From the NCBI RefSeq assembly GCF_963921235.1, contig NC_086097.1, positions 78,742,001 to 78,806,000 on the forward strand: 64,000 nucleotides of DNA. Reading direction: 5' to 3'. Made by a program: the position numbers and the translations under genes. The DNA comes from Mobula hypostoma. Taxonomy: Eukaryota. A model generated the notes under the pieces. That model had not been told where the DNA came from, ran no database searches, and saw nothing but the letters and a program-made list of their open reading frames with translations. Shown here one piece after another: positions 1 through 64,000 of the stretch. The stretch's first letter is position 1. Every line of letters starts with the position of its first letter.

Positions 1-861
1 AGGCCCAGGCCAACATAACAAAGAGACAAAATGGATCAGAACAAGCTCTGCCCATGTAATTCCTTTTTCAGCCTTTCACAGGCAGCAGATGTCATTTCAG
101 CTTTACCTGTCAGGGATATTATATGCTTCTGAATTCCCTTACAAAAACTATGATAAATACTTCTTATAAATATTGTATTCCCATTAAATACATCATTCAA
201 AATATTAAAAACTTCAGATGTTTTAAATAAAACATTTAATAAACTATGCAATTTTTTTTAAAATAGTGAATCTACCTTCCCCTTCCCTGTGTTGTCACTG
301 GGGAACATTAGGAAGCTTTTGCTCTGCCATTGATTCTCCATGGTAAGTACAATGAAAGAGCATAGCCAGGAAAAGGTTGTAAAAGCTTAGCCAGTAAGTT
401 TGACATTTCCAAATCCAGGCATGACTCCCAGCACTTATTGGCACCTTCACCTAGAAATGCCAGCAACTCAATGCAGAATTTGAAGCATTCCCCAGCAAAG
501 CCCAGGCCACAAGTTTTCTCGATTTTGATTTTTTTTTTAAATAGTGGTGGGTATGTGGCAATGTCATATGATGAGAAAAGGGCAGTCCAAAATTGATTTC
601 AGTTTGCCTTGACAATACTGCAGCAAACTCAGAATAATCTTTCATGGTTGACTGAAATCTGTCCATTATCAGTTTCTTCAGAAAACCTGAGATTTGAAAT
701 TTGACTTTTTAAAATTAATCTTTAAATAATCACTCAGGATCTTTCAGTACAGTATTCTAACTGCTGATATAAAGGTACAAGGACAGAAATCAATTATTTT
801 CCAATAGTTATCTTTTCAGTTCAAAAAATAAGATAAACCTAGAACATAGTATGGAACTGTG

Positions 862-1326
862 TGTCAAGACACTGGAGCAAGGCTCCAATCGCAGACCCAG
901 TACTGCGCACACAATGATATTAATTGAGTAACAAATCCCAAGGTGGAAACAAAGTCAGCATCAAAGTTCAGGCAGAGATCAAAACATCCAGAGAAATCCA
1001 GAAACAGGAAACAGGCAGAGTCACTATTCAGAAGGACAGAATACAAATTCAAATGCAGGAAAATTCACTGACACAATCTGGCAACAAACAGGTGAAAACA
1101 CAGGACTGAAATACACTGAGCAATAAACAGAGAGGCAGGTGATAGGTGGAGCACAGTGAGACACAGGTGGCTGCAATACAGGTAATAATGAGAAGCAGAT
1201 GAGAGACGGAATACTCAGTAATACAAGGGCTGGAGTAGAGCAGGAGTACATGGCAATACAAAACCACAGACTGACAGCTAGGGGGGATACACACAAAAAG
1301 ACAGAATTCAACTGGAGGTACTGGCA
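862..1326 (-). mobile_element. Solo LTR, probably Gypsy (Sushi-like)
   Basis: Starts TGTCA, ends TGGCA; flanks CTGTG / CTGTA are a near-perfect 5-bp TSD; no internal sequence on either side. Orientation and family are inferred from the minus-strand layout. Confidence 0.65.
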
Positions 1327-1859
1327 CTGTAATGGTTAGATGTTAAGAGAAGATCTGACTAATAAGATGACCTAAATTACTTCTAATTAATACTAATTTA
1401 GTGACTTACATTGTAATTAGAATTCTATCTTAAACTATTGGAAGTAAAAAATGAAATTGATCATATAACTATTAAATTGTCATTAACTAACGAGCTTTTA
1501 AAAACAAAATTTGAATCCTCCCCAGGTCTGAGTTGTATGTAACTCAGTGGTTGTCTCAACTGCCCTCTGATGTGGTTGAATTGTCTCAGGTAAAACTAGT
1601 GATGATTAATAATGCTGGTGCAGCCAACAATATTATAGTTATATCATGAGAATTTTATTTTAAATTATGTCACAAGCTCTGGATCCCAACAAAGCAACAC
1701 CTGACCCAGTGCTGGGAGATCTAGATTCTCTCAATCTCTCATTAATATGAACCCAGGAACATTACATCAGGACCTAGATAAATTTGTAATTAAATTGAAG
1801 CATAACTGTTCAGCTTTTCTCTAAAGGAGCCCATATTACAGTAAGTAGACAAATGGGAT

Positions 1860-2105
1860 AGTAGTATAACCCGGCCATGGACAGTCCCAGGCCTGACTGT
1901 GAACTGAGGAGGGTTCACTTGGGGCTAGCAACCCCATCACATAAGAAACTAAATCTACAGAAATGCCAGCAGAAGCTCCAAAGACTTCATCCCTGGGAAA
2001 GGAAGGATGCACAAAGATGATGGGAAATTTGAAAGAATGGCCAGGACAGAAGACTCTGTCGAGCAGCTGTCAGCTCCAGTTGGGATGATGTGCTTAAGAA
2101 GAAGA
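1860..2105 (+). mobile_element. Possible short non-autonomous RTE-related element
   Basis: GGAGGGTT...GGGGCTAGCAACCCC resembles an RTE 5' region and the end (GCTTAAGAAGAAGA) an RTE 3' tail; from memory only. Confidence 0.3.
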
Positions 2106-2489
2106 CAACAACTAGCAGTAACCTAAACAACACCAGTACTGCATTCCTTTTACTAATATTTATTTGTCAGTAAAAACGTCTAATATTTTTTCAGATTGGA
2201 ATATGAAAGAATGACACCAGTTTTTACTTACTGTGAAATTTTCTGATAACCTAACCCTTACACTGAAAGTTCATCAGCATCAGTTCCACAGGTGAACAGA
2301 TTTCGAGGGAAAAACAGAAATATACAGTTCCATGTTTGCCTGACTGATGAGCCTGGAATTCCAAACTCTTAAAATCTACCTTCAAAGAAAGAACGCTTTC
2401 TATGTATTACTATTTAAAGTAGTCACTGGGTCCAAGTGTAGTTTGGATTAAAGTTTATGCCTGCCGTGATACTTCTGAACATCTTAAAC

Positions 2490-2850
2490 TCAGAAGTGTG
2501 GAATGTCTCATTAGTAGAGCAGATATGATGAAGGATAAGAAATCGGAGAATGGAACAGAGTCCTTACAAGGTGAGGGTGAGTGTAGGTGAGATACCTATG
2601 AAGGTTCGTAGGCTTATAACAGATATTAATAGGATGCTAATCTATTCCCTGAGATGAAGATGAAATTACCAATGACAAGAAGGAGAATAATTAGAAACAG
2701 ACTGTGAAATATAAAGCATGATGGAAATTGACAGCAAAGTTAATGAAGCTCTGTACAAGTGCAGGAAGCAACACTAATACAACAATGTAACAGGAACACA
2801 GTCATTGGGAGGGGCCTGTCCCATGTATTGTAGAGTGGGACCACAAGAAT
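2490..2850 (-). mobile_element. Degenerate Penelope RT fragment
   Basis: GTAGGCTTATAACAGATAT and flanks resemble the YYKPTDSH-coding region of the Penelope element near 11690-11715. Confidence 0.4.
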
Positions 2851-2992
2851 TCACACATACTTAACTTTCATTTGCAGAATTTGAATGCAGCAGAGGGCAA
2901 TTTATTCATAATAAGATTGAGTTCAGCCACAAAAAAAAAGTGAAATTCATCAAACCATCTTGGTACAGATTGGGGATGCAGAGGAATTAGAT

Positions 2993-3288
2993 GAATTGAA
3001 TTGAATTGATTTTATTACTTGCATCCTTCATATACGTGAGGAGTAAAAACCTTTATGTTACGTTTCTGTCTAAATGTGCAATTTATAGTAATTTATAATA
3101 AATAGTACATACAACAGGACAGTCAATATAACATAGAAATACAATTGTATCAGCATGAATTAATCAGTCTGATGGCCTGGTGGAAAAAACTGTCCCAGAG
3201 CTTATTGGTCCTGGCTTTTATGCTATAGTACTGTTTCCTGGATGGTAGCAGCTGGAACAGTTTGTGATTGGAGTGACTCAGGTCCCCA
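2993..3288 (-). mobile_element. Rex1/Babar-type LINE 3' end
   Basis: ORF ends ...IKARTNKLWDSFFHQAIRLIN, a typical Rex1 RT C-terminus; (GAATT)n tail on the plus strand. Confidence 0.75.
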
Positions 3289-3786
3289 GTGGAGGAGCAG
3301 CAGATCAGTACTGAGTGTATAGACATGTTAGGGTGTTTAGAAGTCAAGATGGATGAAGTGTTGGGCCTCCCAATGAGTATTAATGTGGACAAGTCCCCAG
3401 GGCCTGATGGGATTTACCCCAGGTTCTTGAAGGAAGCAAGAAATGAGATTGCTGGGCCTTTGAGCAGTATCTTTTTGTCCTCTCTAGCCAGAGGGGAGGT
3501 CCCAGAGGACTGGTGAGTGGCTAATGTTGTACCTCTATTTAAGAAGGGAACATGGAACAATACTGGGAACTATAGACCGGTGAGTCTCACATCAGTTGTA
3601 GGGAAATTGCTGGAGAAAATTCTTAGTGATAGGATATATGAGCATTTGGGAACCCATGGCCTAATTAGGGAGAACCAGCATGCCTTAGTGTGTAGCAGGT
3701 CATGCCTTATCAACTTGACTGAGTTTTTTGGCAAGGTGACAAGAGAGATTGTTGAGGGTAGGTCAGGGGATATTGTCTACATGGAC
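3289..3786 (+). mobile_element. CR1 LINE ORF2 fragment
   Basis: KSPGPDGIYPRFLKE, ANVVPLFKKG, NYRPVSLTSVVGKLLE motifs; in-frame stop at 3514-3516. Confidence 0.9.
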
Positions 3787-3886
3787 AACATATGTGGCCT
3801 AACCAGAGTTTATAAAGTTGCAATATAACCACCTGACCTTTGAACTCAGTGCCTCAACTAACAAAAGCAAGCATTCCATAAGCCTT

Positions 3887-5080
3887 CTAAATGTGTAATG
3901 TGCAATTTATAGTAATTTGTAATAAAATAGTATGTACAACAGGACAGTCAATATAACATATAAGTATAATTGTATCAGCATGAATTAATCGGTCTGATGG
4001 CCCAGTAGGAGAAGGTGTCCCAGAGCCTGTTGGTCCTGGCTTTTATGCTGCAGTACTGTTTCCTGGACAGTAGCAGCTGAAACAGTTTGTGGTTGGGGTG
4101 ACTTTTCTTCAGCTGTCTGAGGTGAAAGACGCATTGTGCTTTTTTCACCACACAGCCAGTATATACAAACCTCGTGAGATCCTCCTGATGTGTATGCCGA
4201 AGAACTTAAAGCTGTTCACCCTCTCAACCCAGATCCATTGACGTCAATAGGGGTTAGCCTATCACCATTCCTCCTGTAGTCCACAACCAGCTCCTTTGTT
4301 TTTGCGACATTGAGGGAGAGGTTGTTTTCTTGACACCACTGCGTCAGGGTGATGACTTCTTCTCTGTAGACTGCCTCGTTATTATTTGAGATTAGGCCAA
4401 TCAATGTAGTATCGTCAGCAAATTTAATTAGCAGATTCTAGCTGTGGGTGGCATCACAGTCATGGCTGTACAGAGAGTAAAGGAGGGGGCTCAGGACGCA
4501 ACCCTGGGGGCACCTGTGTTGAGGGTGAGAGAGATAGAGGTGAGGGAGCCCACACTTGCCACCTGCAGGCGATCTGACAGGAAGTCCAGGTTCCAGCTGC
4601 ACAAGGCAGGGTGAAGGCCAAAGTCTCTGTGTTTCTTGTCGACCCTGGAAGGAATTATGGTGTTGAATACTGAACTGTAGTCCAGGAACAGCATTCTCAC
4701 ATAAGTATCCTTCTTCTCCAGATGTGTAAGGAAGGCATGTAGAGCCGTGGCTATTGCGTCATCTGTCCATTGGTTGTGTCGATAGGTAAATTGTAGGGGG
4801 TCCAGTGTGGGTGACAGCCTGCTGCAGATGTAATCCAGTCTCTCAAAGCATTTGCTTATTATTGAGGTGAGTGCGACAGGACGCCAGTCGTTCAGACATG
4901 TTACCTTGGTATTTTTAGGTACAGGGACAATGGTGGAAGTTTTGAAGCAGGAAGGCACTCTACACTGGGAGAGGGAGAGATTAAAAATGTCTGTAAACAT
5001 ACCTTCCAGCTGTGCTGAGCACATCCTGAGAACCTGCCCTGGGATGCTGTCCGGTCCCGCAGCCTTGCGACTGTCCACTC
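3887..5080 (-). mobile_element. Rex1/Babar-type LINE RT fragment
   Basis: [53 protein letters not shown] motifs; frameshifted. Confidence 0.88.
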
Positions 5081-5149
5081 ATTGAAAACATCTGCATTCT
5101 TCAGCCTCAGAACATAACAACGGACACTTTCAAAGTGGCAGAGATGATC

Positions 5150-8100
5150 AGAAGTTCAAAGGTCAAAGAAAATTTATTATCAAATTACATGTATGTCACC
5201 ATACACAACCCTGAGATTAATTTTCTTGCAGGCATACTCTGTAAACCCATAATAGAAAAATAACCATAATAGATAGAATCAATGAAAGTCTGCACCAACT
5301 TGAGGGTTTACCAGCGTGCAAAAGACAACAAACTGTGGGAGTACAAAAAGAAAGAAATAATAATAGTAAATAAATAAGCAATAAAAGTTGAGAACATGAA
5401 ATAAAGAGTCCTTGAGAGTGAGTCCATAGGTTATGGGAACAGTTCAGTGATGGGACAAGTGAATTTGAGTGAAGTTATTCCCTTTGATTCAAGAGCCTAA
5501 TGATTGAGGGGTAATAACTGTTCCTGAACCTGGTGGTTTGAGGCTCCTGTACCTTCTTCCTGATAGCAGTAGCAAAAAGAGAGCATGACCTGGTGGTGGT
5601 GGTTCCTAATGATGGATGTTGTTTTCCTGCAACAACACTCTCTGTAGATGTGCTCAACAGTGGGGAGGGCTTTACCTGCAATACACTGGGCCATATACAC
5701 TACTTTTTGAAGTATTCTCCATTCAAGAGCATTGCATATCAGGCTATTGTTCAGCAGATCAATATACTCTCCACCAAACAGAAGTTTTAGATGTCACACT
5801 GAATCTTCGCAAACTCCTAAGGAAGTAGAAGTCCTGCCATGCTTTCTTTGTAGTTGCCCAGGACAGGTCCTCTGAACTCATAACACTGAGGAATTTAAAG
5901 TTGCTGACCCTCTCCACCTCTGATCCTCCAATCAGGATTGGCTCATGGACCCCTGGTTTCCTCTTCTTGAAGACAATAATCAGCCTCTTGGTGTTGCTGA
6001 CATTGAGTAAGAGGTTGTAGTTATGGCACCACTCAGCCAGATTTCAATCTCCTTCCACTCTGCTGATTCACCACCACCTTGATAATTCTGTCATCAGCAA
6101 ACTTGAGTATGGTAATGGAGCTTCGCTTAGCTACACAGTCGTAACTGTAAAATGAGTAGAGCAGGAGCGTAAGCACACAGCCTTGTGGTGCATCTGTGCT
6201 GATGCAGTGTGTGGAGGAGACGGTGTTGCCAATCTGAATTGACTGGGCTACACACACAAAATACTGGAGGAACTCAGCAGGGCAGACAGCACCTATGGAA
6301 AAAAAGTGCAGTCAACAGTTCTGGCTGAGATGGCTGGCCTGCTGAGTTCCTACAGCATTTTGTGTGTGTTGCTTGGATTTCCAGCATCTGTAGATTTTCT
6401 CTTGTTTGCGAACTGGCTGGAGTCTGCAAGTGAGGAAATTAATTGTACAGGGAGGTATTGAGGCCAAGGTCTTAAAGTTTATTGATAACTTTGAGGTGGA
6501 TGATGGTATTGAAAGTCGAGCTGTAGTCAATAAAGAGCACACTGATGTAGGTGTCTTTGCTGTCCAAATATTCCAGAGTTAAGCGAAGAGCCAATGAAAT
6601 GGCATCTGCTGTGGACCTGTTGTGCTGGTAGGCAAATTGGAGTGGATCCCAACTCACTTCTCTGGCAGGAGTTGATATGTTACATCACCAACCCACTGGT
6701 TGATAGTCATTGAGGCAGATTACCATGTAATTTTTAGGCCCCAGTATAACTGAAGCCTGCTTAAAGCAGGTAGGTACCCCAGAATGCCAAAGTGAGAGCT
6801 TAAAGATATCAGTGACACTCCAGCCAGTTGATCAGCACAGGCCTTGAGTGCTCGGCCAGGTACCCCGTCCATCTGGGCTGGATGTTTTTCATGGATTCAT
6901 CCTCCTGAAGGCTGCTCAACATCGGCCTCAGAGACTGAAATCACAGGATCATCGGGATCCTGCGTGAGTTCGTGATAGTTCTACTTTGACGGTTAAAGTG
7001 AGCATAGAAGGCATTGAGCTCATCTGGAAGCAAAGTCCTGTTTTCGCCTATGCTGCTTGATTTTACTTTATAAGAGGTGAAAACATTCCAACCATGCCGC
7101 AATTGTCAAGCGTCCTTCATTGATTCAAGTTTAGTCCAGAATTGCCTCTTTGCCCATGAAATGGCCTTCCAGAAATGGTACCTGGATTTCTTGTAATTTT
7201 CTTGGTCACCAGACCTGAATCCCACTGATCTAGCCCTCAACAGATTGTGGATCTCATGGTTCATCCAGGGCTCCTGGTTGAGGAAGGCTCTGAATGATTT
7301 TATGGGGACATTTTCATCTATAACTGTTTTTATAAAGTCCATGTCAACCATGCTGTATTCATTCAGATCCACAAATGAGTCTTGAACACAGCCCAGTCCA
7401 CCAACTTGAAGCAATCCCATAGCCACTCCTCTACCTCCTGTGACCAACTCTTTGTTGTCCTAATCTCTGGAGTTTTGCTCTTTAGTCTCTGCTTGTATAC
7501 AGGGTAGCAGAAAGACAGCCAAGTGATCAGATTTACCGAAATGCAGTCTGAGCATGGAATAGTAGGTTTTCTTTATCTTAGTATAGTCTAGTGTGTTGGG
7601 GTCTCTGGTGCTAAAGTTTATACACTGATGGTATTTGAACAGGGTTTTCTTCAATCAAGCCTGGTTGATGTCCCCAGCTATGTTTTGAAATGCATCAGAA
7701 TGGATTATTTCTTGTTTGGAGAAGGCATTATACAGTATTTCAAGTGCTTGATTATAGTTAGCTTCTGGTAGTATGTAATCTCCTGTGAGGATCACAGATA
7801 AGTATTCCCTAGGTAACTAGAATGGGTGGCATTTGATTGTTATGTGTTCAAGATCAGGGGAACACAAGTTTGACAAAACTGCCACATCAGAGCATCACTG
7901 AGAATTTGTCATGAAACACACACCTGCACCTTTTGCCTCTTCCAAATCAGCAGTTCAGTCCATTTTGTGAATTGAGAAGCCTATAGGTCTGATCGCAATA
8001 TCTGGCATGCTGGGAGTAAACCATGTCTCAGTCAAACATAGAATACAACAATCTCTCATTTCCCTCCGATATAGCAATCTTGCCCTAGGTCGTCAATTCT

Positions 8101-8440
8101 GTTCTCCAGCGACTGCACATTTGCTAACAAGATGCTGGGTAAAAGGGTCTCATTCCATTGTGTTTCAGCCTGGCTTGGAGATCCCCTTCCTGCCTTACTT
8201 CCAGCAATGGTGATGAACCTTCGTCCGCTTCAGGTTGCCGTATCTGCTTGCTTGAGAGGTAAGTCCGTCAAGTCCTTCAAAAGATTGTGAAATCTGTAGT
8301 ACATTAAGTAATTTCAAAAGTACATTGCTCAAAGGGAAATTACATGCTGTAGAATGCAGTGAGAATAATTCAAGAGGTATATTTGGAAGTTTTGTATGTA
8401 GCCTGCAGAACATCGCCATTGTTCAGCGATGCCATCTTGA
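5150..8440 (-). mobile_element. Near full-length, decayed Rex1/Babar-type LINE (endonuclease + RT)
   Basis: Fragments in order: endonuclease end (HFGKSDHLAVFL), [24 protein letters not shown]...KFADD, TTRFRNSYYPSIIRLLN; (TTTGAAC)-type 3' tail near 5150. Boundaries approximate. Confidence 0.8.
6250..6408. repeat. Inverted-repeat element made of two Penelope-type termini, nested in the Rex LINE
   Basis: CACACACAAAATACTGGAGGAACTCAGCAGG at 6251 is the near reverse complement of CCTGCTGAGTTCCTACAGCATTTTGTGTGTG at 6338-6368; resembles the terminus of the 10387 element. Confidence 0.7.
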
Positions 8441-9279
8441 TTAACCATTGATTTGAGTAGGAAATGACAGTAAAATAGACAAGGAAGCAATTTCTGTGGG
8501 GCATAGGCTGTAGAAATACTGGATCTACCAGAAGAATCCTGCTTTTAGGTTTTGGGGAGAAAGTGGAAGGGAGCTGTGCAATGCTAAGAGACTGGAAGCT
8601 GTGAAAGAAGTTATCCTAATTAGATTATTGATTTTCTGGGAGACTATGACCAGATCATCATGGGCTCAGGATTCAAAGAGAGGCATGAGAAAGCATCTGA
8701 AAGCTTTCACCTCCTGCAGGGTTCAGATCTGTTTGCCAAAACACAACAGTGACAACTTCGTCAATTGGTTTGGTGACAATGTTAGGGTCAGTGTCTTTTT
8801 ACCAAGTATCCCTAACAGGACATGAATATGTTTGTGGAACAAGTCAATAAGTAGCAGATGAAACTTTACACAGTGAAGGGTGAGGTGATATATTCTGGCA
8901 GAAGATATGAGGAGAGGTAATGTGGCCTTCAAGGCCTAGTTTATAAAATATGCAGCATCAGAGGACCTGGAGACAAATTGAAGTTGGAATGATAATTGAA
9001 AGGTTGAATGCTAAGCAAGCTGAATTTTGACCATCTATAATTGGTATTCAGAAATTTTGTCAGAATTCAAATAATAGATGCTGTTCTGTGCATCACAAAA
9101 AGTCCCACTATTAAAAAACACTCAGTGACATTTTGATTTAATAGGACAGCTATTTCATTTTGTTTCCTCTTGACAAGAAAAAATTGCTTCTCAGAGGTGA
9201 CATCAAACATATATACTGTACATCTTTTCTATTTGAGGTTGAGCTTGTGCTTAAATATCTCATCCATTGACTATTAAAT

Positions 9280-10222
9280 GTATAAATCAGTGTGTAGGAG
9301 AGAGATCGAAATTCTAGCTGAGTGGTGCCACAGCAACATCCTCCTACTCAACGTCAGCAGACCAAAGAGCTGAAGATTGACCAGGAGAAGGAAACCAGGG
9401 GTCCAAAAGCCAGCCCTCTTCGGAGAATCAAAGGTGGAGAGGGTCAGCCATTTTAAATTCTTTAGGTTACTATTTTGGAGGAACTGTCCTACGTCCAGCA
9501 CATAACTGCAATTATGAAGAAAGCACGGCAGCATCTCTACTTCTTAGCAGTTTGCTAAGATTCGGCATGACATCTCAAACTTGACAAACTTCTATAAATG
9601 TAAGGTAGAGAGCATATTGACTGGCAGCCTCACTGCCTAGAATGGAAACACCAATACCCTTAAATGGAAAATTCTACAAAAAGTAGAGGATATGACCCAG
9701 TCCGTCACAGGTAAAACCCTCCCCACCACTGAGTATATCTGCATGGAGCATTGTTTCAAGAAAGCAGCATCCATCATCAATGACCCCACCACCCATGCCC
9801 TGGTCATGCTCACTTCTTGCTGCTGCCATCAGGAATAAGATACAGACTCCTCAGGGCTCACACCACCAGGTTCAGGAACAGCTATTACCCCTCAACCATC
9901 AGGCTCTTGAACCAGAGGGGATAACTTCACTCAACTTCACTTGCCCCATCATTGAACTGTTCCCACAACCTATGGACTCACTTTCCAACAACTCTTCATC
10001 TCATGTTCTCAGTAATTATTGCTTTTTATCTATTATTTTTTTCTATGTTTTTGTGCTTGCACAGTTTATCTTTTGCACACCAGTTGTCTACCCTGTTTGT
10101 GCAGTCTTTCTTTAATTCTATTATGGTATTAGATTTATTGAGTATGCCCACAAGAAAATGAACCTCAGGGTTGTATCTGGTGACACGTATGTACTTTGGC
10201 AATAAATTTACTTTGAACTTCA
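9280..10222 (+). mobile_element. Rex1/Babar-type LINE 3' portion
   Basis: Same family as 5150-6000 in the opposite orientation (CACCAGGTTCAGGAACAG; ...AATAAATTTACTTTGAACTT tail). Confidence 0.8.
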
Positions 10223-10386
10223 AACTTTCTAGAAGTCCAGTGTTACTATATGTGAAAGCTGTACCGACCAATCATTGCTACTGATCTTGCTTTTCAGGTT
10301 GAGACAGTAAAAACAGTGATGCCACATCAGATTCATAACAGCTTATTTCAATATACAGTGCCAGCAAATGGACAGAAGTAAATCTA

Positions 10387-12525
10387 AACAACAGGAATTC
10401 TGCAGATGCTGGAAATTCAAGCAACATACATCAAAGTTGCTGGTGAACGCAGCAGGCCAAGCAGCATCTATAGGAAGAGGCGCAGTCGACGTTTCAGGCC
10501 GAGACCCTTCGTCAGGACTAACTGAAGGAAGAGTGAGTAAGGGATTTGAAAGCTGGAGGGGGAGGGGGAGATCCAAAATGATAGGAGAAGACAGGAGGGG
10601 GAGGGATAGAGCCGAGAGCTGGACAGGTGATAGGCAAAAGGGGATACGAGAGGATCATGGGACAGGAGGTCCGGGAAGAAAGACGGGGGGGGGGTGACCC
10701 AGAGGATGGGCAAGAGGTATATTCAGAGGGACAGAGGGAGAAAAAGGAGAGTGAGCGAAAGAATGTGTGCATAAAAATGAGTAACAGATGGGGTACGAGG
10801 GGGAGGTGGGGCCTTAGCGGAAGTTAGAGAAGTCGATGTTCATGCCATCAGGTTGGAGGCTACCCAGACGGAATATAATGTGTTGTTCCTCCAACCTGAG
10901 TGTGGCTTCATCTTTACAGTAGAGGAGGCCGTGGATAGACATGTCAGAATGGGAATGGGATGTGGAATTAAAATGTGTGGCCACTGGGAGATCCTGCTTT
11001 CTCTGGCGGACAGAGTGTAGATGTTCAGCAAAGCGGTCTCCCAGTCTGCGTCGGGTCTCACCAATATATAAAAGGCCACATCGGGAGCACCGGACGCAGT
11101 ATATCACCCCAGTCGACTCACAGGTGAAGTGATGCCTCACCTGGAAGGACTGTTTGGGGCCCTGAATGGTGGTAAGGGAGGAAGTGTAAGGGCATGTGTA
11201 GCACTTGTTCCACTTACACGGATAAGTGCCAGGAGAGAGATCAGTGGGGAGGGACGGGGGGGGACGAATGGACAAGGGAGTTGTGCAGGGAGTGATCCCT
11301 GCGGAATGCAGAGAGATGGGGGGGAGGGAAAGATGTGCTTAGTGGTGGGATCCCGTTGGAGGTGGCGGAAGTTACGGAGAATAATATATTGGACCCGGAG
11401 GCTGGTGGGGTGGTAGGTGAGGACCAGGGGAACCCTATTCCTAGTGGGGTGGTGGGAGGATGGAGTGAGAGCAGATGTACGTGAAATGGGGGAGATGTGT
11501 TTAAGAGCAGAGTTGATAGTGGAGGAAGGGAAGCCCCTTTCTTTAAAAAATGAAGACATCTCCCTCGTCCTAGAATGAAAAGCCTCATCCTGAGAGCAGA
11601 TGCGGCGGAGACGGAGGAATTGCGAGAAGGGGATGGCGTTTTTGCAAGAGACAGGGTGAGAAGAGGAATAGTCCAGATAGCTGTGAGAGTCAGTAGGCTT
11701 GTAGTAGACATCAGTGGATAAGCTGTCTCCAGAGACAGAGACAGAAAGATCTAGAAAGGGGAGGGAGGTGTCGGAAATGGACCAGGTAAACTTGAGGGCA
11801 GGGTGAAAGTTGGAGGCAAAGTTAATAAAGTCAACGAGTTCTGCATGCGTGCAGGAAGCAGCGCCAATGCAGTCGTCGATGTAGCGAAGGAAAAGTGGGG
11901 GACAGATACCAGAATAGGCACGGAACATAGATTGTTCCACAAACCCAACAAAAAGGCAGGCATAGCTAGGACCCATACGGGTGCCCATAGCTACACCTTT
12001 AGTTTGGAGGAAATGGGAGGAGCAAAAGGAGAAATTATTAAGAGTAAGGACTAATTCCGCTAGACGGAGCAGAGTGGTGGTAGTGGGGAACTGATTAGGT
12101 CTGGAATCCAAAAAGAAGCGTAGAGCTTTGAGACCTTCCTGATGGGGGATGGAAGTATATAAGGACTGGACATCCATGGTGAAAATAAAGCGGTGGGGGC
12201 CAGGGAACTTAAAATCATCGAAAAGTTTAAGAGCGTGAGAAGTGTCATGAACATAGGTCGGAAGGGATTGAACAAGGGGTGATAAAACCGTGTCGAGGTA
12301 TGCAGAAACGAGTTTGGTGGGGCAGGAGCAAGCTGAGACAATAGGTCGGCCAGGACAGGCAGGTTTGTGGATCTTGGGTAGGAGGTAGAAACGGGAAGTG
12401 TGGGGTGTGGGAACTATAAGGTTGGTAGCAGTGGATGGGAGATCCCCTGAGCGGATAAAGTCGGTGATGGTGTGGGAGACAATGGCCTGGTGCTCCTTAG
12501 TGGGGTCACGATCGAGGGGTAAATA
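10387..12525 (-). mobile_element. Penelope-like element (RT + GIY-YIG endonuclease), 5'-truncated, relatively young
   Basis: RT ORF 11137-12177 (DVQSLYTSIP, QTKGVAMG, RYIDD, YYKPTD); GIY-YIG ORF 10814-11275 (VIYCVRC...YIGET...RFAEH); one frameshift near 11320; flanked by direct repeat AGAAGTAAATCTA at 10374-10386 and 12526-12538. Confidence 0.95.
10484..10519 (-). ncRNA. Minimal type I hammerhead ribozyme in the Penelope terminus
   Basis: Minus strand reads AGTC-CTGACGA-AGG gtctcgg CCT-GAAA-C-GTC-GACT: CUGANGA and GAAA cores, stem I AGTC/GACT, stem II AGG/CCT, GUC cleavage triplet, vestigial stem III. Confidence 0.75.
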
Positions 12526-12858
12526 AGAAGTAAATCTACTCAGCTTTTGACACCTTTTAACAAGTGGTACATGCAGAACCTGCGAAATAATAGAAACAAT
12601 TGGGAAAATACAAGAGAGTTCTCTTCACTACTACCAATTTGAATACGGCGCAAAAGTTCTTGGAAAGTGTCCAGATTTGTGTTTATTTTCAATTTTCTAT
12701 TTTTCTTTGACTTATAAAGGTATATTGACCATACAGAACTATATAAAATCATAAGAGGCATACTGTAGATAAGGTGAATGGTCACTGTCTTTTACCCATG
12801 GTAGGGGAGGGTGAAACTAGAGACATAGACTTAAGGTGAGAGGGGAAAGGTTTAAAGG

Positions 12859-15800
12859 TGAGATTCTGTGGCCACGAAAGAGAAGCCAGAGTGGTGTTGC
12901 CTCCCAGGTGGTAGAGTCCAGGATGTCTCAGGGTGGCTGCAGAAGATTCTCAAGGGGTGGAGGGTAAGGCGGGGTAGCCAGAGATTGTGGTGCACATTGG
13001 CATCAATGACATAGGTAGAAAGGGGTAAGAGGTCCTCTGCAGTGAACATAGGAAGTCAGGAAAAAGGCTGATGAGCAGGACCTCTCTGGATTACTCCCAG
13101 TACCACGTGCTAATAAGGGCAGGAATAGGATGATGGTACAGATGAATGAGAGGCTGAGGAACTGGTGCAGGGGGGCAGGGTTTCAGGTTATTGAATCATT
13201 GGAGCCTTTTCTGGGTCAGGGATGATGAGGGGAACTCATTTCCTGGCAGGAAGGTTCACTAGCGCTACCCGGGAGGATTTAAACTAGTTCGACAGGGGGA
13301 TGGGAACCGAATCTCCAGGTCAGAAAGTGGTGGAACAGAGAGAAAGGTAGATGACAGGTAGGTCCAGTAAAATCAAGCAGGAGCAAAGTAATAGATACGA
13401 TGGGACAGAGAGTTTGAAGTGTGTGGATTTTAATGCTAGGAGTATTCTGGGTAAAGATGATGAACAGAGTACGAATCAGTACATGGAATAATGATGTTGG
13501 GCATTGCAGAGACTTGGTTGAGAGAGGATCAGGAATGGGTGATTACCATCCCAGGGTTTTGACATTTTAGAAAAGATAGAGAGGGTGATAAAGGGGTGGG
13601 GGTGGAGAGTTGCACCACTAATCAGAGACACAACTGCACTCAAAAGGTACGAAACTGAGTCTATATGAATAGAATTCAAAAATAGGAAAGATGCAAACAG
13701 TCTGATGGGATTGGACTACAGACCCCCCAGTTGCTGCCAGGATATTGAAGAACAGATAAACAGGCAGATTAGGGAAATGTGTAAAAACGATAGGGTTGTT
13801 GTCATGGGGGCTTCAACTTCCCTAATATAAACTGGAACTTCCTTGTGCAAAAAGTTTAGATGGAGCAGGAGGATTTCTTAAATCAATATGTAGATAGTCC
13901 AACAAGAGAATGTGCTGTAATGGACATGGTGTAAAAAGCCTGGCCAGGTGACCAACCCATCAGTGGGTGAGCAGATAGGGAACAGTGACCACTAAGTTTT
14001 AAGATAGCTACAGATAAGAATAAGTATGGACTTTGCAGGAGAGTATTAAATTGGAGCAGAGCAAAATATGAAAGTATTAGGCAGGAACTAGGGAGAGATA
14101 ATTGGGAACAGCTGTTCTTGCAAGTCCACATCTAACGTGGACAGTGTTTAAAGACCAACTGCACAGAGTACAGGACAGGCATGCTCCAGTCAGAAGGAAG
14201 GACAAGGATGTCAAGGTGGAGAAGTGATGAATTTAGCCAAGAAGATAAAGGAAATGTATGTAAAACTTAGGAAGCTAGAATCAAATGGAGCCCTTGAGAG
14301 TTGTAAAGAATCCAGAAAATAACTCAAGAAGGGAATTAGGAAAGCCAAGAGGGGCCATGAAAAGTCCTTGGCAAATAGAATTAAAGAGAATCCAGAAGTA
14401 TTTTATACATACAGTGAGTAAATCAAGAGCAAGAGGATAATTAAGAGCAGGTAGGACTACTCAAGGATAAAGGGGGAACATTTGCTTGGATGCAGAGGAT
14501 GTGGGTAAGGTCCTTAATGAGTACATCAGTATTTACCATGAAGGACGGGGATGATAGGGAGATCAGTGCCAAGAGTATTAATATGTGAGGGCATTTTGAG
14601 GTAAAGGAGGAAGTAGCATTGGGTCTTTTAAAGAGCAATGAGGTATATAAGTCCCCAGGTCCCTATGGGGTATGCCCCAGGTTATTGAGTGAGCCAAGGG
14701 AAGAGATTGCTGGAGCCTTGACCAATATCTTCGTATCCTCTCTAGCCACACCAGGGATAATCCTGGAAACTATAGGCCAGAGAATGTCACATCAGTGGTA
14801 GGGGAGTTACTGGAATGAAGTCTTAGGGATAGGAATTATAAGCATTTGGAAAATCATGGTCTAATTAGGAAGAGCTAACATAGCTTTGCACAGGTCAAGT
14901 CATGTCTTACTAACTTGATTGAGTTTTTGTCAAGGTGACAAGGGTGATTGATGACAGCAGAGGTATAAATGTTGTCTACATGGATTTTAGTAAAGCTTTT
15001 GATGAGGTTCCTCACAGGAGGCTCATCCAGAAGATTAAGATGCATGGGATCCATGGTGAGTTGACCATTTGGATTCAGAACTGGCTTGCCCAGAGGGTAG
15101 GTGTCAAAGGGACTTATTTAGTTAGAGGTCTGTGTTTAGTTGTGTTCTGCAGGGATCTGTATGGGGATCTCTGCTGTTTGTGATGTATATAAATGGCCTG
15201 GATGAAAATATAGATGGGTGGGTTAGTAAGTTTGCAGGTGACACAAAGATTGCTGGTGTTATGGAGAGTGTAGAAGAATACAGCAGGATTTAGATCAAAT
15301 ACAGATATGGGCAGAGAAATTTCAAATAGACTTTAACCCAGCCAACTGAAATGTTGCATCTTGATAGATCAAATGTAAAGAGACCCTTAACAGGGTCTTA
15401 AAAGACAAGATCCTTAACAGTGTTGATGAGCAGAGGGATCTTGGAGTCCAAGTTCATAACTCCCTGAAAGTGGCTACACAGGTTGAGGGGGTGGTTAAGG
15501 CAGCAAATGGTATGCTTGCCATTACTCGTCAAGGCATTGAGTTCAAAAGTTAGAAAGTTATGTTGCAACTTTATAAAACCCTAGTTAGGCCGTATCTAGA
15601 GTACTGCGTACAGTTCTGGTCACCCCATTTAAGGAAGAATGTCAAGGCTTTGGAGGGGGCGCAGAAGAGGTCTACTAGGATGCTGCCTGGTTTAGAGGGC
15701 ATGTGCTAGTATGAGAGGTTGGACAAACTATTTTCTCTGGAGCAGTGAAGACTGAGGGGAGATTATGAGAGGCATAGATTGAGTAGTCACACAGTATCTT

Positions 15801-16076
15801 TCTCCCAGGTTTGAAAAGATGAGAGAGGGTAATTTCAAAGGAGAAGGGCATTTTTTTTTACACAGAGAGTGGAGGGTGCCAGGAATGCAGTAGCTTGGCA
15901 TGGTAGTAGAGGCAGAAACATTAGGGACTCTTAAGATTCATTTAGATAGACACATGAATGAGAGGAAAATGAAGGATATGTACATTATGGCAGAATAGAT
16001 TAGTTTAGTTACTCATTTGATTACTCATTTAACTGAGTTGGCACCAGTTCCTGTGCTGTACTAATCTATGTTCTAT
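12859..16076 (+). mobile_element. Decayed long CR1 LINE (ORF1 esterase, endonuclease, RT) nested in an older CR1 3' fragment
   Basis: VVHIGINDIG esterase-like block near 12985; KSPGPYG and VVYMDFSKAFDEVPH motifs; CTATGTTCTATG tail. Host CR1 3' sequence stops at ~12858 and resumes at ~16077. Confidence 0.8.
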
Positions 16077-17205
16077 GGGACCTGAGAGGAAACTTTGTCA
16101 CTCAGAGGATAGCAGAAATATAGAACAATCTGCCAGAGGAGATGAGAGAAGCGGGTACAATCACAACGTTTAAAATTCATTTGGACAGTGCATCCATAGA
16201 AAAGGTTTTGAGGGATGTGGGCCAAATTACAGACAAATGTAACTAAGCTTATGCAGACAACTTAGTCAGCATGGATGGGTTGAACCAAATAGTTATGGTA
16301 ATAACTATTGCTTTTAAAAACCAAAGAGATAGGTGCAATGATTAAATCTACTGTACTTTATTTTGCCAACTCTTTGAATATTTGCTAAAATATTTCATTT
16401 GTTATAACCACTGATCTGAATTTACGTATGAGGTCACAAAATTAATATTTATTATTGTAACAATAGAAGCCCTTGGGATTAATTGCTCTTCTAATGATGA
16501 CACTTATTCAGCTTCTTCACGCAATGCTATTTAAAGAGATAATACAAAAATAGCATAACGTGGTTGTTCTTCAGGTTTCTGAATTAATTCATTTAAATGC
16601 TGATCCTAAGGTTAACTGTTGACTCACTATCCAAATTCATAACTACAATGCAAATTTTATGCAAAAGCCTAAAAACAAATTACAAACCATGAACATGAAC
16701 AAAACCGCAGCCTTATTTTTATAGAATTGCAGTGGGAGAATATTAAAATAAAAGTTATCGAAGTATCAAGTTCAAAATTCAAAGTTCAAACTAAATTTAT
16801 TATCAAAGTACATACTATATATTTCACCTTATACTATTTGGAGATTCATTTTCTTCCAGGCATTCACAGTAAATACAGTAAAACACAATAGAATTAATGA
16901 AAAACTGCACACAACGATGATGGACAAACAACCAATGTGTAAAAGACAACAAATTGTGCAAATGCAAAAATAATAATAAATAAATAAGCAATAAACAACA
17001 AGAACATGACTTGTAGCATTCTTAAAAGTGAGTTCATAGGTTGCAGAATCAGTTCAGCGTTGGGGTGGTGAGTAAATTTATCCCCTCTGGTTGAAGAGCT
17101 TGATGGTTGAGAGGTACTAACTGTTCTTGAGCCTTGTGGTGTGGGACTTGAAGCTCCTGTGCCTCCTTGCTGATACCTGCAGCAAGAAAAGAGCATGGCC
17201 TAGAT

Positions 17206-19477
17206 CAGCCTTTCTCAAATGTTTTGTCCTGGAGGAACCCTTGAAATAATTTTCAGGTCTCAGGGAACCCCTGCATAAAAATGATTATATTGAGAGCTCA
17301 TGGTACATTAGTGTGATCGGCAAGCTGTAGATATAATAATCCAATAATAATTGTCAATGCTCTTCTAAGTAGAGAATGAATTTTGAGCCCACCTTTCTTG
17401 AAAAAAAGCTTTCTTGACATTAATCTTTTTCTTTCTCTTTCATAAATTTTAAAAGCTCATAAGGCAACATAATAAATCTTCTCAATTCTGGATCAAACTT
17501 AAGATAAGCACACACAGATTTGCGCTTCAACTGAAATGAGATGATTTCTATCCTTGCTCTTGATGCTTGTTAAACAAGAAAAAGCTTGCTTCCACATGTA
17601 AGAAGTTGAAAACTGCAGCAAAATGTTCATTGCTTTCCTATGAATGACAGGATACTCTTCTTTCACAGAAACCCAGAACTTGTTCAAGGGCAGCTCAGTA
17701 AATCTCATCTTGAGTGCATGATCAGAGTGCAGCTCATAATGTTCTTTCTTTTCACCTAAAGCCATATTCTCAGGCTGAGCAGAGGATTCAGAGAAAGGGT
17801 CCCTCGCCCAGTTATACACTTGTGTTGAAAGGGAGGAAAATACTCATCAATTTTGTTCTGCAGTTCCTCCTAGTGGTTTTCAATAAGACTTGAGACTTTC
17901 TGATGTCCTTCCTCACGCTCAAGCCCAAGCAGTAGTGAAGACATTTCAAGATTTCCTTTTGCAACAGGATTTTTCCAAAGATTCAGTTTTCTTTTAAATC
18001 TAAGAATCTTGTCACTTGAAGTCAAAACATTTTCTCCAGGGCCTTGCTCAACTGGTTCATATGATGAAAAATGTCTGTTAAGTAGGTTAGTTTCTGCAGC
18101 CATTCATCTTCAAAGCACTCACTATTTTCTTGAAAGTACTCCTGCAATTCACCTTTCAGCTCAAACACCCTGTTGAGAACTCTTTCACTGCTAAGCCACC
18201 AAGTTTCTGTATGTAGCAGGAGGTTGGTGTGCTCTTTGTCCAGGTTTTCACATGTTTTAAACATTCTTGAGAGAACTGATCTTAAAGCTACTAAATAACT
18301 TGCTTCCTGAACCCCTTTACTAACTGTGACTTTATTTTCAAAAGCTTTAATCTGTCTGTTTTGAGGTTCCAATAGTTTTCTAAAGTAATCAGCACTTTTA
18401 CATGTCGTATGGTTGTGATTTGTAGTTAAATGTCTTTTCAATTTTGCCATTGCTACATTTGAAAGTTGTTTGCCACAGATTAGGCACAATGGAATAGAAA
18501 AACTAAGGGGTAGTGGAGGTATAATTTGTCCATCTGTGCCGATCACCCCATCCTTGACTCAGCTGTTCCACCATGAATACGATCTGTTATGAGTCAACAT
18601 GATGCTTTCAGATCAGGTCATGCATAGCACATACCTCCACCGCACTGCTCAGGTGTGTTTCTGGGGTACAGGGGCTAGCGACTCTTGTGCCTGTTTTGTG
18701 TTCTATCGCTGAGCAGCAGTGAACCATCTGATTGGCCTATCAGAGTTCTCTTTGGGAACTAGTTGACTTGATCAGCATTTTTCATCTGGCTATTGTTCAC
18801 AATTGCACTTAATAAACAAAAACTTGGATCACCAGTCCATGTAAAACCCATTGATAAGTAGCTTTCATTGTAAAGTCCATTGTTGCACTAGTGCAGTGAA
18901 TTGACTCAGAAGATTGTAATTCTTCATCATTAATCTTAGCAGAATTTACCCTAGGCATAGGCACAGAATCCTCCTCTTCCATCTCACACCTCCTCTTCAA
19001 AAATTCACCACACTGGACTGTCTTTAGAATGACAATTTCCTTCCAATATTCTACTGCACTGGTAGTTTGTTTGCTCCCATAAGTCAGTCGGCAGTGCACA
19101 AGGGGAAGTTGGAGGAGGAAATTCGGGAGCAAGAGGCTGACGTCACAGACCAAGCTGAGCGAATCCATTCAATGCTCAGAAAGCGCACTTCACACTCCTC
19201 AACAGCCTACCATCCTCTCCTCCGTACGATACAACACTCACCAATTATCAACAGCTTCCCCCATCTTGCGTCAAAAACTGAGAATGGACCATACCAAATA
19301 AACATGGTCCAACTGTGGACTGCCGTACTGGGCTGAGAGATCTCTCACGAGGCGGCTGCTCAGTCACTGCCCACCACTGCAAGCGCGAACATTATACATT
19401 GCACAAAGTTTTTAAAAAATGATATTTATTCTTTTATCATGATCTCTCATGGAACCCTAGGTTTCTGAGGAACCCCG
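17206..19477 (-). mobile_element. hAT/Buster (Charlie, ZBED5/ZBED8-like) DNA transposon fossil
   Basis: BED finger (PLCLICGKQLSN...KLKRHL), LLLHTETWWLS, C-terminal dimerisation motif (LLQFSTSYMWKQAFS); left end CAGCCTTTCTCAA; 8-bp TSD GCCTAGAT / GCCCAGAT; right TIR missing. Confidence 0.88.
18505..18817 (+). mobile_element. 313-bp retroposed-looking insertion of unknown origin inside the hAT transposase
   Basis: Flanked by AAAAACT direct repeats (18498-18504, 18818-18824); ends AATAAAC; removing it restores in-frame WTGDPSFSIPLCLIC. Confidence 0.65.
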
Positions 19478-21039
19478 GCCCAGATAGTGACAGTCCTTGA
19501 CAATGGATGCTGCTTTCCTGCAACACCACTCCATGTAGACGTGCTAAAGGGTGGAGAGGGCTTTACCGTGATGGACTGAGCTGTATCCACTATTCTTGCA
19601 GGCTTTTCTGTTCAAGGTCATTGGAGTTTCCATACCAGGCTGCGATGCAATGAGTCAATATACTCTCCACCATACATCTATAGAAGATTGTCAAATTTCT
19701 GGATGACATACCATTTCTTTGCAAACTTCTAACAAAGCAGAGGCACTGCTGTGCCTTCTTTGTAATGGCTCTTACATGCTGGACCAAGACAGATCCTCTG
19801 AAATAATAACACCAAAAAATTTAAAATTGCTGACCCTCTCCACCTCTAATTCCTTGATGAGGACTAGTTCATGGACCTCTGGTTTCCTCCTCCTGAAGTC
19901 AATAATCAGCTCCTTGGTGTTGCCGACATTCAGTGAGAATTTGGTGTCGTGACACCATTCAGCCAGATTTTCAATCTCCCTTCTTAATGCTGATTCGTCA
20001 CCATCTTTGATCCAGCCAACAACAGTGGTGTCATCAGCAAACTCAGATATGGCATTGAAGCTGTACTTAGCCTCATGGTCATAAGTATAAGGCTAGTAGA
20101 GCAGGGGGCTAAGCACACAGTCTCGTGGTGCACCCCTACTAATGGTGATTGTGGAGGAGATGTTGTGGGAATCCAAACTGTCTGGAGTCTCTGAGTGAGG
20201 AAGTCAAGGATCCAATTGTACAATTGTACAAGGAGGAGGCCTGTGTCTTGGAGCTTATTGATTAGTTTTGAGGGGATGATAGTACTGAGTGCTGAACTGT
20301 AATCAATGAAGTGCATCCGGATGTTGAAGGAGAGCTGAAATAATTGCAGATTTTACAAACATCTGCAACGAATAGAGGCTAGATAAGTATATTGAAAGGC
20401 ATGTGGAACCATTATAACCCCAAGTTTAGCAGAAATGCCCATGTTGGTGCTCTGTGAACTACCATGCACAAGCCCCTAGACTCCACCATCTATTCACTTA
20501 TGCCTATTAATTTAAGTGTAAACTTTCAATGACAAGTTTGGTTAAGAAAGCTGCAAATTATACTATCTCTAGATAGCACCATCTTCATAAGCATCATTAT
20601 TTTTCACTGTTTAGCATGATCAAAATAAGTAACAGCACATATTAGTCCTACTGTAGCAATAAGCATGAACAGCTCTTGGAAGTTTCTGGGTCCAAATCAA
20701 CGTACATTTTATAGCATTTTTAATATTAAAAAATCCTAACTTGTTTTATAGAATAATGTGGTGGAAGAGTTAGGTGGATATCGAAACCCAAGTCAAAAAG
20801 AGTCAAGGAGTCTATCTTATTGAAGAAGGTAGAACGGTTTCAGGAATGAAGTCCAACCTATGGTCAAAAATTCAGCGTCTATTGACACTAATGTCACAGC
20901 CAATGAACCGTGTCATGTCAGTCAAACAAAAGGCACGTGCAAATTGGTTGTATGTGCCATGGGATTTACAGGATGACTTACTGCCGTTACAGTGAAGTCA
21001 ATTTAAATAGTGCACTTAAAAACTCAAACCTGTTTCTAT

Positions 21040-21260
21040 CCAATTTAAGCATTCCCCCTGCGTCCACATGGCTTCCCCTGGGTGTTCTGGTACCCTTCCA
21101 AAGGCCTTATTATTGATAGGATTATTGGTAACTGTAAATTGCCCTTAATAAAGATGGGGGAGGGGCAGGAGAATCAGGGAAGATGATGGCCACATCAGAA
21201 AGAACAGGCTACGGGAAATAATTAGGAAAATAAGACTGATGGAAATATTCTGATTCCATG
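21040..21260 (+). mobile_element. V-SINE-like fragment
   Basis: CATTCCCCCTGCGTCCACATGGCTTCCCCTGGGTGTTCTGG...ATTGGTAACTGTAAATTGCCC resembles the V-SINE core. Confidence 0.45.
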
Positions 21261-21499
21261 GGTGAAGAAGTTTCCTCTTATGTCCTAAGGAAATAGGTCA
21301 AATATGAGTTACTTTACTCCATGACCTGCATAAAATCTAACCCTTTCATTTTCAGAACTATAGTTCTATTTAGCTGGGGAATTAAACTATCAGCTCCATT
21401 CTAGCTGAAAACTGTGGTGCCACTAATTGCTGCCTAAGAGGATTGTCCTCGTTGCTGGGATGAAGAAGGCTTGGAGAAAGAATAAAAAACAAAGCAAGA

Positions 21500-23100
21500 A
21501 TGAAGAAGTGCAGTGGCGCTCGGATCCGTTTGATATTTAATCTTTATGGTTGGAAGTCCTGTGATCTTGAAGGGCGCGACATACACGGCAGAACTGGAGT
21601 TACTATACGGCTACGGTCCGTGCATTATCTCTTTTCTGGTGTGACTGGACATTATATTAATAGCGGAGGCAGCTGGTCAGATCAGGAGCACTACTGGTGA
21701 GTCTGATGCCAAAACCTGCACTTTGACAGACCTCCAGTTACGCGCTTGCAAACCTGCGGAATTTACACCACTTTCGAGAACCCTGGTGCAATTAACTGCG
21801 CTCGTAGTCCGCAACTTGATTATTTCGTTTGGCAGTACTGTAAAAGTAAACCAACACTCTCACTCGAAATCATTGATCTACCTGTCCATGGCAAAACCAC
21901 ACACAGCAGCGGGTCATTACAAACTGCATATATCATCATCATCACACATCAGACGATGCAACATAATGCAAGAGGATATAAAGTTCAAAATTTAAAATGC
22001 CTACATTCCTATGAATGCAGTATACCCAGGATCCGTTCTTGCCCAATAGATTGATACTTCCAAAACAGGCATTAAAAAATAAATAGGCATTCCTCGTCCA
22101 GCCTGCCATCGCTTAGATAATATACATACCAAGCTGAAATTTCACTGTTGTTCCCATTGTGGGACTCAGTGTCAGTGAAGCAGCCGCTGTGGTACCGCAC
22201 CAGCAACCCAACCACGATGCGTGTGCCAGATGTGCGAGACGTGCCTGAGCTCTGAGAGTCTGACCGAGAAGCGGTATCACTCGCATCCACCCGCGGCCGG
22301 AGCAATTGGACGCTGCGGGCACTTACCCAGCACGGAGCCGATAAATATAAGGATCTGCGCCGAGGTGGTGAAGTCTCGGTAGATGTCCTCTTCGCCGTAC
22401 TGCAGCAGGCTGCCGAAGGGGTGGCTCCCGCCCGTGGTCCTGTTATCAGTTGCCCGGGTGCTGCTCACGTTGCCCTGCTCGTCTGACCCACCGCCCGAGC
22501 CCCAGTCGACGCTCCAGCTCGCAGTGGAGCTTGCGTTGGGTTCCATGGTCCTCACCGGCTGCCGATGCGACATGCTAAAACTTCACCCCCACCCCAGCAT
22601 CTCGGAGGAAGATCCTTTTTTAAAATCTCCCCTCCCCGGTAGTACCGGGAAGAGAAAAAGAAATTCAAATCCTGGCCACGGTGACGATCAATCCGAGCCT
22701 CTTCACGTTCTCTCCTATCAACGTACCTTTCCTCCCTTCATCCCCTCCCCCACTCCCCATCCCAAAAACAGGCTGTCGTGATGCTGGATACGATCCACAA
22801 CACAACTGTACAGGCAGAGACATATTTCGTCAGAAATTGGTTGCTTGGAGACGGCAATGAGTATAGGAAGAGAGGGAGGGAAAAGTCTAATTTCTTCTCA
22901 GTGGCTTTCCCCTGCCATTGCCTCCTTCCCCACCGACAACCACTGCACATTTCTTTCTGGAGACAAGCCCGCTCCAGCCTCTCCAGGGGTCTCTGCTTCC
23001 TTCCCAGTGCTGAGGGGGCTCCCCGCAGTTTTCCCGCGGGCTCATCTGCCAAGCAGGACACCGCAGATGTTTCTAACTGCATGACTCCACCAAGGCGTCA
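21500..23100. promoter_or_regulatory. CpG-rich region spanning the GPR176 promoter, 5' UTR, exon 1 and start of intron 1
   Basis: Visibly high CpG density against CpG-poor flanks; largely TE-free; surrounds the first coding exon. Confidence 0.65.
22327..22546 (-). CDS. GPR176: First coding exon of orphan class A GPCR GPR176 (N-terminus and most of TM1)
   Basis: MEPNASS...LLQYGEEDIYRDFTTSAQILIFIGSVLG matches remembered GPR176 (LGEFGEAQLYRQFTTTVQVVIFIGSLLG); Kozak ACCATGG; sequons NAS, NVS, NRT; donor G|GTAAGT at 22327/22326, phase 1, at the Gly where I recall mammalian exon 1 ending. Exon 2 not found in the window. Confidence 0.92.
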
Positions 23101-24457
23101 GCATCACACCAGTGACATTCTGTTTAAATGCAGAGTTAGCTTTAAGCAAGACGTGGATAATTTAAATTAATTATGTTCGGAAAACAATGACAATTCTTTC
23201 TCAATGCATTACAGTCCCCGTGCACTAACAGAAGCGCCTTACTGCATCGACATTCTTCATTTTTTTTCCTAACAGCCAGGGAGAATAAACGACGGATTGC
23301 ACTGCATCTACTGCAGGCAACCCCGAAAATATAATTTAATTTAAATAATGAACACTGCACATCTTAGCACTGAGTGAAGAAAATTACTGCCTTCAAGTAC
23401 TTATCAATTTGAAGATGGCTTTCAACAAATATAAATTCTAAGTTGGTATCTAATTATGGATTAGAAATGTAACGTTTTTGTTAAATTAGAAATAGAACAG
23501 TGTTTTTGCAACAGTTCACTCCACATGTTATCAAGAAACAGTGATATATTGCAAAATCAGTGAACCTTAATAACATCTAGGTAGTAGTGCTCCAGAACGA
23601 AATGTGACTCCAGCCAAGAATTTTCAATGTAGCCATATCACTGGCACCATGCATCATTTTGAAACATTGCCAAAGAATGTAATTCGCATAAGGTATATTG
23701 AGAACCAATCAGCTAATTATACCGCTGTGGGAATATACTCAAATATTTGCAAAATGAATGAAGTCGACATCAAAAGCCCTACATATTCACAATACCTTAC
23801 TCAGTTTGGGTTTTGCCAAAATGTCCCCAGCTCACTACAGTTCTTGCACAAGCACAGACACAAGAAGGAAGAAGACTGTCTGTTTTGCCAGCAGGACAGC
23901 ATTTGGCAACTGTGGCACAAAAGAGCATTCCTCTGTCAAATCAGGAGGAACCTGTTTCATTAGTTGAGACTTATATCCTGCAGAAAGGAAGAAGGTTGAG
24001 GCTTGTTAGCAGAAATACCCTTTCGCTATCATGATCTCCTTACAAAAGCCTTACAAGAGAGTGTGCTAGAGCACAATAAATGTAGCTGCCAACGATAGTT
24101 TTCACAGATAATTAGAATGGGACAATGAATATCCAGAGAAAGCAGCAACTCATTCTACAAACTGCAAAAATTGAACAGTATACAGGCTTGTATTAGTTGG
24201 TGTCCTATAACACTTCTGTCATTTGAGTGTCAGACAATGGCACACCCACAAATAAAACAAATCAAGACATCCAATTGTACCATCAACTTCCACGTGTCAG
24301 ACTAGCTCAGTAAATATTCAATAGTAAATGTAATAGTTTTCTAATATATTGAGGCACAGCAGAATTCTATTCAAAGGGATGGAGGTTTATTTACAAGACA
24401 ATAGAACGGCTATTTATAAGTCAAGTCTTTAAGTTACAATGCAACACAGATGTGCCT

Positions 24458-24557
24458 GAGTCCTGAAGAGGAGCCTCAGCCTGAAATGTCAACAGTACTC
24501 TTTTCCATAGATGCTTCCTGGCCTGCTGAGTTCCTCCAGCAGTTTGTACATGTTGCT
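24458..24557 (+). mobile_element. Short Penelope terminus remnant with degenerate hammerhead
   Basis: CTGAAGA-GGAGCCTCAGCCT-GAAA-TGTC followed by CCATAGATGCT...CCTGCTGAGTTCCTCCAGC. Confidence 0.6.
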
Positions 24558-25519
24558 CTGAAACAGTAATGTGGTTGAGAAACAGGCGCATATTGCTTGC
24601 TATCCAATAGAATCACAACATGAAGCATGCGTTAGATATTGATAAAACAATGTTTTCTATGCTTAATGGTGCGTTATAATGGGCATTACAAAGGCTGCTT
24701 GTGTTCTATAAAACCAGTCTGGCAAGTACAGAGCAGAGGTTAGGAAAGTTCACTAGCTGCATTGATGAGTATAAGATATGTATAACAGGTCAGTAATCCA
24801 TTATATAAACAGTACAATTTCCAAATTATACTCTTTCCATATTGGTTCAGGAAGATTACTATTTTTACTAGATGGCTGACTTAATTGCAGTCTTGCAAGT
24901 ATGAAACTGCAGCAGAGAAACAGCCCAGGAAAGTGAATAGTTTTTGGTCATTATGATGACCCACCCACATGATATCAACAGTCCAGTAACATATCCTATT
25001 CGATTCAATCCCTTGTACTTAAACACATGTCCTCCAGTTCAACTATTCCATGTGACTCCAAATTCCACATTCCGGCCAACTTTAAATGATTTTATAGTGA
25101 ATTTCTTTTTGGGTTTTATTGATAAAAGTTTTACGTTTATGGCTCGAGTTTTAGACTTGCCCTTCCTGGAAATGTTTTTTTTGTAGTCTATCTCATCAAA
25201 TTCTTTCATAAGTTACAAGCGTGTATTGGTTCCACTCTGAACTTTTTCTTCTCTGTAATAAGGAGCCGCAACCTGTATAGTTTTTTTTCTTCTGAGAGAT
25301 AGAACAGAACTTCTGTTTAAATAGAAATCTTGAAAAACAATCTTCTTAATTACATTGAATTTTAATCTAGTCAGTGTAAGGCAAGTATTCAAAGTGGAAG
25401 CAAATTTGGCATATTTTTTTTGGTGGGGGAGTGGGTTACCAAATAACTCTCCTTAACTTTGTGTCTACTGAATTGTATAACCTAATCTGTTTTATGTATT
25501 TATTTTATTTAGCGATACA

Positions 25520-25678
25520 ATGAGCCCGGGCTGTCCAATTCCACCCTACTAACCTGTACATATTTGGAAAAGGGAAGGAAACTGGAGCACCCAGAGGAAA
25601 TCCATGCGGCTGTGGGACGAACATACAAACTCCTCATAGACAGCGGTGGAACTGAACTCATTTTGCTGGTGCTGTAAT
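25520..25678 (-). mobile_element. V-SINE-like element, host of the LTR array (continues at 28318-28345 and 54728-54755)
   Basis: GGAAACTGGAGCACCCAGAGGAAATCCA...CAAACTCC core; continuation AGCATT(T)ACGCTAACCGCTACG follows the TSD. Confidence 0.6.
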
Positions 25679-26900
25679 TGTCATGGTCCAGTCCGTGAAG
25701 ACCGTATTCCGCTTCACGGTCCGGTCCATCGACCCTTGCTCCAGGTTTTCCTATCTACCCTGTTTCTGTTCTTGTTGAGCTAATTGAGGCAGCTGATGCT
25801 CCTTGGGGCTGGCTGCATAAATACCTCCAGAGACCCAGGCATGGCTGCTGGATTGTTCTTGTCCTTACTGCTTGGATCCCTTGCTCTGCCTTCTGTTTCC
25901 TCGCCTGAAGCCCTGCCTTGTCTTGCCGGTAACTCTCGCCTCGCCTGAAGTTCTCATCTCGCCTCGCATTGCCTGAAGCTTTGCCTTGACTTGCTGGTAA
26001 CTCTCGCCTCGTCTCACCTGCAGTCTTGTCCCGGAGCCACCCTGTACCTAGCTCCCTTCCTGTCCCTTGCCTCCGTCGGGTAAGCCAGGCCGTCTCGCCA
26101 TTACAGGCAGTTGGTTCTGTCCCTTCCGATCCCATGCCTCCGTCAGGTGGTCATCCGCGCCCTGCCAGGTGAACCGTGCCCTGCCCCGGAGGAGCCTGTC
26201 TAGCCTCAAGCCTGAAGACTCCAACGTCACCTCGCCTCTAGTCTCCTGCCTCCAGCCTCCAGCCACGCCTCACCTCAAGTCTCCTGCCTCCAGCCTCCAG
26301 CCTTGCATCAAGACTCCAGCCTCCAGCCTCACCTCGCCTCGCCTCATCTCCTGCCTCCAGCCTCCTGCCTCGCCTCGCCTGAAGACTCCAGCCTCCTGCC
26401 TAGCCTCAAGCCTGAAGACTCCAGCCTCCTGCCTAGCCTCAAGCCTGAAGAGTCCAGCCTCTAGCCTCTAGCCTCTTGCCAAGCCAAGACAAGCATCTAG
26501 CCTCTAGCCTCTAGACTCAAACCTGAAGACTCCAGCCTCCTGCCTCCTGCCAAGCCTCACCTCTAACCTCAAGTCTGAAGACTCCAGCCTCCTGCTTCCT
26601 GCCAAGTTTTGCCTCTAGCCTCAGGCCTGAAGACTCCAGCCTCATCCTGCCTGCCTGCCAAGCCTCGTCCTTGCCAGGTTCTGGGGTCCGAGCTAGAGGC
26701 AAGACCCAGATACTGGGTCCTTGTACAGTCTCTGGCTCGGAATCTAAGCCCGGGCTCCTATCTCTCTTGTCCAGCCCTGTTCTAGGTTCCTGGTTTTCCT
26801 GTCCATGTCCTTGCCATCGCCCTGTATCCTAGTCCTGTCCCTAGTACTTCAGTGTCTGTGTCTTGTACTTGGGTCCATTCCCAGACACCGCCCTATAACA
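25679..26900 (+). mobile_element. LTR 1 of miniature non-autonomous Sushi/Tf1-type LTR element
   Basis: TGTCATGG...CCTATAACA termini; preceded by GTAAT; TATA-like CATAAATA at 25816; minisatellite interior; no CR1 insertion. Confidence 0.88.
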
Positions 26901-27061
26901 GAATGATCCAGCCAACCATGGACCCAGCGACACAGACACTGTCGTTTTCCTCTTGCCACCCGGGGTTCCTTTCTGTTACATACCCTCCCACCCGCCTGGG
27001 TCATCCATAGTCTGGATACCCTGTTTGGTTGCCAGGAAGTTCCCGTAGAGGAGGGGGTTAC
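26901..27061 (+). mobile_element. 161-bp internal region (PBS, gag-start remnant, polypurine tract)
   Basis: GAATGATCCAG right after the LTR; ATG GAC CCA GCG (MDPA); AGAGGAGGGGG just before the next TG. Confidence 0.85.
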
Positions 27062-28312
27062 TGTCATGGTCCGGTCCGTGAAGTCCGTATTCCGGTTCAC
27101 GGTCCGGTCCATTGACCCTTGCTCCAGGTTTTCCTATCTACCCTATTTCTGTTCTTGTTGAGCTAATTGAGGCAGCTGATGCTCGTTGGGACTGGCTGCA
27201 TAAATACCTTCACAGACCAGGGCGTGGCTGCTGGATTGTTCTTGTCCTTACTCCTTGTACCCCTTGCTCTGCCTTCTGTTTCCTGGTCTGAAGCCCTGCC
27301 TTGTGTTGCCAGTAGCTCTCGCCTCGCCTGAACTTCTCGTCTCGCCTTGCATTGCCTGAAGCCTTGCCTTGACTTGCTGGTAACTCTCGCTTCATCTTGC
27401 CTGCTGTCTTGTCCTGGAGCCACCCTGAACCTAGCTCGCTTCCTGTCCCTTGCCTCTGTCGGGTAAGCCAGGCCATCTCGCCATTACATGTGGTTGGTTC
27501 TGTCCCTTCCTGTCCCATGCCTCCGTCGGGTGGTGATCCGCGCCCTGCCCAGGTGATCCACGCTCTGCCCCGGAGGAGCCTGCCTAGACTCAAACCTAAA
27601 GACTCCAGCTTCACCTCGCTTCAAGTCTCCTGCCTCCAGCCTCCAGCCTCACCTCGCTTCAAGTCTCCTGCCTCCAGCCTTGCCTCAAGCCTCCAGCCTT
27701 CAGCCTCACCTTGCCTCAAGCCTCCAGCCTTCAGCCTCACCTCGCTTCAAGTCTCCTGCCTCCAGCCTCGCCTCGCCTGAAGACTCCAGCCTCCTGCCTC
27801 CTGCCAAGCCTCGCCTCTAGCCTCAAGCCAGAAGACTCAAGCCTCCTGCCTCCTGCCAAGCCTCGCCTCTAGCCTCAAGCCTGAAGACTCCAGCCTCACC
27901 CTGCCTGCCTTTCAAGCCTCGTGTTTGCCTGGTTCTGGGGTCCGAGCCAGAGGCAAGACCCAGGTACTGGGTCCTTGTGCAGTCTCTGGCTCGGAGTCCA
28001 TCCTGTCTCCTGCCAAGCCTCGCCTCTTAGCCTCAAGCCTGAAGACTCCAGATTCGTCCTGCCTGCCTGCCAAGCCTCGTCCTTGCCTGGTTCTGGGGTC
28101 CAAGCCAGAGGCAAGACCCAGCTACTGGGTCCTTGTCCGGTCTCTGGCTCAGAGTTCAAGCCCAGGCTCCTAGCTCCCTTGTCCAGTCCTGTTCCAGGTT
28201 CCTGGTTTTCCTGTCCATGTCCTTGCCATCGCCCTGTATCCTAGTCCTGTCCCTAGTACTTCAGTGTCTGTGTCTGGCACTTGGGTCCTTTCCCAGTCAC
28301 CGCCCTATGACA
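27062..28312 (+). mobile_element. LTR 2 of the miniature element
   Basis: TGTCATGG...CCTATGACA, followed by GTAAT matching 25674-25678; no CR1 insertion. Confidence 0.88.
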
Positions 28313-28825
28313 GTAATAGCATTTACGCTAACCGCTACGGTACAATGCTACCCTCTTTTCCTTTATTCTTTAGCTGCCAGTTTCTTTGCGAACTTTAATT
28401 TCTTCCTTTGGACCTGTATTGCCCTTCATAAAAAGTTTTTTTTAATAATGCAGCAATGTCATTTTTAGATAGTTTTTTTTGCAAGGAGATTGCAAGCTAC
28501 AGTGCGTAAAGTATATAATGGGATAATGTAAACCTATAATCTGAAGGAACAGAACATCTACCTGGGAGTCCACATCTCACACAACCTTTCATGGTCCCAG
28601 AACATATCCTTTGCAGTCAGGAAAGCCCACCGATACCTCTACTCTCTGAAGAGAACTGGACTTTGCATATTAATACTCTCGACCTCCTACAAATGCCAAG
28701 TTGAAAGCATCCTAACACTGTATGGCATGGAAACTGCACTGCTAATGGACAGGGCGGCCCAACATCAGGTAGTTAACACCACCCAATGCATCACCAACAC
28801 CAGCCTAATGGTCATCAAGGACAAA

Positions 28826-29395
28826 CACTCAGTGGCCACTTTATTAGATACGCCTGTACATCTGCCCGTTAATGCAAATATCTAATCAGCTTATCACATG
28901 GCAACAACCTAATGCATAAAAACATACAGATATGGTCAAGAGCTTCATTTGTTGTTCAGATCAAATGTCAGAATGGGGGGAAAATATGATTCCACTGACT
29001 TTGACAATGCAATGATTGTTGGAGACAGACGGGGTGGTTTCAGTATCTCAGAAATTGCCGAACTGCTGGGATTTCCACACACAACAGTCTCTGGAGTTTG
29101 CAGCGAATGCTGCAAAAAACACAGATACATCCAGTGAGCGGCAGTTCTGTTGGTAAAAATGCCTTGTTAACGAGAGAAATCAGAGGAGAATGGACAGACC
29201 GGTTGAAGCTGACACAAAGTTGACAGTAACTCAAGTAACCGCATATTACAATTGTAGTATGCAGAAGAGCATTTCTGAACACACAACACATCAGATCTTG
29301 AAGTGGATGGGCCACAGCAGCAGAAGATGGCAAACATACACTCAATGGCCTCTTGATTGGGTACAGAAAGTATTTAATAAAGTGGCCACTGAGTA
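28826..29395 (+). mobile_element. Internally deleted Tc1-like transposon
   Basis: TIRs CACTCAGTGGCCACTTTATTA / TAATAAAGTGGCCACTGAGTA; HTH remnant MIVGDRRGGFSISEIAELLGFPHTTVS. Confidence 0.85.
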
Positions 29396-30789
29396 TATGT
29401 AAGCCAATTTTACATATGTATGGCCACATTCAAACAGTAACTTCTATGTTTATTGGACTGTTTTTTATTTATATCTATTGAGTTCATTATTTATGCTGCA
29501 TTGGTTCCAGAATAACAATCATTTTGTTCTCCTTTACACTCTTATACTAAAGAATGACAATAAACAACTTTGAATTTTGAAATGGGCAATCGACATTTCA
29601 GGTCAAGACCCTTTTTCAGGAATAGGTCTTGATGAAGCATCTCAATTGTCCATTTCACTCCATAGATGCCGCCTGGCCTGCTGAAATCTGGGAATTCAAG
29701 AGAATTTCATGTAAATATTTAAACAATTATCATTACCATCACTTACCCTAATCTCTCATGGATGAAATATCGGTATACCAAGTTAATTTGCTGTGAACGC
29801 AAAGGAGAAAGGTGAAATACTCCAGCTGTACCCTGATACTATTTTACTATAAGTAGGTAATAATTTTAATCGACATGAGACATTTCAAAAAATCGCAATT
29901 GTGGGTGGTATATATTAACAAATTTGCTCATTGTGATAAAATTTCAAACTATCATATATGTAATAATGCATTAATATTTCTGCTTTTGTGTGAGTATGGT
30001 ACAGATTGAGTTGTTGAAATGCTTATGTTTATATTAACTATATGATCATTATCCTCAGAACTATGTGTGTAAATGTTGTGCACATATTTTCTGCCACGGT
30101 TCCTACTTTATATCATCGACTACACTTCAAGAGCACTCCATTGCCTAGGGTCAAGGAGGACACATTGTAAATTGAGTTCTATCTTTTCATCTAGTGTGCT
30201 GCTGTAATCATAATAATATTAAGTGCTCTGCTATCATGGGGGTTAAACCACATAATCCTTGGAAGCATGCACAGCAATTGCAGTGCTTGATTAAGCATGG
30301 TCATTTGTCTGCAACCTGCTCGAGAAAATGGTTTCACCATTCAGCTAGCACCATCTGCAGTGCTCTTTCACTGAACCACCTCGAACTGTTTTAAGCTAGT
30401 CTGTATTTCAAGGGCATGAGCACCACAACTTCACATTTTAGAATACTGCACTCGAGATCTTGAAGAGTAATTTGAGTAGACAAAAGCTATTCTATATTGT
30501 CGGGGGCGGGGCAGAAAGCCCTTTAGTTGCACTCTCAGAAGGTAATGGGAGAAGATAGCTTTCATTATCAGTAGTTAAGGACCCAGATTGAGTTCCAGAG
30601 TAAGTCTAATGACCTGAGAAGGATGGTCATGGGCATAGTAAATTTTGCAGGGAACCTAAAGGTCAGTTGTAAACCCTTCTGCAAATATGCAGAAAGAAAA
30701 AGGTTGGTGGTCAAATATAGGTCCATTGTCAATGATGGGGGAATTTCACAATGGAGAATAGTAAAGTAGCAGAGCAATTGAACAAATAT

Positions 30790-32178
30790 TAGAAACATAG
30801 AAAACCTACAGCACAATACAGCCCCTTCGGCCCACAAAGTTGTGCTGAACATGTCCCTGCCTTACAAATTACTAGGGTTACCCATAGCCCTCTATTTTTC
30901 TAAGCTCCATGTACCTATCCAAAAGTCTCTTAAAAGACCCTATTGTATCCACCTCCACCACCGTTGCCGGCAGCCCATTCCATGCACTCACCACTCTCTG
31001 AGTGAAAAACTTACCCCTGTCATCTCCTCTGTACCTACTCCCCAGCACCTTAAACCTGTGCCCTCTTGTGGCAGCCATTTCAGCCCTGGGAAAAAGCCTC
31101 TGACTATCCACATGATCAAAGCCTCTCATCATCTTATATTCCTCTATCAGATCATCTCTCATCCTCCGTTGCTCCAAGGAGAAAAGGCCAAATTAACTCA
31201 ACCTGTTTTCATAAGGCATGCTCCCCAATCCTGGCAACAAATTTGAAGGCTAGAGGAGAAAATGGCACCGCGACGCAGTTCGCAGCAGCCACTCCAGTGG
31301 TGATGTCTGTAATTTGTCAAGTAGGGTTCCGTGCACAATCCTGATTTGATGGAGACAGACGTGAGAGCATGGAGGAACATCTGGTGAAACTTCTGAAATG
31401 CCTGCTTTGCTGCTGTTGCTACTGTGTGGTCCAGAATCTCTGGAGGAGAAGGCCCCGAGTCCTTGGCTTTGCTTGTTGCTCAGCGGTCAGGTCGGGGTCG
31501 AAGCACTCGGCAGAGGATGTTGCTCGGAGAGGCTGTGTCGGAGGGGCTGGTCGGAGGCTCGAAGTTTTCGGACGGACTCAGAGTCGGCTGCAGTCGGGTG
31601 CTTCCAATGGTGCCGCATGGGCAGGTTGGCGGCGCTTGGAGGTTCATGGCAGGGAGAGTTTCTCCCTTCTGCCGCCTGCATGAGATGATGAGTCTATCGG
31701 GACTCTGAGACTTTTTTTTACTGTGCCCGTGGTCTGCTCTTTATCAAATTATGGTATTGCTTTGCATGGTTGTAACTATATGTTATAATTATGTGATTTT
31801 GTCAGTTTTAGTCTTGGTTTGTGCTGTGTTTTCTTATGATATCGTTCTGGAGGAACATAGTATCAGTTTTTAATGCATGCATTTCTAAATGACAATGTGA
31901 GGACTGAGTGTCCTCATAATCTAATGTAACCTAATCCTTGTAAATCTCCTCTGCACCCTTTCTATGGTTTCCACATCCTTCCCATAGTGAGGCGACCAGA
32001 ACTAAGCACAGTTCTCCAAGTGGGCTCTGACCAGGGTCCTATATAGCTGCAACATTACCTCTCGGCTCCTAAATTCAATTCCACGATTGATGAAGGCCAA
32101 TACACCGGATGCCTTTTTAACCACAGAGTCAACCTACGCAGCTGCATTGAGTGTCCTATGGACTCAGACCCCAAGATG
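30790..32178 (-). mobile_element. CR1 3' fragment containing a ~0.7-kb nested insertion (31240-31934), itself inside an older plus-strand CR1
   Basis: RMRDDLIEEYKMMRG...FFTQRVVSAWNGLP; (AGAAACAT)n tail; CR1 resumes GGCAACA|TCCTTGTAAATC across the insert. Confidence 0.8.
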
Positions 32179-33300
32179 CCTTGTCTTCACAGAAGAGAAG
32201 ACAAGTGAGGAAGCGAGCAAAGGATCAACTGAGGAAGCGAGCAAAGGAACGACAGAAGGAATTTAGACAAGTGTAAAGTGATGCACTTTCCAACATTTTA
32301 CACACAGGAATGGCAGGGCATGTTGTTGACTGAGGCAGCTTGGGGTACAAGTACATAGTTCCCCAGAAGGGCCAACACAGTCGACAAGGTGGTGACAAAA
32401 GCCTCGTGCCTCCAGCCTCGCCTCACCTCAGCTCTCCTGCCTCCAGCCTCCAGCCTCACCTAGCCTTAAGTCTCCTGCCTCCAGTCTCGCCTCGCCTCAA
32501 GTCTCCAGCCTCGCCTCACCTCAACTCTCCTGCCTCCAACCTCGCCTCGCCTGAAGACTCCAGCCTCCTGCCTAGCCTCAAGCCTGAAGACTCCAGCCTC
32601 CTGCCTAGCCTCTTGCCAAGCTGAGCCAAGCCTCTAGCCTCTAGCCTCAAGCCTCAAGCCTGAAGACTCCAGCCTCCTGCCTCCTGTCAAGCCTCACCTC
32701 TGGCCTCAAGCCTGCAGTTCTCATCTCGCCTTCCTGCCTCCTGTCAAGCCTCACCTCTGGCCTCAAGCCTGAAGTTCTCATCTCGCCTTGCATTGCCTGA
32801 AGCCTTGCCTTGACTGTATCCTAGTCCTGTCCCTAGTACTTCAGTGTCTGGGTCTTGCACTTGGGTCCATTCCCAGCCACCGCCCTATGACAGAACGATC
32901 CAGACAACCATGGACCCAGTGACACAGACACTGTTGCTTTCCTCTTGCGACCCGGGGTTCCTTTCTGTTACATACCTTCCCACCCACCCGGGTCGTCCAT
33001 ATTCTTGGGTACCCTGTTTGGTCGTCAGGAGGCTCCTGTAGAGGGGGGCGTACTGTCATGGTCCGGTCCGTCAACTCCGCATTCCGGTTCACGGTCCGGT
33101 CCATCGACCCTTGCTCCAGGTTTTCCTATCTACCCTGTTTCTGTTCTTGTCGAGCTAATTGAGGCAGCTGATGCTCTTTGGGGCTGGCTGCATAAATACC
33201 TGCATAAATAGCGTGGCTGCTGGATTGTTCTTGTCCTTACTCCTCGTAACCTTTGCTCTGTCTTTGGTTTCTGCCTTGCCTTGTCTTGCCGGTAACTCTC

Positions 33301-35294
33301 ATAGAAACATAGAAACATAGAAAATAGGTGCAGGAGTAGGCCATTCAACCCTTCGAGGCTGCACCGCCATTTATTATGATCATGGGTGATTATCCAACTC
33401 AGATCCCTGCCCCAGCCTTCCCTCCATACTCCCTGATCCCCGAAGCCACAAGGGCCATATCTAACTCCCTCTTAAATATAGCCAATGAACTGGCCTCAAC
33501 TGTTTCCTGTGGCAGAGAATTCCACAGATTCACCACTCTCTGTGTGAAGAAGTTTTTCCTCATCTCGGTCCGAAAAGGCTTCCCCTTTATCCTCAAACGG
33601 TGACCCCTCGTTCTGGACTTCCCAACATCGGGAACAATCTTCCTGCATCTAGCCTGTTCAATCCCTTTAGGATTTTATACGTTTCAATCAGATCCCCCCT
33701 CAATCTTCTGGATTCCAACGAGTACAAGCCCAGTTCATCCAGTCTTTCTTCATATAAAAGTCCTGCCATCCCAGGAATCAATCTGGTGAACCTTCTTTGT
33801 ACTCCCTCTATGGCAAGGATGTCTTTCCTCAGATTAGGGGACCAAAACTGCACACAATACTCCAGGTGTGGTCTCACCAAGGCCTTGTACAACTGCAGTA
33901 GTACCTCCCTGCTCCTGTACTCGAATCCTCTCGCTATAAATGCCAGCATACCATTCACCTTTTTCACCGCCTGCTGTACCTGCATGCCCACTTTCAATGA
34001 CTGGTGTATAATGACACCCAGGTCTCGTTGCACCTCCCCTTTTCCTAATCGGCCACCATTCAGATAATAATCTCTTTTCCTATTTTTGCCACCAAAGTGG
34101 ATAACTTCACATTTATCCACATTAAATTGCATCTGCCATGAATTTGCCCACTCACCCAACCTATCCAAGTCATTCTGCATCCTCTTAGCATCCTTCTCAC
34201 AGCTAACACTTCCACCCAGCTTCGTGTCATCCGCAAACTTGGAGATGCTGCATTTAATTCCCTCATCCAAGTCATTAATATACATTGTAAACATCTGGGG
34301 TCCCAGCACTGAGCCTTGCGCTACCCCACTAGTCACCGCCTGCCATTCTGAAAAGGTCCCGTTTATTCCCACTCTTTGCTTCCTGTCTGCTAACCAATTC
34401 TCTATCCACATCAATACCTTACCCCCAATACCGTGTGCTTTAAGTTTGCACACTAATCTCCTGCGTGGGACCTTGTCAAAAGCCTTTTGAAAATCCAAAT
34501 ACACCACATCCACTAGTTCTCCCCTATCCACTCTACTAGTTACATCCTCAAAAATTTCTATGGGATTCGTCGGACATGATTTTCCTTTCATAAATCCATG
34601 CTGACTTTGTCCAATGATTTCACCGCTTTCCAAATGTGCTGTTATCACATCTTTGATAACTGACTCCAGCAGTTTCCCCACCACCGACGTTAGGCTAACC
34701 GGTCTATAATTCCCCGGTTTCTTTCTCCCTCCTTTTTTAAACAGTGGGGTTACATTAGCCACCCTCCAATCCTCAGGAACTAGTCCAGAATCTAACGAGT
34801 TTTGAAAAATTATCACTAATGCATCCACTATTTCTTGGGTACTTCCTTAAGCTCTCTGGGATACAGACCATCTGGCCCTGGGGATTTATCTGCCTTCAAT
34901 CCCTTCAATTTACCTAACACCGCTTCCCTACTAACATGTATTTCGCTCAGTTCCTCCATCTCACTGGACCCTCTGTCCCCTACTATTTCTGGAAGATTAT
35001 TTATGTCCTCCTTAGTGAAGACAGAACCAAAGTAATTATTCAATTGGTCTGCCATGTCCTTGCTCCCCATAATCAATTCACCTGTTTCTGTCTGTAGGGG
35101 ACCTACATTTGTCTTTACCAGTCTTTTCCTTTTTACATATCTATAAAAGCTTTTACAGTCAGTTTTTATGTTCCCTGCCACTTTTCTCTCATCATCTTTT
35201 TTCCCCTTCCTACTTAAGCCCTTTGTCCTCCTCTGCTGAACTCTGAATTTCTCCCAGTGCTCAGGTGAGACACTTTTTCTGGCTAATATGTATG
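33301..35294 (-). mobile_element. 5'-truncated CR1 (RT only), unit 1
   Basis: ORFs 34828-35331, 33593-34828, 33399-33596; YLDFQKAFDKVP, QGSVLGP, KFADD; two frameshifts. Confidence 0.95.
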
Positions 35295-37470
35295 CTCTTG
35301 CCTTGCCTGAAGTTCTCATCTCGCATTGCATGGCCTGAAGCCTTGCCTTGACTTGCTGGTAATTCTCGTCTCGTCTCGCCTGCGGTCTTGTCCTGGAGCC
35401 ACCCTGTACCTAGCTCCCTTCCTGTCCATTGCCTCAGTCGGGTAAGCCAGGCCGTCTCGCCATTACCTGTGGTTGGTTCTGTCCCATGCCTCCGTCAGGT
35501 GGTGATCCGCGCCCTGCCCAGGAGTACGGCGTCCTGCCCAGGTGAACCGCGCCCTGCCCCGGAGGAGCCTGCCTAGCCTCAAGCCTCAAGTCTCCTGCCT
35601 CCAGCCTCGCCTTGTCTCCTGCCACCAGCCTCGCCTCAAATCTCCTGCCTCCAGCCTCACCTCGCCTCAAGTCTCCTGCCTCCAGCCTCGCCTCACCTCA
35701 GCTCTCCTGCCTCCAGCCTCCAGCCTCACCTAGCCTCCAGTCTCCTGCCTCCAGCCTCCAGCCTCACCTCGAATCAAGCCTCCAGCCTCCAGCCTCACCT
35801 CGCCTGAAGTCTCCTGCCTCCAGCCTCGTCTCGCCTGAAGACTCCAGCCTCCTGCCTAGCCTCAAGCCTGAAGACTCCAGCCTCGCCCTGCCTGCCTTTC
35901 AATCCTCGTGTTTGCCTGGTTCTGGGGTCCGAGCCAGAGGCAAGACCCAGGTACTGGGTCCTTGTCCAGTCTCTGGCTCGGAGTCCATCCTGCCTCCTGC
36001 CAAGCCTCGCCTCTAGCCTCAAGCCTGAAAACTCCAGCCTCCTGCTTCCTGCCAAGTCTCGCCTCTAGCCTCAGGCCTGAAGACTCCGGCCTCGTCCTAC
36101 CTGCCTGCCAAGGTTCATCCTGGCCTGGTCCTGGGGTCCGAGCCAGAGGCAAGACCCAGCTACTGGGTCCTTGTCCAGTCTCTGGCTCAGAGTTCAAGCC
36201 CAGGCTCCTAGCTCCCTTGTCCAGTCCTGTTCCAGGTTCCTGGTTTTCCTGTCCATGTCCCTGCCATCGTCCTGTATCCCAGTTCGGTCCCTAGTCCCTA
36301 GAGGCCTGTCCTCCAGCCTCGCCTCATCTCAAGTCTCCTTCCTCCAGCCTCACCTCACCTGAAGACTCCAGCCTCCTGCCTAGCCTCAAGCCTGAAGACT
36401 CCAGCCTCCTGCCTAGCCTCAAGCCTGAAGACTCCAGACTCCTACCTCGCCTCATGCCTGAAGACTCCAGACTCCTGCCTAGCCTCTTGCCAAGCCAAGC
36501 CAAGTCTCTGGCCTCTTGCCAAGCTGAGCCAAGCCTCTAGCCTCTAGCCTCTAGCCTCTAGCCTCAAGCCTCAAGCCTGAAGACTCCAGCCTCGCCCTGC
36601 CTGCCTTTCAAGCCTCGTGTTTGCCTGGTTCTGGGGTCCGAGCCAGAGGCAAGACCCAGGTACTGGGTCCTTGTTCAGTCTCTGGCTCGGAGTCCATCCT
36701 GCCTCCTGCCAAGCCTCGCCTCTAGCCTCAAGCCTGAAGACTCCAGCCTCGTCCTGCCTGCCTGCCAAGTCTCGCCTCTGGTCTCAGGACTGAAGACTCC
36801 AGCCTCGTCCTGCCTGCCTGCCAAGGTTCATCCTTGCCTGGTCCTGGGGTCCGAGCCAGAGGCAAGACCCAGCTCCTGGGTCCTTGTCCAGTCTCTGGCT
36901 CAGAGTTCAAGCCCAGGCTCCAAGCTCCCTTGTCCAGTCCTGTACCAGGTTCCTGGTTTTCCTGTCCATGTCCCTGCCATTGCCCTGTATCCTAGTCCTG
37001 TCTCTAGTACTTTAGTGTCTGTGTCTTGCACTTGGGTCCATTCCCAGCCACCGCCCTATGACAGAACGATCCAGACAACCATGGACCCAGTGACACAGAC
37101 ACTGTTGCTTTCCTCTTGCGACCCGGGGTTCCTTTCTGTTACATACCTTCCCACCCACCCGGGTCGTCCATATTCTGGGTACCCTGTTTGGTCGCCAGGA
37201 GGCTCCTGTAGAGGGGGGCATACTGTCATGGTCCGGTCCGTCAAGTCCGTATTGCGGTTCACGGTCCGGTCCAGCAACCCTTGCTCCAGGTTTTCCTATC
37301 TACCCTGTTTCTGTTCTTGTAGAGCTAATTGAGACAGCTGATGCTCTTTGTGGCTGGCTGCATAAATACCTGCATAAATAGCGTGGCTGCTGGATTGTTC
37401 TTGTCCTTACTCCTCGTAACCTTTGATCTGCCTTTTGTTTCTGCCTTGCCTTGTCTTGCCGGTAACTCTC

Positions 37471-39442
37471 ATAGAAACATAGTAGGCCATTCGGCCCTTC
37501 GAGCCTGCACAGCCATTTATTATGATCATGGCTGATCATCCACTCAGAACCCTGCCCCAGCCTTCCCTCCATACCCCCTGACCCCCGTAGCCACAAGGGC
37601 CATATCTAACTCCCTCTTAAATATAGCCAATGAACTGGCCTCAACTGTTTCCTGTGGCAGAGAATTCCACAGATTCACCACTCTCTGTGTGAAGAAGTTT
37701 TTCCTCATCTCAGTCCTAAAAGGCTTCCCCTTTATCCTCAAACTGTGACCCCTCGTTCTGGACTTCCCCAAAATCGCGAACAATCTTCCTGCATCTAGCC
37801 TGTCCAATCCCTTTAGGATTTTATACGTTTCAATCAGATCCCCCCCTCAATCTTCTAAATTCCAACGAGTACAAGCCAAGTTCATCCAGTCTTCCTTCAT
37901 ATGAAAGTCCTGCCATCCCAGGAATCAATCTGGTGAACGTTCTTTGTACTCCCTCTATGGGAAGGATGTCCTTCCTCAGATTAGGGGACCAAAACTGCAC
38001 ACAATACTCCAGGTGTGGTCTCACCAAGGCCTTGTACAACTGCAGTGGTACCTCCCTGCTCCTGTACTCGAATCCTCTCGCTTTAAATGCCAGCATACCA
38101 TTCACCTTTTTCACTGCCTGCTGTACCTGCATGCCCACTTTCAATGACTGGTGTATAATGACACCCAGGTCTTGTTGCACCTCCCCTTTTCCGAATCGGC
38201 CACCATTCAAGTAATAATCTCTTTTCCTATTTTTGCCACCAAAGTGGATAACTTCACATTTATCCACATTAAATTGCATCTGCCATGAATTTGCCCATTC
38301 ACCCAACCTATCCAAGTCACTCTGCATCCTCTTAGCATCCTCCTCACAGCTAACACTGCCACCCAGCTTCCTGTCATCCGCAAACTTGGAGATGCTGCAC
38401 TTAATTCCCTCATCCAAGTCATTAATACATATTGTAAACAACTGGGCTCCCAGCACTGAGCCTTGCGGTACCCCACTAGTCACCGCCTGCCATTTTGAAA
38501 AGGTCCCGTTTATTCCCACGCTTTGCTTCCTGTCTGCTAACCAATTCTCTATCCACATCAATACCTTACCCCCAATAACGTGTGCTTTAAGTTTGTACAC
38601 TAATCTCCTGTGTGGGAACTTGTCAACAGCCTTTTGAAAATCCAAATACACCACATCCACTAGTTCTCCCCTATCCACTCTACTAGTTACATCCTCAAAA
38701 AATTCTATGAGATTCGTCAGACATGATTTTCCTTTCACAAATCCATGCTGACTTTATCCGATCATTTCACCGCTTTCCAAATGTGCTGTTATCACATCTT
38801 TGATAACTGACTCCAGCAGTTTCCCCACCACCGACGTTAGGCTAACCGGTCTATAATTCCCTGGTTTCTTTCTCCCTCCTTTTTTAAAAAGTGGGGTTAC
38901 ATTAGCCACCCTCCAATCCTCAGGAACTAGTCCAGAATCTAACGAGTTTTGAAATATTATCACTAATGCATCCACTATTTCTTGGGCTACTTCCTTAAGC
39001 ACTCTGGGATGCAGACCATCTGGCCCTGGGGATTTATCTGCCTTCAATCCCTTCAATTTACCTAACACCACTTCCCTACTAACATGTATTTCGCTCAGTT
39101 CCTCCATCTCACTGGACCCTCTGTCCCCTACTATTTCTGGAAGATTATTTATGTCCTCCTTAGTGAAGACAGAACCAAAGTAGTTATTCAATTGGTCTGC
39201 CATGTCCTTGCTCCCCATAATCAATTCACCTGTTTCTGTCTGTAGGGGACCTACATTTGTCTTTACCAGTCCTTTCCTTTTTACATATCTATAAAAGCTT
39301 TTACAGTCAGTTTTTATGTTCCCTGCCAGTTTTCTCTCCACATCTTTTTTCCCCTTCCTAATTAAGCCCTTTGTCCTCCTCTGCTGAACTCTGAATTTCT
39401 CCCAGTGCTCAGGTGAGACACTTTTCCTGGCTAATTTGTATG
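37471..39442 (-). mobile_element. 5'-truncated CR1 (RT only), unit 2
   Basis: Same junctions as unit 1; nonsense codon at 38754, frameshift near 37845, shortened tail. Confidence 0.95.
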
Positions 39443-41010
39443 TTCTCGCTTCGCCTGAAGTTCTCATCTCGCCTTGCATTGCCTGAAACCTTGCCTTGAC
39501 TTGGTGGTAATTGTCATCTCGTCTCGCCTGCAGTCTTGTCCTGGAGCCACCCTGTGCCTAGCACCCTTCCTGTCCATTGCCTCCGTCGGGTAAGCCAGCT
39601 GTCTCGCCATTACCTGTGGTTGGTTCTGTCCCTTCCTGTCCCATGCCTCCGTCAGGTGGTGATCCGCGCCCTGCCCAGGAGTACGGCGTCCTGCCCAGGT
39701 GAACCGCGCCCTGCCCCAGAGGAGCCTGCCGAGCCTCAAGCCTCGTCTCAAGTCTCCTGGCTCCAGCCTCGCCTCACCTCAAGTCTCCAGCCTCCAGCCT
39801 CCAGCCTCGCCTCACCTCAACTCTCCTGCCTCCAGCTTCCAGCCTCACCTGGCCTCAAGTCTCCTGCCTCCAGCCTCGCCTCAAGCCTCCAGCCTCCAGC
39901 CTCACATCGCATCAAGCCTCCAGCCTCGAGTCTCACCTCGCCTCAAGTCTCCTGCCTCCAGCCTCGCCTCGCCTGAAACTTCAGCCTCCTGCCTAGCCTC
40001 AAGCCTGAAGACTCCAGCCTCCTGCCTAGCCTCTTGCCAAGCCAAGCCAAGTCTCTAGCCTCTTGCCAAGCTGAGACAAGCCTCTAGCCTCTAGCCTCTT
40101 GCCTCAAGCCTCAAGCCTGAAGACTCCAGCCTCGCCCTGCCTGCCTTTCAAGCATCGTGTTTGCCTGGTTCTGGGGTCCGAGCCAGAGGCAAGACCCAGG
40201 TACTGGGTCCTTGTTCAGTCTCTGGCTCGGAGTCCATCCTGCCTCCTGCCAAGCCTCGCCTCAAACCTCAAGCCTGAAGACTCCAGCCTCGTCCTGCCTG
40301 CCTGCCAAGTCTCGCCTCTGGCCTCAGGACTGAAGATTCCAGTCTCGTCCTGCCTGCCTGCCAAGGTTCATCCTTGCCTGGTCCTGGGGTCCGAGCCAGA
40401 GGCAAGACCCAGCTCCTGGGTCCTTGTCCAGTCTCTGGCTCAGAGTTCAAGCCCAGGCTCCTAGCTCCCTTGTCCAGTCCTGTTCCAGGTTCCTGGTTTT
40501 CCTGTCCATGTCCCTGCCATTGCCCTGTATCCAAGTCCTGTCTCTAGTACTTTAGTGTCTGTGTCTTGCACTTGGGTCCATTCCCAGCCACCGCCCTATG
40601 ACAGAACGATCCAGACAACCATGGACCCAGTGACACAGACACTGTTGCTTTCCTCTTGCCACCCAGGGTTCCTTTCTGTTACATACCTTCCCACACACCC
40701 GGGTCGTCCATATTCTGGGTACCCTGTTTGGTCGCCAGGAGGCTCCTGTAGAGGGGGGTGTACTGTCATGGTCCAGTCCGTCAAGTCCGTATTGCGGTTC
40801 ACGGTCCGGTCCAGCAACCCTTGCTCCAGGTTTTCCTATCTACCCTGTTTCTGTTCTTGTCGAGCTAATTGAGGCAGCTGATGCTCTTTGGGGCTGGCTG
40901 CATAAATACCTGCATAAATAGCGTGGCTGCTGGATTGTTCTTGTCCTTACTCCTCGTAACCTTTGATCTGCCTTTTGTTTCTGCCTTGCCTTGTCTTGCC
41001 GGTAACTCTC

Positions 41011-42999
41011 ATAGAAACATAGAAACATAGAAAATAGGTGCAAGAGTAGGCCATTCGGCCCTTCGAGCCTGCACCGCCATTTATTATGATCATGGCTGAT
41101 CATCCAACTCAGAACCCTGCCCCAGCCTTCCCTCCATACTCACTGATCCCCGTAGCCACAAGGGCCATATCTAACTCCCTCTTAAATATAGCCAATGAAC
41201 TGGCCTCAACTGTTTCCTGTGGCAGAGAATTCCACAGATTCACCACTCTCTGTGTGAAGAAGTTTTTCCTCATCTCGGTCCTAAAAGGCTTCCCCTTTAT
41301 CCTCAAACTGTGACCCCTCGTTCTGGACTTCCCCAAAATCGCGAACCATCTTCCTGCATCTAGCCTGTCCAATCCCTTTAGGATTTTATACGTTTCAATC
41401 AGATCCCCCCTCAATCGTCTAAATTCCAACGAGTACAAGCCAAGTTCATCCAGTCTTCCTTCATATAAAAGTCCTGCCATCCCAGGAATCAATCTGGTGA
41501 ACGTTCTCTGTACTCCCTCTATGGGAAGGATGTCCTTCCTCAGATTAGGGGGCCAAAACTGCACACAATACTCCAGGTGTGGTCTCACCAAGGCCTTGTA
41601 CAACTGCAGTGGTACCTCCCTGCTCCTGTACTCGAATCCTCTCGCTTTAAATGCCAGCATACCATTCACCTTTTTCACTGCCTGCTGTACCTGCATGCCC
41701 ACTTTCAATGACTGGTGTATAATGACACCCAGGTCTCGTTGCACCTCCCCTTTTCCTAATCGGCCACCATTCAAATAATAATCTCTTTTCCTATTTTTGC
41801 CACCAAAGTGGATAACTTCACATTTATCCACATTAAATTGCATCTGCCATGAATTTGCCCACTCACCCAACCTATCCAAGTCACTCTGCATCCTCTTAGC
41901 ATCCTCCTCACAGCTAACACTGCCACCCAGCTTCCTGTCATCCGCAAACTTGGAGATGCTGCACTTAATTCCCTCATCCAAGTCATTAATATATATTGTA
42001 AACAACTGGGCTCCCAGCACTGAGCCTTGCGGTACCCCACTAGTCACCGCCTGCCATTTTGAAAAGGTCCCGTTTATTCCCACGCTTTGCTTCCTGTCTG
42101 CTAACCAATTCTCTATCCACATCAATACCTTACCCCCAATAACGTGTGCTTTAAGTTTGTACACTAATCTCCTGTGTGGGAACTTGTCAACAGCCTTCTG
42201 AAAATCCAAATACACCACATCCACTAGTTCTCCTCTATCCATTCTACTAGTTACATGCTCAAAAAATTCTATGAGATTCGTCAGACATGATTTTCCTTTC
42301 ACAAATCCATGCTGACTTTGTCCGATGATTTCACCGCTTTCCAAATGTGCTGTTATCACATCTTTGATAACTGACTCCAGCAGTTTCCCCACCACCGACG
42401 TTAGGCTAACCGGTCTATAATTCCCTGGTTTCTTTCTCCCTCCTTTTTTAAAAAATGGGGTTACATTAGCCACCCTCCAATCCTCAGGAACTAGTCCAGA
42501 ATCTAACGAGTTTTGAAATATTATCACTAATGCATCCACTATTTCTTGGGCTACTTCCTTAAGCACTCTGGGATGCAGACCATCTGGCCCTGGGGATTTA
42601 TCTGCCTTCAATCCCTTCAATTTACCTAACACCACTTCCCTACTAACATGTATTTCGCTCAGTTCCTCCATCTCACTGGACCCTCTGTCCCCTACTATTT
42701 CTGGAAGATAATTTATGTCCTCCTTAGTGAACCAAAGTAATTATTCAATTGGTCTGCCATGTCCATGCTCCCCATAATCAATTCACCTGTTTCTGTCTGT
42801 AGGGGACCTACATTTGTCTTTACCAGTCCTTTCCTTTTTACATATCTATAAAAGCTTTTACAGTCAGTTTTTATGTTCCCTGCCAGTTTTCTCTCCACAT
42901 CTTTTTTCCCCTTCCTAATTAAGCCCTTTGTCCTCCTCTGCTGAACTCTGAATTTCTCCCAGTGCTCAGGTGAGACACTTTTCCTGGCTAATTTGTATG
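41011..42999 (-). mobile_element. 5'-truncated CR1, unit 3; RT frame open for 520 aa (41109-42671) to the natural stop
   Basis: Full RT motif set including FADD; small frameshifting deletion near 42730. Confidence 0.95.
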
Positions 43000-44617
43000 T
43001 TCTCGCTTCGCCTGAAGTTCTCATCTCGCCTTGCATTGCCTGAAGCCTTGCTTTGACTTGGTGGTAATTGTCATCTCGTCTTGCCTGCAGTCTTGTCCTG
43101 GAGCCACCCTGTACCTAGCACCCTTCCTGTCCATTGCCTCCGTCGGGTAAGCCAGCCGTCTCGCCATTACCTGTGGTTGATTCTGTCCCTTCCTGTCCCA
43201 TGCCTCCGTCAGGTGGTGATCCGCGCCCTGCCCAGGAGTACGGCGTCCTGCCCAGGTGAACCGCGCCCTGCCCCGGAGGAGCCTGCCTAGCCTCAAGCCT
43301 CGTCTCAAGTCTCCTGCCTGCAGCCTCGCCTCGCCTCAAGTCTCCTGCCTCCAGCCTCGCCTCACCTCAAGTCTCCAGCCTCCAGCCTCCAGCCTCGCCT
43401 CACCTCAACTCTCCTGCCTCCAGCTTCCAGCCTCACCTGGCCTCAAGTCTCCTGCCTCCAGCCTCGCCTCAAGCCTCCAGCCTCACTTAAGCCTCCAGCC
43501 TCCAAACTCACATCGCATCAAGCCTCCAGCATCCAGCCTCACCTCGCCTCAAGTCTCCTGCCTCCAGCCTCGCCTCGCCTGAAGACTTCAGCCTCCTGCC
43601 GAGCCTCAAGCCTGAAGACTCCAGCCTCCTGCCTAGCCTCTTGCCAAGCCAAGCCAAGTCTCTAGCCTCTTGCCAAGCTGAGACAAGCCTCTAGCCTCTA
43701 GCCTCTAGCCTCAAGCCTCAAGCCTGAAGACTCCAGCCTCGCCCTGCCTGCCTTTCAAGCCTCGTGTTTGCCTGGTTCTGGGGTCCGAGCTAGAGGCAAG
43801 ACCCAGGTACTGGGTCCTTGTTCAGTCTCTGGCTCGGAGTCCATCCTGCCTCCTGCCAAGCCTCGCCTCAAACCTCAAGCCTGAAGACTCCAGCCTCATC
43901 CTGCCTGCCTGCCAAGTCTCGCCTCTAGCCTCAGGACTGAAGACTCCAGCCTCGTCCTGCCTGCCTGCCAAGGTTCATCCTTGCCTGGTCCTGGGGTCCG
44001 AGCCAGAGGTAAGACCCAGCTCCTGGGTCCTTGTCCAGTCTCTGGCTCAGAGTTCAAGCCCAGGCTCCTAGCTCCCTTGTCCAGTCCTGTTCCAGGTTCC
44101 TGGTTTTCCTGTCCATGTCCCTGCCATTGCCCTGTATCCTCGTCCTGTCTCTCGTACTTCAGTGTCTGTGTCTTGCACTTGGGTCCATTCTCAGCCACCG
44201 CCCTATGACAGAACGATCCAGACAACCATAGACCCAGTGACACAGACACTGTTGCTTTCCTCTTGCCACCTGGGGTTCCTTTCTGTTACATACCTTTCCA
44301 CACACCCGGGTCGTCCATATTCTGGGTACCCTGTTTGGTCGCCAGGAGGCTCCTGTAGAGGGGGGCGTACTGTCATGGTCCGGTCCGTCAAGTCCGTATT
44401 GCGGTTCACGGTCCGGTCCAGCAACCCTTGCTCCAGGTTTTCCTATCTACCCTGTTTCTGTTCTTGTCGAGCTAATTGAGGCAGCTGATGCTCTTTGGGG
44501 CTGGCTGCATAAATACCTGCATAAATAGCGTGGCTGCTGGATTGTTCTTGTCCTTACTCCTTGTAACCTTTGCTCTGCCTTTCGTTTCTGCCTTACCTTG
44601 TCTTGCCGGTAACTCTC

Positions 44618-46606
44618 ATAGAAACATAGAAACATAGAAAATAGGTGCAGGAGTAGGCCATTCAGCCCTTCGAGCCTGCACAGCCATTTATTATGATCAT
44701 GGCTGATCATCCAACTCAGAACCCTGCCCCAGCCTTCCCTCCATACCCACTGATCCCCGTAGCCACAAGGGCCATATCTAACTCCCTCTTAAATATAGCC
44801 AATGAACTGGCCTCAACTGTTCCCTGTGGCAGAGAATTCCGCAGATTCACCACTCTCTGTGTGAAGAAGTTTATCCTCATCTCGGTCCTAAAAGGCTTCC
44901 CCTTTATCCTCAAACTGTGACCCCTCGTTCTGGACTTCCCCAAAATCGCGAACAATCTTCCTGCATCTAGCCTGTCCAATCCCTTTAGGATTTTATACGT
45001 TTCAATCAGATCCCCCCCTCAATCTTCTAAATTCCAACGAGTACAAGCCAAGTTCATCCAGTCTTCCTTCATATGAAAGTCCTGTCATCCCAGGAATCAA
45101 TCTGGTGAACGTTCTTTGTACTCCCTCTGATGTCCTTCCTCAGATTAGGGGACCAAAACTGCACACCATACTCCAGGTGTGGTCTCACTAAGGCCTTGTA
45201 CAACTGCAGTGGTACCTCCCTGCTCCTGTACTCGAATCCTCTCGCTTTAAATGCCAGCATACCATTCACCTTTTTCACTGCCTGCTGTACCTGCATGCCC
45301 ACTTTCAATGACTGGTACATAATGACACCCAGGTCTCGTTGCACCTCCCCTTTTCCTAATCGGCCACCATTCAGATAATAATCTCTTTTCCTATTTTTGC
45401 CACCAAAGTGGATAACTTCACATTTATCCACATTAAATTGCATCTGCCATGAATTTGTCCACTCACCCAACCTATCCAAGTCACTCTGCATCCTCTTAGC
45501 ATCCTCCTCACAGCTAACACTGCCACCCAGCTTCGTGTCATCCGCAAACTTGGAGATGCTGCATTTAATTCCCTCATCCAAGTCATTAATATATATTGTA
45601 AACAACTGGGGTCCCAGCACTGAGCCTTGCGGTACCCCACTAGTCACCGCCTGCCATTTTGAAAATGTCCCGTTTATTCCCACGCTTTGCTTCCTGTCTG
45701 CTAACCAATTCTCTATCCACATCAATACCCTACCCCCAATAACGTGTGCTTTAAGTTTGTACACTAATGTCCTGTGTGGGAACTTGTCAACAGCCTTTTG
45801 AAAATCCAAATACACCACATCCACTAGTTCTCCCCTATCCATTCTACTAGTTACATCCTCAAAAAATTCTATGAGATTCGTCAGACATGATTTTCCTTTC
45901 ACAAATCCATGCTGACTTTGTCCGATCATTTCACCGCTTTCCAAATGTGCTGTTATCACATCTTTGATAACTGACTCCAGCAGTTTCCCCACCACCGACG
46001 TTAGGCTAACCGGTCTATAATTCCCCGGTTTCTTTCTCCCTCCTTTTTTAAAAAGTGGGGTTACATTAGCCACCCTCCAATCCTCAGGAACTAGTCCAGA
46101 ATCTAATGAGTTTTGAAAAATTATCACTAATGCATCCACTATTTCTTGGGCTACTTCCTTAAGCACTCTGGGATGCAGACCATCTGACCCTGGGGATTTA
46201 TCTGCCTTCAATCCCTTCAATTCACCTAACACCGCTTCCCTACTAACATGTATTTCGCTCAGTTCCTCCATCTCACTGGACCCTCTGTCCCCTACTATTT
46301 CTGGAAGATTATTTATGTCCTCCTTTGTGAAGACAGAACCAAAGTAATTATTCAATTGGTCTGCCATGTCCATGCTCCCCATAATCAATTCACCTGTTTC
46401 TGTCTGTAGGGGACCTACATTTGTCTTTACCAGTCTTTTCCTTTTTACATATCTATAAAAGCTTTTACAGTCAGTTTTTATGTTCCCTGCCAGTTTTCTC
46501 TCTACATCTTTTTTCCCCTTCCTAATTAAGCCCTTTGTCCTCCTCTGCTGAACTCTGAATTTCTCCAAGTGCTCAGGTGAGACACTTTTCCTGGCTAATT
46601 TGTATG
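44618..46606 (-). mobile_element. 5'-truncated CR1, unit 4; 524-aa frame from the LTR-derived ATG (45069-46643)
   Basis: Open from MQGEMRT through the RT core; frameshifting deletion near 45128. Confidence 0.95.
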
Positions 46607-48054
46607 TCCTCGCTTCGCCTGAAGTTCTCATCTCGCCTTGCATTGCCTGAAGCCTTGCCTTGACTTGGTGGTAATTCTCATCTCGTCTTGCCTGCAGTCT
46701 TGTCCTGGAGCCACCCTGTACCTAACACCCTTGCTGTCCATTGCCTCCGTCGGGTAAGCCAGCCGTCTCGCCATTACCTGTGGTTGGTTCTGTCCCTTCC
46801 TGTCCCATGCCTCCGTCAGGTGGTGATCCGCGCCCTGCCCAGGAGTACGGCGTCCTGCCCAGGTGAACCGCGCCCTGCCCCGGAGGAGCCTGCCTAGCCT
46901 CAAGCCTCGTCTCAAGTCTCCTGCCTCCAGCCTCGCCTCGCCTCAAGTCTCCAGCTTCCAGCCTCCAGCCTCGCCTCACCTCAACTCTCCTGCCTCCAGC
47001 CTCCAGCCTCACCTCGCCTCAAGTCTCCTGCCTCCAGCCTCGTCTCGCCTGAAGACTTCAGCCTCCTGCCTAGCCTCTTTCCAAGCCAAGCCAAGTCTCT
47101 AGCCTCTTGCCAAGCTGAGACAAGCCTCTAGCCTCTAGCCTCTAGCCTCAAGCCTCAAGCCTGAAGACTCCAGCCTCGCCCTGCCTGCCTTTCAAGCCTC
47201 GTGTTTGCCTGGTTCTGGGGTCGGAGCCAGAGGCAAGACCCAGGTACTGGGTCCTTGTTCAGTCTCTGGCTCGGAGTCCATCCTGCCTCCTGCCAAGCCT
47301 CGCCTCTAGCCTCAAGCTTGAAGACTCCAGCCTCGTCCTGCCTGCCTGCCAAGTCTCGCCTCTAGCCTCAGGACTGAAGACTCCAGCCTCGTCCTGCCTG
47401 CCTGCCAAGGTTCATCCTTGCCTGGTCCTGGGGTCCGAGCCAGAGGCAAGACCCAGCTCCTGGGTCCTTGTCCAGTCTCTGGCTCAGAGTTCAAGCCCAG
47501 GCTCCTAGCTCCCTTGTCCAGTCCTGTACCAGGTTCCTGGTTTTCCTGTCCATGCCCCTGCCATTGCCCTGTATCCTAGTCCTGTCTCTAGTACTTTAGT
47601 GTCTGTGTCTTGCACTTGGGTCCATTCCCAGCCACCGCCCTATGACAGAATAATCCAGACAACCATGGACCCAGTGACACAGACACTGTTGCTTTCCTCT
47701 TGCCACCCGGGGTTCCTTTCTGTTACATACCTTCCCACCCACCCGGGTCGTCCATATTCTGGGTACCCTGTTTTGTCGCCAGGAGGCTCCTGTAGAGGGG
47801 GGCGTACTGTCATGGTCCGGTCCGTTAACTCCGCATTCCGGTTCACGGTCCGGTCCATCGACCCTTGCTCCAGGTTTTCCTATCTACCCTGTTTCTGTTC
47901 TTGTAGAGCTAATTGAGGCAGCTGATGCTCTTTGGGGCTGGCTGCATAAATATCTGCATAAATGGCGTGGCTGCTGGATTGTTCTTGTCCTTACTCCTCG
48001 TAACCTTTGATCTGCCTTTTGTTTCTGCCTTGCCTTGTCTTGCCGGTAACTCTC

Positions 48055-50045
48055 ATAGAAACATAGAAACATAGAAAATAGGTGCAGGAGTAGGCCATTC
48101 GGCCCTTCGAGCCTGCACCGCCATTTATTATGATCATGGCTGATCATCCAACTCAGAACCCTGCCCCAGCCTTCCCTCCATATCCCCTGATCCCCGTAGC
48201 CACAAGGGCCATATCTAACTCCATCTTAAATATAGCCAATGAACTGGCCTCAACTGTTTCCTGTGGCAGAGAATTCCACAGATTCACCACTCTCTGTGTG
48301 AAGAAGTTTTTCCTCATCTCGGTCCTAAAAGGCTTCCCCTTTATCCTCAAACTGTGACCCCTCGTTCTGGACTTCCCCAACATCAGGAACAATCTTCCTG
48401 CATCTAGCCTGTCCAATCCCTTTAGGATTTTATACGTTTCAATCAGATCCCCCCTCAATCTTCTAAATTCCAACGAGTACAAGCCCAGTTCATCCAGTAT
48501 TTCTTCATATGAAAGTCCTGCCATCCCAGGAATCAATCTGGTAAACCTTCTTTGTACTCCCTCTATGGCAAGGATGTCTTTCCTCAGATTCGGGGACCAA
48601 AACTGCACACAATACTCCAGGTGTGGTCTCACCAAGGCCTTGTACAACTGCAGTAGTACCTTCCCTGCTCCTGTACTCGAATCCGCTCGCTAGAAATGCC
48701 AGCATACCATTCACCTTTTTCACCGCCTGCTGTACCTGCATGCCCACTTTCAATGACTGGTGTCTAATGACACCTGGGTCTCGTTGCACCTCCCCTTTTC
48801 CTAATCGGCCACCATTCAGATAATAATCTCTTTTCCTATTTTTGCCACTAAAGTGGATAACTTCACATTTATCCACATTAAATTGCTATGAATTTGCCCA
48901 CTCACCCAACTTATCCAAGTCACTCTGCATCCTCTTAGCATCCTCCTCACAGCTAACACTGCCACCCAGCTTCGTGTCATCCGCAAACTTGGAGATGCTG
49001 CATTTAATTCCCTCATCCAAGTCATTAATATATATTGTAAACAACTGGGGTCCCAGCACTGAGCCTTGCGGTACCCCACTAGTCACCGCCTGCCATTTTG
49101 AAAAGGTCCCATTTATTCCCACTCTTTGCTTCCTGTCTGCTAACCAATTCTCTATCCACATCAATACCTTACCCCCAATAACGTGTGCTTTAAGTTTGCA
49201 CACGAATCTCCTGTGTGGGACCTTGTCAACAGCCTTTTGAAAATCCAAATACACCACATCCACTAGTTCTCCCCTATCCACTCTACTAGTTACATCCTCA
49301 AAAAATTCTATGAGAGTCGTCAGACATGATTTTCCTTTCACAAATCCATGCTGACTTTGTCCGATCATTTCACCGCTTTCCAAATGTGCTGTTATCACAT
49401 CTTTGATAACTGACTCCAGCAGTTTCTCCACCACCGACGTTAGGCTAACCGGTCTATAATTCCCCGGTTTCTTTCTCCCTCCTTTTTTAAAAAGTGGGGT
49501 TACATTAGCCACCCTCCAATCCTCAGGAACTAGTCCAGAATCTAATGAGTTTTGAAAAATTATCACTAATGCATCCACTATTTCTTGGGCTACTTCCTTA
49601 AGCACTCTGGGATGCAGACCATCTGGCCCTGGGGATTTATCTGCCTTCAATCCCTTCAATTCACCTAACACCGCTTCCCTACTAACATGTATTTCGCTCA
49701 GTTCCTCCATCTCACTGGACCCTCTGTCCCCTACTATTTCTGGAAGATTATTTATGTCCTCCTTAGTGAAGACAGAACCAAAGTAATTATTCAATTGGTC
49801 TGCCATGTCCTTGCTCCCCATAATCAATTCACCTGTTTCTGTCTGTAGGGGACCTACATTTGTCTTTACCAGTCTTTTCCTTTTTACATATCTATAAAAG
49901 CTTTTACAGTCAGTTTTTATGTTCCCTGCCAGTTTTCTCTCCACATCTTTTTTCCCCTTCCTAATTAAGCCCTTTGTCCTCCTCTGCTGAACTCTGAATT
50001 TCTCCCAGTGCTCAGGTGAGACACTTTTCCTGGCTAATTTGTATG
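48055..50045 (-). mobile_element. 5'-truncated CR1 (RT only), unit 5
   Basis: ORFs 48886-50082, 48505-48876, 48153-48647. Confidence 0.95.
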
Positions 50046-51697
50046 TTCTCGCTTCGCCTGAAGTTCTCATCTCGCCTTGCATTGCCTGAAGCCTTGCCTT
50101 GACTTGGTGGTAATTGTCATCTCATCTCGCCTGCAGTCTTGTCCTGGAGCCACCCTGTACCTAGCACCCTTCCTGTCCATTGCCTCCGTCGGGTAAGCCA
50201 GCCGTCTCGCCGTTACCTGTGGTTGGTTCTGTCCCTTCCTGTCCCATGCCTCCGTCAGGTGGTGCTCCGCGCCCTGCCCAGGAGTACGGCGTCCTGCCCA
50301 GATGAATCGCGCCCTGCCCCGGAGGAGCCTGCCTAGCCTCAAGTCTCAAGTCTCAAGTCTCCTGCCTCCAGCCTCGCCTCGCCTCATCTCCTGCCTCCAG
50401 CCTAGGCTCGCCTCAAGTCTCCAGCCTCCAGCCTCCAGCCTCGCCTCACCTCAACTCTCCTGCCTCCAGCCTCCAGCCTCACCTGGCCTCAAGTCTCCTG
50501 CCTCCAGCCTCGCCTCAAGTCTCCAGCCTCCAGCCTCACATCGCATCAAGCCTCCAGCCTCCAGCCTCACCTCACCTCAAGTCTCCTGCCTCCAGCCTCG
50601 CCTCGCCTGAAGACTTCAGCCTCCTGCCTAGCCTCAAGCCTGAAGACTCCAGCCTCCTGCCTAGCCTCTTGCCAAGCCAAGCCAAGTCTCTAGCCTCTTG
50701 CCAAGCTGAGACAAGCCTCTAGCCTCTAGCCTCTAGCCTCAAGCCTCAAGCCTGAAAACTCAAGCCTCCTGCCTCCTGCCAAGCCTCGCCTCTAGCCTCA
50801 AGCCTGAAGACTCCAGCCTCGCCCTGCCTGCCTTTCAAGCCTCGTGTTTGCCTGGTTCTGGGGTCGGAGCCAGAGGCAACACCCAGGTACTGGGTCCTTG
50901 TTCAGTCTCTGGCTCGGAGTCCATCCTGCCTCCTGCCAAGCCTCGCCTCTAGCCTCAAGCCTGAAGACTCCAGCCTCGTCCTGCCTGCCTGCCAAGTCTC
51001 GCCTCTAGCCTCAGGACTGAAGACTCCAGCCTCGTCCTGCCTGCCTGCCAAGGTTCATCCTTGCCTGGTCCTGGGGTCCGAGCCAGAGGCAAGACCCAGC
51101 TCATGGGTCCTCGTCCAGTCTCTGGCTCAGAGTTCAAGCCCAGGCTCCTAGCTCCCTTGTCCAGTCCTGTACCAGGTTCCTGGTTTTCCTGTCCATGTCC
51201 CTGCCATTGCCCTGTATCCTAGTCCTGTCTCTAGTACTTCAGTGTCTGTGTCTTGCACTTGGGTCTATTCCCAGCCACCGCCCTATGACAGAACGATCCA
51301 GACAACCATGGACCCAGTGACACAGACACTGTTGCTTTCCTCTTGCCACCCGGGGTTCCTTTCTGTTACATACCTTCCCACCCACCCAGGTCGTCCATAT
51401 TCTGGGTACCCTGTTTGGTCGCCAGGAGGCTCCTGTAGAGGGGGGCGTACTGTCATGGTCCGGTCCGTCAAGTCCGTATTGCGGTTCACGGTCCGGTCCA
51501 GCAACCCTTGCTCCAGGATTTCCTATCTACCCTGTTTCTGTTCTTGTAGAGCTAATTGAGGCAGCTGATGCTCTTTGGGGCTGGCTGCATAAATACCTGC
51601 ATAAATAGCGTGGCTGCTGGATTGTTCTTGTCCTTACTCCTCGTAACCTTTGATCTGCCTTTTGTTTCTGCCTTCCCTTGTCTTGCCGGTAACTTTC

Positions 51698-53692
51698 ATA
51701 GAAACATAGAAACATAGAAAATAGGTGCAGGAGTAGGCCATTCAGCCCTTCGAGCCTGCACCGCCATTTATTATGATCATGGCTGATCATCCAACTCAGA
51801 ACCCTGCCCCAGCCTTCCCTCCATACCCACTGATCCCCGTAGCCACAAGGGCCATATCTAACTCCCTCTTAAATATAGCCAATGAACTGGCCTCAACTGT
51901 TTCCTGTGGCAGAGAATTCCACAGATTCACCACTCTCTGTGTGAAGAAGTTTTTCCTCATCTCGGTCCTAAAAGGCTTCCCCTTTATCCTCAAACTGTGA
52001 CCCCTCGTTCTGGACTTCCCCAAAATCGCGAACAATCTTCCTGCATCTAGCCTGTCCAATCCCTTTAGGATTTTATACGTTTCAATCAGATCCCCCCTCA
52101 ATCTTCTAAATTCCAACGAGTACAAGCCCAGTTCATCCAGTCTTTCTTCATATGAAAGTCCTGCAATCCCAGGAATCAATCTGGTGAACCTTCTTTGTAC
52201 TCCCTCTATGGGAAGGATGTCCTTCCTCAGATTAGGGGACCAAAACTGCACACAATACTCCAGGTGTGGTCTCACCAAGGCCTTGTACAACTGCAGTGGT
52301 ACCTCCCTGCTCCTGTACTCGAATCCTCTCGCTATAAATGCCAGCATACCATTCACCTTTTTCACTGCCTGCTGTACCTGCATGCCCACTTTCAATGACT
52401 GGTGTATAATGACACCCAGGTCTCGTTGCACCTCCCTTTTCCTAATCAGCCACCATTCAGATAATAATCTCTTTTCCTATTTTTGCCACCAAAGTGGATT
52501 ACTTCACATTTATCCACATTAAATTGCATCTGCCATGAATTTGCCCACTCACCCAACCTATCCAAGTCACTCTGCATCCTCTTAGCATCCTCCTCACAGC
52601 TAACACTGCCACCCAGCTTCATGTCATCCGCAAACTTGGAGATGCTGCATTTAATTCCGTCATCCAAGTCATTAATATATATTGTAAACAACTGGGGTCC
52701 CAGCACTGTGCCTTGCGGTACCCCACTAGTCACCGCCTGCCATTTTGAAAAGGTCCCGTTTATTCCCACTCTTTGCTTCCTGTCTGCTAACCAATTCTGT
52801 ATCCACATCAATACCTTACCCCCAATAACGTGTGCTTTAAGTTTGCACACTAAGCTCCTGTGTGGGACCTTGTCAACAGCCTTTTGAAAATCCAAATACA
52901 CCACATCCACTAGTTCTCCCCTATCCACTCTACTAGTTACATCCTCAAGAAATTCTATGAGATTCGTCAGACATGATTTTCCTTTCACAAATCCATGCTG
53001 ACTTTGTCAGATGATTTCACCGCTTTCCAAATGTGCTGTTATCACATCTTTGATAACTGACTCCAGCAGTTTCCCCACCACCGACGTTAGGCTAACCGGT
53101 CTATAATTCCCCGGTTTCTTTCTCCCTGCTTTTTTAAAAAGTGGGGTTACATTAGCCACCCTCCAATCCTCAGGAACTAGTCCAGAATCTAATGAGTTTT
53201 GAAAAATTATCACTAATGCATCCACTATTTCTTGGGCTACTTCCTTAAGCACTCTGGGATGCAGACCATCTGGCCCTGGGGATTTATCTGCCTTCAATCC
53301 CTTCAATTCACCTAACACCGCTTCCCTACTAACATGTATTTCGCTCAGTTCCTCCATCTCACTGGACCCTCTGTCCCCTACTATTTCTGGAAGATTATTT
53401 ATGTCCTCCTTAGTGAAGACAGAACCAAAGTAATTATTCAATTGGTCTGCCATGTCCTTGCTCCCCATAATCAATTCACCTGTTTCTGTCTGTAGGGGAC
53501 CTACATTTGTCTTTACCAGTCTTTTCCTTTTTACATATCTATAAAAGCTTTTACAGTCAGTTTTTATGTTCCCTGCCAGTTTTCTCTCCACATCTTTTTT
53601 CCCCTTCCTAATTAAGCCCTTTGTCCTCCTCTGCTGAACTCTGAATTTCTCCCAGTGCTCAGGTGAGACACTTTTCCTGGCTAATTTGTATG
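51698..53692 (-). mobile_element. 5'-truncated CR1 (RT only), unit 6
   Basis: ORFs 53007-53729, 52446-52988, 51796-52431. Confidence 0.95.
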
Positions 53693-55234
53693 TTCTCGCT
53701 TCGCCTGAAGTTCTCATCTCGCCTTGCATTGCCTGAAGCCTTGCCTTGACTTGGTGGTAATTCTCATCTCGTCCCGCCTGCAGTCTTGTCCTGGAGCCAC
53801 CCTGTACCTAGCACCCTTCCTGTCCATTGCCTCCGTCGGGTAAGCCAGCCGTCTCGCCATTACCTGTGGTTGGTTCTGTCCCTTCCTGTCCCATGCCTCT
53901 GTCAGGTGGTGATCCGCGCCCTGCCCAGGAGTACGGCGTCCTGCCCAGGTGAACCGCGCCCTGCCCCGGAGGAGCCTGCCTAGCCTCAAGCCTCGTCTCA
54001 AGTCTCCTGCCTGCAGCCTCGCCTCGCCTCAAGTCTCCTGCCTCCAGCCTCGCCTCACCTCAAGTCTCCAGCCTCCAGCCTCGCCTCACCTCACCTCAAC
54101 TCTCCTGCCTCCAGCTTCCAGCCTCACCTGGCCTCAAGTCTCCTGCCTCCAGCCTCGCCTCAAGCCTCCAGCCTCCAAACTCACATCGCATCAAGCCTCC
54201 AGCCTCCAGCCTCACCTCGCCTCAAGTCTCCTGCCTCCAGCCTCGCCTCGCCTGAAGACTTCAGCCTCCTGCCTAGCCTCAAGCCTGAAGACTCCAGCCT
54301 CCTGCCTAGCCTCTTGCCAAGCCAAGCCAAGTCTCTAGCCTCTTGCCAAGCTGAGACAAGCCTCTAGCCTCTAGCCTCTAGCCTCAAGCCTCAAGCCTGA
54401 AAACTCAACCCTCCTGCTTCCTGCCAAGTCTCGCCTCTCGCCTCAGGCCTGAAGACTCCAGCTTCGTCCTGCCTGCCTGCCAAGCCTCATCCTTGCCTGG
54501 TTCTGGGGTCCAAGCCAGAGGCAAGACCCAGCTACTGGGTCCTTGTCCGGTCTCTGGCTCAGAGTTCAAGCCCAGGCTCCTAGCTCCCTTGTCCAGTCCT
54601 GTTCCAGGTTCCTGGTTTTCCTGTCCATGTCCTTGCCATCGCCCTGTATCCTAGTCCTGTCCCTAGTACTTCAGTGTCTGTGTCTTGTACTTGGGTCCTT
54701 TCCCAGTCACCGCCCTATGACAGTTATAGCATTACGCTAACCGCTACGGTACAATGCTACCCTCTTTTCCTTTGTTCTCTAGCTGACAGTTTCTTTGCGA
54801 ACTTTAATTTCTTCCTTTGGACCTGTATTGCCCTTCATAAGAAGTTTTTTTTAATAATGCAGCAATGTCATTTTTACATAGTTTTTTTTGCAAGGAGATT
54901 GCAAGGTACAGCGCGTAAAGTATATAATAGGATAATGTAAACCTATAATCTGAAGGAACAGAACATCTACCTGGGAGTCCACATCTCACACAACCTTTCA
55001 TGGTCCCAGAACATATCCTTTGCAGTCAGGAAAGCCCACCGATATCTCTACTCTCTGAAGAGAGCTGGACTTTGCATATTAATACTCTCGACCTCCTACA
55101 AATGCCAAGTTGAAAGCATCCTAACACTGTATGGCATGGAAACTGCACTGCTAATGGACAGGACGGCCCAACATCAGGTAGTTAAGACCACCCAATGCAT
55201 AACCAACACCAGCCTAATGGTCATCAAGGACAAA

Positions 55235-55804
55235 CACTCAGTGGCCACTTTATTAGATACGCCTGTACATCTGCCCGTTAATGCAAATATCTAATCAGCT
55301 TATCACATGGCAACAACCTAATGCATAAAATCATACAGATATGGTCAAGAGCTTCATTTGTTGTTCAGATCAAATGTCAGAATGGGGGGAAAATATGATT
55401 CCACTGACTTTGACAATGCAATGATTGTTGGAGACAGACGGGGTGGTTTCAGTATCTCAGAAATTGCTGAACTGCTGGGATTTCCACACACAACAGTCTC
55501 TGGAGTTTGCAGCGAATGCTGCAAAAAACACAGATACATCCAGTGAGCGGCAGTTCTGTTGGTAAAAATGCCTTGTTAACGAGAGAAATCAGAGGAGAAT
55601 GGACAGACCGGTTGAAGCTGACACAAAGTTGACAGCAACTCAAGTAACCGCATATTACAATTGTAGTATGCAGAAGAGCATTTCTGAACACACAACACAT
55701 CATATCTTGAAGTGGATGGGCCACAGCAGCAGAAGATGACAAACATACACTCAATGGCCTCTTGATTGGGTACAGAAAGTATTTAATAAAGTGGCCACTG
55801 AGTA
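55235..55804 (+). mobile_element. Tc1-like derivative (duplicate of 28826-29395)
   Basis: Same TIRs and HTH remnant. Confidence 0.85.
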
Positions 55805-57240
55805 TATGTAAGCCAATTTTACATATGTATGGCCACATTCAAACAGTAACTTCTATGTTTATTGGACTGTTTTTTATTTATATCTATTGAGTTCATTATT
55901 TATGCTGCATTGGTTCCAGAATAACAATCATTTTGTTCTCCTTTACACTCTTATACTGAAGAATGACAATAAACAACTTTGAATTTTGAAATGGGCAATC
56001 GACATTTCAGGTCAAGACCCTTTTTCAGGAATAGGTCTTGATGAAGCATCTCAATTGTCCATTTCACTCCATAGATGCCGCCTGGCCTGCTGAAATCTGG
56101 GAATTCAAGAGAATTTCATGTAAATATTTAAACAATTATCATTACCATCACTTACCCTAATCTCTCATGGATGAAGTATCGGTATACCAAGTTAATTGGC
56201 TGTGAACGCAAAGGAGAAAGGTGAAATACTCCAGCTGTACCCTGATACTATTTTACTATAAGTAGGTAATAATTTTAATCGACATGAGACATTTCAAAAA
56301 ATCGCAATTGTGGGTGGTATATATTAACAAATTTGCTCATTGTGATAAAATTTCAAACTATCATATATGTAATAATGCATTAATATTTCTGCTTTTGTGT
56401 GAGTATGGTACAGATTGAGTTGTTGAAATGCTTATGTTTATATTAGCTATATGATCATTATCCTCAGAACTATGTGTGTAAATGTTGTGCACATATTTTC
56501 TGCCACGGTTCCTACTTTATATCACCGACTACACTTCAAGAGCACTCCATTGCCTAGGGTCAAGGAGGACACATTGTAAATTGAGTTCTATCTTTTCATC
56601 TAGTGTGCTGCTGTAATCATAACAATATTAAGTGCTCTGCTATCATGGGGGTTAAACCACATAATCCTTGGAAGCATGCACAGCAATTGCAGTGCTTGAT
56701 TAAGCATGGTCATTTGTCTGCAACCTGCTCGAGAAAATGGTTTCACCATTCAGCTAGCACCATCTGCAGTGCTCTTTCACTGAACCACCTCGAACTGTTT
56801 TAAGCTAGTCTGTATTTCAAGGGCATGAGTACCGTAGCTGTGGCCATGGCTGCAGTATATATTAGAGGCACCACAACAACTTCACATTTTAGAATACTGC
56901 ACTCGAGATCTTGAAGAGTAATTTGAGTGGACAAAAGGTATTCTATATTGTCGGGGGCGGGGCAGAAAGCCCTTTAGTTGCACTCTCAGAAGGTAATGGG
57001 AGAAGATAGCTTTCATTATCAGTAGTTAAGGACCTAGATTGAGTTCCAGAGTAAGTCTAATGACCTGAGAAGGATGGTCATGGGCATAGTAAATTTTGCA
57101 GGGAACCGAAAGGTCAGTTGTAAACCCTTCTGCAAATATTCAGAAAGAAAAAGGTTGGTGGTCAAATATAGGTCCATTGTCAATGATGGGGGAATTTCAC
57201 AATGGAGAATAGTAAAGTAGCAGAGCAATTGAACAAATAT

Positions 57241-58629
57241 TAGAAACATAGAAAACCTACAGCACAATACAGCCCCTTCGGCTCACAAAGTTGTGCTGAA
57301 CATGTCCCTGCCTTACAAATTACTAGGGTTACCCATAGCCCTCTATTTTTCTAAGCTCCATGTACCTATCCAAAAGTCTCTTAAAAGACCCTATTGTATC
57401 CGCCTCCACCAGCATTGCCGGCAGCCCATTCCATACACTCACCACTCTCTGAGTGAAAAACTTACCCCTGACATCTCCTCTGTACCTACTCCCCAGCACC
57501 TTAAACCTGTGCCCTCTTGTGGCAGCCATTTCAGCCCTGGGAAAAAGCCTCTGACTATCCACATGATCAAAGCCTCTCATCATCTTATACACCTCTATCA
57601 GATCATCTCTCATCCTCCGTTGCTCCAAGGAGAAAAGGCCAAATTAACTCAAACTGTTTTCATAAGGCATGCTCCCCAATCCTGGCAACAAATTTGAAGG
57701 CTAGAGGAGAAAATGGCACCACGACGCAGTTCGCAGCAGCCACTCCAGTGGTGATGTCTGTAATTTGTCAAGTAGGGTTCCGTGCACAATCCTGATTTGA
57801 TGGAGACAGATGTGAGAGCATGGAGGAACATCTGGTGAAACTTCTGAAATGCCTGCTTTGCTGCTGTTGCTACTGTGTGGTCCAGAATCTCTGGAGGAGA
57901 AGGCCCCGAGTCCTCGGCTTTGCTTGTTGCTCGGCGGTCAGGTCGGGGTTGAAGCACTCGGCAGAGGATGTTGCTCGGAGAGGCTGTGTCGGAGGGGTTG
58001 GTCGGAGGCTCGAAGTTTTCGGACGGACTCAGAGTCGACTGCAGTCGGGTGCTTCCAATGGTGCTGCATGGGCAAGTTGGCGGCACTTGGAGGTTCATGG
58101 CAGGGAGAGTTTCTCCCTTCTGCCGTCTGCATGAGATGATGAGTCTATCGGGACTCTGAGACTTTTTTTTACTGTGCCCGTGGTCTGCTCTTTATCAAAT
58201 TATGGTATTGCTTTGCATGGTTGTAACTATATGTTATAATTATGTGATTTTGTCAGTTTTAGTCTTGGTTTGTGCTGTGTTTTCTTATGATATCGTTCTG
58301 GAGGAATGTAGTATCAGTTTTTAATGCATGCATTTATAAATGACAATGTGAGGACTGAGTGTCCTCATAATCTAATGTAACCTAATCCTTGTAAATCTCC
58401 TCTGCACCCTTTCTATGGTTTCCACATCCTTCCTGTAGTGAGGCGACCAGAACTAAGCACAGTACTCCAAGTGGGCTCTGACCAGGGTCCTATATAGCTG
58501 CAACATTACCTCTCGGCTCCTAAATTCAATTCCACGATTGATGAAGGCCAATACACCGGATGCCTTTTTAACCACAGAGTCAACCTACGCAGCTGCATTG
58601 AGTGTCCTATGGACTCGGACCCCAAGATG
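57241..58629 (-). mobile_element. CR1 3' fragment with nested insertion (duplicate of 30790-32178)
   Basis: ORF 57329-57628 (RDDLIEVYKMMRG); nested insert at ~57691-58385. Confidence 0.8.
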
Positions 58630-59449
58630 CCTTGTCTTCACAGAAGAGAAGACAAGTAATGTTGCAAGACAATCAACAATCTGATGAATGTGAGCAACTT
58701 AAGGAAATCAATACTGGTAAGAAAATAGCACTGGAGAAACTAATGTGTATAAGATTGGATTGGTGGTTGGAGGGAGGAGATGGTAGTGGAGGGATTTTGT
58801 TCAGACTGGAGGCCCGTGACCAGTGGGGTGCCCGAGAGATCAGTGCTCGGCCTTCTGGAGTTTGTCATATAAATTAATGATTTGTATGAAAATGTAGGTG
58901 GTCTGGTTAAAAAGTCTATGGATGACATCAACATTGGTTGTGCACTGGACAGTGAAGAAGAGCTGCAACAGAAACTAGATCAACTGAGGAAGCGAGCAAA
59001 GGAACGACAGAAGGAATTTAGACAAGTGTAAAGTGATGCACTTTCCAACAATTTACACACAGGAATGGCAGGGCATGTTGTTGACTGAGGCAGCTAGGGG
59101 TACAAGTACATAGTTCCCCAGAAGGGCCAACACAGTCGACAAGGTGGTGACAAAAGCAAGTGCCATGGCAAAGTCATTGAGTACAAGAGATGGGATACCA
59201 TGTTACAGTTGTGCAAAATGTTGGTTAGGCCAGACTTGGGAAAATTGCATGAGCTTTGCTTGTCATACTACAGGATAGATGTGATTAAGCTAGAGAGAGT
59301 GCTGCCTGGATTGGAGGTCAAGTTCGAAGGAGAGGTTGTATAAACTGGGTGAGGAGGCTGTGAGGTGATATGATAGAGCTGTATAAAATTGGGAGAACCA
59401 TATTTTTTTCTATGGATACATCTATGGATAGGTTGATAGATCACCAGAG

Positions 59450-59835
59450 CAACACACACATACAATGCTGCAGGAACTCAGCAAGTCAGGCAGCATCTAT
59501 AGAAGTGAATAAATAGTTGGCATTTTTGCCGAGACCCTTCTTCAGTACTCAGAAGATGGAAGATGCCAGAATAAAAAGGTGGGGGGAGAAGAAAGAGGCT
59601 ATCTCGAGGGTGATAGGTGAAGCCAGGTTGGTGGGAAAGGTCAAGGGCTGGTGAAGAAGGAATCTGATGGGAGAGGAGAGTGGACTATAGGAGAAAGGGA
59701 AGGTGGAGGGGAAGTAATAGGCAGGTGAGAAGTAAAAGGTTAGAGTGGTGAATAAAGGAAGGACGGAGAAATTTGTTTACCAGAAAGAGAAATCGATATT
59801 CATGCCACCTGCTTGGAGGTTACCCAGATAGAACA
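59450..59835 (-). mobile_element. Old Penelope 3' fragment nested in a decayed CR1
   Basis: Similar to 10420-10870 (GAGACCCTTC, purine-rich tract, end of GIY-YIG frame GGMNIDF). Confidence 0.7.
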
Positions 59836-61139
59836 GTCTGGTTCTCATTGTAGTCATGTCTAAAATTAGTGGGCATAGGTTTAAGGTGAGATAGAGGAGG
59901 TTTGAAGGGGACCATAGGGGTTAAATTTTGCATAAAGAACAGTTGGTATCTGGAATGAGATGCCTGTGGTGGTGGTGGTGGAGGCAGGAACGCAGACAGT
60001 ATTTATGAAGCATCTGAAAAGCATTTGAATGATGTTTGACTTTAGAAACATGCAGTAAATGAACTGCCCATGACTAACATATCATCTAGAGCTCTTTAGC
60101 AGCATTCACGATTTGAATATTGCTTTAACATCAAAGGCATTCATTTAGATCTCTCCCCTTTTTCTTATCATTGGACTGAGATCCGGATGGTGGAACCTTT
60201 TGGTATTTAGTTGTGTGATCGCAAAGCGATGCTCATTGCTATGGAGCATAATTCATTTGTTATAACTCCTTACCATGTAATGAGCAATGAATGTGAGTGG
60301 AAATTAGTATTCACAACAGTTTAAAGATAAGAAAGCAATCATAATGATATCACTATAACCAAAATGGTAGCAGAATAAAAATGATAGGATGCCTTATGTC
60401 TGATATGGTACTGAAAAAAATGGAAGAACTCATGGATTAATAAATATGGCTGATTCACTATTGTTAACAGTGAGCTCATCAAGCTAAATTAGTCGTACTT
60501 GTTCCCTATCCTTTTTCCATCCATTATTTCACAACCATAATCATGGACTTTCGAGTATCCATAGTAACATTTGTTGGATGAATTTGATTAAGTGTCATTA
60601 TTCACATCATTTCAGAACTGAACACGATAGAAATTTTGAAGGTTGTTACCTCAAGTGCAAGATCAAATCTAATTGTAAATGGAAAAACATGTTCAAAGCA
60701 TGTGCTTTGTAACATTTGGCATGCTGTGCAGTTTTATTGTCTAATTATACAAGATATTGACAGAATGAGCTTTAATTTAGCAAAATGATTGATATTAATT
60801 TAGTCCAAAGCTTACAAGTCAGTCAAGATTAAAAAAAGTCAAAGACAGAATTTAAGTTTGTGCATTTTGAATCTAAAGGAAGAACTACTTTGCAATTAAA
60901 AATATTTTTTGAGCAAAATAACCTTGTTTAACATGATATTGTTCTTTTTGTTCATGAGACTACCTAATATATTAGAGGAATAGGAATGTTCCAACCTGTT
61001 GAGAGACTGGGGACTTTGTACAACATGATAACTCAACATGGTGTAACAGCCAAAAGGCCATCTAACACCAGTCTACTGGATCCAACATTATCCAGAGAAA
61101 ATCATCCCCCAACAAGCACTCGAGATTGGAAGCTACAAG

Positions 61140-63339
61140 AACTCTTTTGCACCACCCCCCATTCCTCATCTGCGGGTACGGTACTTGGTTTCCCTTTCTT
61201 CCTTAGCACTTCCTCCTCCACACAATAGCCTACTAGTTCCCTTGTTAAGTCTGTGTCAGAGAGAGCTGTCTCTGCCAAAACCATAAGCCCCTCGTCTCAC
61301 TCCTGCGCCTGCACAAATTATTTCCTGGCTAATGCTAAGTCTGTCTCAGCTCCCTCACTACCTCTTGTTTCACTACACTCCTTCTTTTCACTTTCTACCC
61401 CCTTCTCGTACAAGGCTGGCAGAAACGTCTCAGCTAAATTTACTACCGCAGTCCCGTGATGAACCTGTGAGTCCATGGGCAGGGCCTCAATGCTGGCAGG
61501 CTGACCTGTTAATCTCACGGCTGGGAACACGATTCCCCCGGCGATGTCATTACCGAGCAAAACTTCCACACCTTTCATCGGTAATTCGGACCTCACCCCG
61601 ATCGTGACTAGTCCAGAGACCTGGTTGCTTTGTAAGTGTATCTGGTGCAAAGGGACGGCCTCTGTCCCTTCCCCAATACCTTTGATCTTGACCTCCACAG
61701 TCTGGGTCTCTGAGCTAAACTCTAATACACTCTTCAGTATTAGTGACTGACACGCTCCCGTGTCTCTCCAGATCCACACTGGAACTGGTTTTAACCCCTC
61801 CTTCACTGACACCAATTCGGCCGAGATAAACCTCTCGCGCCCTTCCTGAACTTTGGCAGACCTGTCCTGTCCTAGCAGTTCGTTTACCAGCTCGATTCAG
61901 CCAGTCAAAATCGCTATTTTTCCTTTTCCCGTCTCCTTCTTTGGGGCAAAGCACCTGGACGCAAAGTGTCCGACTTTCCGGCAATTATAACAGACGACCC
62001 CAGGAGACTTCCTACCAGACTGCTCCCGGTCTACCTTATCCTTCTCACTAGTCCCCGGCTTACTTTCTGACTTTTCTGGCGGACTCTCCCCGCTGTCCTG
62101 ACATCCCTTCTGGTAGCCTTTACTCGGGGAAAACTTCATTTTATGCGTCAACGCATACTCATCCGCTAACTTAGCAGTTGCGGCTAACGTGGCTGCCTCT
62201 TTCTCATCCAGGTAGGATCTCATACCCTCAGGGACACAACCTTTAAACTGCTCAATCAGGATCAGTTGTAGCAGTCTGTCATAATCCCCCTCTACCCCCT
62301 TCGAGGTGCACCAACGCTCACAATATGTCTGCATCTCACGGGCAAACTCTAAATACGTGCGGTCCCACTGCTTCCTCGCATTCCGGAACCTCTGCCGGTA
62401 TACCTCCGGGACCAACTCATAAATCCTGAGGATGGCCTCTCTCACCACCTCATACCTCTGGGCATGTTCCGCGGACAAAGCTGAGTAAGCTTGTTGGGCT
62501 TTTCCTTTCAGTACACTCTGAAGCAAAACAGCCCACTTATCCCTCAGCCAGTCCTGACTTGTAGCAACTTTTTCGAAATGGAGAAAGTACCAATCCATGT
62601 TGGTATCGTCAAATGGGGGAACCAGCCTAACCTCCTGGGTCACCCGGAACCCTCCACCTTGGTTCGGCACGGGCCCCTGCTCTGCCCTTATCCTTAACTT
62701 CTCCAGCTCAAATTCCCTTTCCCTCTGTTTCTCCTCTCACTCCAACTGTCTCTCTCTCTCTCTCTCCTGCCTTTCTAACTCTTTCTCTTTCTCCTGCCTT
62801 TCTAACTGTTTCTCTTTCTCCCGCCTTTCTAACTCTCTCTCTTTCTCCTGCCTTTCTAGTTCTCTCTCTTTCTCCTGCCTTTCTAATTCTCTCTCTTTCT
62901 CCTGCCTTTCTAACTCTCTCTCTTTCTCCCGCCTTTCTAACTGCTTCTCTTCGTGTTCTAACTGCCGTACCCGGAACTCGTGCTCGAGTCTCAGTTTTTC
63001 AAGCTGCACCTGTACCGCGTCTCCAGCAGGTTTTTCAATAGACACCACCTCCAGCTCGCCTTGGGGAAACACACCTTTTGATACATAGTGCTCTACGATA
63101 GCTCTGTGTATCTCCTCTCTCCTCATTGTCGACTTCCCCTTAGCAAGATTCAACCGTTTGGCCACAGCTACCAATTCCGATTTCCTGGCATCCTCTAATG
63201 CCTCCAAGGTCGGCGCCTTTATAATTTCTTCAGCCTCCATTTCTGCTGTTTGTCTTTTCTTTCTTTCGGGAATTTTGACCCAATCAATTTACTCCGTCCC
63301 AAATTTAGCATTCAAAATCGCGGACGAGAACCCCACTTA
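61140..63339 (-). mobile_element. Gmr1-like Gypsy internal region: gag (SCAN-related capsid, CCHC), protease, start of integrase-proximal region; truncated
   Basis: RLVPPF...YFLHFEKVA, YELVPEVYRQRFR, CYNCRKVGHFASRC, RDTGACQSLI; ORFs 62737-63240, 61897-62670, 61318-61815 and 61102-61284 share one frame, separated by three stops. Confidence 0.9.
63317..63335 (-). promoter_or_regulatory. tRNA-Pro-type primer-binding site
   Basis: TGGGGTTCTCGTCCGCGAT versus canonical TGGGGGCTCGTCCGGGAT, 4 nt after the LTR end. Confidence 0.75.
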
Positions 63340-64000
63340 TGTTACGTACCCCGTAACTGGGATGCCAAACCAGCAGAAATGGATCACTCAGTTGGAGTCT
63401 GGATTACTAGAACTAAGAAAGTTTTATTAAAGAAACAGGCAACACAGTACTCTACAAAAGGATAATAAATGCAACAGTTCAGCAATGATAAACATACATG
63501 TATACAGAATTAAGATAACAGGATCAATCAAGCTCTATCGTTGTCTAGGGGTAAATGACCAGTTTCAAAGTGACGCAAAGTTCAGTTCAATTTAGTTCAG
63601 TTCAGTTCGCAGACAGTGGGGGGAAGGAGAGAGAGAGCAAAACGAATGAATATTCAAACGGCTTCCACACACAAACCTTCACAGTCAGCTTTCGGGCGAG
63701 CCCTTTGTGATGTCACCTGAGGTCACTGACCGTGACCCCTCCGTTTCCAGATACGATCGTTTCCCTGCAGTGAACCTGGCACCCAGGCAAGGGTGCACAC
63801 ACACCAGGTTCCCGCCGATCGTGCCTTTCCACCCTGTGCGTCTATGGCCTGGTCTCGCAACCGGCCTTCCAAAACTTCCCACCGACTTATGAGAGACGCA
63901 GCACTCCGGGGTCTCGTTATCTCGGGTGTTGTGTGTGTCCTGCCTTAGCGAACCTGTCCCTTTTTATCCCCCTGCTGGGGTATCGCCTGTCCATCACTTC
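63340..64000 (-). mobile_element. 5' LTR of the Gypsy element (probably runs off the window)
   Basis: Minus-strand end ...GTAACA next to the PBS; AATAAA on the minus strand near 63425. Confidence 0.8.

What the first reader, a model, noticed from the sequence alone, without database searches (positions are those of the whole stretch)
25679..54722. 29-kb tandem array of a miniature LTR retroelement whose repeat unit carries a captured LINE reverse transcriptase, 3 kb upstream of GPR176
Seen: LTR-int-LTR-int-...-LTR with seven 160-161-bp internal regions, bounded by GTAAT (25674-25678) and GTTAT (54723-54727), inside one SINE. The last six LTRs have the same ~2-kb antisense CR1 at the same site (AACTCTC|ATAGAAAC...TATG|), so one LINE insertion was amplified with its LTR. 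Established: tandem TRIM arrays are known in plants, and LTR-LTR unequal exchange gives this architecture. Inference: a composite LTR/LINE macrosatellite forming in a vertebrate; I do not recall this family being described.
Basis: partly seen in the sequence, partly recalled or inferred. Interest (0 to 1): 0.8.

Follow-up and report, generated by a model that had tools for sequence, protein, structure and literature searches.

The report
Ray LTR tandem with nested LINE
In a devil ray, an old gene-less jumping element with a broken LINE fragment stuck in its end repeat stands as six head-to-tail copies near GPR176; the copies were likely made by ordinary DNA recombination and are found nowhere else in the genome, so this is a local case of a known kind of tandem repeat rather than a new mobile element.

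Summary
The parts are real; the architecture is not as drawn. The 29 kb holds one complete 2,634-bp element (LTR-int-LTR, perfect GTAAT duplication at 25674-78 and 28313-17), then a missed 4.1-kb copy of the right flank (about 98.5% identical to 54723-59157), then a 21.8-kb array of six 3.4-4.2-kb units. Each unit's LTR carries the same 5'-truncated, antisense 2-kb CR1. The element is an old dispersed family (226 PBS hits) with 1.2-kb LTRs, too long for the <1.5-kb TRIM definition. It likely self-primes like Tf1/sushi: an 11-nt LTR segment after the TATA box pairs with the PBS, with compensatory changes in gag-pol relatives. The CR1 copies are all broken and evolve neutrally (pN/pS 0.92). Three array-specific junction or motif searches found no dispersed composite. 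Contig depths support the flank duplication, also in a second species; unit number is unchecked. Best reading: one CR1 insertion into a three-LTR tandem, stepwise unequal exchange, then a flank duplication. Tandem non-autonomous LTR arrays (plants, bivalves, zebrafish, kangaroo KERV) and CR1-bearing satellites (chicken) are published. The scan already noted this family elsewhere in this genome (e1-9190551). New member of a known kind.

The parts
22328..22546 (-). GPR176 first coding exon (73 codons, followed by a GT donor); neighbour, not part of the array
   Evidence: 100% identity to a protein named GPR176; translation and donor
25521..25678 (+). Left half of the short dispersed host repeat, ending in the left TSD GTAAT (25674-25678)
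25679..26900 (+). LTR L1 (1,222 bp, TGT...ACA), TATA-like ATAAATA at LTR base 139, predicted self-primer CTGGATTGTTC at 25848-25858, central VNTR; no CR1
26901..27061 (+). Internal region I0 (161 bp): PBS, first codons of a gag-like start, polypurine tract; 11-13% from the array interiors
27062..28312 (+). LTR L2 (1,251 bp), no CR1; 27890-28005 as close to the array LTRs as they are to each other; 28050-28312 nearly identical to the terminal LTR
   Evidence: 2-4/116 and 4/263 differences; motifs absent from 34 dispersed records
28313..32399 (+). Right TSD GTAAT (28313-28317) and flank copy A: duplicate of 54723-59157 with 42-bp and 304-bp deletions; joins an LTR VNTR through the shared AAGC
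   Evidence: contig depths and breakpoints
32400..32892 (+). Rearranged LTR fragment (VNTR, a displaced LTR motif, last 79 bp of an LTR)
32893..54722 (+). Array of six units (internal region + LTR with CR1), 21,830 bp, periods 4170, 3540, 3607, 3437, 3643 bp
33301..35294 (-). CR1 fragment in unit 1 (5'-truncated, RT region plus 3' tail; two 1-bp deletions)
37471..39442 (-). CR1 fragment in unit 2 (frameshift and stop)
41011..42999 (-). CR1 fragment in unit 3 (7-bp deletion; 543-aa open stretch with RVT_1)
44618..46606 (-). CR1 fragment in unit 4 (8-bp deletion, 1-bp insertion; RVT_1)
48055..50045 (-). CR1 fragment in unit 5 (1-bp insertion)
51698..53692 (-). CR1 fragment in unit 6 (1-bp deletion, two stops)
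54723..59157 (+). GTTAT (mutated TSD copy) and flank copy B, undeleted; 59157 is the right breakpoint of the duplication

Best explanation
This is a six-unit tandem array of a gene-less LTR retrotransposon, each unit holding the same broken antisense CR1 fragment, likely built in place by unequal DNA exchange and interrupted by a 4-kb duplicate of its own flank. Steps. (1) Shown: a dispersed non-autonomous family (LTR-160 bp-LTR, 5-bp TSDs) sits in a short host repeat 3.1 kb upstream of GPR176. (2) Inferred: the family came from Tf1/sushi-type Ty3/gypsy elements by loss of almost all of gag-pol, and it primed reverse transcription on itself, the first 11 nt of its RNA pairing with the PBS. (3) Inferred: the locus first held three LTRs and two different interiors, a form common in this family; whether it arose at integration or by later recombination with a second copy is open. 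(4) Shown: one 5'-truncated CR1 lies antisense in the array LTR; inferred: it inserted into the third LTR. (5) Inferred: exchange between the second and third LTR, downstream of the CR1, duplicated the block 'LTR 3' half + interior + LTR 5' half with CR1', and repeated unequal exchange gave six units. (6) Shown: the terminal LTR end plus 4.4 kb of flank is present twice; inferred: one repair or template-switch event used LTR homology on the left and a 4-bp microhomology on the right, at about the time two ray species split. The array does nothing known; it most likely decays neutrally.
For: Family: 456 candidates, 226 PBS-pattern hits against 0 control; 9 of 34 fetched records with a 5/5 TSD and 8 with 4/5 at automatically set ends; LTR pairs 7% apart at the median. 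Three or more LTRs at 6 of 33 fetched loci and 7 of 87 loci among the first 100 listed hits (counted by hand). Self-priming: 11/11 pairing in all six LTR-PBS pairs of the window; the pair forms in the MFE and centroid folds of 25848-26930; 2 of 300 shuffled LTRs match as well; 7 of 12 gag-bearing elements have the reciprocal pair (PBS ending CTGG, LTR segment starting CCAG) about 30 nt after a TATA-like box; interior ends align to 6 of 6 tested coding elements beyond all 500 shuffles; Pfam finds gag, RVT_1, rve and SH3_Tf2-1 in such elements. Local stepwise growth: CR1 copies 1.3-3.6% apart in a fully supported nested tree; L2's 3' block differs from the units by 2-4/116 while L1 differs from L2 by 11/120; array-specific TATA duplication has 6 hits, all here. 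Neutral decay: 29 synonymous and 80 non-synonymous changes, pN/pS 0.92, P=0.74. Duplication real: single contigs in the duplicated part have depths 24-27 against 16-17 (X1), 90-97 against 42-46 (X5) and 17.5-22 against 9.5-9.8 (X6), and contigs of X1, X5 and X6 end exactly at 59157.
Against: No read or contig spans the array, so six units rest on the assembly. The 5' halves of L1, L2 and the array LTR share no rare variants, so the three-LTR precursor is inferred, not seen. The CR1 tree order (1,(5,(6,(4,(2,3))))) is not a simple neighbour-by-neighbour pattern, and some sites conflict (13, 34, 15 patterns), which needs multi-unit exchange or conversion. The transcription start at LTR base 170 is predicted only; the motif counts come from patterns built on the motif itself. 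Contig depth is a rough measure, and X1/X2 may be the assembly's own sample. No coding element with this family's LTR was found.
Confidence: 0.74

Rival explanations
1. The CR1-bearing array grew at another locus and was copied or moved here in the same event that duplicated the flank; the donor has been lost or is missing from the assembly.
For: Array interiors are 11-13% from I0 and array LTR 5' halves 9-11% from L1 and L2. Units (up to 3.6%) are older than the flank duplicate (1.5%). The left edge of the array is a microhomology junction and a rearranged LTR.
Against: L2 27890-28005, outside the duplicated block, is as close to the units as they are to each other, with a motif absent from 34 dispersed records. 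No donor by three pattern searches.
Confidence: 0.1
2. The units were added through RNA: LTR-driven transcripts of the composite were reverse transcribed and the cDNA recombined into the resident LTR, as in the integrase-independent tandem insertion of Tf1.
For: Every unit keeps TATA box, self-primer, PBS and PPT. Tf1 forms tandems this way (PMC11042837, passages). Tandems are frequent in this family.
Against: cDNA production should also leave dispersed composites, and none was found. Dispersed copies and the coding relatives sampled look older than the array (LTR pairs about 7% apart; best LTR matches 73-89% identical in 8 of 12 coding loci, none found in 4). A few very similar LTR pairs occur only inside tandems (L021, L049).
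Confidence: 0.07
3. The LTR-plus-CR1 unit is a mobile composite element with a captured reverse transcriptase.
For: One other locus (L041, G000:C9) has a CR1 3' end joined at the same GGTAACTCTC motif of an LTR of this family. Open stretches of 543 and 550 codons with RVT_1 remain.
Against: The L041 insert is 274 bp, sits at the second copy of the motif, in one LTR only, and lacks the array's LTR diagnostics: an independent insertion. The RT is antisense to the LTR promoter, lacks the LINE's 5' part, is disrupted in 6 of 6 copies and evolves neutrally.
Confidence: 0.03
4. The flank duplicate and some units are assembly artefacts (two haplotypes joined through repeats).
For: No contig spans the array; repeats of 3.5 kb are hard to assemble.
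Against: Copy-B-specific stretches have full single-copy depth in X1 (17.2 and 17.4 against 16.1) while shared stretches are higher; a second species shows twice the depth and the same breakpoint. X1 contigs match unique window sequence with 0 differences over 1,382 bp, so 1.3-3.6% between units is not consensus error; 29 variants are shared among units.
Confidence: 0.05

Closest known systems
Tandemly arrayed TRIMs and non-autonomous LTR elements (Gao et al. 2016, PMC4717578; sugar beet, PMC13570524; biv-TRIM, PMC6934838; zebrafish LTR-11_DR in PMC10886601; passages read)
   Same: LTR-interior-LTR with PBS and PPT only, 5-bp TSD, shared-LTR tandems; three-LTR form most common; tandems of LTR-11_DR are already reported in a vertebrate.
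   Different: LTRs of 1.2 kb or more with a VNTR (element 2.6 kb); predicted self-priming; the unit carries a 2-kb LINE fragment; the array is split by a flank duplication.
Tf1/sushi group of Ty3/gypsy elements (self-priming noted for yeast and vertebrate members in PMC6317226, passages; Tf1 tandem formation in PMC11042837, passages)
   Same: PBS complementary to the predicted 5' end of the RNA; interior ends homologous to gag-pol elements of this genome that carry DUF4939, Retrotrans_gag, RVT_1, rve and SH3_Tf2-1.
   Different: No coding capacity; long VNTR-bearing R/U5; no helper with the same LTR found; RT phylogeny of the coding relatives not run.
Kangaroo KERV megasatellite (Koga et al. 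2023; Hayashi et al. 2022; seen only as cited in PMC11899658)
   Same: Vertebrate tandem of LTR elements sharing internal LTRs, attributed to recombination between LTRs.
   Different: Retroviral and centromeric there; here six units of a gene-less Ty3/gypsy derivative beside a gene.
Chicken HinfI repeat and CR1-C centromeric satellites (Li and Leung 2006; Shang et al. 2010; seen only in Table 1 and references of PMC6947457)
   Same: A CR1 fragment amplified as part of a tandem repeat unit in a vertebrate.
   Different: No LTR element frame is described in the passages seen; here the CR1 is nested in an LTR.

Membership tests
TRIM (Gao et al. 2016) | Element shorter than 1,500 bp | tested here: not met
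   2,634 bp here (25679-28312); TSD-bounded dispersed copies 1.7-4.5 kb; criterion. It would count under the size-free use of the term in PMC13570524.
TRIM (Gao et al. 2016) | At least two complete copies with different TSDs | tested here: met
   9 of 34 records with 5/5 and 8 with 4/5 TSDs, all different
TRIM (Gao et al. 2016) | No retrotransposon protein encoded; PBS and PPT present | tested here: met
   160-161-bp interior with only a gag-like start; no long ORF in 25679-28312; PBS and PPT. No BLASTX was run.
Tandemly arrayed TRIM (LxI(x-1) between one TSD pair) | Uninterrupted alternation of LTR and interior from TSD to TSD | tested here: not met
   4,087 bp of flank copy and a broken LTR interrupt it; 32893-54722 alone alternates regularly
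Tf1/sushi-group derivative | PBS complementary to an LTR segment just downstream of the TATA box | tested here: met
   11/11 pairs, 28-31 nt after ATAAAT; reciprocal changes in 7 of 12 coding elements
Tf1/sushi-group derivative | Interior ends homologous to autonomous Ty3/gypsy elements | tested here: met
   5' end E 3e-5 to L073 and L077, E 2e-7 and 1e-9 to L089 and L090; 3' end beyond 500 shuffles in 6 of 6; Pfam domains
Tf1/sushi-group derivative | Helper RT falls in the Tf1/sushi (chromovirus V) clade; chromodomain | not tested
   No RT tree was built; the chromodomain stretch was not scanned
Tf1/sushi-group derivative | Transcript starts at the primer segment, which is cleaved and used as primer | not testable with these tools
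   Needs 5' end mapping
CR1 LINE insertion | RT domain, 3' short tandem tail, 5' truncation, many longer relatives | tested here: met
   RVT_1 E 1e-30; ATAGAAAC tail; 12,634 hits at the truncation site, 99 of the first 100 continue past it
CR1 LINE insertion | Clade assignment by RT phylogeny | not tested
Mobile composite retroelement | Dispersed copies with the insert in both LTRs and own TSDs | tested here: not met
Macrosatellite | Kilobase units in tandem | tested here: met
   six units of 3.4-4.2 kb
Macrosatellite | Copy number varies between individuals | not testable with these tools
   Only collapsed contigs were available

The most novel reading that the evidence does not exclude
The array is a self-made anti-LINE locus: six intact LTR promoters, each with a doubled TATA box, read straight into 2 kb of antisense CR1 reverse-transcriptase sequence from a subfamily with more than 12,000 copies, so that one trapped LINE, amplified in tandem by its host LTR, would yield antisense or small RNAs against the genome's abundant LINE; each unit also keeps self-primer, PBS and PPT, so it could in principle still be copied as an LTR-framed LINE.
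Probability: 0.07. Interest if true: 0.65.

Novelty: new member of a known kind. Interest (0 to 1): 0.3.

Why it matters
It is a clean, ordered example of how a large-unit tandem repeat starts in a vertebrate: old LTR element (about 7% LTR divergence), LINE insertion (about 3.5-4% from a sister copy), stepwise expansion (3.6% to 1.3%), flank duplication (1.5%, shared with a second species), later deletions. The family itself, a likely self-priming non-autonomous Tf1/sushi derivative with VNTR-bearing LTRs, was not found in my literature searches and is worth a library entry. It does not open a new mechanism. It would matter more if the units are transcribed into antisense CR1 RNA or if copy number affects GPR176.

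Tried and rejected
Mobility: three tight pattern searches of the genome gave only array hits plus L041, which proved independent. Function of the RT: rejected by lesions and pN/pS. A shared 5' truncation as a sign of a short CR1 subfamily: L084 is cut within 5 bases of the array's site, but 99 of 100 listed copies run on; treated as chance or a weak hot spot. Helper with the same LTR: 12 DUF4939 loci and 2 pattern hits share PBS, gag start and PPT type but not the LTR body. Wider duplication: the flank occurs only twice, both here; no further units in the 10 kb before or 20 kb after the window. Rfam found nothing credible in 25300-28500. PDB and Pfam did not name the GPR176 exon. Fold of the LTR/CR1 junction was unremarkable (z -0.32). 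Runs X9 and X10 have contigs that go on past 32402 into unlike sequence, and X9 has unlike sequence before 28323: a weak hint that those species lack the junction and perhaps the insertion, not calibrated. Look-alike search in other genomes of the scan was blank. Dfam and Repbase could not be searched, and supplements of the papers were not opened, so prior cataloguing of the family is not excluded.
Full report
Observation. A self-comparison of the window and junction mapping confirm seven interiors of 160-161 bp and six LTRs with an antisense CR1 fragment of 1,972-1,995 bp at the same site. The left element is complete on its own: LTR L1 25679-26900, interior I0 26901-27061, LTR L2 27062-28312, with GTAAT on both sides (25674-78, 28313-17). 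Then come 4,087 bp of ordinary flank, a copy of 54723-59157 (68 mismatches in 4,086 columns, 8 of them in a short templated patch at a 304-bp deletion; also a 42-bp deletion). A 4-bp overlap (AAGC) joins it to a rearranged LTR piece (32400-32892). The true array is 32893-54722: six units with periods of 4,170, 3,540, 3,607, 3,437 and 3,643 bp. The host repeat is dispersed and reads through with one GTAAT-like site in 5 of 11 other copies; that it is a SINE was not tested. The exon at 22328-22546 on the minus strand is identical to a protein named GPR176 of Mobula hypostoma. The LTRs point away from the gene.

The element family. The interior has 456 candidates in the genome (40 scored); an LTR-end plus PBS pattern has 226 hits against 0 for the control. 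Of 34 fetched records, 9 have a perfect and 8 a one-mismatch 5-bp TSD at automatically set ends; the rest were cut off by the fetch or had mis-set ends. LTRs of one locus differ by a median of 7.4% (5' part, 36 pairs) and 7.0% (3' part, 34 pairs), different loci by about 10%: an old family. Tandems are common: three or more LTRs at 6 of 33 fetched loci (one has four) and 7 of 87 loci among the first 100 listed PBS hits (hand count). At 2.6 kb the element fails the <1,500-bp TRIM criterion of Gao et al. (PMC4717578, passages) but fits the size-free use in PMC13570524 (passages).

How it was copied. The PBS is not of the TGG tRNA type (my knowledge). It is complementary to CTGGATTGTTC in the LTR, 31 nt after ATAAAT (28 nt in the six array LTRs, which have a doubled TATA). 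All six LTR-PBS pairs in the window pair 11 of 11, the helix appears in both the MFE and centroid folds of the predicted transcript, and 2 of 300 shuffled LTRs do as well. The counts across copies (51 of 70 LTR 11-mers exact; 53 of 57 PBS in three variants) come from patterns built on the motif, so they are descriptive only. Stronger is the comparison with coding elements found through DUF4939 (12 fetched): their PBS ends CTGG instead of CCAG, and 7 of 12 have the reciprocal CCAG segment about 30 nt after a TATA-like box. Their interior ends align with the small element's, and they carry Retrotrans_gag, RVT_1, rve and SH3_Tf2-1. Self-priming is described for Tf1/sushi elements of yeast and vertebrates (PMC6317226, passages). 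So the family works like a non-autonomous Tf1/sushi derivative; the start site and the helper's clade are untested, and no helper with the same LTR body was found.

The CR1. It is a 5'-truncated member of a large subfamily: 12,634 exact hits at the truncation site, 99 of the first 100 running on. The six copies form one clade against two dispersed copies (98/96), 1.3-3.6% apart and 3.4-4.2% from the nearest outside copy. All six have frameshifts or stops; 29 synonymous and 80 non-synonymous changes over 533 codons give pN/pS 0.92 (P=0.74). Nothing suggests that the RT is used.

Mobility. The 3'-tail junction has 7 hits, 6 here and 1 on C9 (control 11); the other junction has 5 hits, all here (unit 1 differs by more than one base); the doubled TATA has 6 hits, all here. 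The C9 copy (L041) is a 274-bp CR1 end at the second copy of the LTR motif, in one LTR only, without the array's diagnostics: an independent insertion. The composite has not spread in this assembly.

History. The array interiors are 1-4% from each other but 11-13% from I0, and the array LTR 5' halves are 9-11% from L1 and L2, sharing no rare variant with them. In contrast L2 27890-28005 differs from the units by 2-4 of 116 bases, and L2 28050-28312 from the terminal LTR by 4 of 263 against 17-23 for others. This fits a precursor with three LTRs and two interiors, a CR1 in the third LTR, and unequal exchange downstream of the CR1 that copies L2's 3' half with the second interior and the CR1-bearing 5' half. 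The flank duplication came later (1.5%). Against a neat account: the tree order is not strictly positional and some sites conflict, and the precursor is not seen.

Is it real? Contigs of public runs do not span the array. They do support the duplication. In X1, contigs in the duplicated part have depth 24-27, copy-B-specific and unique contigs 16-17; contigs break at the 42-bp indel, at the 304-bp deletion and at 59157. In a second species label (X5, X6; one sample), depths are 90-97 against 42-46 and 17.5-22 against 9.5-9.8, and contigs end at 59157, while both deletions are absent. That species differs by 18 of about 1,390 letters in unique flank, close to the 1.5% between the copies. X1 and X2 may be the assembly's own sample and contig depth is a rough measure, so this is support, not proof. 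The number of units is unchecked by reads.

Comparison with the known. Shared-LTR tandems are described in plants (PMC4717578, PMC11899658, PMC13570524 with 3-21 LTRs), bivalves (PMC6934838, up to 58 repeats), zebrafish LTR-11_DR (PMC10886601) and kangaroo KERV (cited in PMC11899658), and CR1 inside satellites in chicken (Table 1 of PMC6947457); I read passages of these papers only. Tf1 forms tandems by cDNA recombination (PMC11042837, passages), a rival route. Nine searches found no description of this family, of a self-priming non-autonomous element in a cartilaginous fish, or of an LTR-plus-LINE tandem unit; the library lacks most subscription papers, and Dfam and Repbase were not available. 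After forming my reading I found that the scan had noted the same kind of three-LTR, self-priming element elsewhere in this genome (e1-9190551).

Verdict. A real, local, neutrally decaying composite tandem; a new member of a known kind. Interest 0.3. The boldest reading not excluded, an LTR-driven antisense CR1 locus, has no expression evidence either way and gets probability 0.07.

Noticed in passing
L041 (G000:C9:41725495-41725788): An independent 274-bp CR1 3' end is inserted at the paralogous GGTAACTCTC motif of another LTR of this family, same orientation; a possible target preference of this CR1.
   Followed up: partly
L084 7220-9218 (G000:C21, about 64.07 Mb): A dispersed CR1, 96% identical to the array's, is 5'-truncated within 5 bases of the same site and lies 3.9 kb from a four-LTR tandem of the family; no LTR sequence at its ends.
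   Followed up: partly
L021-L022 (G000:C21:78307982-78316126): Three-LTR tandem with a perfect TAGAC duplication, LTRs of about 3.3 kb from VNTR growth, and two interiors 0.0% apart: a very recent duplication or an assembly effect.
   Followed up: partly
window 36304-37063: The LTR of unit 1 has a second VNTR and 3' block (2,016 bp without CR1), an internal duplication.
   Followed up: partly
window 32202-32248: The 304-bp deletion in flank copy A carries a short templated repeat (24-bp period), a template-switch scar; absent in the second species' contigs.
   Followed up: partly
window 10386-12624 (-): 495-aa RT frame plus a downstream frame with a GIY-YIG-like motif (Penelope-like, label from recall); 95-98% matches in L042, L046 and L084 point to a young family.
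   Followed up: no
window 61318-63288 (-): Broken Ty3/gypsy-like gag and protease frames with a zinc knuckle and a 27-bp coding repeat (labels from recall).
   Followed up: no
window 28832-29393 and 55241-55802: A DNA-transposon-like piece with inverted ends (CAGTGGCCACTTTATTA) inside the duplicated flank (Tc1-like, label from recall).
   Followed up: no
window 18022-18558 (-): 178-aa frame resembling a hAT-type transposase fragment (label from recall).
   Followed up: no
L071-L082, L089, L090: An abundant set of old gag-pol Ty3/gypsy elements (2,121 DUF4939 candidates) with the same self-priming layout.
   Followed up: partly

Follow-up and report, generated by a model that had tools for sequence, protein, structure and literature searches.

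A non-coding LTR element of Mobula hypostoma with a probable self-primer of the Tf1/sushi type

The window, that is, the whole 64,000-nt stretch of Mobula hypostoma DNA analysed here, contains at 25679-28312 a non-coding LTR element, hereafter the mini element. Its primer-binding site (PBS) pairs with the predicted 5' end of its own RNA. Since the families of this genome keep the pairing and its spacing with different letters, self-priming of the Tf1/sushi type is considered very likely. We hold with high confidence that the feature is real and works like the self-priming of Tf1. The mini element is related to chromodomain-bearing Ty3/gypsy families of the same genome; because it has no reverse transcriptase (RT) of its own, it is placed in the Tf1/sushi group only through its ends.

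Architecture of the window copy

The element is 2634 bp in total, with an interior of 161 nt. The features, all on the forward strand (+), are as follows.

25674..25678, +, left target-site duplication GTAAT; the same 5 nt stand at 28313-28317
25679..26900, +, 5' LTR, TG...CA, 1222 nt; ~8% divergence from the 3' LTR in the end regions that were compared
25816..25823, +, TATA-like box CATAAATA of putative function; an AT-rich hexamer stands at like spacing in other families
25847..25858, +, predicted RNA 5' end and self-primer; 12-bp duplex with the PBS, -16.8 kcal/mol
25860..25863, +, TGTC, predicted partner of the LTR end, which would lengthen the primer helix
26846..26879, +, U5 arm of a predicted stem looping out the PBS; 26 predicted pairs with 26917-26946, -38.9 kcal/mol
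26901..26912, +, PBS, without TGG; 26905 is the G/A dimorphic site
26917..26946, +, post-PBS stem arm, left over from the first gag codons; an ATG at 26918 opens a frame that ends after 30 codons
27000..27061, +, what is left of the pol 3' end and of the polypurine tract (PPT), with AGAGGAGGGGG at 27047-27057
27062..28312, +, 3' LTR, 1251 nt; own TATA-like box at 27199 and leader copy at 27231
28313..28317, +, right target-site duplication GTAAT, equal to the left one
32400..54722, +, a second copy, amplified in tandem as six ~3.5-kb units

The middle of the 5' LTR is enlarged by degenerate 7-nt repeats (~26195-26666). The predicted +1 is G25847, at a pyrimidine-purine step. A start near this position would give an R plus U5 of ~1050 nt, including the variable repeat block. 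As for a poly(A) signal, neither AATAAA nor ATTAAA was found in the window LTR.

The PBS starts with GAATGATCCAG at 26901-26911, directly behind the LTR end CA at 26900. The leader CTGGATTGTTC at 25848-25858 forms with it an 11-nt duplex of nine Watson-Crick and two G-U pairs. It is the sole fully pairing 11-mer in the 1222-nt LTR, and none of 1000 dinucleotide-shuffled LTRs held any. The motifs named in the earlier note, made from the sequence alone, were all found where it placed them. The 11-nt complementarity that it described is real, but its extent was understated: G25847 also pairs with C26912, so that the duplex of the window copy is 12 bp. The leader had been put ~30 nt past CATAAATA, which is roughly right; the exact distance is 32 nt from the first base of the box. 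The lack of a TGG start, seen in the window, extends to 81 of 81 unbiased pattern matches genome-wide. Opposite TGTC, the LTR ends with GACA in 107 of 108 copies and with AACA in the window copy.

Covariation of the leader and the PBS

Relatives were gathered from the same genome by a DUF4939 search and by PBS patterns. Five gag-bearing families (A, B, C, E, and F) and a second mini family (D) were found. The leader and the PBS covary over the seven families, with the AT-rich box ~31-32 nt upstream; the comparison of PBS and leader proposed in the earlier note thus came out in favor of self-priming. The nine-pair cores (CTGGATTGT in the mini family, CCAGTTCGT in A and E, CCAGATTGT in B, CCAGATCGT in C, CTAGATCGT in D, and CTCAATCGT in F) vary between families at five positions, and pairing is kept. 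When one real copy per family was compared, each leader paired best with its own PBS type in seven of seven rows; in this comparison A and E share the PBS, the margin of D is 0.3 kcal/mol, and the PBS of F comes from a second copy. At the level of sequence, this cross-family covariation is solid support for self-priming.

The leader could be placed in 22/27 A, 22/30 B, 24/30 C, and 39/40 E loci; when 60 further gag loci were examined, the search pattern detected no PBS in 26 of them. The AT-rich box mostly lies 31-32 nt before the leader in A, C, and E, and 32-34 nt in B. A G precedes the leader in nearly all located copies (100/104 mini, 22/22 A, 22/22 B, 20/24 C, and 37/39 E), and a C stands directly behind the PBS in six of the seven copies compared, one per family. 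Leader positions 10 and 11 are often mismatched outside the mini family. Therefore, the conserved duplex consists of G plus nine nucleotides.

Priming by a host RNA, such as a tRNA half, a small RNA, or an rRNA fragment, would reduce the LTR match to a relic or to a helix with a structural role. In copia-type elements, priming by half-tRNAs without TGG is known (passages of PMC6317226 and PMC10886601), and the tRNA set compared here was small: 30 loci gave only tRNA-Lys(TTT) as normal-length genes, together with two implausible long-intron calls. Against this explanation, six different PBS cores each match their own LTR leader, the letter at PBS position 5 follows the leader letter within family E, and tRNA-Lys(TTT) pairs with the PBS over at most 5 nt. 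Priming by a host RNA is therefore regarded as very improbable.

Predicted RNA structure

The stem between U5 and the region behind the PBS is predicted in all seven families (-22.6 to -36.2 kcal/mol), and a short helix is predicted between the bases behind the leader and the LTR end. By energy, the U5 stem is not family-specific: the own partner was best in three of seven rows. When 14 full leader-to-PBS RNAs were folded as nested structures, the leader-PBS pairing probability was at least 0.57 in seven of them and 0.02 for the window copy. The low values arise because the U5 stem competes; both helices together would form a pseudoknot, which is beyond a nested-folding program.

The mini family

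In a junction search, the genome yielded 5480 candidates at first look, and 40 of them were scored. The exact pattern recovers at least 105 PBS-bearing copies. Of 109 fetched copies, 108 entered the alignment; L129 was excluded because it could not be aligned. The interiors are mostly 158-178 nt, and the LTRs are 547-1874 bp with a median of 1122 bp (167 LTRs). The family is old, because the LTR pairs of its copies differ by a median of 6-8%. Among the 72 copies with both ends called, the 5-bp target duplication is exact in 36 and has at most one mismatch in 48. The mini copies are old, integrase-made insertions.

The commonest PBS, found in 49 of 108 copies and absent from the window, is the perfect complement GAACAATCCAG. 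The leader hardly varies: 100 of 103 copies have T at its position 7. Compensation within the family was not seen: L104, L145, L152, and L157 share a leader change in both LTRs, and the corresponding PBS change is absent from all four. Leader and PBS changes that match each other occur in a single copy, L144, of which only one LTR was read. Tandem mini copies of the form LTR-interior-LTR-interior occur at L008, L007/L014, L028, and L148.

If the pairing were a dead relic of an autonomous ancestor, the mini copies would have spread by DNA duplication or recombination. The window array was indeed made by tandem duplication, and tandem dimers occur elsewhere. But dispersed copies on many contigs have their own 5-bp duplications, half of them exact as given above. 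In addition, the leader/PBS pair of the mini family differs from that of the nearest gag-pol relatives at two paired positions, which means that pairing was kept after the split from them. The distinct target-site duplications largely refute this explanation, to which we give hardly any credence.

The tandem array in the window

Each array unit consists of an LTR tail, an interior, an LTR head, and a 2-kb antisense piece of an RT-bearing LINE. The PBS reads GAACGATCCAG at 32893, 37064, 40604, 44211, and 51291, and GAATAATCCAG at 47648. All six units have A at the position of C26912 of the first copy, which breaks the G-C pair. The array interiors are 95.6-98.7% alike mutually and 85.6-88.7% alike when compared with copy 1. 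This means that the seven PBS copies in the window represent two insertions only. The earlier note had argued from the fact that all three window variants still pair through wobble; the pairing itself is seen, but with two insertions it does not serve as evidence. The TG and TA variants in the window are best read as CpG decay, with no evidence of selection.

The LTR heads of the array (33191-33220 and the other units) carry CATAAATA twice, 29 and 17 nt upstream of the leader. A flank of 3.9 kb is duplicated at 28313-32420 and 54723-58697 with 97% identity. The final LTR tail of the array agrees to 99% with the 3' LTR tail of copy 1, while the array interior is that of another copy; therefore, the array has a recombinant end.

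Other frames of the window lie on the reverse strand. An RT frame followed by a GIY-YIG frame at 10814-12624 (-) has a layout that we take to be Penelope-like. The frame at 61897-62736 (-) has a SCAN domain and a zinc knuckle and probably represents the gag of a different gypsy-type element. At 18022-18558 (-) there is a Spin-doc zinc-finger match that stays below the cut-off, and at 4491-5078 (-) a further RT fragment.

Gag-bearing relatives and the candidate partner

Copies of family C contain Gag, protease, RT, RNase H, and integrase domains. The gag-pol relatives show DUF4939/Ty3 capsid features and also a Tf2-type SH3 domain, and PEG10 was the only match of their Gag among solved structures; the nearest solved structure to the RT is that of Ty3. 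The chromodomain PF00385 was above the cut-off in three of four frames, those of L064, L078, and L081 and not that of L083; its carriers are two family C copies and one family B copy.

In the mini interior, the first gag codons are fused to the pol end and the PPT. Between the mini copy L026 and the family C copy L078, 74 of 92 aligned bases match over the U5 end, the PBS, and the gag start. In the remnant of the pol end and PPT, 52 of 63 bases match, with a score of 70, compared with 43.5 at most for shuffled sequences. No gag-pol family is nearer to the mini 3' end than family C, which is also one of the nearest at the 5' end; family C has another leader/PBS pair, and its LTR body is not alignable to the mini LTR. 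From these sequence matches, family C is a candidate partner and not a proven parent.

Searches with the PBS plus an in-frame gag start did not find a gag-pol element with the exact leader/PBS pair of the mini family. They returned other families, mini copies, and the gag-start loci L062/L150 and L063/L151. These loci were rejected as partners: L150 has the family C leader, and L063 gave no leader. The Sushi-type partner suggested in the earlier note fits the chromodomain and the PEG10-like Gag of the relatives, but the exact partner was not found.

Family D (L066, L067, L056-L059, and L381-L390) is non-coding, with long LTRs, its own matched leader/PBS pair, tandem arrays with a period of ~1450-1550 nt, and ends close to those of the mini family. 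In L065 (~300-1480), a mini LTR in antisense orientation interrupts the 5' LTR of a gag-pol element of family C; it sits between the leader and the PBS of that element.

The G/A dimorphism of the PBS

PBS positions 4-5 read CG in 39, CA in 56, TG in 10, TA in 1, and other letters in 2 of the 108 copies. When a pattern with N across the PBS was used, 81 copies gave a similar picture by hand count (CG 28, CA 43, TG 7, TA 1, other 2). At 24 control CpGs, decay is symmetric, with 460 CA and 413 TG, against which the PBS ratio of 56:10 stands out (Fisher p 1.4e-7). Three skewed CpGs (26783/26784, 26791, and 26818/26819) were excluded from the controls as lineage markers. CpG decay, proposed earlier as a sufficient source of the PBS variants, accounts for TG and TA, but the excess of CA rejects it as the sole source. 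From the control CpGs, the share of copies born with PBS A is estimated at 0.42 (range 0.30-0.53). PBS A is the perfect match to leader T.

The excess of A is found only where the leader has T. In family C, in which the leader has C, the PBS is CA in 13 and TG in 18 of 82 copies (hand count), and the symmetry in leader-C families excludes general G-to-A editing of the PBS. Family A has 2 CA and 6 TG in 27 copies (hand count). It was considered as a leader-T family without conversion; this was rejected, since its leader is a decaying CpG (TG 9, CG 7, and CA 3 among the exact matches), and it serves as a control. In the leader-T family B, PBS A is present in 75 of 77 copies. The 10 matches of family D, in four places, are too few for PBS counts.

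Family E gave 62 matches. The 40 that were fetched comprise all 38 of one subtype, picked for its A excess (12 CA versus 2 TG), and two others. A fixed leader T had been predicted beforehand for this subtype, and the prediction held only after a post hoc split by U5 sequence into E1 and E2. Lineage E1 has a decaying CpG leader and PBS A in 3 of 26 copies (CA 3, TG 2), while E2 has T in 13 of 13 clearly located leaders and PBS A in 12 of 14 copies (p 6e-6). The PBS letter thus tracks the leader letter, for which the only explanation that we see is a working leader-PBS pair.

Inheritance of the primer or selection of source copies

A large fraction of the daughter insertions may have received a copy of the self-primer in their PBS; judged from the sequences, the chances for and against this are balanced. 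Alternatively, self-priming holds, but the G/A split reflects separate G and A source copies, and nothing is copied from the primer: repeated CpG decay would make A sources, and selection would favor a perfect match to the T leader. The probability of this alternative is considerable, if short of even.

Primer inheritance is favored over source selection because the PBS state shows almost no lineage signal. Its best linkage has an r2 of 0.10, compared with 0.5-0.9 for lineage markers, and markers flanking the PBS have kept their mutual linkage (68/7/1/24), which speaks against separate sources. On the tree, the PBS state required 31 changes, versus 35.4 ± 2.7 after shuffling, and 17 of 300 shuffles were as low. 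Each of nine lineage markers on the same tree had 0 of 300 shuffles as low, and two decay sites had 0 and 51 of 300. CpG changes that arose in source copies (the three skewed sites excluded above) show a clear tree signal, with 13-21 changes and 0 of 300 shuffles; the PBS site does not. Pairs of copies with two or more rare variants in common, each present in both LTRs, differ at the PBS in 35 of 70 cases, which is the random rate, although these pairs are not independent and some rare variants may be alignment noise. Two common T/C polymorphisms, at 27210 and 27296, are only weakly linked to other markers (r2 0.20 and 0.16), with tree signal present.

Several observations point toward source copies. 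On an earlier tree, built after the removal of two more columns, the PBS state took 27 changes, without shuffles. All five larger haplotype groups still hold G copies, although the G sources would be expected to run out soon if 40% changed one way in every cycle. One group is rich in A (23 of 30; p 0.001-0.008 against its markers), and this is a sign that some A was inherited from source copies. The leader-T gradient of 42%, 86%, and 97% A is also expected from selection. Furthermore, mismatches at PBS positions 1-2 were not overwritten: none of 82 copies of family C starts with C, none of 27 in family A has GG, and 3 of 77 in family B have GC. Therefore, the primer either ends before these positions or is not inherited; inheritance requires a primer of ~10 nt counted from G.

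Retroviruses copy their tRNA primer into the PBS of the plus strand. Ty1 and Ty3 differ from retroviruses in that they do not inherit primer sequence, according to passages of PMC5371799, which fits the reading of separate sources. In Tf1, about half of the cDNA has a DNA copy of the primer at its 3' end (PMC11042837, in part), so that the RT of Tf1 does copy its self-primer. The literature searched gave no report on self-primer inheritance either way; Atwood-Moore 2006 and Butler 2001 may cover it.

If the self-primer is inherited, the leader and the PBS would coevolve by built-in correction, without waiting for compensatory mutations. The lineage-free G/A split would then be a genomic record of primer inheritance and sequence-only evidence that vertebrate sushi-type elements self-prime, in contrast to Ty1 and Ty3.

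Proposed mechanism

RNA polymerase II would start at or near G25847, and the first 10-12 nt of the RNA would pair with the PBS, held in a loop by the U5/post-PBS stem. The role of the first gag codons as an arm of this stem would explain why they are exactly retained. The RT/RNase H of the partner would cut the leader off, as in Tf1, and extend it into minus-strand DNA; the partner integrase would make the 5-bp duplication. Plus-strand strong-stop DNA might also be copied through the primer, bringing the letter of the primer into the PBS, a step that we regard as a toss-up. Such copying would convert the G-U wobble to A-U in roughly 40% of new insertions. As the element indicates, the complete priming structure can persist in a non-coding parasite that has lost all else.

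Comparison with known systems

Self-priming defines the Tf1/sushi group (passages of PMC6317226, PMC4600332, PMC5341516, and PMC7175516). It was shown experimentally for fission-yeast Tf1 and only proposed for vertebrate sushi-type elements, as far as the relevant passages of PMC6317226, 10.1101/2022.12.06.519325, and PMC4600332 go. The first two of these sources refer to Butler 2001 for the proposal. The compensatory evidence from seven families adds to this proposal. The mechanism of self-priming is thus of a known kind, and the PBS dimorphism is the new, testable part. The dimorphism sharpens the question of whether a self-primer is inherited, and the same count is possible in any vertebrate assembly. 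A vertebrate non-autonomous self-priming element was not found in the literature searched, the scope of which lay outside subscription papers and Repbase; Butler 2001 and Atwood-Moore 2006 may cover it, and the length of the primer as well. The Troyka paper says nothing about priming.

Among vertebrate Tf1/sushi elements (sushi-ichi, GyDB V-clade chromoviruses, and PEG10/RTL relatives), the chromodomain and a PEG10-like Gag are shared with the relatives described here. Sushi LTRs have a TATA-like stretch and AATAAA near the 3' end (PMC3601003, in part); compared with these, the mini LTR has the TATA-like box but neither AATAAA nor ATTAAA.

TRIMs measure less than 1000 bp, with terminal repeats of 100-250 bp and usually a tRNA PBS (passages of PMC10886601 and PMC6934838). 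Like Cassandra, Helenus, Ajax, and biv-TRIM, the mini element is non-coding, with a short interior holding the PBS and PPT, a 5-bp duplication, and tandem arrays. Its tandem copies resemble Cassandra arrays and also integrase-independent Tf1 insertion. Unlike TRIMs, it is 2634 bp long, with a median LTR of 1122 bp and a self-complementary PBS. The term TRIM-like, used in the earlier note, therefore suits the layout (non-coding LTR-PBS-PPT-LTR with a target duplication) and not the size.

The closest parallel is with Tf1 and Tf2 of Schizosaccharomyces pombe, and with Tj1, Tosmo1-3, and Tcry1, in which the PBS lies directly behind the LTR and is complementary to the predicted RNA 5' end. Two flanking helices of the 'pretzel' type, as described for these elements, are also predicted here. 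A three-duplex structure is described for Tf1/sushi RNAs (10.1101/2022.12.06.519325, in part), and the three helices predicted here, each singly, match it. Tf1 is autonomous and its priming was shown by experiment, whereas the mini element is non-coding and known from sequence alone. It further differs from Tf1 in its LTR of 1.2 kb, in the distance of ~1 kb between primer and PBS, and in a conserved core of G plus nine nucleotides.
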